Notes under the pieces: model-generated
Told to the model about the DNA's origin: nothing
What the model saw: only the letters and a program-made list of their open reading frames with translations
Databases searched by the model: none
NCBI RefSeq assembly: GCF_001949145.1
Contig: NW_019091357.1
Coordinates: forward strand, 872,671 to 936,670
Reading direction: 5' to 3'
DNA: 64,000 nt
From: Acanthaster planci
Taxonomy: Eukaryota
Position numbers and translations under genes: made by a program
Shown here: one piece after another, positions 1 through 64,000 of the stretch
Layout of the letters: every line of letters starts with the position of its first letter
Position numbering within the stretch: the stretch's first letter is position 1

Positions 1-1913
1 GAGAAAAACAATGTTAGTCCAAAGTCACTGTCGCAGGGTCACCCCTGAGAACGAATCAAGTAATGCACATGCATCGAATGGGAGTTAGGAGGAAATATTC
101 GAAGGCCAAACAGACAACCCTTTTACTAAAACATGAAGTCGTTGCGCACGAAGAACATGCTCCCTGTGGGTAGGCAGTCACCCGTGACTCCCTAGCTGAC
201 AACAATCTACGTTAAGAGAGTGACGGGTGAATTTTGCATACTGTCTCCAGTGTACTGGTGATTTAATTAGACTTCGAGGAGGGTGAAATGAGAACCACGA
301 GGATCAGATCGACATCTTGGGGAAGAAACGGTGCGGTTCCGGCGAGCCTCCGGAATGATGCTTTTTGGCCCCTGGGTCGGGAAACGATCGCGGCATCGAG
401 TGTAAATGGCGTGGCCGTTCTTTATCGTAACCCAGGTATACGTGTGCTCATGCATTTACGCAGATTTCTTTACACCTCTCGTTGGCTTACTTGATAGTAG
501 CGAACTCGGCACGATTTCTCCTACCGCACTGTACGGTGAAGGATTGTCTGCTAGTACAAGATACCTTATTAAGTTTTGAGACTATAAGTTGAGAAATCAA
601 AGGCAAGTTGTGAGATTGATCCCATGCTGTTGCACCAATTCGTGCAGGTTTGTTGGAATTCGGCGAAAGTTTGCTACTTGTTGTTTTTCGTTCTTCCATT
701 TGGTTTTTCGAAATTTCGTGACATCGTTGAGCAACAAACAAAAAACATCGAACTCCAATTAAAGCCCGACAACCCAAGTCTGTACTGAAATTGCTGTATT
801 TAGAAAATGGTAGGGAGTGTGTCTCATGGTCAGCTTTTTAGTGGAATCACTAAAGGGGAGTACAAGTACCAATACTATACTGTCCACTGAGCGTACAAAA
901 AAACCTGTGAGTATGCGTCCATAGTGAGCAGGACAATGCCAAACATTGAGACCTCATTGCCAAAAATCGTTCAACTGAAATGCCTGGGCATTTTACCAGG
1001 AATGGCAGTCTCATTATACGGTAGCTAACGACAATGCACCCGATCGCGCGGCTGTGACCTCTGTTCTTTACCCAAGTTGGCTCCAACATTCTAACTTGGA
1101 CGAAAAGCAGTGTGTGCCAGGTTGAATGAATGGCATCTGTGACCTGTCTTGAAAACTCCTGCGCGTAGGCCTACCAGCAGCATTCTGGAGTTGATGATTA
1201 TTAAAGACCTCAACTACAGAGGTACAGAGATAACTTTAAGTATCGCGAAGACGACACGTAAGTGAAAGGTCTAGAGTCTCGAGTCACAGCCCAATGGAAC
1301 TTATTAAGATGGCGCAAAACCCTTGTCTTGAAAGAGTGAGAACACTGTACCAACTCGCTGTATGACGTTGCAACATCGACGACCAAACACTTAGCTACTG
1401 ACCTAATCATGACCTGATACCCTCAGGGGTATAGGCTCGATACAATGCAGGACCAAATACAAACGGGAAAGAAGAGCCATGACCAGGCATAATTGTTCCA
1501 TTGTGTTGCTATATTTTACAGTCATTTGCAAGAATTTAAGGCCACCTGGAATTTTGTTGGTATTTCTGTCGCTAGGCCTGCATTACATTGTCTCATTGAC
1601 TGATTACTTAACATGATTTTTACAGTGGTCCATAACATCAGTGTAGTGCTACATACCCATTTAAATGGAATTTTTTGCAAAGGCAGGTCTAATATGACAC
1701 GTTGTCTGTAAGGCAGCATTGGTAAAAAAAAAAGGCCAGCCTGAGTAATCAGAAATAAAGTCAGGGCACAATAAATATTACTGTTAACATTTCAAATCAT
1801 GGAAATGTACCTTAGTCTAATAGCTGTTTAACCAAGATACTAAGGTTACACATTGAAAATAAATTTGACTGATTGGTTTATGTTTGCTTTTCTTCAGTTA
1901 AAAGCATTTTTGT

Positions 1914-4834
1914 ATGGGTGGTCCTAAACTTTTTCAAATGACTGNNNNNNNNNNNNNNNNNNNNNNNNNNNNNNNNNNNNNNNNNNNNNNNNNNNNNNNN
2001 NNNNNNNNNNNNNNNNNNNNNNNNNNNNNNNNNNNNNNNNNNNNNNNNNNNNNNNNNNNNNNNNNNNNGGTGAGTCAAATTCTTCAAAATTCTGTTTGTC
2101 ACATATGAAGAGGTGTAAAAATCCTCTTATTTAGACCGGATGGGCTATTCTGTCGAATCCCCATTCAGCAATTTACGGCCCACTATTTCGATCTTTAGCA
2201 ATGGAAGCATCTTTACGTTTTTGGGGAAGGGCTAGATACCAAGAAGCTTGCATATCAAAGATTATATATCAAATGTGGTAATTTGGAACAGAAATCTTGA
2301 AAAACGGTCGTCCCTGATTGTGTGGCCATTCAAAACTGAAAGTTTTGTTGTTATCCATGCTTCAAAAAGTTCAAGCGAGTCAATTCACAAGCATTGGACC
2401 GATGAAAAGAACCTTTCAGTAAACCTTGAGCTCAGCTCCCGAAAAAAGCGAATCGACCTTTGTAGGTTGTGTTGTAGATCCTTTGCATTCCTACGACCTT
2501 GGTCCCCCAGGGTATGATCAACCTAAGCTCCACCGATGCAGCACTAGATGTGCTTTGTAAAGTTTGACAGTGAACCGTGACTTAACCCGCGGCTTGGGCA
2601 CAACTGTCCTTTCATTTAATCACCGTATCCGTAAATTGATGTGACTTGTGATCCCAGAAACTGAGCCATGGGGATTCTTTGTGTGATGCAAGGCAAACAT
2701 AAGATAGGTAATTCAACAATCAGAATTAGAAGCCATTACTGTAGTGGTGCAGTGCTCGTGGACAGGTGGTACACGCGCGTCAAATGCCTCTTCGACCAAT
2801 AAGGTGTCGTGATTTGCCAAATGCACGCGCGCGTCAAGCTGAGGAATGTGCAACTACACACTTGTGTGAGTTCAATGCCACCACAGTGCTACCGCAGTTA
2901 TGGCGTCTTATCGGATCAGTCTATAGGCTTATGAGGGATGTTTCTTTGCCTCATTATGACACCATTTTATCTTTTCTGCCAATGGGCGTATAGGGTTGGA
3001 TTTTAAAATTCGCTGCGTCCAAGTGGGCGACAGATTAGTCAAAATTCAACTGTGGGACACCTCGGGACAGGAGCGGTTCCGGTCAATGACTCAGGCTTAC
3101 TATCGGGGAGCCGCTGGGGTCATGCTGGTCTATGACATCACAGAGGAAACCACGCTAAAAGGACTGACTGGCTGGTTGGAGGATATCAAAAAGGTAAGTG
3201 GGTGCAGCTAGATTGGTTGTGGGTTGTTACTGGAGTCCTGTAAGACTAATTTGGTAGTTGCTGACGTCATGAGTATACCGAAAACGTGAGACTAATTAGT
3301 GTACTAATACTTACAGGAATGGATTTGAATAATAAAGATCAGGGTGTGATTTACAAGCACGCCGACCAGGGGTGATATATTTCATTGTTTTCAGTAGGAT
3401 GAAAACAAGAAATTGTTGATTCATTGCTGTTCTTTTGCCACTGCAAATTGCTGATGTTTGTGACTGTTGATGCGGTCAATGCAGGTCAAGTTTTTGCTGT
3501 TTCTCCTGTTATTGCTATAATGATGAATTGGTCGTCATCTTCATTTTATCATAAAATTCTTGCTACCAAGTCATTTTTGCGTCCCTGACAGTACGCCCCG
3601 GAAGACGTAGACATCATCATTTTGGGGAACAAGTGTGACGTGGTTGAGCAACGAGTTGTCTCACGAGAAGAAGGCGAAGAGGTAACGGTTGGAGTTGATC
3701 CAAGTCAGATAGCTGACCCATTTACCCCAATTAACAGGCACAGAGGTAATGGTTGGAGACTTGATCCAAATCAAATAGCTGACCCATTTACCCCAATTAG
3801 CAGGTGAAAATGGTAATGGGTAGAGTTGATTCAAGCCAGACAGCTGACCCATTTACCCCCATGAGCAAAGATGGTGCTGACCCCGATTCCAGTCGGGTGG
3901 TTAACTTACCTCATTTTGTTCGTTCTGTTTGACCTGTGTACTGAGGTTGGCTTCACTTGCAACAGTTGCTCGTTTGAGGCACCCGTTTTTAATGTTAACA
4001 TTCAGCGAGAGTTTTTGAAAAACCTGTTCCAAATTTGATATGATAACGATCCTTCCCAGGCTACCTTTATAGAGCTTTTTGATTTTATTCGTTTTTGTTT
4101 CGCTTTTTGGATCGGCAGTTTGCGAGGAATCGGGGCCTGAAATTTTTCGAGACAAGTGCAAATGAAAACACGAATATAACAGAGGCCTTCGAAGCAATGG
4201 CAGTTCTTCTTGCTAGCAAAGTTACAGAGGTAAGGAGCTTAGTTCTAAACCTGTTATTAAAAATTCTTGGGGGTCAAACTTGAGCGCTCTCGGTCAACAA
4301 TTCGACAGTAGTTACATGTACATGAACTTGTATTTTAAAAAAGCGTAACAACAGGCGTTTCATTTCACTGTAGATCACGGTCAAGGAATTAAGGATAATT
4401 GGATCAGTCAGGCCTAATGAGGGCGCAACACATGACCAGAAAGTGTCCAGATGGTCTGGCTGCGACCGGGAATAATACCCGCGCGTTTTTGAAAGTTTTT
4501 GCTGATGCAAACTAGTACTTTGCCTGCTATTTATGTGTCCTAAACAGAAAAATTTCTTCATGTATTGGCAACACTGTAGGTATATAAAGTAAGGACCACA
4601 GTCAAATTGTGAGAATAGGAGTCCTCTATTTTAAATCTCCACGAGGAAGAGATTGCCAAGTCTTCTCTCATTCCTCACCCAAAATCACTCCAATGAGAAT
4701 ACTGTCACTGTTTTGTTAATTTACAGACCAGGAAACGAGTCAACAGTGTCGCCATTACGTCACCTGCACAGGCCAATGGTAACGCCTCCAGACCCCATGG
4801 TCCAGGTCCTATGAGGCCCAAATGTGCTTGCTAG
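1914..4834 (+). CDS. Rab family small GTPase (Rab1/8/10-like supergroup, divergent), 5 coding exons; exon 1 mostly hidden in an assembly gap
   Basis: Exons about 1914 (or ATG 1938)-2069 (gap 1945-2068, donor G|GTGAGT), 2994-3193, 3592-3681, 4119-4229, 4727-4834, with GT-AG boundaries and consistent phase for the visible exons. Motifs: GLDFKIR, IQLWDTSGQERFRSMTQAYYRGA, GNKCD, FFETSA, C-terminal CAC* prenylation signal. Confidence 0.92.
1945..2068. other. Assembly gap (N-run) covering the presumed Rab P-loop exon
   Basis: N-run flanked by an in-exon ATG (1938) and a splice donor (2070). Confidence 0.95.
3679..3867 (+). repeat. Imperfect tandem repeat, about 65-bp unit x3, starting at a Rab exon/intron junction
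   Basis: gaggtaa(c/t)ggttggag..ttgatccaa.tca.atagctgacccatttacccc recurs at about 3679, 3743 and 3810. Confidence 0.85.
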
Positions 4835-5020
4835 CAGATGAGGAAGGGTTGTAAGACAAATTCCGTTACCTTCCTGTGGAACTTTGAGCCACAAGCTGGA
4901 CTGAGAGAGAACGAAATTTTCTTAGCAAAGGAGACTCGGTTAATCGGAACTTAACTCCACTGGTTCTCGAGCAACTACTAAATGCAGGCATTACCATCAC
5001 ATCGCTACCAACAAAATGAC

Positions 5021-5084
5021 CACTCCCGACCAATATGGGTCTTTTCAACCGATGAGGGGGTGCTTCTGCTCGAAGTGGATACTG
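5021..5084 (+). repeat. Dispersed repeat fragment, copy 1 (copy 2 at about 13633-13698)
   Basis: accaatatgggtcttttcaaccgatgagggggtgcttctgctcgaagtggata matches accaatatggctcttttcaaccgctgaaggcgtgcttctgctcaaggtggata. Confidence 0.75.
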
Positions 5085-5281
5085 ATATTGACGAGGACAG
5101 AAACAGTGACAAGACTTTAAACTTATTTACTGCACCCGTACTGGCATCAGGGCTATGTAAATTTAGGATCAAGGCTGGAGTAGGTGGCTACGCCCCTTGC
5201 TAGGCTAGTACAGAGACGTAGACGCGTAATTCGTCCATGTTTCACCCCATAGAAACCCCATGCCACAACTCTGCAAAAGCT

Positions 5282-5513
5282 AGTATTCGCTCTTGGCACG
5301 CTGCCACCATAGGCATGCAGAGCCTCGATCTGGCGCTTTACACAATAAAACAGCCGGTTCAGTTATTCCTGTGTATGTTGCTTATGTAATTTTGCGCGTG
5401 CTGCGTTAGTTCTTACACCATGCAATTGGACAAAGCGATTCTCACGCGATTGTACAAGCTGCCTATTCGAGACTTTGTATGCCAATGGCGGCAGCGTGCA
5501 AAGAGCGAATACT
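5282..5513. mobile_element. MITE-like element with about 50-bp imperfect terminal inverted repeats
   Basis: agtattcgctcttggcacgctgccaccataggcatgcagagcctcga (from 5282) is the near reverse complement of tcgagactttgtatgccaatggcggcagcgtgcaaagagcgaatact (to 5513); no coding capacity. Confidence 0.7.
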
Positions 5514-8163
5514 GCTGAGAACATTGTTCTTTAAAAAGTAATCAATATTCTCAGGAGAATGGACGTGACTAATGCCCAGGCGAGGTCACTACTATCCGTT
5601 CTCCTGAGTAAAGCCTTATTCATTCCCATGCATAAATACCTTTTTATTCAGAGGGTCAAAAGAGGTACACATATGGATTTCAAACGATTTTGTTCTAAAC
5701 TTTTACTTTCATTATCCTGTACACCCCCGTACATTTCTTGGTACATTAATTTTAAAGTTGTCCAATAGATCCCCCTTCTAATCAATTAACTTGGCTGGTG
5801 TGGCGCTTGGCGTGCACACGGACTCCTGCCTGACCAATCAGAAGCGATTAAACTGTCTCGTGTCAATGTGATTGCGCGTGATTTATGCTAGCGTTATCAC
5901 TTCTCAGCGGGCATTATCAAATGTTAATACGCGGTCACGTGACGCGTTTTGACCAATAGGAATAGAAAAACTGTCCCAGGTATTAATGAATGGCGTCTAG
6001 TACTCGTTGTCATTCACAGTTTTGGATTTCAGCGTGGGTTAAATGCATCCAGTTATGACTGTGATCCAGTCGATTTTTACTGCGTATGCGTACACATGAA
6101 GTGACTACAGTTTCAGTACATGTACTTGACGTGTAACAGTAATGCAAATTAAGTTGGTGACAATTCAATGTGGAATACACTGAACATTTTTGGAGAGATG
6201 TTGGTCTAAAAAGTATTTTTGTCGTATAGTAGTGTTAAAAGTTCAGCTTAGAAAGCTAAATATGCTATTGATTCTTATACTACATTTATTATGGTGCATA
6301 TCTATAGTGGTATTCACAACGAGGCCAAGATGGCGGCTGAACTGACCATGCTAAACTTGATCACTCATGTCAATATTACATACAATAATAAGTTTTGTAC
6401 AGCACAGCAAATGTATTTTAGCTGTTTTCCACCGAAAGACAAAAGTACAGAATTAATGTTAAAGAAATGTGGCGAGGGTCATTCTTCAAATACTGCAATA
6501 ATACGCGTAGTCGATTTTTTCATTTTAAAGTAACGTGCTGGTTGACTTTTTTATAGTGAGAATTGTATCTGGTAGTGAAGAGAGTGCGCTGCTGAAAAAG
6601 TTCAAAGTTGTCTTTTTTACGTGATTATTGTTTTCATGTTGTAAGCTGAAGTTGTATTTACATAATACAATGCATTCGTTTTTATATTTTGTATAAATAA
6701 GACATTTGGAATATGGGAAACGATTCTCTAAGGCTGAAAGCCAAGCTGAACATTGCAATGCTATTTTAATTAATAAACCAAAATAAACACTTTTCCTCTC
6801 TTCTGCAGTTCTTGATAAACTCTAAGCTTCACACGTTACTCATGAATAGTTTTATTTTCCACACTGACCGCGATAGGAAACCAAACAAACTCCTTCAACA
6901 TAGCAATGTGGATTTTGACAATTTTGTTCAATTCTCAGGGTTTTTTTCGCCCGGAGTTTTTTTTTTCGGACAGAAGGTTTACTCCCTGTCTGTGTAGTCA
7001 TCCAGTGTGAAATTCGGAATCATTCGTTCGTGGAAGACTTTCAGCATGTAACGTGGGCAGGCGCAGTATTTCTTTTGGAAGAATAACAAATTTTCTGCCT
7101 ATTTTTTTCTTTGAATATATTTTAAATCCGGCAAATTCTTAGTGCTTTTGAATGTTTGTGTGCGTTTTATCGCTAGCGCTGTTAATATGCAGTTGTAATG
7201 CCAATGAAGCTTTTTGTGGTGTACTCACAGCCGACCTGTGTCACGTGTTTATTGATGACCAATTCAATCTATTCTTCCCACGAGGCTCCATTCGATACTC
7301 ATAATCGATTCGTCTTTAGAGGCATTCCAACTCGGCTTGAAGGCCCATCATGTTTATTGATCCTTTAGCTTCGTTCAGGGAGGTCTGCTAATGTAAGGTA
7401 GCCCAAGACATAAACAAGTCTGCATCTCTCGTCAGGCTGTGCGTGCCCCAACGTGCAGATAAAGCTGATACGACGACTTCACTCCAAGTTTGATGTTGAA
7501 ATTGTCTTGGATTTGCATTCCTTTATCCGAGAAGATTCTGATCCGGTTAATAGTTTATATCAAGTGGATTCAGCGTGTGACGATTGCTTTGATTCGACTA
7601 GTGTGGTTATAATGAACCTGAAAACTTCAGTAGCTGGTGTTCGACTGTTCTCTGCTCAGTGAGGAACCAGACCTACGACACGACAGTTTGGAGTAGTTTG
7701 TGATTCGGTGAGTCCGCTATGAGCTTTGGACCGTGATACATTGAACAAAAGAAGCCTGCATGATTTATGTGTTTTACTTGTATAACATGTCTCTGGTCAA
7801 AAGATTTGACTCGACATCATCAAATGTGCATGTCTGGAGCGGTTAAAATATTCATAATTATTTGCACAGGTTACTGTCATGCTTTCTGTTGGGACCATTC
7901 AAGTCCTTTTTAATAGATCTGAGCTCTGCCCTTCTCTTGTCAATTCCAGGATTCTATTATATTTGCCAAGTTCTTTTCTTGATATTCATTGTGTTCTGGT
8001 CCCCGAATAAGCACTTGTTAACAAGAACGGTACATCTGGGAGTGGATGCGGGGCAAGTGGGCGAGGACACAGCTTTGGTGACTGAAACACTTTTTTGGAG
8101 TCAAATCCAAGCGATTGTTATATCTGTCATGCAGATTTGAGTGAGAGCAGACCCTCTCCCCCC

Positions 8164-8667
8164 ATGCTGATGTCGGCTGGACCTCAAAACACCGGGAGAA
8201 TAGGATTAGGAGTCCCAGCTAAGTCTTCGGGCACTGCCGGGAAGACTCAGATAGAGATCTTTCTCCCCAGCTCGTATTCGCCTCACCCGGAGGTACAAGA
8301 CAGTGATTGTGTGCCAAATAACGCCGGTACGGAGACGACTGACAGCGAGGGACAGGATCAAATCTCCCTCAGCCGTAAGTGGGAATCTCCGACCATGGCG
8401 CACCCGCTGTATCAACCCATGAATCGAACCGACGCCGATCCGCCCAAACTGAAGCCACGGTTCGCCAAGTTCTCAAGGCCCGGTACCGGTACTTTGGTAC
8501 CGCCCACAAATTGTTCCTCAGAAGAGGGTGTGAAGTCAGCGGGGTTGCTGGGGGAAATAAACGGTCTACCGGGGCCCGGCATCAGTAAGAACGCCAAGTT
8601 CCTCGCCAGCTACTCGCACAACTACGGACATAGCGAAGGTGGGAAAACCTGGTGGTCGGCAAAGTGA
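8164..8667 (+). CDS. Hypothetical Pro/Ser/Gly-rich protein (about 167 aa), single coding exon
   Basis: GC-rich open frame (track 8095-8667) in AT-rich surroundings; acceptor tgtcatgcag|A at 8135; ATG 8164; possible upstream non-coding exon ending at 7707 (G|GTGAGT). No recognisable domain. Confidence 0.5.
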   Translation: MLMSAGPQNTGRIGLGVPAKSSGTAGKTQIEIFLPSSYSPHPEVQDSDCVPNNAGTETTDSEGQDQISLSRKWESPTMAHPLYQPMNRTDADPPKLKPRFAKFSRPGTGTLVPPTNCSSEEGVKSAGLLGEINGLPGPGISKNAKFLASYSHNYGHSEGGKTWWSAK

Positions 8668-8869
8668 CGAACTCCCAAAATGGATGATTGGGGCAAAGCA
8701 GAACAGTGCAAACATTCTGCCACTTACATTTAAACGCCATCAAAATTTCCAATCTGATCCAACAGAACACGCCTTTCATTGAATTTTGGTTATTATGATT
8801 GCAGCCCAATATATGAATTGGTCCGGCTTTCCTGATTGCTCGCGTTATGGTCAACTAAAATTTCTCAAT

Positions 8870-9518
8870 NNNNNNNNNNNNNNNNNNNNNNNNNNNNNNN
8901 NNNNNNNNNNNNNNNNNNNNNNNNNNNNNNNNNNNNNNNNNNNNNNNNNNNNNNNNNNNNNNNNNNNNNNNNNNNNNNNNNNNNNNNNNNNNNNNNNNNN
9001 NNNNNNNNNNNNNNNNNNNNNNNNNNNNNNNNNNNNNNNNNNNNNNNNNNNNNNNNNNNNNNNNNNNNNNNNNNNNNNNNNNNNNNNNNNNNNNNNNNNN
9101 NNNNNNNNNNNNNNNNNNNNNNNNNNNNNNNNNNNNNNNNNNNNNNNNNNNNNNNNNNNNNNNNNNNNNNNNNNNNNNNNNNNNNNNNNNNNNNNNNNNN
9201 NNNNNNNNNNNNNNNNNNNNNNNNNNNNNNNNNNNNNNNNNNNNNNNNNNNNNNNNNNNNNNNNNNNNNNNNNNNNNNNNNNNNNNNNNNNNNNNNNNNN
9301 NNNNNNNNNNNNNNNNNNNNNNNNNNNNNNNNNNNNNNNNNNNNNNNNNNNNNNNNNNNNNNNNNNNNNNNNNNNNNNNNNNNNNNNNNNNNNNNNNNNN
9401 NNNNNNNNNNNNNNNNNNNNNNNNNNNNNNNNNNNNNNNNNNNNNNNNNNNNNNNNNNNNNNNNNNNNNNNNNNNNNNNNNNNNNNNNNNNNNNNNNNNN
9501 NNNNNNNNNNNNNNNNNN
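8870..9518. other. Assembly gap (N-run)
   Basis: Run of N. Confidence 0.98.
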
Positions 9519-11178
9519 CATATTGTCAATTAGGATTAGACACTGGCAAGTAAGTGAAGTTGTTGAAAAGAGAGAGAAAAAAACTGGAGAATTCCTTTTC
9601 CATTGTTAAGATAATGTACCATTGTTATGCCAACGCTTAGGCTGTTCAAGCGTGTATACAGGGAAATCCTGTGCACGGTGCCTGGTCTGTATGTATCAGC
9701 CATATTGTGAATGTTTTGTTGACAAGTCTTTGCACTGTGACGTGGTAGCATTCATGTGCATGTCACAGTTGTCCAGCAAGCCACGGTCGAGCGTTACTGA
9801 AGACAATTCCATTCCATTACTACATGTTATGGCAAAGTCGCACCGAAACCCCTTCGTCGAGAAAGTGCAAGACGTGTAAGTTGACGTATACACCTGTCGC
9901 TCATCGACTTGTGGCTGGATTTTGAACAGCTGAAGATTCGGACTCTCATTTGAAAACTACTTGTTCACAGAATATCGTGAAGTAAGTGAAATCGTCTTTG
10001 GGATTTCTTTTTCTTTTACTGAAACCTTCAGTTTGGAAGACTGGAAAGAGGCCTGTCGTCAATGGACGTCATTAGATGTATCCAGTTCATAAATGTGGAT
10101 CACAGTGACTTCTGTGCAAAATCAAAGTGTACGGTGTCTCATCGTTCTGCATGTACAGAGAGGCAGGAAGTTGAATATTATAAAGAACTAGATTGGCCCC
10201 TCTGGCAATACCAAACACAATAATTGTGTTAAAAACATTGCGAAAAATGCGATTGGTACCGCAATGGAAATAAGTTAATTAAATTTTTTTTTGCGTTATC
10301 CCTACTATTTCAACTTTTGGGAATCTTTGAATTTGCTTTTCTTAATTTTTTTTGTAATAATATTTTGTGGAAATAGTAAATAAATCAAATCAAAATTAAA
10401 TCCATATTGGCGTATTTCAGTATTCAGTACTCTTCAAAGAAATGACCAACATAAATAAATGTATTCAGAAGACATTTTTGTTTGTTGTGTGTTAAAGTGG
10501 GAGTCGAGGCTTTTTAGTCCCACATTTATGTCTTTCTTTTCACCCGCAACCAAGTTTATTTAAGTGTTGTTCTCCTGGAATACCAAAACTGCGCTATGAG
10601 CTCACATTTGGTTATTTTTTCTTCGTGTTTAGATGACGATCCGGCCAACGAACACAGCTGATGTCAACATTGCTACATTGAGAGCTGACACTCATCAATA
10701 GCGCCCTCAATATCGAAACTAGCTAATTTGGTACAGTTTTGTGCTACAAAGCAACGTGAATGTAATCGGCTGCAGACGATGCCTTTTCGCGCTTACATTT
10801 AAAAGACCGAATTGCAAGTCTGAAGGACTCGTTTGAACTCTCCAAATCAATAATCAGGTTATGTCCAATTTGCCCATTTTGGCCAGAACGTTCTTGGGCA
10901 TATAATTCGTTCTTACATAATTATTCAAAAATAATAATGATTAAAATTATTCAGAAATGTGGGTCCTCAGAGAAGAGGACTAGGTTCTTTTAGAAATGTT
11001 CGGAAAAACACAGGTGCACCAAAAAATTGACTCGCGCTTTTTACAAGAGAACATCCTAATAACATCCCTGTTCTCGAAAATTGGCTAAGGGAAAATATGG
11101 GAGCTAGTGGGCATGCGCGCCATGTTGGCACAGCCAGTCGTCTTTATAGAATCTAGATCAGAAGAGCGCATGTGCGCT

Positions 11179-11482
11179 GACTTAATTTCTGTGTGACTTT
11201 TTTGTTTTGCGTTGATCTGAACAGAACATTTATATATATCTTCCAAACTCTTTAAGTTAAGAAGAGCGTGTTAGCCTAGTGGTAGGCACTCTGACGTTCA
11301 ATCGAGTCGTCGTGGGTTCGAATCCCGGCAGACTTAATTTCTGTGTGACTTTTTTGTTTTGCGTTGATCTGAACAGAACATTTATATATATCTTCCAAAC
11401 TCTTTAAGTTAAGAAGAGCGTGTTAGCCTAGTGGTAGGCACTCTGACGTTCAATCGAGTCGTCGTGGGTTCGAATCCCGGCA
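11179..11482 (+). repeat. Exact 152-bp tandem duplication; each unit ends in a tRNA-like Pol III promoter (A and B boxes)
   Basis: 11179-11330 equals 11331-11482; TAGCCTAGTGG (A box) and GGTTCGAATCC (B box) in each unit. Confidence 0.88.
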
Positions 11483-11594
11483 GTGTAAATAACAGAGGCT
11501 TTTATTCCTTTTTTTACCTGTACCTCAGCCCAGAAAAAGAGTAAAATTCCATTTTATTTTATTTTATTTTATCTAGTTAGCTACACAACCGCCA

Positions 11595-11711
11595 CGGATC
11601 TCCGATCCCAGGCGTTTCCCTCCATCGGACATCTCTGTCCGAGGCGGGACTCGAACCTGGGTCGTCTCGTTCCGCAGCCGAGGCCTCTACCGGCTACCCA
11701 ATCTGGGTCCC
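11595..11711 (-). mobile_element. tRNA-derived SINE-like element
   Basis: Minus strand gggacccagattgggTAGCCGGTAGAGGcctcggctgcggaacgagacgacccaGGTTCGAGTCCcgcctcggac followed by a non-tRNA tail. Confidence 0.6.
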
Positions 11712-11783
11712 CAGAAAGGAACGCTGTTTTCATATATTTATCTAAAAGACTCGGCTAAGACGATTGCAAGTAAAAGCAAGCAT

Positions 11784-11846
11784 CCCCTTGATTCGAACCT
11801 GGGTTGCAGGAATAGAAATCTCACACTCAACCTCCAGGCCACCGAC
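11784..11846 (-). pseudogene. tRNA-like pseudogene or SINE head
   Basis: Minus strand gtcggTGGCCTGGAGGttgagtgtgagatttctattcctgcaacccaGGTTCGAATCaagggg; A/B boxes at tRNA spacing, poor acceptor stem. Confidence 0.55.
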
Positions 11847-13107
11847 ATTATTCTAAATCTGACAGTGAATTTTAAATATACATGTATAAGGAATCGATCT
11901 GTATTCTGTACTACAAATTGAAAGTTGTGGCTTAATTCGAACTCGAGAACTTTGGGCTTAGAGCAAGAACGACCAAGCAAGGAGACTACAGTTGCTCTGG
12001 ATAGGTTTCTCTCATTGAAGGTTTGATGGTATGAAAAGTTTATTTCAAATTTAACTTACACTTATACACAGGTAACGCATTCGTTAAGAATGAAACCATA
12101 AATTCCGTTATGCTGAAAATGTACATCAGATGAAAATAACAATCAATGTTAAGGTCAATGTGCAAATATAAAAAAAGTAATGAAAGAGAGACAAAAATCG
12201 ATTAATATTAGTTCGTGGCTTCGACATCTCTGTCTCGTGCGCATGCGTTGATTTCATACAATGGCTTTGTGTCCACTTTCACTGTTCGGCATTGGTGGCA
12301 TTTCTTATTGCTAAGAATTGTGCGAATCATTACATGATTTGCACGATATATTGTTACGTTCAATCTTTTCAATGAGCACCACCCAGGGCTGGGTGCTGTT
12401 ACAACTACCAGGGGTAACCCAGTTGAAACAAGACGCAAAAAGCGTGCAATGCTGAAAAAGTAAAGAAATTGTACTTGAAAAAGAATAAAAACATTTAAAT
12501 ATCGCAACCGATAATTGGAAACACTTAACATTCAATACCTAACTTATATATAGATGTCAATAAAAACCCGTAAATGCATTTAGTGTAACAAACTTTTGGA
12601 AAGTTTTTACTAAAAATTTTTCAAACAGAAAAAAGACTTCAGCATACTCTCTGCTAGTAACGTTAGGGGGTTTTCAAGGGCTTGAATGAACTTCTGTTTC
12701 GAAAACATGGCTATAATTATTTGCCAGACATTCAGCTTTGAGCAAGATACACATGAAATGACATCGGCTGACCTAGAAATCGCTTTAAAGTGAAATATAA
12801 AATAGTGGAAAGTCCGGCTGAATGATTCTATTCTTCGGTTTGTCTAAAATGTGAACTTCATGTCCAGTCTTAGCCTCAAGACAATGCAATATATTTTGAT
12901 GCAGTAACCTGCAATGCAGTCATTTTTAATTAACTACTGACGCACCTGGAATATAGGAAGGACAGAGTTCACCCAGAAATAATATTTATGAGCAAACAGT
13001 CATCTTAAATGTAGTCACCTTATCACTCGGTAAAACAACCTGAGCAGACCAGCTGTCATACATCATAGTTACGTCACCAGTTTGCTTTCTCTTTTGACCA
13101 GCGCCAA

Positions 13108-16100
13108 TCAGCGATTCCATAGTTCTTGCGGATAGCTGATGTGCCCTGGGACGTTGACGCGGATGGCGTAACGGGGAGATCTGTTCGGTACAGGCGGCTT
13201 AAGGGTCTGGTAGCAACTACCTCGGTCAACCGGGTAGTGACCGGTCTTTGGGTCCATAATGGGCTCGTAATCCATGACCAAGTCCTGATAACAAGGAGGC
13301 GGGTCTGGGTTACTCCTTGTAGCCCTGGAAGGAGGAAAAACGACAGAAAATTATCACTGAATGCGTTACAGTGTCCATCAAAGATGATTAATACGGTTTT
13401 GGCTAGATTCTGACTATCCATGAATCCACGTGAGTCTTTACTGTTTGATGCCACATGACGACTATTATGGGGAAAAGATACAGGAATACTCTATTACGGG
13501 CTCCGACCTGGACCAACATAGGGTGCTATTATCTAAACAACGGGGGCTTCTCTGGTGGTAACTATGCATCGCTGGTTCACGAACGATTATGAAACGCAAG
13601 CGTTGAAGTCGCATAGCTACCAATTAAATGAACACCCCCCCACCAATATGGCTCTTTTCAACCGCTGAAGGCGTGCTTCTGCTCAAGGTGGATAATGCGT
13701 ATGGAAAACATTCGGATTTCAAAGAACTCTATTCCAGCACAATACGTATACTACTATATCGTGATGAAAAGTTTTCGAACAAACTCTCTGAGGGGGGGGG
13801 TGGCTAAGGCAGAAGGAACGTTTTACCGCCCTCTACTGACGCCAATTGTACATGGCATCTTTTTCCGTCTCACCTTTTCCTCGCTATTCGGCGCTTGACA
13901 AGAATGAACAAAATGGCCGTGGTCAGTATGGCTACAAGACAAGCAAGGACAGCTAGAAGGGTGTGCTGGCGATGAATGGTTTCTATAAAAATAACGAAAT
14001 TCGAAATAACATGATATTTAAAACATGAATATTCATAAGTACTTACACATGTATGTAAGTGTCATCAATAAATAAACATCGTCATATCAATTAGTACAAT
14101 TCAATGTGCAGAAAAATAACTTGCATAAGCCTTCAGATACCCACTCATAAATCACCATCACTTTGGATTTCTAGCGTACCATTTGTCAACTTGCCAATTT
14201 CCAATTCACATAATAATCCTATGTCATTGCCCGGGTGCGTTTCTGATCGAAGATAAGGTCAGTGCTGAAATGTATGAATCGTAACCGAAATTTTAAGGAC
14301 GTCATTTCGAGATTTTCATAGCTAGAGGTAGGGAGAAAAGTATGAAGCGTGGGGTATACTTGTCAACATAAACCACTCCGGAATCAACCGTATGTAAGTG
14401 GGTGAGCCCCTGAAATGATTTTTCTTGTCTTGCATGTCGTATACGATCAGCCTATGCCCGCCATGCTACACTTTTAACTCGGCCCGTACGTGCTCTGGAC
14501 ACGGAAACCGTATGCTACGCAGCACGGCTTGTTGAAGCATGCAAATCAGTGCGCACTCGACTGCCCGTACACGATTTGCTTGCATTAAGGCTTTTCCATA
14601 TGTACCTTTTTTGGATGCGTTGCGTACACGATGCGTCCATGCATTTCATTTTTCACGAACACAAAAATCGACTCCGTTAACATAATACACGTTTGCGTTG
14701 CGTTCGAATGTCAAAATCGCCCTGGGAGGGATTTTGACGGATACGCAACGCTTGGCGCAAGTGTTGACGCACGTATGGAAAGGCGCCTTTACTCGTATAC
14801 CCGGATCGTAGATGCGATGTGCCAAGTGTACGTTTATAGCAGGTGCGTGGGTGTAACGAATCGTGCTTGTCTGCAGACGCGCACTGGGTAAGATTAGGAT
14901 TCGGCTGCCTGACATTTAAGGAAGGGACTTACTTGTTTTAAACTGATTATATTCATAACAGAAAGGGTTGTATTTTTGTCGGGGGTAAAAATAGAAGTTA
15001 TCCTCCTAGAAGTTTGAAAAACGTCCTCTTGTAAACAACATAAAGAAAACTCGTACGTCTTACCGTATCCGGTAAACTTGTCGTCTTGTGTCATCCTAGT
15101 TTTGCTGTCAATCGCAACTGTTCACAAAGGAGAGTACATAAAACATCCGTGAGTGCATTTACAACCGAAGGAATGCGGAGAAATAAGGACAATTATGCCA
15201 GCAGCTGAAATGTGAAGAATACACCCAACAGCCGTCAATAATACTCCGGAAATTCACAAAGGTTTTGATATCCGAAACTGTGGAGCTTTCGATTTTTAAA
15301 CTTCAAAGGGTGAAGGAAATGGGTATATCTAAATAAGAAAGGCAGGAAATGTAACCAAAAGCTGAACTTTTGGCCGAGCAGATCCGACAGAACTGGCCTG
15401 GATGCGGGGCTGATATAGGAGTAACCTTAAACTCTTCAACTGGGGTGATGGTTACTAGGTAGGAAGGCATCCTGTGACGACAATAGCATAAATGATTGGT
15501 TTGTATGTAGTGATTAACATCAGAGTCAAACAAAAAAGTCAGGTCATCGGTTGTCAAGTGACGGAGCAACCGCAGTTCCTGCCGTATGCCTTTCGATGGA
15601 GTTTGCCAGGGCTGCCCCGGAAACCCAGCACCCAGACTTTACAGGTTTCGGCCCGCGAGGGGCGCAGGGGAGCTTCGAGTTCACAGGGCCATGTGTTCTG
15701 GCTCGGCTTGTACATGACGGGTTGACGACCCATCTTCTCGCTAGACTGTTAGTGTTAGTAGGACTTAAGAGAGATCCCTGATCATCCCTGGGGCATGGTG
15801 GATAATCCAATGTGCCATGTTATGTCTCAAGGTGTTCCAGAGTTTGTAAACACGCAGCTGGTTGGTGTCAAATCGTGAGCTGAATAAACGGGACTCGACC
15901 ACATACTCCTAAGTTTGAAAAATGTTCTTGAGAACAGGGTCTTTAAGGGCGAGGATATTCTTGAAGAGTAGAACACACAGGTAGAAACACCTGTGGATTA
16001 GATGTGGCTCAGGCTGTTTTGTTTGGATTTACGTCTCTTGCTCAGGTTTGGTTAAAATTGCTGTGTAAGAACAGAAATTACTTCACGAAAAGCAACTCCC

Positions 16101-19100
16101 TCTGCTTGGGGCTCAAACGGTTTGCACCAAATGAATTTCCTAAACGCTTTTACTTCTCCTTACAAGGTTGTCCATCAGCAGCCAGAGTGTTATTATGTCA
16201 GCAGCTCCACCTCCCAAGTTAGTCTGAACTTAAAAGGTCTCATGTCTGCAGGGGCTTTAACATTTTGATTCTTACTTCCCTTGCTCGACTGAAAATAGAG
16301 CGAGACTTGGAACAACCAGACAAGTCTACCACCTGTTTCGGGCGCTCCACTTTACAGACAAAGTGATCACCTTGGCACGCGGGAACCGGTTGTTCCCATC
16401 CCACGGTCCTTCCTGTCCCGTCTCGGACCATGACGCAGCGGGCCGACGCCGCAGACGCGTTGCGCAGCTGGTAGCCTTGCCCACACACGAAGTGGATGAC
16501 GTCACCATATGAATACTTATTTCCAAGGACACGCCCATTAGCGAGCTGGGTGGGCGGGTCACACCGACCTAGTTTTACTGTAAAACAAGCGAGAAAAAAA
16601 TTCATGTTATGGAGGTAATGGTACTTATCTGTTGTCGAGTAATATCCTCTAGGCAAGTTGGCAGAAAGCATCTTGAATTTTAAATAAACAGGGTACTTTA
16701 GCAAGGCAGATGAGCAAAGCCTCCAGCCAAGCAAAGAACAAGAAAAACAGGCTCACGGCACTAAAGGGTAGAGAGAGACCAAGTCATGAAACTAAACCCA
16801 ACAGTATATGTGACACTTCGGAGCATGCAAGGGAACTTTAATCTAGTATCTGTCCTGTGTAAAGAATCATCTTGAATCAATTCACGAAAAGTATGGACTC
16901 ATTCTGGTTTCAAACCAAGAGAGAGTGTGCCCATCAAATAAATTTGGGTTTTTTTTGTACTCTTCCAAGCAAAAGAAGTAAAACAGAGTGCAACTCACCA
17001 TCAAACACTGATATCGTGTCTAACGCAGTCACGGATCGAAGCTGAGATCTCGATCCACCGCACACTTCCTCTTCGTTGCCAGCGCATCGCATTTGACACT
17101 GCCGGTCAGACAGCTTATCGCCCGGCAGGACGGCACCGTAGAACCGCCCGCAGTAACACTCTTTACCGTTCTTAAGACCGGCCAGCAGCGAGCCACTGTT
17201 CCGGCAGTGTTCCCGACACGCCGACACATTCATGCTGGGCAAGGCGACGAAGCCGTCCCGTAGGCGAGAGTTGAAAGAGCCGCTTGGGTCGGAGTAGCAC
17301 CCTAGGTATCCTGGTGCTGTTGAGGAGCATTCGCACAATTGAAAGAGAAAGAATCGAGTTAATTTTACTCTCTGGTACAGTTGCTCTCTCAGAGGGGATC
17401 TCCGAGTAATAAAGCACCCTGAGCAGTGTCTTACACCTGCATACAGATAAGAGTGTTAGAACTCAAACACGTCTTATCTAGGAGTGAGTGCGAGTACGCA
17501 TGCAGGGCTCATCGCGCTGAAGTAGGAGCGATAACGCACATGTATGTTCTGAGTACGAGCAGTAATATCCGTGTACGGGCACGTTCATATCATAAAAGTC
17601 TACACAAACACACACCACAAGTGTGTATTTGCCTGCAACTGAGGACCCCCTATCTTTTGTTTGTACCTTAACTTTTTTAGAAGACCACCCATACGTTTTG
17701 TACACAGTTGTCAATCGGGGACCCTTTGTCAAGGGTCCCCGATTAAATGCAGAAACAAACTCCTGTAAACACGGCCGTGGCCCACTTCAACGATTAAAAC
17801 CACACGTGTACAAGCTCTTGATTTTTATGCCGTGTAAGTTGTATGAGTAAGCTCATGACGAACATACAGGAGCTTAACAGGTTGAAATCGCTCCACATGT
17901 CCCTTCCAATGTAGTTACATCAACTGCTGTGACATCAACATTTTTAATTAAACTGTGCGTACGTTTATGTCAGGTGTCTTCGTGAGTTTATGTCGGGTGA
18001 AGCGGAATTGTGCCACATTATCCTACTTGCTTTCTCACTAAATGAAATCTGACGCTTTCTATTTATCTAGCACCGAGCTTTTTTTGAACAGAAATGAAAC
18101 CTTTGCTAGCAGAAAAACAAGACAATGTGGCACACGTAAGGGGAGTTCAATGACCTGTCGACCGTTAAACGTCCAGTGAGATCCTTTTTGCAGGACAGAG
18201 ATCCCGGAAAACCTTACTTAAAAAGCAACGATTGCTCATTTTCGTACTTGAACTACTTTTCCCCGAAAGAGTAACCATGATATATTTTGGTGATTAAATG
18301 ATTCAATTGCCCAAGAACCTTTTAAGCTTTTCTCACATCGTGTATCAGCAGTTTTAAAACGGAAGTTATTAATCACCACGGTAATAGACGTAGACAGCGG
18401 TTGTCATTAACTGTATGAAAATTTGGCACAAATGTCTGGATTTGTATCTGTTGAGTTAATGTGAATATTCTCGACTTGGGTTCCAATTGCAATCCCCTGT
18501 TCATTTCTGGAATAGTGAAAGTGGGGAAGATTGAGGGCTCAGGATCAGCAAGGCCACAACACCTAGCCAGCAATGCGCCGACTCGAAAAACGGCAATTTG
18601 ACGTCTCAAAAACGGAGCTCGTAATGAGGCGAAACCGGGCCGATTATGTGACGATACACAGCCGGCAACTGACGAAACACACCCGGAAATTGACGAAACA
18701 GAACCGGCAATTGACGAAACACAGCCGGCAATTGACGAAACACAGCCAGCAATGGACGAAACACAGCCGACAATTGACGAAACAGAGCCGGCAATTGACG
18801 AAACACACCCGGAAAATTGACGAAAAAGAGCCGGCAATTGACGAAACACAGCCGGTAATTTGACGACTGTTAACCGGCAATGCGACAAATCTTAATCGGC
18901 AATGTAAGGACACTAGACCGGCAGTACGTGATGACACGGGACCCGCAATGTGACGACGCTAAACCGACAATTTGACGACACTGAAACGACAATTTGACGA
19001 CACTAAGGCAGCACTTTGACGACACTGACCCTATGCAATGTAACGACACTTGGTGATGCAGCATTCTCACGATACTCAACAAAACATGTCTTACGACGCC

Positions 19101-22100
19101 AAATAGGCAGTTTGGTGCGCCAAAACAAGCAATATGACCACACATGGCCGGAAATGCGACAAAGTAACCAAAAAGTTACCTTTTGTCAGAGGCAGGGGCA
19201 ATGATGCGAACCATTAGACCGCTTTCTTTGCAATACCCAGTGTCAATGAAACTCCATTGTTTTGTATCTTATATAATGATAATAAAATCACTTTCTTTCA
19301 GCGTTATGAATCATACTCGCTCTGGCTCTGTTCCTCAATTCGCGTCACTTAAACATGACTCATTCATCCGTGCGTTTGATGTACTCTGCTCAACCACGTG
19401 AGAAAACGCCATGGTTGCCACTCATACACTAGCCCTCAGACCTCCGGTGTCTAAAAAGACTTACTGAATGTTGCAATATACATGTAGTGTGAAAGATCAT
19501 TTGTTGGGCAACATTTCTCAACAGGAGGAAAAAATCTTGGGTCGACACTTAGTTTTATTATTCAGATAACTCTCGAAGTTTTTGTCTAAATTTAAAACTC
19601 TGTCATGATATTTTAAGAACATCTAAAAGACTAGCAGCTGTCTCAGAAAGTCTTTCAAGGGAGCCCGATTACAAGTTAACATCAATACATACAATTTCAA
19701 ACTCACCTTGGCAGACGACCCCAACAGTATCAAGGCAACGTTGTTTTGGAGTGAACTTACAATCCTGCAAACGGTTTTCATCTGGTAAAACAAACGAGCA
19801 ATAACGACAAATGATGAGACTTTTTCAATAAGAGAGGTAGTTGGTCGCGATTCATCATGCCCTTTTCCAGCCAGATCTCTGAATAAGCCCGTACTTATAG
19901 AAGAGTGCAAACCTCTTTCATGTCTGCTTCGTTAAGTTCAGCTTTGTCGGGCAAATATTAATTCAATAGAGCGCCAAAATATTTTCAAAAGCCACAAAAT
20001 TGTGCTCTTCCAAGTGTTTGAAAACGTAACCAGTACTTCTTATACGTGAAGACGAATCTCGCCTCTGTTAAACATGCACAGCATCGCCTTTATTCCACTT
20101 ATTGGCTCCCTGGGCAGCTAATCATGCCTGGACCAATGGCCTCAGCCGAGGGGAAATGAGTAATATGAACCTTTATGAAAGCTGTTCTAAGATTGGCTGG
20201 TTTGCTTCCAAACGATTTCACGTCTAGGACCCTACGGCTTAGAGCCAAAAGGTAATAGGTATTTCAGATGAGAAAATCATCTTAATTGCCCTCTTTATAA
20301 AACAAAGTGCTGAGTTCACAAGAACTAGTGTAGTTCTCAAGTCGTGAAATTCCCCTCTTTTGTCCCAATTTGTTATTTGGTTAAGTAGTTTATTATGCTA
20401 AAGTGTTCTAACCTCATTCTACCGAGATTTCCAATTGCGTACCATATCGCGGTCCACCAACAGGCATCCATCACAGATACACTTTCATTTTTTAAGCAGT
20501 GTGACTGACTAACGGAACGACTCATTGATTTATAAACCATTTAATCGATCTTGAAGTGGTAAAACAGGTACACTTTCTCCTCAATTTTTAAAAACTAGGT
20601 TCAGCTATTCCCAGCTCGTATTGGTCACAGGAAACAATATTGTTTTAATAAGCTTCCGCTGAATAATCCGTGCAAGGACACTAGGATCCCCTTTCCCCGC
20701 CCACAAATTGGGATCCAAATGGTCTTACCACCTGTGCACTCCCAATCACGGGCCAAAGGAACCCCGGCCCCACCCCTGTAATGGTTGTTATTGCGAGCCA
20801 AGGCGGCCCCTGGAAATCCCAGCTGTCGGCAGACCACAATGGCGTCGTCGATACTCCAGCTAGCATCACAGGTCGAGTACCAGCCGCGGAAGCCCAAGTA
20901 GAACTCCACACGACCCGCGTTGGGCGCGGGTCCGTCAGCCAGACGGAGATCTGCGGTAAACCAGTGAAGACCTGAAGGCTTAATCATCGCGGTATATGAT
21001 GATTACCAGCCACTGAGGAACGCGCCACGTGACTACATCTAATTTTGCTTTTATCTTTCGTGAGCATTAGTCAAACGTCATCTTATTACTAACAAAGTCC
21101 TTTTGATTGGTAGACCAGGACATAGGTCTCGCTGAATGTAACTTTGCAATAGACACTGGGCGAGCCGGGGTGCCGCCAGGCGAAGCCCCGAGGTACAACG
21201 AGAGTGAAGGCCGGCCAGGGCCCGGCCGCGCGGCGGCTGGGACCATTTTACTTAAAGCTAATACATGATCTGAAAGTTCTCTTTACGGTTTTGTATTTTT
21301 AGAAATTGAGAAACTATGGATTAAGTGCAGTAACTTCGTTTCTGATATGCTTGGCGTATTAACCTTTCTATTTTGGATGCCTTTTTTAAGTTGCCACTTC
21401 CTAGAAAGTTTCTTCACCATTTAGCGAATTTCCTATATAAGTGTCATGAGCAAAATGTCATCACGAGTCAAGCCGTAAAGGTCACGTGAATATTTTTATC
21501 ATGAAACATGATCCGTCTCGAAGCAAACAAAAGCAAACAAGCAAGTACCCAGTTCCACGTTCCATTCCCTGTTAAAAAGAGAACCTTTAACTAAAAAAGC
21601 TGTTCACAAAGTTTCCCACATTAACCTTTTAGTGAATTGATTACTTCAACAAAATGAGTCTCACGCAAGAATTTGGTCCAGAATCGTGCCTCATGACGTT
21701 ATTTGGAAAATTGAGCACACTATTAAAGTCCTAAATTATCTTAAAAGTCCCCTCTCCTTACTTTGGATCTAATTAATCGACATGATAACTGATTGCGCAA
21801 AATATTGAAAATTGCCCGGTCCCTAGCAATGCAACTTGTCTCAGTTGAAGATAAAAAAAGATTGGGTGTCAATCCGAGAATCTCCGGTGGAAACTGTGCG
21901 TCATATTCACGGCACATGGCCAAGGCAAAGGCAGGCATGCAAGACTTGGCAAGACGCAGAAACTCTCAACTCATAGGAAGGTACCCAGCTATGGGTCGCT
22001 ACTCACAAATAGAGTACCAAACTATCCCAAAAGAAACGATTCTTAAAGTTGCTGGAATAGATGGGTCTAATAAAAATATGGATCCCGTACTATATCGCGA

Positions 22101-23078
22101 GGGATTTGCTTTTCGATCTTCTGATCTTTAACAGCAATGTCACACAGGCATAAACTTAAGACATTGTTTGAGAATGGGGTAATAAGTTTGAATCATATGA
22201 AAGATATTTTTCAAGGTTGTAATTGCGTCTTCGAAGACATAACCACGATCTAAACCGTTTGCATGTCTTCAAGAGAAATACACTGAGGCGAAGTACTAAC
22301 GTCCCATCTGCGAGAATGCAAAGGAGTCTTTTGCTTTTGAAATCTTTCACAATTGATAAACTTGGCACTGACTTAGACCCTCAGTTGAATCGCCCCCGCC
22401 GTTTATTGAGGGACGGGCTTGTGTCATGCCGCCTAACAAGATTGCTCGCCATGGCTACCGGGTCAGACATTGACGTATGTGGATGGGTGTTAATCGAATA
22501 GGTCAGGCCAGGGGCGTGGTCCCTCTTTATTGCCTATGGGCGAGGTGTAATGTCGAAATGTCGTTTTTCTGTGCAGACTTAGTGGCCATTCTTTGAATGG
22601 CTCTTGTGATTTTCATAGTTCCCTGTTTTAGTAGTTGAGGAGTAAGTTGTTGCAAGACCAATCCTGTCGCCTAACGATTTCCCCAGTCCCTCGGGCCTTG
22701 TCGCTGTGGCAACTCTTCATTTCTGTACAGGTGATGCGACAATCATGTTTTGAGAAAGTGAGTTTCCCGCTTAAACATCCCGATACAAAAACTGAAATCA
22801 ATCCATTCTTCCTAATGAGATCTAATACCTACAGACAGTTCGACATCTCAGTACAAACGATAGATACCAGAAACTTACACTAAGCCACTTCTGTGGTCAA
22901 CAAGATCCTTTGTGTAGGAATTAATTACCTTTTTGTTTGATTTTAAAAGCAGTTTTAAATAGTTTATAAATAATAAAGAATGATGCTTACCTCCAATCAT
23001 CTGCGTTCTAGCAATCAAAAATTGTCTTGCACTAACAATCACTAGCGCCCACGAAATGACCGACCACCATACATCCAT
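13108..23078 (-). CDS. Receptor A: type-I membrane protein, signal peptide-SRCR-WSC-CCP(sushi)-stalk-TM-Tyr-motif tail, 8 exons
   Basis: Exons (-): 22991-23078 (SP MDVWWSVISWALVIVSA), 20729-20950 and 19707-19781 (SRCR LRLADGPAPNAGRVE..WECTGDENRLQDC..VGVVC), 16999-17316 (WSC YLGCYSD..CREHC..GKECYCG..CAGNEEEVCGG), 16371-16577 (CCP), 15064-15117, 13874-13982 (TM LLAVLACLVAILTTAILFILVKRR), 13108-13324 (tail). All junctions GT-AG and phase-compatible. Confidence 0.88.
13633..13698 (+). repeat. Dispersed repeat fragment, copy 2 (see 5021-5084)
   Basis: Direct similarity to 5021-5084. Confidence 0.75.
18650..19050. repeat. Minisatellite, about 21-bp unit (gacgaaacacagccggcaatt), degenerating rightward
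   Basis: About 10 clear copies at 18650-18865, then diverged copies; explains the periodic ORFs in the track. Confidence 0.9.
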
Positions 23079-25409
23079 TCTGAAGCCGCTGCACTTTCAA
23101 TGAAGAAACCCTCAGCCTCTCCGGGCTTGAAAACTGGCTTCTCCAGCGGTCGACACGATGAAAACAAAACCTCAAGAGGTGGAAAATCCACAACGTAGAC
23201 GCATACCGTAGTTTCCCAAAGCCACCAGCGTAAAATTTCCACTCATGAAAAGAAATCTCTAACGATTAGGGCGTTGGGCTTTCCTCGATTGAAAAAACAC
23301 CTGTCTTTTAAGTGGGCCAAGAGTTCATTCCAGCCTTGTGAAGCTAAGCAGATTTAGAGAGCACATCCTATCTGACTGTATCCTACATTGGTCCAGCTAT
23401 GACTACCACCATGATTAGAGGCTAAATATAATTTGCATGGTAGGCTGCAGCGTCCTACAACATCCGCCTGGCCAATTGTGTTTTATTCAGCAGTTCCGGT
23501 ACAGTTTGAGTAACTCATTTACGCAACAGATTACCCTAAGGTTGGGCTCAGACACCCCGGACCGAGATCCACAGAGCAGGTTACCACTGTAGTCTCGAAA
23601 CAAGTCTGTTTTTCAAGATGCAAGCAAGCCCCTGTGGCGTCACACAGTGCAGTACAGCCTGCCTCGGCAGAGCGCAGAGTGGAAATGCGTCCAAGTCGGC
23701 GTGTCTCCTGTTCCAGGTCTGAAATGTTATAATATCCGCGAGCTAGCCTCCTGATGACATCACACATTGAAGAGATCCGTGTATTACGGCAGACTGTGAC
23801 TCTAGTCAGCCACATTTAGAGATATCTCTGTTTCTTCAATCTCGGAACTCGTCAGCAAAATGACTGCATTACAGATATCAAGTCTTTACGTTATTGAAGC
23901 ATGACCATAACCTGTACGTGCAAAGCTGGGCTCTTGGCCGAGTCATGGAACGCCTTAATCATGACACCGTGCTACAGTACGGTGGGTCCAGAAATGTCAG
24001 AATACCATTGAAATGTGTCAAAAGCATATTAATATCACATCAAATAACGTTTAGTACAACGACTTGTATACAGATTGGAGGGGACAAACAGGATTGATGG
24101 ATCTTCTCCAGCTCGGTCGGAGTTAAATGTGAAGAGGGGATGGAATAGGCTGTGCATCTCTGTCAAAATGTAAGGAAACCGGTGGGGGAACGCTTGAGAA
24201 GAGGGGTTACAGAAAACTTTTCTAGGGAGGGATTTCCATTCAGAAAAGGTCAAGGGTCACGGGTGTGGTTCCTTTTCCTCCCCTGGACAAATATGCCGAT
24301 CATTGCTGAAGGGTAGAGGGTAGGTAAAAACTTGGCATTCCATGAAAACAAAATCTCAGAACTGTCCACTGAATGAATGTGCTGTGCTAGAAACTGCCTA
24401 AGTTATCAATTTGTCGTCAGGTGCAATCATTTTACATGTATTAGCAGAGATTAGTATAGAGATCAGAATGAAACCACAATGAAACGAACCATTAATTCCC
24501 AAAAACATAAAGCACCAGTAATTCTGTCTTAAGTTAATGTGGCTATAAACCTTATACGGAAGTATTTAATAGGTAGCTTGGAACCGACATCAATTTTACT
24601 TTTTTTTAGTTTTTGATTCAAGTTTCCCCTTAGGCACGACTAAAGAGACATTATGGCATTTCCGATTGGAAATATCAGGCGTCAGTGTCGAGCGGGCAAA
24701 ACGTACGGGTCATTAAGCTGGTGAAAGGTCACTTCAACAGCTCGGTAACTTAACCTATTGGCCTTGAAATAAGGCAATGAGGTTTGTGTCAGCGCCCTCT
24801 GTTGATACAAAGCACTAAGGCCAGTATAGTTCATGATTGAAAGATGCACCAATAATATTTAAAAATGCTGACCAATAAGACAATAGCAATATCAATGGCA
24901 CTAATACCACTCAAGTTTCTAACAATTTTATTCCCAACAACACCCGTGCTGTCAACATTCCAAAGTCGAGCATTTTCACTCGTTTTGTATTCATTACAAA
25001 ATACCGAAAACTTTCGGTGAAGACGGTTGGCGATATGGTATGTATCTGTGCTTTCTAGTTAAATACTTTAAATAATATAAAGAATACTTTCTAGAAAGAT
25101 TCTAACGGAAATTAGGATTTCTCAAACTTCACTTCACAAGTGCTGCATACCTTGTAGGAGCAGGTGAAACAGTTAAAACAAAAACGAAACACAAGTTCTA
25201 TAAATCTGTATCACTTAAAAGTGATTAATAGTCCAACAAACCGTCTTCATGGGTTGAGTGTTCTAAAAATGCCATGCCTATAATTAAATGAAGGAAAGAC
25301 ATGGTATCTAAAAGTTTTTAATGATTAGGATTTGTAGAATTTCTTATTTTGCTTTTTACACGATTTAAATAAGATGTACGTCATTTAAAAAATGCGGTTT
25401 CAAAGTAGA

Positions 25410-25660
25410 CGGTAGTGAAGGTGATGTTAAAAATCTTTATGGTGATGGTGTCAACAGATGTGGGGATGGGGTCAACAGATGAGGTGACAGTACAGGTTAT
25501 AATGGTGATGGTGGTGGAGGTGGTGCTTGACTGAGGCAGTGGTGATGGTGGGTGGTGTACTGAATGTGGTGATAACATCACTACTAACGGCAAAACTTAC
25601 GATTATGACGACAAACTTTTCCATGACAATGACGACGATCAAGATGACACCAACAATAAT
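25410..25660. repeat. Low-complexity (GGT/GAT/GAC)n tract in the 3' UTR region of receptor B
   Basis: ggtgatggtggtggagg..gatgacgac runs. Confidence 0.6.
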
Positions 25661-25703
25661 AGAGATAAACATAGATTTCCCAACCATGACGCTAGAGTAG
25701 AAA

Positions 25704-28700
25704 TCAAGCATGGTGAGAGGGGTAGCTAAGGTGACTACCTCCTCGGTTAAGCTCCACTTTTGCGTAACCAAGAGCGTCACTCTTCTCTTCGCTGGGAACA
25801 ACAAATAATTCCGCCTGGCCAAAGGAGTGGGACTCCAGCGCCTCATCGTCGCCAGACTCACTCTGAGCTCCATTAATAGCACCCTGATAGACATGTTTCT
25901 CTAGTTCGATCTCTTCCACCAAGGCTTGCTGCAACGACCTACCGCGGGACATCTCTGGCCGGAAGAGCGCCCTGGCGTAGGCGGGGAATTGCGGGACCTG
26001 GTAGGCGCTGCTGGACGACTCGTGCCTGACAGACGCCCGCGGAAGGATAGTGCTATAGTCGGGCTCAGCGTAGTCTCCGCCTAAGCCGTGGTAGTCGTTG
26101 TCGACGGTTGGGGGTCCGCTCCGCACGTCGAAGAAACTGCTCCGTGGCCAGGCGGAGACCACTAAGTCACCGATGACGTCCGGAGGGACGGTCTCCGTCT
26201 CCAGGTTGGCTGGTTTGTTGGCAAGTGCTACAGATGCCTTGTAACGCTCCAAGTGCCTGGAACGGTAGAATAAAATCATAAGAGGCACATTCAACCTAAA
26301 AAAAGACAAAACCATATTTTATAATCTCCTAAATTCTGTCTTTCTTTTCCCCTCAACTGAAGACAAATTGTTAAACAGCTGCAAAAGAAAAAATCTTCTG
26401 TATGGATGATAGCTTTCAGAAAGCAGAAATTTTTATTCTTACTTTTTGTCTTTTCGGCAGGAACAGCACCAGCAAATGGTTATCAGCAGGAAAATCAACA
26501 GGATCAGACCCAGAATGGAGCTAACGGTGACTAGAAATAAGGAAAAGAAACAACAACGTTGGACACTTTGAATCAACGAATGCCTACAGTATTCAACAAA
26601 TTTCTGTTTTAATCCGGTTTCAACATGTTCAAACTTGTTATCTTGTCATATTCCAGCTTGAAAACAACAATTTAGGAATGAAATTAAGTGGAATTACCAT
26701 GGATACGTACTTATTATAAGCAGTTCGGTGGATCCCAATGTGGCTTCGTCATCTGGGCTACCTAATGTCAGAGAGATTTACGACCATCAGTTTTTGAGAA
26801 ACAGTGCAGTCCTTGCTCTATTTTTACATCCCAGCACAAAACACACAAATCGAATTAAAGCAAGAAAAATACGGGCTCTATCTTTTGCCGAGTCAAACGC
26901 ACAAAGAGGTTGAAGTTGGTATAATGTTGGGTGTTTTTTTTACCCCCGAATTGCCTCGTAGAGGGACGATCTAGCTTGTTATCAATTGCTGTCAAAACCA
27001 ACTTAAAGCATCAGAAAACCTTTTGCATTGATTAATAACACCTTATCAAAAGCAACACTTAGTTTTACCTGCATCTGTCGAAACGATGGTTATGGCATCC
27101 TCTGATGTCGTCAGGCTCTCACTCATGGTCCTTGAAATGGACGGCAACGTGGTGGCCACTTCTGTCACGTGATGTGTTGACAAAGGTTTAACCCGAGTCG
27201 TGGCTTGTGGTGGAGCTGTAGTGGAATGTGGAGCGGTCGACTCCACGGGTGTTAAATGTGCTGATGGCGTAGTTGCATACGATGTGGATATAGGTTTTCC
27301 AGTTGATAATGTCGGTACTGTGGCAACCCCTTGTGTCGTTGGATTTGATGTTTCTGGAGTTGTTCCACCAGAGTGGTCTGTTATCGAGGTAGACACTCCA
27401 GTATCGGGTCTGGAGGTCAGTTGTAGAGTAGTTAGCTCTACTGATGTCGCTGATGAGTAACTTGTAGGCTGTGTGGTCGTGGAAGCAGCTTTACTTGTGG
27501 AAACAACAGCAGTAACTTCGCTTGATGTCGTCAGATATTCGGGGCTGGTCACTCGCACTTCTAAATACGGAGACAAATTCTCCAGGGTTACAGATGTGCA
27601 TCAACTACACGGAAACTGCCCATCCCAATTCTACCAGAGCTTTGACGATCCTTTAGAACTAAATCTAATCTGAAAAAAATCTTATTTAAACCAAGTTCAT
27701 AACATAATCTCTTCTGATCGACAGAGAGACGTCTTACGCCCTTAACCCATTTCTAGGTTTAGACTTAGCAGACAACTTTGTAGGTTTCTCATCAAGCCTC
27801 GCTCCGTCTCTGGCTATTCATTTTTGATTCTACAATCAATTTCAAACGTTTACTGCAATGAAAATATAACTGTTGACGTACATGAGACGGTTGATGTCTC
27901 GGTGCAAGAACTTTGTGCCTTATTCTTTCATCGCAGAAGCTAATCTCAAAGCCAGAAGCCCAAACTAAGACGATTCCAAGGTTTAAAAGACACCGTAAGC
28001 CTTACCGACGCACGTGGAGTTAGGTGAAGTCCACAATCCGTTGCTCATGCATACAATTAGTGCTTCGCCGTCAATTTCGTATCCCTCCGCGCAGGACAAA
28101 ATGGCCAAGCCTCGGTACTCGGCCGACAACACAGTGACGTTACCATTTGCTGTTGGCGTCGGTTCTTCACAAGTAATAACTGTTCGGATAAATAGAACAT
28201 CTAGATCAGGAGTTCAGGACTCTTAAAGGAAGTTATAATTTTTATTGCCTGTCCAAACAGAAAACTGAAGACGTACTATGCACAGTGGAACACGTTCAGT
28301 AAGAGAGCGTGCTAAGGTTCGTTGTACACTGTATTACAAATAGGCTAATGATGGATTTTTTTAAAGCCCAAATCAAACTTTTTCCAAATCTAAAAATTAG
28401 TTAAATTTGCTATTCTTAGATCATAAAGAAACCTCTGATTTTGCCTTTACAAGTCATGAGATATGTGAGATATTATATCAAGTTCATTGTGCCATGTTCG
28501 TGTCTTACTATTGCAGGTGGTTGGTAGGCCACTCCAAGTACCGTTGGCCAGACATTCTCTGGACTCAGACCCAGTGAGTTTGTACCCTTCCTCGCACATG
28601 AATTGAATGATATCGCTGGTATTAAAAGTGCCGTACTCAAGCTCAGACCGTGTGCCGTGCAGAGGCACGCCTGGGTCTCCACAGGTGGTGATATTCCTTG

Positions 28701-31700
28701 CATCTGCCAAAAGTTTTCAAATGTGAGATTTTTGGTTGAGAAATAGATGGCACTGAGTCTTGACAAGAACCTGACCACAAACAAGAACCTGACCACAAAC
28801 AAGAACCTGACCACAAACAAGAACCTGACCACAAACAAGAACCTGACCACAAACAAGAACCTGACCACAAACAAGAACCTGACCACAAACAAGAACCTGA
28901 CCACAAACGAGAAACTGACCACAAACNNNNNNNNNNNNNNNNNNNNNNNNNNNNNNNNNNNNNNNNNNNNNNNNNNNNNNNNNNNNNNNNNNNNNNNNNN
29001 NNNNNNNNNNNNNNNNNNNNNNNNNNNNNNNNNNNNNNNNNNNNNNNNNNNNNNNNNNNNNNNNNNNNNNNNNNNNNNNNNNNNNNNNNNNNNNNNNNNN
29101 NNNNNNNNNNNNNNNNNNNNNNNNNNNNNNNNNNNNNNNNNNNNNNNAAGAACCTGACCACATACAAGAACCTGACCACAAACAAGAACCTGACCACAAA
29201 CAAGAACCTGACCACAAACAAGAACCTGACCACAAACAAGAACCTGACCACAAACAAGAACCTGACCACATACAAGAACCTGATCACAAACAATAAGCGC
29301 TCCAGTTCTGCAAGTAATCCGTGACTCTTTCACCCGATAAACTACCACAATGAACTGGCAATGTGACGGTGCTGAAGTATCCATTCGATGATGATGATCC
29401 AGCACTATGACGATAGTAGATGACAGTGTGATGGAAATTTAACCGGTAAAAACGACAATAAACCGGCAATGTAACAAAACTGAAACAATTACATCACTGA
29501 AACAGTAAGAAGAACTAAAACAGGACATATGACGACATCAAAAAGGCGATGTGACGTCACAGAATAGCACCGTACATTTATAGCACGTCAACAGAGCACG
29601 CATTGTCATGGGTGTTAGAAAATGCAAAAAATGAACAGTGAAATTCCCTACCTGAACGACATATGTAATATCTCTGCTGATTCTCGCAAGATATACATTG
29701 CCAATTGTCCATCTGTTGTAAATTGAAATTCATCTCAATGCATTTGACATCCTGTCCAGATGGAAACGAAGGATCACAGCCAGGCTGGTCATCCTTCCAA
29801 AAGGTGTCCTTTACCAATTCACCTGAAAAATACGAAAAAAAAACATGCAGCATTGTCTTTAGAAAAAACCAGGAACAGCTTGAAACAAACTTCAAGAAAT
29901 GTGGGTGACACATCAGGTGATTTTTGGAAAACATTTTGGAAATTTTGGCAATATCTGGTACTCAGTAGTAATTTCTGTCTACCCATAATTCTCACTCACC
30001 GTCTGTCCATCTCCATACACGAGATGTACTGACAGTCCCACCTATCCACCAATGTGTGTTGGTACCTCCGTAGGAACTCATCAAGGCGTTTCTAAGAAAA
30101 TCCTGCAGGCCTTGATCTGTAACTTCCACCAACCATCTATTATTGCTTTTGCAATAATCTCTAGCGCCGTACCAGGTGCGAGAGACCTGGCTGAATTCAA
30201 TGCAATACTTGTCGTAAGCCCCAAAATTAGGAAGACTGGGACATGGCAGGTCTGTTAGGAAAATAATAATTACGGTTCTTCATCAGTTAACTGAACTGAA
30301 TCACGGAGACTTCCACTTGGACAGTGGTTGGGTTGAGGTTTAAGGTGTGAAACCGACTCTCCATAGGCGCACTGGACTCAATTGATCATCTATTCTAGGT
30401 AAATTGCGGTACAGCCCCACCTTTTGTCCATATAGTGTGGAATTCGGAGAAGGAAAAATGACCTTTACTTTGTCTGAAGCTTCACCAAACCCACTGAGTC
30501 CGCTTTATAAATATGCGCCTTACTGAGGGCCCTCTTTTACATAGACTCTAATTACGAAATAGAAACCTCTCCTCAAGCATTTGTTAAACGATACCAAATA
30601 TAGTCGCGACATGTTCGGCGCACGGTGGATGTCAAGACGGTCTTTGACAGTCGTCAGGTGGAACGGCCCCATCAACCGAACCACTGCAAAGCACACGAAT
30701 CAGTGGGAACCATGATCATTCTTTTGGAGTCCAGCTAGCCTTAAATTGACAACAAATCCAGGAAGGATTCCAAAACATTTCACTAATATTTAAACATTTC
30801 AAATGTACTGTCATCAGTATTTCATTCTGCGCGAAGAAAGCGAGTCCACTAGCCGACGCGAAAGCCTTACCAAACTGACATATTGAGTACATCATTCTGG
30901 GATTCACACTTGATCCACAGTTGATATCATTCCATTGGAGGTCACTGCGATCAGGCAGGGCACTCAAATAAAGACAGCCCTCATTATCGACAATGTTCTG
31001 TTCCCCGTCTGCCAGAGTGAAATACTCGATCGGCATCTGACCTGCAGGTATACGGTGTATTGCAACAAAACCAAGTTATGATTTCGGCGGACATAAAAAA
31101 ATGCTGACGTTACAAAAGAAAAAAAAATGCTCAAACACTGACATCGAAACCACCCTGCCAGCCAACGTGCAACACCACTGCCAGATTTTAACTGAACTTT
31201 TTCCATTTACTTACTGCTTTCCCAGATCCAATTAGTGGCTTCTTTCCCGCCAATCCAGTGTTCCCTCGAATCAATTTGAGAAAACAGAAACGTCTGCTCC
31301 TCGCTGTTCTCAACCTTGGCCAACGACCAGCCATTCGCATTGCAGCTCGATTGGGCTTCGCTCCATGACACACCGTTCTCAACCGGGATGAAACAGCTTT
31401 GCGAATCGTACAAGAGACCAGTAGCAGAACAGGCTGGTTTTGTGACATTCAAACAAGAAGAAATCTACATGTACTTGTGAATTGTATACCTCAGTGGCGA
31501 GTAATGGTCGTCCTCTTTAGTTATAAATATTATAATAAATAAATCTGTTTATTGCAACGACCTTTCCTTCACCTTTCTCTGTTCAGGAATACATCGATAG
31601 AGACTGGGATTTTTTTAGAGGCAAACACTAGAATAGATGAACTTTTACCGTAGAAAAATGAAACATTTCTGTTGCCTCTTAAAAACTGAATTACAGATTG

Positions 31701-32924
31701 ATGTAAAAAAAAAATCCGCCAATGGCAACTCGCACAACATTTCTACTAGAAAACGCCTGCATGGGACGTATATCGCCCACCCTTTGCTGTTCAAGAAAGA
31801 GCAAACAATATTTATACATGTATACCGAGGAGGCAGACAGAGAATAGTGAAAACAATGCCGGCACTAGTAGCTCCGATTGAGAATCAAAGAAAAGTGACC
31901 ATTGGGGAGAATCAGTCTTAACACTCACGTAAACACCTGAAGTTCGTCTCTGACCATGTTCCGTCAGGCAGGCATCGCCGCGTGGGGTCTTCATCTCCAC
32001 TGAATCCTTCAAGGCAGGTGTAGGTGATGGTGCCCCCCGTGATGTAACTATCGTGCGCAGGAGTGACAATGCTCCCTGCAGGCGAGTCGGGTGCCAGACA
32101 TCGGATTGCTATGACATTAATGACAGACTACGTTACTCAGAGAAGCCACTGATTTCATCTCTTTGTGTTGATAAAAATTAACGAGTGAGTCTCCAACGGT
32201 TGGATTTCATGGCAGAGCTTTCCTGAATGGTTTAAAGATAAGACGTGCAAACTGACGGTATGCCTTTAAACACTTCTTCAATTGTGATCAGCTCACAGTT
32301 ACTTCTCAGGGTGATATCAACCATTAATAGAGAGAAAACTTAAGAGTTATGCAGCTTGAAAACCGAAGAATAATAAAGGTTATTTGGGAGATGGCATCAT
32401 GTGTATGAAGGGGAGTAATCGACCAATACCTGTGCAGTTTGGCATTGTCTCGCCCCAGCCCTGCCCCGTCTCGAGACACACAGCCACTGACGTCGGTCCT
32501 TGAAGCTCATAGCCTGGCAAGCACTCGCAAACGACGTACTCCAGTCCGTTGGTTTGGTTTGTGTGGCAGGCTACGTTACTGAGAGACTCAGTGGAGTTAC
32601 ACGGGATCGCTGCTGGAAAGAAAACAAGTTTTAAAAAAGAGGTTTTGAATGAAAAAAACAGAAGAGCTAGAACAACACAGACTTTAGGGAAAACATTCAA
32701 GCAACTGCCCGGGACGTTACGAAATTACAAGCAACTTCGAAAGCAGCGTTTAATCAAACTTTACCATAACAAAAGTAAAAACAATATGGAGGTTAAGGAT
32801 TATGCATCAGAGTGGTAAAAAGCATTTCAACTTTGTCAAAAATATTACTCTTACCTTGACTGGCGGTAATCAGGACAAAGAACACAAACAAGGGAAGAAC
32901 TTGGCGATTTCTATAGCTGTCCAT
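25704..32924 (-). CDS. Receptor B: SP-CCP-CCP-CTLD-CTLD-CCP-CCP-mucin stalk-TM-tail with ITAM and ITIM motifs, 13 exons
   Basis: Exons (-): 32855-32924 (Kozak GCCACCATGG, SP), 32430-32612, 31929-32108 (CCP1-2), 31215-31433, 30871-31041 (CTLD1, WIGG, WND), 30000-30251, 29652-29822 (CTLD2), 28509-28703, 28006-28179 (CCP3-4), 27069-27560 (S/T-rich), 26711-26761, 26443-26530 (TM ITVSSILGLILLIFLLITICWCCSC), 25704-26256 (tail). Phase-1 domain introns throughout, frame open. Confidence 0.92.
28763..29293. repeat. 18-bp minisatellite (acaagaacctgaccacaa)n in intron 7 of receptor B, interrupted by gap 28927-29147
   Basis: Near-perfect tandem copies on both sides of the N-run. Confidence 0.95.
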
Positions 32925-35794
32925 GGTGGCCAAAGGAACTCATCAATTACATGTAAAGCTTAGACATCAATCGCACAGCTTGCGTACGGCCGGGTCGCGT
33001 CGATCGAATGCTCTATGAATTGAGTGGTAGGTTCCCCGTAGAACAAACGATCCAATGCGATTTTCACTTAAAAGAGATTCTGTACGCTTCTTCTTGTCGC
33101 TGCTGCGAACGATGTATACGTCAGAAAGGAAATAAAATCATTTTCCTGATAGATGAAAGCCGGTCAGCGTCATGGACAGCTTGTTACCATCAGTCCCCTG
33201 ACCTGACCAATCTTATCACCTCCGACTAACGACAAACATTTTTTTCGATATCCCTATCATGCTTAGCTGTGGGTAAATGACCATGGTTGGTAAGAGTATG
33301 ATAAGACCAACATATAAATTAAAATCAAGCGACGTCTGTCAGATCTTTGGACGGACCCTAGTTCGCCTCTTGGCAACTGATGTATTCCTAGCCTATAGAA
33401 TCTCCACTATTCCGCTCCCAATTACAGGTTCATGATGTCTCAGGTGTTAACACTTTGGTGAGGGGTTTCGTAACTGGTCTAAATTTGGCGTTACTCTCTC
33501 CACTAATAGAGAGATATGGATGCTTGCGATCGAATGACGTTGCCCTGATGCAACTCCCTATAGTACCCAGGCCTGCTGAAGACCAATCTCGAGATATCTC
33601 TGTCCCATGGTTGCGTAAATCTCAATCGTTATTGCTATATTTGAAGGGGAAGGATTCTTCTTCATCCAAATATTGATATGACTTGGTGATAGCGGAATAA
33701 TTTATCTTATAGCGCGATTACAAATTACCCCACAGAATGTATCATTACGCGATAAGGAGCCTTATACAACAGTAAGACCGTGGGGTCATTCTCATTAAAG
33801 ACTTTAAATAAATAGCACATTTTGGCTGACCCAAGAGGAGCAAACATCGGGCATCTTTCATCAGCTGACAATGTTCCGTGGCCTTGCAGTAGCTTTGAAG
33901 TAGTAGTTTGTATAAGTCGCACATGCGCACTCTGACAGGAAAAATGTGGTTCACTCACTGGCATGGATCGGGACCGGGAGACTGAATGTACTAATTGACG
34001 TTTAGCGCCCTCACTCGGCAGCGGAAATAGGTCAGGATTTTGAAGTCCTCTGCATGAGGTCACGTGAGAGTGGGCCGATAAAAGTTTCTTATAACAGGCA
34101 AACACAGAATTCAAAAAATTTTTTTATCGATATCAGATTTAAGTATGAGGTGTGCTCCCAAAACAGAATGACAAAATTTTGTTCGAACAAATTACCCAAC
34201 TATAATTATTTTTAAGACACAGGGTCAGGTACCACGTCCTACAGTGACTTACAATGTAATAAAATTACTGTCTCGATTTTTGAACGCAAAACAGGCATTC
34301 AGTGTTAAGAGGTTGTCTGGGTTTCCTTCACACTCTCTACGACAGCGCCCTCCATTGATCTCATTACTACGGGCAAACAATGCAGACCGATTCCTATTTT
34401 GGGAAGGATCATGGGAGCAAGAGTATTAAACTCTTATGCAACGACGTCGGTTTTCAACCAAACCCTGCTGTAAGGGAATGAACCAACTCGTCGGTGAACA
34501 CTCCATTCTCGATCCATTGAGCAGAATTGCTGGCTTTTGTCATGATTATACCGCCAATTTTTTTCCAGGAACCATGGGGAAGATCGATTGGCCATGACAT
34601 TTCAGTACGTACACAGCGATCGATACTTAGACGAAAACCTATAGCATGAACAAAAGTTTCATTACCAGTTTAAAGAGAAAATAATTGTTATGATAAACGA
34701 AACTGAATAAATGCACAGAACATCCTTCATGTTCATTTACAAAATAGATTTATGGCTAAAATTGTTTTAATTCAAGAAATCCGTAGACCAGATCTAGTTA
34801 TTACACAGCATTTTTAGCATATTGACACTTTCTTTCTTCTGAAACCGAAACCATGGCTCATTTCCTGCATAAATTTCGTCGATGATGTTAGTGATAATTT
34901 TTATCAGGCCAAAGCCAGACATAAATCATACTTAGCGCACAGCAAGTCAAACTGTTTGCGTCCATAGATTGTATGATCATTTGTCATACCCAAGCAAACT
35001 TGTACAGGCCAATTAGTCTGGACGAGTATACATGGCGTCAATTTGAAATATTGCCTGCCGTATGGCTATTACCAAAGTACAGTCAGACGAAATTACTTGG
35101 AAAGTAGGACTAATTATGTGGTAACTATATACCACCTTTAGCGCAGAGTAATATACACGTGACAACCAAGGCCGCACGTACACACACGGTGAGTGGACTG
35201 AACCATCTGAATAGGGGCTACATCTTGTACCGACGTTGGCGGCGCACTACAGCATATTGACGCTCCATGACAACGGTCATAACCCTGCGAGGGCCGGGAG
35301 CGTCATTATTCACCATAGCAACGGCGACGCAGGCCAATAACAAGGGGTGCAACGCGGTGAGTACAGGGGAAGCAATCAATGGTGAGGGGAGACATTATCA
35401 TTGTACGAGGCGTGGAACAAGGACCTTCGATGTATTACATCTTTTTCGATATCACTGCGCGCAATCAGGCTAATACCTGTGCACGATTTCCAGCTTCTAC
35501 TGTTGGTTGATGCCCAACGCACGTTATGAGAGCTACAGTGTAGCTGGCACAGTCAGAGGAAGTCACTGTTTTTGCTTGATACAAAACTACACCAAATCTC
35601 CGGAATACCAGATAAACTGCGCGACGTTAGTGTGTATTATACCTCTCGAACTTTGGACTCTGCTTCGAAAAAGAAGCTCTGTCTGCTTTTACTTAGTTTT
35701 AGCACTTTGCAGTGCAGTGAAGTGTCGCGACAACACGACAACATATTTACGCTAGAGACGTGCGTGGCTACGCAGAGCAGAAATCAGGGAGACG

Positions 35795-38242
35795 ATGGGT
35801 TGTGGTGGGTCTAAGAATGCAGTAACACCCTCAGTCGGGTCTTCTCAGGCCTGGTCCGACCCGCCAGGGAGCAAGCCTGCCTCGGCTGGGTCCAGCAAGA
35901 CCAAGCCTGGCCGGCCAAACTCCAAGCTCATCCGTGTAAAGTCCGGCAGCGGCGGAAGAAAGGAGACGGCGGTGACGGAACTGAAGCGAGACCGGGCTGT
36001 GTCTCGTGAGTCACTCCGGAGCGACACAGGGTCTGCCGGGGTGGTCCGAGGGGTGTCGTCGGCTACCAGTAAGGCGTCGGCACACACCTGCGATAGCGGT
36101 CTGGAGGCCGACTACGGTTACATCATCACAGAAGAATCTGACCCAACGCTCGTAGAGACCGTTATGGACAGGCAACGGCCAAACACACCAGGTAACTTAT
36201 TTGCACGTCTCTTCACACCAAAAGCTCATCGAAAAAAATTACCAAAGCACACCAAAACCCGAGGTCTGATAACAACTTGTATCGAAACATATTAACATGA
36301 CCGAAAACCACAGTAACAGCTAGCTAGCTGTGCATATCATGTGCCTCTCACATTCTCCACTTTTCACGGAAATGCCCTTCACTAAGAAAAACTATTGACC
36401 TTTCAAAAAGAATCTGCGCTCACAAGAGACGGGGAACCAATCGTTTTGTACATGTAGTATTTTCTCCTTCAAGATAATTTTGTTTAAAATAATTTACGTT
36501 TAGGCTTAAAATATCCCGAGTCATAAACGAAATTTCCTTCATCTCGACGCAAGACCATAATTCAAACCAAACAACTATTGTAGATAACATTATTTTCTTT
36601 TATACGACGCTGTGAGGCTGCAAACAAATTCTAGCAGAGCCGACTTATTTAAGTATGCGAGCGTGGCGAAGATAAAAGACTGCTTTGACAACAAGCTTGT
36701 GACGTCGTTGTAGCTATTGTGTTTAGTCAATCAGATTACGTTACGAGCCACTGAGCAAGAGGTACCTGAAGGCTTTGAATATTCATCTCTTTTACTAACT
36801 GAATACCTGGGTGGCATAAAAGCAGCCATGCACTGTGACAAAACTGACCCAATTAAGGCCTAGTAAATCCATTCAACAGTAAACTGGGTTGCCTTTGGTA
36901 TTAGCCGTGCGTATTCCAAGGCAAATGGCTTTCTTTCGTTCACACAGAAGCTCGAATTTTTAAGCAACAAAAAGATTAACAGCAAGTTAACAACAACTGC
37001 ATCATGCCTGTTACTGTGATTTTCTTATTAAAAGAATATTTTGGGGTAAAAGCTTTTTATTTTGGACGTGATTTTTAGACTTAATTAAGGGCGTACTGTA
37101 CTCCCTTCCATATCACAAAAATTTGCTCCAAACCAACTTCGTTTTCTCTAAGGCAAGACAGCAATAATTGTTCTCACAACCGTTTCTGTTTTGTTCCTCT
37201 CGAATGAACCACAGACTTGACCCTCCACGGTACTCAAATCTCCTGCCGTAAGCGTAGTGGCAAGGCTCGCACCGACCAAGACATCATCAAGGAACTCAAG
37301 ACTCAAGGCCTACTATCCAAGCCTGTGGCTGGCCATAGCGGCATGGCCTTCGACGTCATGATCGCCCCAGACTTCGGCATGCTCAAGAAGCCGCCGGCAC
37401 GCCTGGCCAAGCTCAAGAAGAAAAAGACCAAGAAGAGAACGCTGACCAAGGAGGAATTGGAGGCCAAGTTGAAAAAGGCCGAGGAGAGAAGAAGGGTAAA
37501 AATGATACAGTTGCTTTCCTAAATTTGCTATTGAAATAAGAACAACATCAACATCAGAATAACACCAACAGTTGATTTAAAAACAAAAAAAATCCACCAA
37601 GACAAGGCTGTAGAAGGCAACTTTGTTGGACAATTTCCGCAAGCTTTGACTAGTAACTTGAGTAACTCAGTCACATTTGTCATTAGTTGTAGAGGGCTTT
37701 TGCCGAATGAGAACAGTTCTCTTTCTTTAAACAGCTTATCAATAATACCAGAGCAACGTCTACATAAGAACGTATGATTGTGCTGAACATAAGGGCAATA
37801 TCATTTTGCACTTCGTGCTGAAAAAAATGAACGCGAATGAACAATCTTCAATTACCGCTTTTTTCGACTAACTAGTCTTAACAGTCTTAATCGAACGGTT
37901 ACTGATGGTTATTCCGTTTTTCTCATAATTTAACAGTTGAAGGAAGCTCAGAAAATCGAGAAACTCAACACAACAGCTAAGGAGAAACATGTCCACGAAT
38001 CCCTGGATGCTTCAGAGGAGGCGCAGAAGAGAGAAGTAGCCATCAAGAACGCCAGTGACATGGAAAGGGTGGCGGAGAACAAGGAGGCCCGCCTACAAGC
38101 CATGAAGGAGAAACAAGAAAAGAGGAAAGCACACGCAGAGAAGGTGCGTCTAGCCAGGCTGGCCAGGCAAGCCGCGGGGGCACCGACGCAGGAGACAGAT
38201 GCTACGGACGGCGTAGCCGAAGATGAAGCATCCGCCGTCTGA
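35795..38242 (+). CDS. STMND1: Stathmin domain-containing protein 1-like, 3 exons
   Basis: Exons 35795-36191, 37215-37495, 37937-38242, phase-consistent. N-terminal MGCGGS (myristoylation/palmitoylation type); DIIKELKTQGLL..GMAFDVMI..LKKPPARLAKLKKKK..LTKEELEAKLKKAEERR is the STMND1/stathmin-type signature; coiled-coil C-terminus. Confidence 0.82.
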
Positions 38243-41200
38243 AGACAGAACACAAACATTCAGCCAGTGGCTTGCAGGGAACTCATAACTGAAATTCTGC
38301 ATTGCTTTTAAGACAATCGTCACCTCTGTTACTGTTGAGTGTAACTCGACAGGGGTGCCAAAGTGTTCCCCCGATTGAGGTTAAGTTGTATTGAGCAAGT
38401 GTAAACTGAAAAGCTTTATATAACCGTGACATCAGAGCGTTTGCACATTATGACACACAGAAACAGAGGATGAGGGAGATCGGGGAATACATGTACATGT
38501 ATAGAGAGGGGTAAATAGGGTGTCGGGTGGAGTAATAAATAGGGTGAGGAAAAGGATGAAAAATAAAGGCGATGATCAAGACAGGGTGTGTGTAGTGTGA
38601 GTCCCCTCAGTGTGAAAGAGGGGTGTAAAAGAAATGGCTGAGGTGTGGAGTCATAAGTACCAAATGTACCGACAGTGAGTTGTTGACGAGAGACTGTGGA
38701 TGTGATATAAGGATGAAAAAGAACAGTAGCAAATAGTGAGAGACACAGAGAGAGAAAGATTGAGTGACAGACAGGCTGACGATGTGCTGATGCAGTAACG
38801 AATTTTCAGCTGTAACTTATGTGCCTAATGTTTAACCAATTCCGTCCACTCCGGCGTTTTATTGTTAAATGTATAAGAGTTGATCTCTTGCAAATTATAT
38901 TTTGCTCTGGTACTGGTTACCCTAAAGAGCAAATTTTCGAGTGAATATTTAGCTAGCTGACCTGCGCAAAGAGTTTCGTGTATTTACGCAAATACTTATA
39001 GGCGAATTAACAATCTGTTGATGTTCATAATAGGGCGATTCACAATAGTGCGCCTTCAACAGTTTCCAACGCATTGAAAAATCACAACGCGGTAAATCTG
39101 TCGACCCTTTCGAAACACGCATCGTGTCGACAGACTTCGCTCATTGTGATTGGCCAACGCCTTGCAGACTCTTGGAGGCGCATCATTGTGAAACGCCCGT
39201 ATTATGTCGGGAATCGCTTAGCTTGTCTCTGCGTCCCATCCTCCGTTCAGCAAAAACCATGTCGTTACGGTTCTGATCCCCAGTCGGTGGAATCTGACGA
39301 CTTTCGTTTCACTTTTGTGATTTGTCTCATTTTTTTTCGAATTGCAAGTGTGATGGAAAACTCACTTTAATGTTATTAACATTTTTTTTCTATTTAACGT
39401 GTGACATGTGAAATAAAGATACATATTGGAAGTGAAAAGAGACATCTTATTTTGTTGACTGCGAAGGGTATGTTGTACACGCTAACATCAAGACGATATG
39501 GTTTTGTGTCATGTCAGATCAAGAAACAAAATCTCAACGGATTCAAGGCCAGCGGCAAAATCACTGGTCAACATTTGAAGCTCAGTGCATGTACCATGTA
39601 CATACATGTAAACAGGAACACCCACGCACACACTCATTACACATCGCAAATAATCTCATGTGTCTCTTTATTACTCATATTACATTGCTTACGCGAGTGC
39701 ATTGATCCTATTAGAGTAATTAGAGGCGAGAGCGATCCTTGTGTATTAATTCGTTTCAGTTTTCCCTCGATTGTTGCAAAATTTGTTGGATATTGTTATC
39801 AACTCTACACTCTGACGCTGGGATTAATAATTGGCCATAGAGGGCGCTGTGCCGAGTTCACCATGTCCCTTCATTGGGTGATTTACAAAGCAAAAAATGT
39901 TTTATACCTTTCAAAATTTGACCGAACCGATGGCAGACTTTGACACATTTGGTGGCGGCAAACATACCAGTCCTTTTTACCCGTTTTGAGTATAAGCGCG
40001 TTGTTCTGAGCATGCGTCCATATTTCTGAGCACGCGCAATACATGAACTGTGAAAAAGGACCAGTATGTCTGCTGCCACCAGCGTCCCAAAGTCTCCCAT
40101 TACAAGAGCTTTCCTCGTGAACATGGATCTTATAGACTGTGGATAATGCCTCTGTGTAAGTGCGTCGGGAGAAAGCAGAATTCCCGCCAAAATAATTTAC
40201 TTCACATTTCCGCGAACACAGATATTTTCTAGCCGAGTACTAAACAAGCAAGTTCAACAGCGAGGGTTACCAAAAACCCTGAACTAGTTTGCAAAAACAT
40301 ACGTGAATAAATACATTCATGTACATGCAAATGAGCACGTATATTCTACCTTATCAAACTGTAAACATATCTTTATGGGGCATGTTTTATCAACAGGATA
40401 TCGAATCATACAAGCTTCCTTCCAAACGACGAGAATCAGATGACTTTCCAAGCATACCGGAAATGTTTCTAGTAAAAGAATATTTTGTATGAAACCACTA
40501 CACCTGTCCTTACAAAATTACATACTTTACAGATCTTTATACATTTTTCATCTGCGCTACTTCTTTTGAGAAATACAGGACACGTTTCAAGTTACTATAT
40601 ATTCCACGCTGCACTACAACGCTCTTGATATACGAAATTTCACAGTAGGCCTATCTACATTTTTAACTGAGAATATAAATATAACCTATTGGTTATCGCT
40701 CACGGGAATGATGACTTCATACAACAAAAAAGCAAGGGGAATGGAACAGAGAAACATGTACATCTACACGTAATTAACACAAGTATACACATGGACAGAT
40801 GTGGCATGCATTTTACATGTAGAACATTACATGTACATTCGCTTCATTCGGTTGACTACGGTACGACATATACATGTAGCGGTACTGTACTTTGTCTTAT
40901 GGATTCTTGTGTCTTCAAGGACACTTAGCCTTTCCAAGTGGGGTCAGGTGGCGTCGCAGGCGAGTACGCAAAATTGCACACGACATGCACCGTCATGGAA
41001 GGCATTTGTGTCACTTCAGAGGCGTGGCGTAAGCGATTATCCCAGCGAAAATGAAGGGAGGGGGGGTTCAACGAGTACTGAAGGTTAGACAAACAAGACT
41101 CTGTACGGGTGCGCTGTTGACTTAGGGGTTTACTATTAATAAATGACAGGTACACGTATTCATATTTTGACTTTCTGAACCTTTCTACTCTACTGAGAAC

Positions 41201-41678
41201 CATGTACTGGTCCTATCATAATGAATTCAGAATACGTTTCTGCTACACTGTGTTACAAACACTCTACAGGAAATTTAATACCCCAACAGTTTAATTAATA
41301 TTTACAACAGTTTTACAACTCCTGTTCCCATTCTGACAGGATTACAAGAAGGAAAAACATGTGAATTTTATTATGTACAGCAGGAACATCTTTGAAAAAT
41401 TACAGCTATTTAGGTTTGCCAACCTGCTGCGAGAGTTGACAATCTTGTTTCTCACTCTTAAAGAAATGTATTGCCTCACCATGGTACAGTTCCCAATGAG
41501 ATTATACGATCTAATTCGCTGGAATATTTTACATTTTCAAGTAGGTGTATCAATTAAAACAAAAACAAAAAGTACAAAAAAGACAAAGCGACGAAAAGGC
41601 TAGTTTTATTTATTACCAATATTGTGCGCCATTGTTACCAATGTACACACATTGTGTGTGGCACCAGTTGAGTCAAGA

Positions 41679-41777
41679 TTAGTTCTTAGGAATGGCAAAG
41701 TAGATTATGACGCCGAGGATTGCCAACAGAATGAGACAGACAATGACGATAATGATCTTCTTGCGCCGAGCTTTGCC
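41679..41777 (-). CDS. STX7: Syntaxin alternative terminal TM exon b (GKARRKKIIIVIVCLILLAILGVIIYFAIPKN*)
   Basis: Acceptor ccctccctgacag, 99 nt, phase 0, TAA stop. Confidence 0.85.
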   Translation of the reverse strand, partial: GKARRKKIIIVIVCLILLAILGVIIYFAIPKN

Positions 41778-44700
41778 CTGTCAGGGAGGGAAATCAGAAC
41801 GGGGAAATTAAAAGAAATGAGATGGGTCACTGATGACTCCTATCCTGGATGGACGACAATGCTGTGCTACCTATCAACAAACAACCTGTCTGCTGGCTTA
41901 TGGTGGGGGTAGGGTTGGAAACTCCCTCAACTGCCCCCTCCCTTTAGTGCCAAACCTGGATCCACCCCTAGATGGACAAACCATGCTGCAAGTACAGGGT
42001 TTGACGTCGCTGGCATGGAGCACGGATGGGTAATTTTCTCTAAAATGAGTCTCTTCACAACTCTTTGTGTGGGTGCCAACATTCACCAATGATATTTGAG
42101 GGTCAGCACAATCTTTCTCTTCATCAAAACTGAGAGGCATTTGTGTGTGATGCCCACAGAGGGGAGGGGCAATACATGTTGATGTCAAGGATGAGCTACA
42201 AGACCGCCACCTGTACACTCCAGATGGCTGCTAGAACACATCGGGCAGCGCTCTTGCACTTCTTCAACGTTCAGGCCTTTTCATGTTAAGTAGTTGCTTG
42301 TTGCCTAATGGTTTGGAGGGTCTGTAACTCCCGATCACAGGGTCGGGGGTTCGAATCCAGCTGCTAGATACATACTGTGACCTTGGGCCAGTCACTTTAC
42401 CTGACTTACCTCTCTCAACCCAGAAGTATGACTGAGTACTTCTAAAGGCAGAGAGGGTCAGAGCTTTCGGCTGCATTCTACATAACTGCATTCGAGCTGC
42501 GCATTCCCCAGGGAGCCCAGTTGGATTTAGGAATGTTTACAGCCGCCATAAACAGGGATAAAGGTGACGTCAGCGTACCAAAGTGAATGCATAATAAGTG
42601 TGTAAAAGGCATTAGCGCGATTAGAATTGTGGGTGATCGAAATCGAATCGAATCCTAGAGGAATTTTTTCTTAAATATTTTCTTTTCTTCAGCTTTTTTT
42701 ACCTGTTGGAAAAAATCGAAAGCAGAGGGTAGTTGGATTGGGTGTTAAAATTCATGTCATCAATGGATATGCAAATTAATGGTAGCATCAGTCTTCCAGA
42801 CTGTGACCAGCTTCAGTGAAACAGAAATAAGTCCCAGTGAATCATATTTGGAGATATTTGCATAGTGCTGCAAGAATAGGATGAAACTCCCAAGAACTTG
42901 AGCTGAAAGTTTGCACATCAGTATCGCAAAGCAAGTAAACAAGATATGAGATTTTTCCTTATTCTCTTGGAAGTAGCCACTACAGGAGTGGCAATCCTTC
43001 ACAATTAATCTGCTTAGAAAATAATGAGAAGGGATCGCTCATTTTCAAAGAAAAACGTCCTTGTTATTTAAACAAACAACTGATCATCATATGAAGGAAA
43101 GCAAGCCATTCGACACAGACAGCATTGACAGGAATAGATATTTGTGAAGACTGCTCGTTCACAGCCAGGAATAGCTGAAGGCATACAAACGAACCTCATT
43201 AGTACGAGGTCCTCTGGACTTTACCGACTACAGGAACCTTGTGGTATTAGGAATTAGAACTAGGAGGCACAAAGGACTGGGACTTACAAATGTCCTTGCT
43301 ATAAAGAGAAAGTTGCCTTAACAGTGGTCTTGTTATTAGTTAGACAAAAGTTAGACAAAATGCAAGCTTTATTTCTCACTCCTGTCAATTTTTTATGTAC
43401 AAAAAGGAGCAGTTTCTCTGTATTAAGAAATTCAAATGTATGCACGGTGACAGACACACAGCGGTGTTATGCTAGTTGGCAAATGACCATGATTGAAACA
43501 AAATGAAAACAAATCTTGTTGGAACTAAGACGGTAAGCCAACAGCTAAAAAAAATTGCAATGAAAATACAACGCTAATAAACTTATGCAGATCTGATGAA
43601 GATCGAAGCATTGGAAGAGTATCTATCCCAAACGGTCAAGCAGTTGGTAAAAATAGCCCAGTTGTAGCTAAGCTCCATCAAACTGGTCATGTGACATGAC
43701 CCACAGAGACATGAGACAGGTTCAGCACGCATCAATACAAATGGACACCGAAACTGCCAAATCTGCAAATTGGTAGCCCCAGACTTATTCCTCATTTCGA
43801 TGGAGCTGGTCACAGCCCGTTTCACTCCACATACCCTTCAATGGCATAGCGAATGAGTTGGTGGTGAGCAGGTGGTCAGCTAGTTCTTGGGAACAACGAG
43901 ATAGATAATGAGGACTATGGCTGCAAGAAGCACTAAGCAGCAGATGGTGATCAAGATTTTTTTCCTTCTTGCTTTGGACTGCAAGGAATCAAGTCGGAAA
44001 TCTTGGACTGATTAAATATACAAACTTTCCTTTTGAAACTCAAGAAAATGCAAACACGACACTACAGAAACAGTTGGAACACGGATTTGCAAAATTTACT
44101 GTAGACTGAAAACTAACGTGTCCAATTTGCTTACACCACGTCACACACAAAAAAACAAACTTCTCACAAAAGGTCCAAACTCTAAAAGAGAAAATAAACA
44201 AAAAATCTTTCTATACCCAGGAGGAAAATCCAACATAAGCTAAGAGATTTTGAAAGAAAAATGTGTACAACACGGCCAAAAAAGTGTCAAATGGTCCATT
44301 CAGTGTCAGTGCATCAGCAGCCTTTTACCGGGGAAGACAAATTAAAAAGTTTCCAACAGCAGCGACGAGCTCATGCAAGCTGGTTGAGAAGATTTGATCC
44401 ACACTACTCGAGGCCTGAGTTTTGATCCAACCTTACAGGGTACAGTACGTTGTGGTGTTTAAGGAAGATGGTAAAACAACTTCGTGCATGCAGACAAGCA
44501 GAAAGAGAAGGAACTAATGATGCAAAAGCGTAACATGATCAGCAGTCCTCACTACAATTGTTGACACACCCCATAGCGTAATCCTCACTTTGCTCCGAGA
44601 AAAACCCATCGAAGTGACTTTGATATTACCAATCAACAGCAAATGCCTGCCAAATTGCTCCAACTCAAAACATTTCTATGTGTACTAAAGATGGGGTGTG

Positions 44701-47700
44701 CCAAACAATTCTGCACCAGTGTTAGGAAGGCCCACTCAGCGGGTGTGTCAAAGAATCATGCACTGATGATGTTAAGCTAAGCGTCCGGCATGAAGGCAAT
44801 GTTCACATACTCTAACTACATGTAGAATTTTCTTTCTCTTGTATTCTTTTTCCTCCAAAAGGAGGCTGCTACAACCCAAAATTAAGGCACTAAAGCTCAT
44901 TAAGGGTTCGTCGTCTGTGCCTCTGTTCATCATCATTAAACTCAAGCTCTTGAATTCTTCAAAATTCAAAAGTAATTTCAACGCATCGGGGGGAGTGGAG
45001 CGTGGTGTCTACTTTAAAAGGACCTTGACGCCCTTAGAAAGTAAGATTACAAAGATGTCGCAGTTGATTACTGACAGAGGGGTGGATTTTGAAGAATATG
45101 AGGTTTCTTGTAAAAATTCTTCAAGGTAATTCAACCACGGTTTTGAACATGTCTTCCAGCTGAAACTTTTTGGCTTAATTCGGCTTTGCCAAGCAGTGCA
45201 CAGCAGAAACGTCAACACCGAGTAAATGACATCCAGACATTTCTGAAAGTCTTACCTGATAATCCTTGGCTTTCATAAGCTGTGTGTTGGCTTGCTCGAC
45301 ATGGACTTCTGCCGAGTCAACGTTTGCTTCTATGCTGTCTGCAGGATAAAGAAACAATTGTGAAAAACTGACAGGGTTAGGTTTGAAGAAAAATACACGA
45401 GACTTGTTACTGTAAACATAAACTAGTTTGGATGTCCTTTTGGGGTCTGTTTTGAATATGGCCTTGATTTCCAGTCAAAGTTGGACATCTGTACAACTCA
45501 GGCCATCAGAAGTAACTAAACTTGGGGCTCAAGGTGAACGTTTCTGTTCTTGCTGGAAGAACATGATTTCTGAGTGGAATTTTTAGCATGATTTTGCACA
45601 GCTCACCGATCATGTCCCCTTGTTCATGAACCATCGTTGCCAAGTCTTTGAAGATGGTATTCACATCGACGATGTCGGACTGAAAAGACGTAACAAAGAG
45701 ACAGTTAAATAGGTGCTTCTAAATGGAAATTGCCGTAACATGACCGGCAAAGACATATCAGGAAGCATACCATGTCTGTAGATCTGGGTATTTCTACTGG
45801 CAATTTCATGTGCACCAGATACTGACAGGCTTCAGAGGCGTGCGCGTTTCCGCGCACATCTGTGTCAATTGAGTGCTGACCATCAAAATCACGCAACTGA
45901 AAAGTGTCTATCGCTGTGCCTCAAAGGTCAAAGACACAGATAGAAGCTGTGATGGGTAGGCTTGAGAGTGGGGTTTGAACTCCACACATGGAACTCAGGA
46001 CCAGTGTTTGTCAGACTCTGTTGTATAAGACTTTTAGGGAGACTTACGACGACTGGGTGCGAAAATGTGTTCTCTGTTGATGAAAACTTGGCCTGGTTTC
46101 AAACCGGGTTTTGAAGGCAAGAGGGTAAGGGAACGTCTTCAAAGACATAAATGTCAATATTTCACATGATCATTCCAGCTAGAACACTAGTGTCGGAATG
46201 TTCACATATAAGTGGGAAGGGTCAACTTTGTGCATGGACCATCCTGAGGCAGCGCTCCAATGGTAATGCTGCATTCTGCAATGAGACGAAGGCATTCCAA
46301 AATAATGGAATATTTGAACCTGTTCCGAATTACGATACACTCTCTGAAGGCAGATGTGGATGATAGTTAAGAAGTTGGCAGGAAAGGAGACAACTTGTCT
46401 ACCTCCAGTTTACGGAGTTGAGCCTCTCTCTCCTTCAAAGCTTCAAAGTCCTCCTGCTGCATTTGACTCTGCTGCATCGCTGGGGGCTGGGAACCACCAC
46501 TGACGAGGGAACCAGTGAAGTCATGTCATAACGTAGAATAGCATTTGTGAAATCAAATCTTTACCCTTATTTAAAATCTGGCCAGAAAGACATGTATAAA
46601 GATACCTTATTAGATGTGGAGAAAGAAAAAATTAACCAATTAAGGCTTTCAGCTCTCATTGGTCAACTTGAATCCATCCATACTTCAGCATTTTACTCAG
46701 TAATATCAATTCAATCCATGCAAAGCTTCCGGAAGAGGAATTTTTCAAACTTCCGTTAGGAAATTTCTTAGGAAGGGGACAAGAAAAAATGCAAATAGCA
46801 TTTCAGCAGCTTACCCTTCCCAATTGATGAGTGCATTTGGTCCCTCATCATAGTCCTCCTGCAAAGACAGCAAAGGATAAAACCAAAACGAAAATCAAGT
46901 CCAGGCTGTTTATTTAGATTTTAGTGAAGCCTCTTTTTTTGTACAACCTAAGACTCTTAAATCTTGCCAGGCAGGTCAGGCTCAACTTTACCAAGAAAAA
47001 TGGAAGTGTACAGTGTTTCTAATGTGACTGACCCCGAGTCCTGAGTTGGCACGGACACGCCTGACCCCCTCACGTTCCTTCTGAGCTGCTTCTCGTTGGA
47101 CTCTCTGAAATTGGTTGAGGGCTGCAGTGAAGTCGTTGGTGAACCGTTCCCTTTGCAACTTCTGCTGCCTCTACAAGGACAAAGAAATTAACGATGAACG
47201 TCTACTGACTGAAGACTCGTTAACTAATTAGAAAGTCCACAATGACGAGTTCAAAGACACGCCTGAGCTGATGTAATAGATTCCACAGATTGCCAGAGTT
47301 GTAGTTAAGTCCATGACTAGTCTCTTATCAAGTCTTTTCATGTGACCAGTCACAAGTAATAGAGTGAACAAGGACAAAGGAATGCTTCAGTCACAGTTCA
47401 TTTGAATAACTTGAGACTGAACGAGTTGGGAATGACTAAAGATAATTGAAAATACTAACTGACGCATTTGCATGGACATAGACTCGACCACAACACTGAT
47501 GACTGGGCCTCTTACAATCAGATTTGTACATGGTGTAGGAGATTAAACAGTAATTGAGACTGGACTTTTCATTCACTCACTAAAGAGCTAAGCTAGACAC
47601 GGGAGGATAACTCGTGTTTACCTGGTCTGATGAGGATATGGGAGGCGGTGCATTATTCAACTCCTTCAGCATACGGTTTGTGTCTTTGGCTAATTGGTTG

Positions 47701-50573
47701 GTGTAATGCTGCAACTCATCACTGATAAAAACAACCCAAAGAATAATCAGGGTTTCTAATGGTTCATGTCAGCAGATTCTGGTCATTGTCATCATAAAAG
47801 TTTGAAATTTGTGAAAAAAACGTCATCCATACAGGTTTTCATTCAAGTCATTCTTTTTTCATTTAAATACATGCAAGACTGAATTTTGCCCCAGAAGATC
47901 ATTTTGTCTTGTGTACTCCACGTCAAGGAAGCAGTTCTGTGGGCTTCATTGCCCATAGGCTGAATTTGAGATTTTGCAGGGGATCCTAAAGATTGACTAA
48001 TTTAGCTAGTTTGTTCAAATCACAGCATTGAACTCTTCACGACAGGATTATTTTGACCCGACTGCTGGCATGCCCTGAATAGAGGGTTTGTCCAGCAGCA
48101 GGCCCCATTGAACCAGCAGCTGCATGGCGAATAGACAGTATGCGTGGTATGCACTAATCCTCACACAATGGTGCAGTAGTAGCAGTCCTCCGTAGCGAGG
48201 GCGTTAAACTCTTCTTGATGTGAAGCATTGTGGGATACTAGTTGGTCACAAATGGGCTTTTTGTTTGTGCGCCAAAACTCAAGATCGGTGTTTTCAATAT
48301 GGGATCCTAACTGTTGCGCTAGCTCTATCCGCAAAGTTTGAATCCAATCGCTGCAGAGAGGGCACTTACAGCTTCCCTCTGACACTCTTGTTGTCATCTG
48401 GCGTTCCAAGTCTGGGAATAATCCGCTCAATTTCTTTCACTGAGGGAAGAAACAAGACACAGAGAGGTGTCAAGTACGACAAAAACCCAGGAGAAGTGTG
48501 GCCTTGGGGATAGGCTTATGGCTCCTCATATTGGAGGAGGGTGTTCCATGATGAGGTCATGTCAGCTGAACACGAGCTTGATGAGACTCGTTAGCTGAGA
48601 GGGGACCAATGTCAAATGACCTGCTGTTGGTGTGTTAGTGTATTTTTAACACTCTGTGTATGGATTTGCCAATATTCAAAGCCAACGTTTGTAAATCATT
48701 TTTTTTCCCATAAAAATTTCTGCGAACAAGTTCAGTTGAGGAGCAGAATGGAAGTACTGCAAGTTTGAGAGACCTTCAATATACCTATGAGACACCTGTC
48801 TTAGACACCTGTCTTAGTTGTCACAGCCATTATGTCACTCTCTGTTCTGGCAATCACATACCATTCTGGGAGATCTTCTGTATGTTAGAGCCAATGCCCT
48901 GCACCAGTCTAGTCTGATCTGCTGCAGAGCTGTTCCTCCCTACGGAAAAATAAGAGCACAAATTTCATCATAGTATACGGTTTGAAACTGTCACTGATGC
49001 ACTGGCCTGAGTCCAGCAATTATAGATCCAGTCTGGTGGCTCCTGTTACAGTGTTCTCCATGAGGGGTTTTAGCAGGGCGGGCCGCTCTGAAAAAATTTT
49101 AGACCGCCCCGCTTAAGTTTTGCAGCCCCACCAAAAGTTTCATCACCCTGCTATTTTTTCTACTGAATTTTCAGTGTTTTCCACCATCTTAACAGTTTAT
49201 GCACATTTTTGTCTATAAATGCAAAGAAGTTTACCGCACTTTATGGAATGAACATGATGAGTTTGCCATCATTATTTAGCACAACAGTATAGTACTTTCC
49301 TGCATTTATGATCAAAGCCAAATGCAGTTAAGTACATAAGCACAAAATTCTCAACTGGTTCCAATCTCCCAGTCGTAGCATTTTCATTTCTTTGCATCAA
49401 GAGCCAACACAAATGTTCATGTACATGTATTTGGGTTCATAAACTGTGGAATGTGGGGAATAGACACTAATCATTTGCAGTACAGCTGAAAAACTCGAGT
49501 TAAATTTACACAATTTTCACTTTTTAATTCACTGAAATTGTTATTTATGAACCAATTTTTTCCAAATCAAGAAATTCTTAATTAGAAAATCAGCATGCTA
49601 CAATGGCTCTGGCTGAAAATGGATATTTTGCACAGTTACTTTTTATATGAAAAAAATTGTTACTATTCGGAACTGGTTAAAGAGATTCAGAACTAGAAAA
49701 TGTGTTGTCACTTTTAACGATCCCGTAAGTCCAAATTAAAAGCCCAGCTTTTGAAAGCAATTTTGTAGTTTTTCAAATACACGAGGTGGACAACTGACCA
49801 TATTTCACCAGAATTATAGGACTTTGTCACTGGAATTTGACCATGGAGTTATTTTTGAAATCCAGAATTAGGGAAGCGACTGTACATCATCCACTCGCGC
49901 TGTGTCCTTGTACGTACATAAACCCCCAAACCATCCACTTGATGGGGAGTTCCGATGATTAAAAAAAGAAAATGCCCCAGAAAAAAAATCAAGTTTTGAA
50001 GACCTCTCAGTAACAATCTTGCCTTCATTTCAAACTGTTACCACAAGCAAATTTGATTCAAGGAGTCACAAGAAAATGCCAAGAAAATGCACCTTTAATG
50101 TTAAATGATTTGATACCTTATTTCATTACCACATCAGGTCAAACACAGTGTTAAACACAGAGAAAAAAAAAAAACAGAAAAAAAAACTGAAAGAAAAACA
50201 ATAGCTATTTCGGCCAGAGACCAACACAGCTAACTATTCAAATACAATGATCGGTGCTACACAACATACTAAACTACAGAACATTTCAACAAGTCTGAGT
50301 ACAAGTACAAAAGAAGGTATCTAATGCAAAGGCATGTTCTAAAAACACCTGTTTCCTAAATCAATAAGTGGTATTTTTTTTTCTTCTCCCAAAGCAACAG
50401 CTATTTGGTACCAGCGCCTACAAAACTTAGTCATGATGTTTAAATGAAATAAACTCATCACTGATCCATTATCACAGTTGGATGATGGATTTACCTGCAG
50501 AGCCTGAGGTGTAAGTTGAGAAACCCTCGTCTCTGTACTCTCCCCCACCAAAGTCTCCACGGCCAAATGACAT
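41679..50573 (-). CDS. STX7: Syntaxin-7/12 family Qa-SNARE
   Basis: Exons (-): 50495-50573 (MSFGRGD..), 48862-48939, 48370-48439 (LGTPDD), 47622-47721 (LQHYTNQLAKDT), 47033-47170 (RQQKLQRERFTNDF..FQRVQR), 46815-46858, 46403-46499, 45607-45679 (DIVDVNTIFKDLATMVHEQGDMID), 45256-45338 (SIEANV), then TM exon 43880-43978 or 41679-41777. STX7 versus STX12 not resolved. Confidence 0.92.
42295..42620 (+). mobile_element. tRNA-derived SINE with a CORE-like central domain
   Basis: Degenerate A box (tgcctaatgg), B box GGTTCGAATCC, then tgtgaccttgggccagtcactttacc..ctctctcaacccag, resembling the conserved central domain of CORE-type metazoan SINEs. End coordinates approximate. Confidence 0.65.
43880..43978 (-). 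CDS. STX7: Syntaxin alternative terminal TM exon a (SKARRKKILITICCLVLLAAIVLIIYLVVPKN*)
   Basis: Acceptor ttccttgcag, 99 nt, phase 0, TAG stop. Confidence 0.85.
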   Translation of the reverse strand, partial: SKARRKKILITICCLVLLAAIVLIIYLVVPKN

Positions 50574-51588
50574 CCTTCCGCTCTGCTTTGATTCAAGATA
50601 CACTACTCTCAGCTGCCTGAGCAGTTCACGGTGTTGATGTGGTGGGTGGGCAAGTCGGCTGTATGGCCTTGCTCGTGGTCAGTGACTTTTAATAACAGTT
50701 CTGACTCTTGAATAGCTACTGTAAGTGATGCATAGTGGTAATAAACGAGTCAAACCTGTTGGATGGAATGACAGCAATTTTAAAAATCAATAGACTTGAT
50801 GGAATAAAGGAACCAGCCTAAAAAGTTTGATGAAAAAATTTCCCAGAGAAATGTAAATGCAGATCTTGTGAAGTCCACTTTTAGTTTCGAAAATACTTGA
50901 TTAGCAACCACGGAAAAAGTACTATAAGTAAAGAATTCAATTTTCATGTTTAACTTAGATACAAATCTACATATACGGTGACTACGGTCACAAACATTAA
51001 AAATACATGTGTAACAACTAAACCCACAAAAATATATTAACCCTAACAGTCCCAAATCCTCTGATTTTAATATGATTTTATATTCACCCCAGGGGGTTAG
51101 AGTTAAACCTGAGATGTCACTACATGTACTTTTGAAATGTCGTATCATTCATTATGCAATGATATGGTATCCATTGTTGGTGCCTAACAGTGTACATGTA
51201 CATTGCATAATTACACACTTTCAATTTCTACCTTGAACCGAGTCGGTGTTTGACTGTGGGCCAAGCTACATAAACACAACATGGTCTATTGCAAGCGTGC
51301 AATACAGCATGCTCTGTGTGCAATCATGCAATGTACATGTAGGTGTTCTGCTGATGATGTCATCAAATCAGCCTGGGAGCGCGAATGGACAATTGGGGAT
51401 TTTTTGTGGGCGGGCAAACACAGGATCTTTTCATTCATTTTGGGATCACGATTCACGGGGTAAACATTGAATTTATAATGTTTTTGAAATGGTTACCTAT
51501 TTATTGCTATTTTAAAATACTTTACGTGAACTAAATGATTTCTGTTTCTGTTAACCTTTAACAAGCAATTGCATGTGTGTATGGTAGA

Positions 51589-51754
51589 GTCATGACAGTT
51601 GTCATGCAAATCATGTTAACAATTTTAACAGTCATGACAGTTGTAATGCAAATCATGTTAACAATTTTAACAGTCATGACAGTTGTAATGCAAATCATGT
51701 TAACAATTTTAACAGTCATGACAGTTGTAATGCAAATCATGTTAACAATTTTAA
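51589..51754. repeat. 42-bp tandem repeat, about 4 copies
   Basis: gtcatgacagttgtaatgcaaatcatgttaacaattttaaca at 51589, 51631, 51673 and 51715. Confidence 0.92.
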
Positions 51755-53808
51755 ATCTACCTGAAGACTTGTTGAAAAAAACATGATTATTTCACTCTTT
51801 AGGTGCATATGAATTAGTTTTAATCATTATTCTCTTTTCTTAAAATGCTCTCCCCATAACTGTATTAAGAATAAAGGAGAGAAGGCATGAGGGATAAAAT
51901 GCAAGCATCCTGAAGTTAAGTTGAGAAATAAATTACAATGTAAGCATTCAAGTTTAAATCACATACATCTACCTGCTCTGAACCTGTACAAAATATGGCA
52001 TTAGGGATTAACATTACAGAGCATAAAACTGACCAACTAAAACTAGTCTAAAAAGAAACCAGACAGACAGATAGATGCTATTTATTAAACTGCAAACAAC
52101 CATGACAAAATAAACATGAACATTGATGCAGAGCAGACCAGATGTTGAGAAATCTCTGTACTGATTATTGACAGGGGTGTGAGTGGACACTTAAAAGTAA
52201 AGTTGAAAACAGCTGGCAAATAGCTGAAATGTAAAAAGTTCTCATACTTTTGCACAGACCAGATGTACAAAAAAGCTGAAATTCAGGGTCAACATCTGAA
52301 CAAAAAAGCTGAAATCAGATAAAAAGCTGATTACTCACATCCTTGTACTGAACATACGAACATACATATTCTTGTATGCAAGTAAACATTTGAAACAGAT
52401 CATGAACTCGACAACTCACTACAAAGAGACGAATGAGGCTGAGTCATACAAGCGCAAAGCAACGTCATGCACTAACTACGCAACTTACGCACGTTATCGT
52501 GCCATTCGTGGTTAATACTACCAACGTCATGCTCAACAACGTAATAAATCACCTCCTGTCCCATTTATCGAATGAATATTGAACGGATATGCATAAGCGA
52601 TTTTTGTTCCAAACGTACCTCAGACAAATGATAGAATCCTCGACCGAAAAATACGGTATTTGCCCAAGAAAACTTACCGAATTAAGAGGGCGTCTACATG
52701 TATTTCGAGTTACGATATGTCATCATTATCCACCGCCTTGTTAATCATTAACAATAGAGGGCCTCAAGAGTGACCTCTTGAGGGCGGTATATCAAAAGAA
52801 GCGTGTGCGTTTTCAAATACTCAACTTCGTCTCCGTCTCAGGCTTCATGTAGGAAACCAATCCTCGATTGTGGGCCTGAAGCGTTTAAATTAAATTGAAA
52901 TACTGTAATGTTTGGCTCTTTTGCATCTTACTTGATGTTTTGTGGCACTATCAGATTGCTATTGCGCTTACACATAGCATGGAACAAAAACGATTTATGT
53001 AAGAATCGTGGCAAACCACACGAAGAAATGTTAAAAAAATAAAAAAGATAAAAAATATAAAATTGTATTCAATTGGCCTTCCTGGCAAAAATAATAACAG
53101 ATAAATAAAAAAGCACAAGATCGAGCAGATACAATGACCAACATTCACTTATTTCCCCTTAATTAATATTATTGCTGAGGTATTTTTATGAGAAAGTATG
53201 CGGAGGGCATTGGTCAAGTTCAGGGTAACTTTTTGGGTCGCCTATGTGGGACGTGAGATACGCCTTATTTGTTCCGAACGGCTGCTGCAAAGGCACAGTA
53301 TCCCTTAGAAAATATTGTCCATATCTTCGAGGAAATTAATATACAGCCCCTCGAATCGAAGCATCAACCGCTTCTAGAAATCCCGTCTCAGCATATTATG
53401 TGAGGCCATGCACGTTTAATAAATATTACAAAGATAATGAAGTATTACCCACTATCATAGTTTAGATAACAGTTACTGTGGCCTTGAGTAGACCTCACGA
53501 AAAAGGTTCATTAAGCCAGCGATTGTTTGATAATCGGTAACCGATACCATCTCGAGACAATGTTTGCAGTTGACCAGAGCGTTGGTACCCGCGTCGAGGG
53601 GGTACTCTCAAAGTTCCCCATTTAGAAACGTTGATAATCATTTGGTTCCAACAAAAATGTTTAGGCCTATATGTTGCTTCCCGTAAGACGTACTAGCTTC
53701 GCACAACTTTCAATCTGTCTGATGAGGATCATTTTCCGGAGATCTTCTTGAGGCCGGAATTGCGTCAGTGGACCCGCCGAATGGTGCAGCATCGATGCAG
53801 TGGACGTA

Positions 53809-56800
53809 ATGCCGTCCATGTCAGCGCTATTGTGCTGGTGGGTGTGGGTGGCTGGTTTGCTGGCTCTGATTGGCCAGTCTTCCCTGGGTGAGCAACCCTT
53901 TTAGAAATTAGTGTCCAATAACGATAGGATTGTCGTGCTGTTAATATAAAAAGAGAAGGAAACGAACTGGATGTGTGACATTAAATCCAATCCTTAAGCT
54001 TGTGTTTTTTTCCTGGCAGTTGCGCTCAGGTAATGAGAGTCTTACGCCAGTTTTCATAACATTACGATGTAGTACGATCAGGGAGTCCACCTGGTGGGCT
54101 AGACTTTTAGCGCCCCTACTTCACAATGCATTTAAACATAAAGGGAACACCGAAAGTATTAATACATCTCTAGCCGACAAGCAAGACAGGCGGGGGCGGG
54201 GCCTAACGATCTGAGAGAAGGTTGCTGCTTGGTTTGTAATGTCTATATCGGCATACATCTCTGTCGTTAACAAACACCCCCTGGTCATGTACCTACAACT
54301 GTTAACGAGGGGGTCTGTACTTACAAAGCCTCTTATTATCGGGAGGTAATGAAGAAGTTGATCGTTCGCATTAGTAACCCGAATTAAAATACGTGCACCC
54401 GACGGTTATCATTTTATCTGATCGCTTTACTCATTTTGACGGCTGCATAAATCGGCACATTTTTCTTCCTGCATTTCACACTAATTGCCATCATCTGGCA
54501 TTCGATGTTTTAGTATTCAACTTTTGAAATGATTATTACTTTGATCAGCTTTTTCATCTGATCAGTTTCTATATTGGCTTGTTTTCCTTCTAGCAGCGAT
54601 CCCGTGTAACTCCACTGAGTCTCTCAGTAACGTCGCCTGCCACACAAACCAAACCAACGGCTTGGAGTACGTCGTTTGCGAGTGCTTGCCGGGTTATGAG
54701 CTTCAAGGACCGACGTCAGTGACTGTGTGTCTCGAGACGGAGCAGGGCTGGGGCGAGACAGTTCCAAACTGCACAGGTAGGTAGATTGCTGCCCTCAGAC
54801 ACATGATGTCGCCCCCCAAATAATCCTTCTTGTTCGACCTAAGAATTAACCGTGGGATGATCACAGTTGAGGAAGTTTAGGTAATACCTAAAGTTTGCAA
54901 ATCTCCTTTACCAAGTTAAAGCAAGCAAGATAGCTGTGTCCTGCTATGAACAATCAAATCACTGGAGACTCACTCTTTAATTTTTATCAACACCAACAGA
55001 CGGGATAAAATCAGTGGCTTATCTAACGCACTCTGTCACTAATGTCATAGCAATCCGATGTCTGGCACCCGACTCGCCTGCAGGGAGCATTGTCACTCCT
55101 GCGCACGATAGTTACATCTCGGGGGACACCATCACCTACACCTGCCTTGAAGGATTCAGTGGAGATGAAGACCCCACGCGGCGATGCCTGCCTGACGGAA
55201 CATGGTCAGAGACGAACTTCGGCTGCCTGCGTGAGTGACGAATTCAAATGACTTTACTTTTGAAGTGTTTCACTGCAACACCATTGAGACGCTTTTAACT
55301 TGGCTACTTCGTGCCATTAATATTTATTTTATGTGTTCACACTGTGATTTTTGCTCCTTGTTCTACAACCGTGTAGGCCCAGGCTGCGTCATAATGTCGA
55401 AATGTTTTTATCTGCAACATTTAATTGTTAGAAGAACAGGTGAAAATGCATAAATGTTAAAATCGCAGCCGTTACGTCGTCCACTAGTTCGTCAAGCATA
55501 AAGCAATACTTCTGATGACAAGTCCTTTTTTCTTTTGTTAATTCATCACAAACGCAAGCTTGTCCGGCTCGCGGTCTCTGGTACAATTGGCAAAGCTGTT
55601 TCATAGAGGTCAAGCATGGTGTGTCATGGAGCGAAGCCAAATTACGCTGCGAGGCAAAAGGCTTCTCGTTAGCCAAGGTTGAGAACAGCGATGCTCAGAC
55701 GTTTCTACACAACTCCCAAATAGAAAAGAGGGAACACTGGACTGGTGGGAAGGAAGCCAGGAATTGGATCTGGGAAAAGAGTAGGTCAAAACCAATCATT
55801 TTCGTAAATGAAATCTCGCAGCGGCGGTGATCTTAGTGAAGTTAGAAACGGAACGTCTTATTTCGTGAAGACTCCGAGGTGGATTTGCGTCTGGGATTGC
55901 CTGGGACTGTTATCTTCTACGTATTTCACTTTACACCACCTTTTCCCACAATTTGATACACTCCTTTGCATAATTGTCTTGTTGACAAAGAGTCATGACA
56001 GACTATATTGAATGTGATCAGTCAAAAATCTACTGGTGATCCTATCCCACATGTATTTGCCCCCCAAGGGTGTTGACACCTATGCGTAATGAGTATTCGT
56101 TTTTTCTTGACTGGTGTCAGCATTGCCTTATATCTGTGGACTACCTCACGATGCTCACCATGGACATGACATGTTTTTATCATTCCTTTGGGCTTCAGGT
56201 CAGACACCAATCGAATATTTCGTCTGGGCAGACGGGGAACCGACCAATGTCGATACCGAGGAGTGTCTTCATCTGAGCGCGCTGCCAGGTCACAGTGACT
56301 ATGAGTGGAATGACAACAACTGTCAAAAGACTATTGACAATAGCAGAATGATGTATTCGATTTGTCAGTTTGGTAAGGCACTGACATCAACAAGCAACTC
56401 GTTTTTATATCACAGAATGAGATAACGATGGAAGGGCATTTCAAGTAGCCGTTCATGTATTGAAATATCTTAAATCACTGAGAATCCTTTGAGATCATTG
56501 AGATCCGAAGATGTACATGGGGATATTCGGACTCCAAGAGCCCATGATCGTTCCCACTGGTGTTTATGACAAACGTTGGGGTTACCATGTTGGACAGTCA
56601 CCGTAAACAGTCGCGTGGCGACCTTTTCTTTTACTCCATTTTCATCATTTGCACAAATGATTTAGTCACGTTGTAGTTAAAGAACCGCTAATGAAAGATT
56701 GAAGATTGCCATAAGGTAATTAGGGTCCGTCTTTTCTCTACAGATCAACCATGTCCCAACCTTCTTAATTTTTGGTCTTACGACAAGTACTGCATCGAAT

Positions 56801-59545
56801 TTAACCAGGTCTCTCGCTCCTGGTATGGCGCTAGAGATTATTGCAAATTCTATAATAGATGGCTGGTGGAAGTCACAGATCAAGATATGCAGAATTTTCT
56901 TAGAAACACCTTGATAAGTTCATACAGTGGTTACTACACACACTGGTGGATTGGCGGGACTGTCAGTGCATCTCGTGCATGGAGGTGGACAGACGGTGAG
57001 TAGAAGAGTAAAGAAGTGTTTGTTACTAGAAAAAAAGGGCTCAAGTTAGTCACCTCTTAATTGCCTCACCCAAATTTCTTGTATTTTGTTTTGAACTGCG
57101 TCTGCTCTCTTCCACATAGCAAAGTTTGCTTTATTCCCACCGAAGCATACTTTCGTTTTGTTTCTAGGTGAATTGGTACACGACAGTTTTTGGAAGGGTG
57201 GGTATCCGGACTGCGATCCTTCGTTTTCAGCTGGGGAGGATGAAAAATGTATTCAGCTTAATCTCGGTGAGCAGCAGATGAACAACTGGCAGTGTACATC
57301 CTGCGAGAAGCAGCAGAGACATTACATCTGTCGCACAGGTCAGGAAGTCACATCTGTTTTTGTGTGTGTTCTTGTGCTATCACGTGCTTAAAGTGGCTGT
57401 TGCCATGGTTCAGTTGTCTGCCTTTGAATCACTAGGTCATTGGTGTCTCACTGCCCTGTCAGGTCCCCATATTGGCGAGTAATTGTTGTCAAATAGCTGT
57501 TCATTATGGTAATACATGTACATGGGCGGTTTCGCTTATTGCCTGTTCAGAGCCGTCACATTGCTAGTTTACTGTCCGACGCGTCGAAAAGTAAAAATCG
57601 TCTTTCCGAATATGATTTATAGATTCCAAGAATATCACAACCTGCGGAGATCCAGGCGTGCCTCTACACGGCACGCGGCATGGGACCGACAGTTTCAGAA
57701 CCAGCGATACCTTTCAATTTACGTGCGATGAAGGGTACAAACTCGCTGGGTCCGAGTTTAGAGAATGTCTGGCCAACGGTACTTGGAGTGGCTCGCCAAC
57801 TACATGCAACGGTAAGCCCTCCATGACAGGACGAACTTTTAAAATATCTCATAATCTGCATAATGTCGCAGATTCTTTAATTATAATTATTCCTTTGACG
57901 AATTTTTGAGTGTTTGGTAAGAAGGTTTTTGACTTATTCTCAAGACCCATATGTTCTTTCAGAACTAAATGAATCCTACGTTCGAATACTGGATTAATCC
58001 GCTGAACAATAAATACGATACAGAGCTAAATTATCCACCTTTCCTCACTCCACCCTAATTTCAGGTTCGAATCCAGAAAACCTTTTTACCCCTCAATGAC
58101 CTCATCGTGCCGATTTTTCTGTGATTTGCCTTGACCTTGGGATTCATTTATCCCAACAGTAATCTCGTGTGGAGAACCGGCGGCAATAGAGGGCGGTAAT
58201 GTGACGGTGTTGTCGACCGAATACCGAGGCGTGGCTATTTTGTCCTGCATGGAAGGATATGAGATGGAGGGTGACCACAGGATATTTTGCCTGAGCAATG
58301 GTTCATGGACTCGAGGCGATTCCATCTGCAGACGTAATGATGCAATGTCCTTGGTGTAAAAATAATGTCTTGTTTTGAAATACACGTACATGTACTAGGT
58401 TCCCAGAAACCTAATCATCTGTTTGCTCGTGGACACCCAACGTAAGTTGCTGGACGGTACCCTCTTCATTAGCAATTTACTTTGAATGGGTGCCTTTTTG
58501 AAGGTCTGTGCAAGGCCCAAATGAACCCTCTCAAATGAATGGTAAAGATGATGTTCAGTTCTGCCCTTATGCCCTTTTATTCCAGATGTGGCACACACTA
58601 CACAGTCTATTCTTACCTCTAAGTACTCGACCAGCTCCGTGTATCAGGAAGAAAGCACCCTTAGTCTTACACAGGAAACAAATGCCACCACAGAACCGAA
58701 ATTAACCACGAGAGATGCTGAACACAGTGTTCCGACGCTAACTGCCGAGGTCACATCTCCAAACGGCGCTTTGACAGATTCAACTAACGGCCAGTTTACC
58801 CCTAGTTCTGAATTTAGCTCATCCACAACATCGGCAAACACAAAATTGGCTAATGACAAACCTTCGTCAGCTCCGTCGAAAGGTGACGAGACTGTGGGTA
58901 AGCATACTTTTTAAGTTTAGTGTTTGCAATGTTTAGACTGACTTGTTAATTATCATAACGCTAATGGAATAACTAAAACTCACTGGTTCCCGTTTCCTTT
59001 CCGTTGTGCAGTGCTTATCATAGTTATCTGTTTACCAACGTTCCTGATTCTTCTTGCGAGTGTTGTTCTCCTCGTCTTCTTCTGCAAAAACAAACGGTAA
59101 CATTTCCTCGTCCAAGAACCTGACTACATTAGTACTGGTTTCAACCATTCATGTAAACGTATCTCGGCCATACATTAATTATGGTTTTGTTTCATTACCT
59201 ATTTCGAACACCTTCAGCTTTGCGACTAAGATCCACCCAATCAAAGAAGACCAAGTGATTACCCCCCATCTCAGTGATGACGTCATGAAGAACCAGCAAG
59301 CGCAAGAAGACGCAGAGTCGACTCGATATAAGACCGCTGTGTCTCGGTCCATCTCGCCACCGAGAGGGGGTGTCCCATCGATGACAGCTCGACCCCTCCA
59401 TTTTCAAAATAATAATAACAACACAAGTGCAACGCCATCTACGATGATACTAAAGACAAAGGGTGGGAGTAATGCGGGACGCGGTGCAGTCCCGGTAGCC
59501 TGGGATGAAAAAGGCTATCAAGGTTTTGAAGTAGACTATATCTAG
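53809..59545 (+). CDS. Receptor C: paralog of receptor B, SP-CCP-CCP-CTLD-CTLD-CCP-CCP-mucin stalk-TM-distinct tail, 12 exons
   Basis: Exons (+): 53809-53887 (SP MPSMSALLCWWVWVAGLLALIGQSSL), 54594-54776, 55051-55230, 55559-55780, 56199-56372, 56744-56995, 57168-57338, 57623-57811, 58160-58333, 58586-58897, 59012-59096 (TM VLIIVICLPTFLILLASVVLLVFFC), 59218-59545. Frame open; exons 2-9 align one-to-one with receptor B. Confidence 0.92.
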
Positions 59546-60825
59546 ACGAGATTGCTTCAAAAGCAGATCGAATGATAAACAGATTCGAATCATTCAAAAT
59601 CGGCGAGACGGCGAGACGCTGTTTAAAACTGTTTTGTGCACAATGCATGACAGGTTCATTTGTACATTTTTGTTGATATAAGGACTTGTTGATCAAAACA
59701 CTGCATTCGTGTGACTCCTTTTTTTGAAAATATCTATCTCACGTTGTTTCTACATTAAGTTAGCAGTCTTATAAAACCATTTTAATTAAAAAGTAATTGT
59801 TTACGTTCTCTTTACAACATTGAGTCGTTGAAGCGGTGAACGTTCATAAATAAATATGATATCCTTGAAACATATGGCACAGTCAATGTAGGCGGGGTGG
59901 TGTGAATCGTGCAGGTGGTACAGTCAGGATGCCGTATCGGCAAAGCCATGTGGAAATTAATGGAATCCACACACAAGTATTAATTGGGACTTTGAACTTT
60001 AAAAAACGCACAGATTGTACATCTGGTTGGTAGTGGGTTAGATTGTACATACATACGATATTCACAGTAGTGACGGTAGCAGCACTGTGCTGTCATTATT
60101 TCCTACTGCGTTGCTGGTAAGTTGTAGGTTTCAACTGATTAAACGACATGTTGGAAGATGGCTTTTTTGTTTGGGATTGGTGTAGCGTTTGTCTAAGAAA
60201 TGTAGGCTGAGAAAAAGTCCTTTTCTAAGAGTGTTTTATTGGAAGTTTTAAACAACTACAACCCTCGGAAAACATGACATCTACTCAGAATGGAGCTGTG
60301 TTGAGCATTGTTAAAAATCTGTCGAACCCTGAAAGCGTGTACTTCATTATAATTTAATTAAGTAATGTAAGTCGTCCCAGGGCATGCATAGTTTGTGTAT
60401 ATGGTTCTGTGTCCTTCATGTAATGTACATGTAGATAATTATATTATGCCTGGCTGAAGATTTACTGTACCGGTGTGTTTATGTGCTAAAAGAGCACGCG
60501 GTTTATCTCTTATACTTTGCAGAAATTTGATAGAATTCGAAAAGTAAATGTAAACATGTGGCCAAAATATACAGTGAGTTGAAGTCAGTATGGTTGGCGT
60601 GGGGATGACATTTGGGACAGAATCGATGGACGGCTCTGACAGTTGGAAAGCGAACTGAGGTCCAGAGTACCTTCCTTATACTGGTGAATGTTTCTGGAAA
60701 ATGGCCATGGATGCAAAACGATTTCTGGAGTGAGACTTGACTGATTGGGGGGGGTAATAGTGGGAACAATTCCGCGTAATGGTAATTATTTGTTCGGTTA
60801 AAAAGGTGCAGATAGAGGACCAACC

Positions 60826-61814
<989 letters not shown>

Positions 61815-63093
61815 TAGAGAAAATGTGGACACTCGGGAAAACCCAAAGAGGACAACAATTTGCTGAGCCCCTCGGGCCAAAATTTAGTAACTGTCTACAT
61901 TGCAGAAAAAGTAGTGTAAAGGTGTATCTTAAAGCTACATTCTATGGAAGCAATCCTCCTATGTAGTTGCACAGAAAACTCCGTAGGCATTAGAAAGCAG
62001 CGTTGTTTACTGAAATGTTTTGTCTCTGGCTGCAATGTCCCTTCATTTCCATTAGAACAACACGTGTTGCTGTCTGTGATGCTCCCGGGTCATTTGCAAG
62101 TACCATTGAAACATTTTGCTTTTGGGAATATTGTGGTTATGAAGATGCAGTGGCTCCTACGGAGCCAGAGCCGTCGCATTAACTGTACGAGGACTCATTC
62201 TAATCGTTTATAGAAGAAATTTATGACAACAAAAATCAATCAAACATTTACTGCTGTCGTGCTTTGTAGGTTAATGTTTTGTAGAATATATTCTATGCAC
62301 TCTGCTTTCTGAAAACTCTAACCCTTGTAATGTCCCAAAACTATGTTTTGGTTTTTTTTTTTTTAATTTTTTTCTCTCCTTGGACGTGAAATGTTCTCAT
62401 TTTGAGGGTTTAAAGTTTGAATCCAGAGACTTGGTGTCGGGGCTGTGGTTTAATAAATGGTTTGATTTGCTTTTCTAAAACTCGACCGTGCACTCCACTA
62501 TGTAAATCGTCCAATGTATACATACGTCCATGCTAACCATGGTAAATGGTACTGAAATCTTCAACCATGAGAGGGCGCCGTGTGACATCCTTTGGAAACG
62601 CTTCCTTTTCTTAGGCCCCCCCCCCAAATCCCCGGTCTCTTTTCAGCATGTGCGTCACCGTAGACCTGCGCATCAGCAAAATACAAAAAAAAAAATTTAT
62701 TTGGAATTAGGCGGTGTCCAAATGCTGCCAAACTTGCTCAATCAACTTGAATCCTGTTACTGCGTAATTTTAACGTGTTCGTGATGGGTACCGTTGAGTA
62801 CTATGGACAGTAGTAAAGGAGTCCCTGCAGTTTCTGCACGTTTATTTGGGCACTCTTTTTCAGATGACGTCATCCCTTTATTAAACATTAATTTACATCT
62901 GAGAACCAGACAAACGAGGTGGTCCTATGTCCTGTGTACATGTACAAGCTGAAAATGCTTTTAAACAGTAAAAGTGCGGAGGCCAGTCTATTTTAGTGTT
63001 CGTCGCGGCCGGAGTTATGTGCGCATGCAGTCGCGATGGACGTCGCGTGTTATCGTATATCATTTTCCAGAAAAAAAGTGAGGGTTAAAAAAA

Positions 63094-63243
63094 ATGCGTC
63101 GCTTTACCACTTTGAAGCCAGATCGTGATCAGAAACCAGAGACATTTTTGGGCGGGCCGTATGGAGGGAGTGGAGAGAGACGATTCGTGCATGTGTATAG
63201 CGCCCCCATTCTTGGTCACATTGGGGTCGACGTTGGGCTGATG
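63094..63243 (+). other. Possible early exon of a gene continuing beyond the window
   Basis: CpG-rich region at about 63000, open frame from ATG 63094, strong donor ATG|GTAAGT at 63243/63244; no recognisable domain. Confidence 0.25.
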
Positions 63244-64000
63244 GTAAGTCTTTTATTGAGACCCCATCCGTCCCAAAGTCCTCCAGTGTTTTGTGCGCAT
63301 ACGTGCGCACAAAACAGGTCGGCCTTTTTATCCCCACAAGTGTTGACTTTTTTCTAGTGAACATGAACAAAATAAGACAGATAAGGGACGCAGTTTGCCG
63401 CCCTGTGCACTTGACTAGCTGCTGTCTGAACTGTGGTTTAGATACGCCTCACGTTGGTAACCATAACCAAGTTGGAATGGCATGCGTGCCTTAGGCTGCG
63501 TGACGTCATTCGACGGAGTACCAGTATGACCTACTTTCCTGAACTCTAGTTCTGAAGCCTTATGTGTAATTGTTTTTGTATTTCGGCTTCGACAATCGAC
63601 TGGAATAGGCTTAACTTCTGTTAAAAGCCTGTACTGAATTCGAAGTCCTCCGTTGTAATTCTCTCCGTAGTACCTCCGTGCTTCAGTAAGTAAAATAACC
63701 ACATTATTCTCTATACTGTACTGTACTTCCAATTTCATGTGTACTTGACTCTCGAGCTGCTCAACAAAATTCTCCTTGCTGTTTTTGGTTTTACTTACAG
63801 TTTCAGGACATTTGTGGCTCGTGCGTCTCTAAGATATCAGAGGATTTACAAATAGAATGTTTACTGAAATCTAGCTTCTGCCCAACTGCATCATGTTGAA
63901 ATATCCTTTTGCTCTGAACGGTACACTCTAAAATGTGCTTGGAGCTTAACCGTGACATGTTTATTGTTATGTGTTTAGAAATGCATTAAAATGCTAAGCG

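Follow-up and report, generated by a model that had tools for sequence, protein, structure and literature searches.

Receptors B and C, two inverted genes of Acanthaster planci, present related ectodomains above tails with no detectable likeness, and the question raised by this locus is whether they form a functional receptor pair, a kind of organisation previously reported for immune receptors of vertebrates. Within the window (the whole 64,000-nucleotide stretch analysed, to which all positions refer) the two genes are divergent and head-to-head, their start codons 20,885 bases apart, with two unrelated genes lying in the ~21 kb between them.

25704..32924, minus strand: receptor B, whole coding span; 13 exons, 931 aa; NCBI XP_022089084.1, LOC110978405
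53809..59545, plus strand: receptor C, whole coding span; 12 exons, 782 aa as modelled; NCBI XP_022089872.1 is a 641-aa form

The reading frames are open, with GT-AG introns, throughout both genes, and B and C are intact type I receptors, each composed of two CCP, two C-type lectin and two further CCP domains, a mucin stalk, a transmembrane (TM) segment and a tail. The exon structure given for B in the first-pass annotation was right in its coordinates and ectodomain exons but had overlooked a thirteenth, 51-nt exon lying between stalk and TM (26711..26761); with this exon, and with CCP1 spliced at the second of its tandem acceptors, the B model is identical to the NCBI protein. The NCBI model of C omits both first-half lectin exons, although both are intact in the DNA. 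A second starfish, Patiria miniata, carries orthologues of both genes, and identities to these are included below.

32855..32924, minus strand: B exon 1, signal peptide, of B type (54% to Patiria B, 29% to C)
32430..32612, minus strand: B CCP1 exon; six cysteines, tandem acceptors 32612/32609
31929..32108, minus strand: B CCP2 exon; Pfam Sushi
31922..32628, minus strand: recent conversion tract (inferred), B side, spanning CCP1, intron 2 and CCP2
31215..31433, minus strand: B lectin domain 1, first half
30871..31041, minus strand: B lectin domain 1, second half; EQN...WND instead of EPN...WND
30000..30251, minus strand: B lectin domain 2, first half; left out of NCBI isoform XP_022089092.1
29652..29822, minus strand: B lectin domain 2, second half; without EPN/QPD or WND
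28509..28703, minus strand: B CCP3 exon; Pfam Sushi
28006..28179, minus strand: B CCP4 exon; Pfam Sushi
27069..27560, minus strand: B Ser/Thr-rich stalk exon, 163 aa; open frame and reads
26711..26761, minus strand: B extra juxtamembrane exon, 51 nt; present too in the Patiria orthologue protein
26443..26530, minus strand: B transmembrane exon; no charged residue, inner end Cys-rich
25704..26256, minus strand: B cytoplasmic tail exon, 183 aa; 56% to Patiria B
26046..26093, minus strand: B ITAM, YHGL-x8-YSTI; YSGL-x8-YSTV in Patiria
25755..25772, minus strand: B ITIM, LGYAKV; TSYAKV, an ITSM pattern, in Patiria
53809..53887, plus strand: C exon 1, signal peptide, of C type (52% to Patiria C)
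54578..55237, plus strand: recent conversion tract (inferred), C side, spanning CCP1 (54594-54776), intron 2 and CCP2 (55051-55230); dS 0.107 to B
55559..55780, plus strand: C lectin domain 1, first half; AAG acceptor, missing from the NCBI model
56199..56372, plus strand: C lectin domain 1, second half; EPT...WND
56744..56995, plus strand: C lectin domain 2, first half; missing from the NCBI model
57168..57338, plus strand: C lectin domain 2, second half
57623..57811, plus strand: C CCP3 exon; last exon grouping with B
58160..58333, plus strand: C CCP4 exon; dS 0.92, likely 3' edge of the older conversion
58586..58897, plus strand: C Ser/Thr-rich stalk exon, 103 aa; end matches Patiria C
59012..59096, plus strand: C transmembrane exon; 89% to Patiria C, no charged residue
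59218..59545, plus strand: C tail exon, cytoplasmic; 108 aa, without ITAM, ITIM or ITSM, and 39% identical to Patiria C

The eight ectodomain exons correspond one for one, as had been claimed, every one bounded by phase-1 introns and of near-equal length (B/C, nt: 183/183, 180/180, 219/222, 171/174, 252/252, 171/171, 195/189, 174/174), and the domain assignment was confirmed by Pfam, which finds four Sushi and two Lectin_C stretches in B and, in C, Sushi in 4/4 CCP exons and Lectin_C in both first-half lectin exons. All eight exon pairs align far above 1000 shuffles (p=0.001), and at 60-95% amino acid identity over 8/8 exons the ectodomains show the homology expected of paired receptors as PMC5701461 defines them. 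This sharing is nonetheless uneven, since CCP1-2 are 95% identical and the remainder 60-77%, so that 23-40% of residues differ outside CCP1-2. Even the closest part differs at 16 of 363 bases and is therefore not a collapsed assembly copy. The gene-specific ends, described as impossible to align by eye, do not exceed shuffles by calculation either (signal peptide, p=0.93; stalk, 0.81; TM, 0.38; tail, 0.72), and homology of the tails, which had been named as an argument against a pair, is accordingly not seen.

The domain order belongs to no named family, as first suggested. It runs CCP-CCP-lectin-lectin-CCP-CCP rather than with the N-terminal lectin-EGF-CCP of selectins, and no EGF match passes the cut-off. 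NCBI's automatic labels at the locus are 'SVEP1-like' and 'uncharacterized'; SVEP1 is a secreted protein with vWA, pentraxin and EGF domains, while in C, which bears that label, only Sushi and Lectin_C pass Pfam cut-offs and a TM segment and tail are present. Pfam likewise returned no Ig family match in B or C, the fold of the ectodomains of the invertebrate allorecognition receptors Fester/FcoR and Alr. A relative does occur in the sea urchin Strongylocentrotus purpuratus (XP_011678107.1, automatically named 'P-selectin isoform X2'; 30% over 490 aa, E=8e-59), sharing the colinear six-domain module, a TM segment and, like B, an ITAM tail (a pattern reached in 0.1% of shuffles), whereas EGF repeats replace the mucin stalk and its 69-aa tail has no BLAST match to the tails of B or C. 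By its predicted architecture it belongs with B and C in one unnamed family of echinoderm receptors.

Comparison of the two starfish and this one sea urchin indicates that the ends and the middle of C have different histories. Same-gene identity between Acanthaster and Patiria is 78% (B) and 89% (C) in the TM segment and 56% (B) and 39% (C) in the tail. In the ectodomain, C of Acanthaster (ApC) is closer to its neighbour ApB than to either Patiria gene (PmB, PmC), identities for ApC-ApB/ApC-PmB/ApC-PmC being 95/80/42 in CCP1, 95/46/36 in CCP2, 68/60/44 in lectin 1, 72/48/41 in lectin 2 and 78/76/60 in CCP3. Among 22 informative quartet sites from CCP1 to CCP3, 19 group by species, one by gene and two by neither, while 33 of 34 in the signal peptide and TM/tail group by gene and one by species. 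With the sea-urchin relative as outgroup the best tree is (((ApB,ApC),PmB),PmC), and the by-gene tree, which supposes no conversion, is rejected (AU p=5.8e-8). Because CCP1-CCP3 follow the species, the ends follow the gene and the no-conversion tree is rejected, the C ectodomain was likely overwritten through non-reciprocal gene conversion between the inverted copies. The donor was most likely B, the direction B to C being favoured, with the tree having C as donor rejected at the borderline only (AU p=0.053). Two waves are proposed, an older one over lectin 1 to CCP3, of which CCP4 of C likely marks the 3' edge, and a recent one over CCP1, intron 2 and CCP2: dS between B and C is 0.107 in CCP1-2 against 0.555 in the remaining six ectodomain exons (Fisher p=7e-8), and intron 2 alone among 11 introns can be aligned at length (157/215). 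Both copies are under constraint, as follows from B-C dN/dS values of 0.25 and 0.34. Across the two starfish species conversion does not recur in each lineage, since ectodomains of Patiria B and Patiria C are only 36-67% identical per domain; sharing an ectodomain is therefore unnecessary for the persistence of both genes.

In mannose-type Ca2+-dependent C-type lectin domains, EPN and WND lie at Ca2+ site 2. When positioned by alignment to mannose receptor CRD4, lectin 1 has WND in all four genes, accompanied by EPN in both Patiria genes, EPT in Acanthaster C and EQN in Acanthaster B, and lectin 2 of B and C has neither EPN nor WND. The sugar-binding half of lectin 1, one of seven segments and chosen post hoc, carries eight B-specific changes and one C-specific change, an asymmetry expected if C retains the older surface of B.

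The tails were described accurately, at approximately 185 aa with ITAM and ITIM in B (183 aa, YHGL-x8-YSTI and LGYAKV) and approximately 110 aa without these motifs in C (108 aa). When the B tail is shuffled 20,000 times, an ITAM pattern turns up in 1.6% of cases; an ITIM pattern by itself does so in 38% of shuffles. Both ITAM tyrosines and YAKV are retained in Patiria, where the second half of the ITAM reads YxxV, and over the tail as a whole tyrosines (6/9 retained) show no clear excess of conservation above the remaining residues (97/174). In neither species does the C TM segment contain Lys, Arg, Asp or Glu. The C tail ends in D-Y-I, that of Patiria C in D-F-V, a D-[YF]-[IV] terminus which we take to be a possible PDZ ligand. 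RNA reads are few and C-specific ones very few, with no splice junction above threshold; in one run (X7, source tissue not given) B-type CCP1 reads and C stalk/tail reads occur among seven reads. At the DNA level, 80-84% of sampled words of the C locus are present in four other runs, and in one other run a 3,016-base contig of B from CCP3 to tail has four substitutions, none residue-changing, the two coding ones being synonymous.

The reading we favour, at a probability of roughly 0.45, is that B and C are old paralogues in which the ectodomain of C has likely been converted by B, and that B is likely a tyrosine-signalling receptor and C a non-signalling decoy, the two overlapping in part of their ligands and probably serving innate recognition. 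This division of roles is suggested because the ectodomain is common to both while each kept its own tail. Of the earlier proposal of a 'signalling/decoy or opposing pair', the first half fits the sequence and the second is unsupported, because C lacks such motifs and offers an adaptor no charged TM residue, and B carries both ITAM and ITIM, so that the sequence mark of opposite signalling, an ITIM in one partner and an ITAM or charged TM residue in the other, is seen in neither species. The likeness drawn to vertebrate paired receptors is strengthened, both tails being old and kept in Patiria and the ectodomain shared through conversion between head-to-head genes. As to a role in immunity or self/non-self recognition the reading is tentative: reads are few, the Ca2+/sugar motifs of the lectin domains diverge between B and C, the two Patiria ectodomains have stayed apart, and B has only four substitutions in the 3,016-base contig. 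Ligand would engage the membrane-distal CCP1-2, and perhaps lectin 1, projected on the mucin stalk; a Src-family kinase would phosphorylate the ITAM of B, to which a Syk/Shark-type kinase would then be drawn, while the distal ITIM/ITSM of B would attract an SHP-type phosphatase. C, held by its conserved TM helix and possibly a PDZ-binding end, may bind the same ligand without that signalling, and could thereby compete with B, buffer the ligand or present it to B. An extension that we consider improbable is that repeated, selected conversion keeps a non-signalling decoy matched to a coelomocyte ITAM/ITIM receptor, the decoy preserving an ancestral lectin surface that pathogen pressure has led the signalling receptor to abandon; an echinoderm would thus have evolved the logic of SIGLEC11/16 independently, with other building blocks.

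Somewhat unlikely, yet consistent with much of the above, is neutral conversion, in which inverted paralogues 21 kb apart exchange sequence occasionally, as head-to-head copies at this distance can without selection, and a B-type ectodomain is tolerated on C with no functional pair. The ectodomains that stay divergent in Patiria agree with it, as do the renewed divergence of the lectin domains, sugar motifs included, after the older wave, the inclusion of an intron in the recent tract, and the naming of proximity as a driver of conversion in the SIGLEC11/16 account (PMC5701461). Neither wave, however, reaches beyond the ectodomain into signal peptide, stalk, TM or tail (parts too divergent to convert anyway), and a whole-ectodomain swap at ~40% identity would hardly be fixed without effect.

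We regard it as unlikely that B and C serve adhesion in the manner of Furrowed or the selectins, C binding B across cells via CCP1-2 as an anchored counter-receptor while the B tyrosines signal contact, in development, neurons or gametes rather than immunity. The latest homogenised part is the outermost CCP pair and not the lectins, the putative PDZ-binding terminus of C recurs in both species, and B seems little variable. Furrowed, a CCP/lectin TM protein, mediates homophilic adhesion in planar polarity (PMC4229721) and its second CCP is reported as the contact (PMC9954269). Against this stand a domain order unlike Furrowed and selectins, the EPN/WND retained in lectin 1 of both Patiria genes, and two independent ITAMs, one in B and one in the sea-urchin relative, which point to Syk/Shark-type signalling as known from immunity and phagocytosis (PMC9546547).

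Two further alternatives are the least probable. In the first, C is degenerating or wrongly spliced, or its resemblance to B stems from errors of assembly or annotation; this might explain the lectin half-exons skipped by NCBI, the AAG acceptor and the scarcity of C-specific reads, but is very unlikely given 12/12 open exons with GT-AG ends, dN/dS of 0.37-0.42 in the two skipped exons, C-specific changes there not above B-specific ones (lectin 1 first half, 7 and 7; lectin 2, 7 and 10), conservation of the C TM and tail in Patiria, and the CCP1-2 differences and C-locus words already given. A classical opposing or allorecognition pair, C activating via an adaptor and B inhibiting on polymorphic self ligands, could draw on the features that the locus has in common with SIGLEC11/16 (similar ectodomains, head-to-head neighbours, conversion) and on a C TM segment unusually conserved (89%) and able to bind a partner without charge, but is highly improbable with that segment uncharged in both species, the ITAM in B itself and so few substitutions in the B contig.

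Should signalling receptor and decoy prove to be a working pair, receptor pairs maintained by conversion, as seen in primate Siglecs, also evolved outside vertebrates, and from unrelated domains; if conversion was neutral, the locus still records a clear ectodomain swap between old paralogues, masked by automatic annotation. A clean natural experiment is offered by the same two tails, which carry divergent ectodomains in the laboratory sea star Patiria and near-shared ones in Acanthaster, and the unnamed echinoderm family (2 CCP, 2 lectin, 2 CCP), with ITAM tails in starfish and sea urchin, provides concrete candidates for receptors upstream of echinoderm Syk/SHP signalling.

Known systems each resemble this locus in part. 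Selectins, Drosophila Furrowed and Tribolium CTL15, with roles in adhesion and for CTL15 also bacterial binding, are type I membrane proteins with CCP repeats and a C-type lectin domain (PMC4229721, PMC9954269), but have one lectin domain, another order, short tails and no mucin stalk described there, whereas B and C have two lectin domains flanked by CCP pairs. In the Hydractinia Alr family the ectodomains are related and the tails so varied that they defy alignment, an ITAM or ITIM occurring in some of them, yet the family consists of Ig/Fn3 domains in a large cluster, conversion being merely suggested as a possibility (PMC9546547). Closer in domain content are the Fester family and FcoR of Botryllus, invertebrate deuterostome Sushi-domain receptors in linked pairs, one partner with ITIM and hemITAM and the other without a tyrosine motif; they differ in combining Ig and Sushi domains, in numbering dozens of polymorphic genes and in partners without a shared ectodomain, and the term 'gene conversion' does not appear in that text (PMC12582321). 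SIGLEC11 and SIGLEC16 of primates are Ig-fold sialic-acid lectins 9 kb apart, an inhibitory ITIM receptor opposite an adaptor-coupled activating one, while B and C, a candidate pair, lie 21 kb apart, are built of CCP and C-type lectin domains and have one ITAM and ITIM tail and one with neither; like B and C, however, the two Siglec genes are head-to-head neighbours with differing signalling ends. Their N-terminal ectodomain exons and introns have been homogenised by repeated gene conversion, as is likely for B and C, and in the primate genes this process keeps the pair together (PMC5701461).

Self-comparison of the window revealed an inverted similarity between positions 28028–32628 and 54578–58311, which fall within two receptor genes, B and C, separated by a stathmin-domain gene and a syntaxin gene.

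Features of the window (coordinates, strand, description)
2960–5100, plus: Rab-family GTPase exons
13111–21002, minus: mosaic receptor adjoining B, the third such receptor, exon set incomplete (SRCR ~20750–20960; WSC ~17000–17320; CCP ~16370–16575; TM ~13870–13980)
25704–32924, minus: receptor B, 13 exons
35790–38240, plus: stathmin-domain gene with N-terminal MGCGGS start, between B and C
~45000–52000, minus: syntaxin gene, SNARE domain exon near 45250–45340
53809–59545, plus: receptor C, 12 exons
60802–61131, plus: Pro-rich exon with PPSY and PPGY motifs, no Pfam match

Spliced models of B and C derived from the sequence have open frames and GT-AG introns, and in both the exons run in the order signal peptide, CCP1, CCP2, lectin domains 1 and 2 (two exons each), CCP3, CCP4, Ser/Thr stalk, transmembrane (TM) segment and tail, the last intron being in phase 2 and every other in phase 1. 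The first-pass annotation had described eight common ectodomain exons and remaining exons that resist alignment, and both observations held: all eight ectodomain exons align (p=0.001, 1000 shuffles), and the other four (signal peptide, stalk, TM, tail) do not rise above 1000 shuffles. In B, Pfam recognized four Sushi and two Lectin_C stretches, and both families recur in the C exons. An exon search matched one B exon at 100% to the NCBI Acanthaster planci protein XP_022089084.1, whose extra exon (26711–26761) renders the B model identical to it, while the C tail retrieved XP_022089872.1 (641 aa), the NCBI model of C, in which both lectin domains are missing their first half. No third copy of B/C was found in the window by tblastn. 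CCP1 (32430–32612 and 54594–54776) has six cysteines, with C-x-C before a PGY motif, an arrangement kept in both genes of the starfish Patiria miniata, and also gives weak EGF-like side matches in Pfam. Intron 7 of B contains an 18-bp tandem repeat and an assembly gap (28763–29293).

Among the neighboring genes, the mosaic receptor, in whose short tail YQDL, YEPI and YQTL occur, showed no relation to B/C by tblastn. The CpG observed/expected ratio is depleted (0.51) in the 40–52 kb stretch around the syntaxin gene, the pattern expected where a housekeeping gene is methylated along its body, and is not depleted in B (0.76) or C (0.82). The Pro-rich exon bears a resemblance to the beginning of LITAF or a similar small membrane protein.

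Both genes have orthologues in Patiria, XP_038057639.1 for B (TM 78%, tail 56%) and XP_038057856.1 for C (TM 89%, tail 39%), so that each of the two tails has been conserved since before the Acanthaster/Patiria split and neither arose by a late accident. The full C orthologue also rules out a recent duplication in which a foreign tail was captured. Patiria B and C may share a scaffold, their contigs being of equal length (42,407,541). Patiria C carries ~9–10 CCP repeats after the lectins, and Acanthaster C two, as in B. The sea-urchin protein XP_011678107.1 (Strongylocentrotus purpuratus) is colinear over the full CCP-CCP-lectin-lectin-CCP-CCP module (30% over 490 aa), and the module is thus an echinoderm family. 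No description of this family was found in the literature searched, including by accession and locus terms; the loci may be listed in supplementary tables of echinoderm transcriptome papers. No third-starfish homologue appeared among the 56 matches of one search or the best 150 of 6,513 of another, a weak negative since both were crowded by CCP-repeat proteins.

Simple divergence since duplication predicts that the Patiria orthologue should be closest throughout. This is the case for the signal peptide, TM and tail of each Acanthaster gene, and fails for CCP1 to CCP3.

Identity of Acanthaster C to Acanthaster B, Patiria B and Patiria C, respectively
CCP1: 95%, 80%, 42%
CCP2: 95%, 46%, 36%
Lectin 1: 68%, 60%, 44%
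Lectin 2: 72%, 48%, 41%
CCP3: 78%, 76%, 60%

Concomitantly, 19 of 22 informative sites in CCP1–CCP3 group by species and 33 of 34 in the signal peptide, TM and tail group by gene, although the TM/tail quartet count uses a forced alignment of unalignable tails, making the pairwise identities the cleaner evidence. In a tree test on CCP2–CCP3 with the sea-urchin protein as outgroup (CCP1 was excluded, being largely absent from that protein), the by-gene tree was rejected (AU p=5.8e-8), and in the best tree the ectodomains of the two Acanthaster genes nested with that of Patiria B. The ectodomain of C was thus very probably overwritten by gene conversion, a strongly supported reading. The argument is independent of Patiria C evolving at a normal rate, since paralogues predating the species split could not have kept 95% identity in CCP2, a domain in which identity between the B orthologues is 46%. 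B was probably the donor; the tree with C as donor gave AU p=0.053. Reciprocal exchange by inversion is rejected, since it predicts a C-type ectodomain in one gene and swapped signal peptides, neither of which is seen.

The synonymous distance between B and C is 0.107 in CCP1–2 versus 0.555 across the remaining six exons (Fisher p=7e-8). Among the 11 introns, intron 2 alone can be aligned at length. Together these results point to two waves of non-reciprocal conversion. No more than two are claimed, since heterogeneity among the six older exons was not significant (chi-square p=0.09). In introns 6 and 7, short matches score slightly higher than the maximum of the shuffles. CCP4 is the likely 3' edge of conversion.

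The outermost part, CCP1–2, is the surface truly common to B and C today. In lectin 1, the stretch that aligns to the Ca2+ site of mannose receptor CRD4 has EPN and WND in both Patiria genes, EPT in Acanthaster C and EQN in Acanthaster B, and the exon bearing this region, one of seven segments examined, has eight B-specific changes versus one C-specific. Canonical motifs are absent from lectin 2 of both B and C.

The B tail contains YHGL-x8-YSTI (ITAM) and LGYAKV (ITIM), with YSGL-x8-YSTV and TSYAKV in Patiria. The ITAM is better supported than the ITIM, because its pattern arises in 1.6% of shuffles of the tail versus 38% for the ITIM, and tyrosines overall are kept at 6/9 versus 97/174 for other residues. 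The tail of the sea-urchin protein is unrelated and has its own ITAM. In C of both starfish we found no ITAM, ITIM or ITSM in the tail and no charged TM residue; the parts conserved between species are the TM helix, the juxtamembrane stretch of the tail and its D-[YF]-[IV] end, which resembles a PDZ ligand. An NCBI-predicted isoform of Acanthaster B lacks the first-half exon of lectin 2, and a predicted Patiria B isoform (XP_038057640.1) has a short tail without the motifs; if these isoforms are real, B would make its own decoy forms by splicing.

We tentatively favor, at a probability of about 0.45, a reading in which B would signal through its tyrosine motifs to Syk/Shark and SHP-type effectors, a pathway outlined in PMC9546547, and C would be a non-signaling decoy or competitor for ligands of CCP1–2. 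Neutral conversion without functional pairing is a doubtful though serious alternative. An adhesion pair is unlikely; in its favor, homophilic adhesion by Furrowed is reported to be mediated by a CCP domain (PMC9954269). The first-pass annotation had also suggested an opposing pair in innate immunity or self/non-self recognition, but the sequence test for opposite signaling failed on the motif-free C tail and uncharged TM. A classical opposing or allorecognition pair is highly improbable, as is C being a decaying copy or an artefact.

About one-fifth of the RNA reads in each run was sampled, with the tissue of the libraries not given. B received 12 reads in run X14 (stalk, TM, tail, 3' flank), 4 in X8 (stalk) and 0 in X12, their strand being unused because reads of one study run both ways. 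The C locus received 7 in X7, 2 in X10 and 6 in X11; the four reads over 54634, in its CCP1, show the base of B and are not counted, and C-specific reads fall in the region from stalk through tail in X7, and in X11 on intron 1, on lectin 2 through CCP4 and on the 3' flank. No B/C splice junction rose above threshold in these reads. Both genes appear weakly transcribed in the sampled libraries. Sequence from one other DNA run shows 4 substitutions relative to B over 3,016 bases, and the two that fall in coding sequence are silent. A 166-base contig of DNA run X3 (28531–28696), lying inside the B CCP3 exon, has a depth of 55.6 versus 39.4 beside it, which could reflect an additional, nearly identical copy of CCP3 in the individual sampled; a 33-base piece identical in C accounts for one break of the contig.

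ITAM/ITIM tails have already been published for invertebrate receptor families of Botryllus (FcoR, PMC12582321) and Hydractinia (Alr, PMC9546547), and snail clusters are described in PMC13712769 as having a common outer plan and different inner ends. A literature search whose coverage stopped short of most subscription journals returned no invertebrate paired receptors with conversion or decoys, only a vertebrate Siglec review. Unlike SIGLEC11/16, B and C fail the sequence test for opposite signaling, and their conversion is not recurrent in each lineage, as far as two species tell; for these two reasons they are not filed as paired receptors in the strict sense. In layout and history, head-to-head with converted N-terminal exons, B and C are like SIGLEC11/16 (PMC5701461).
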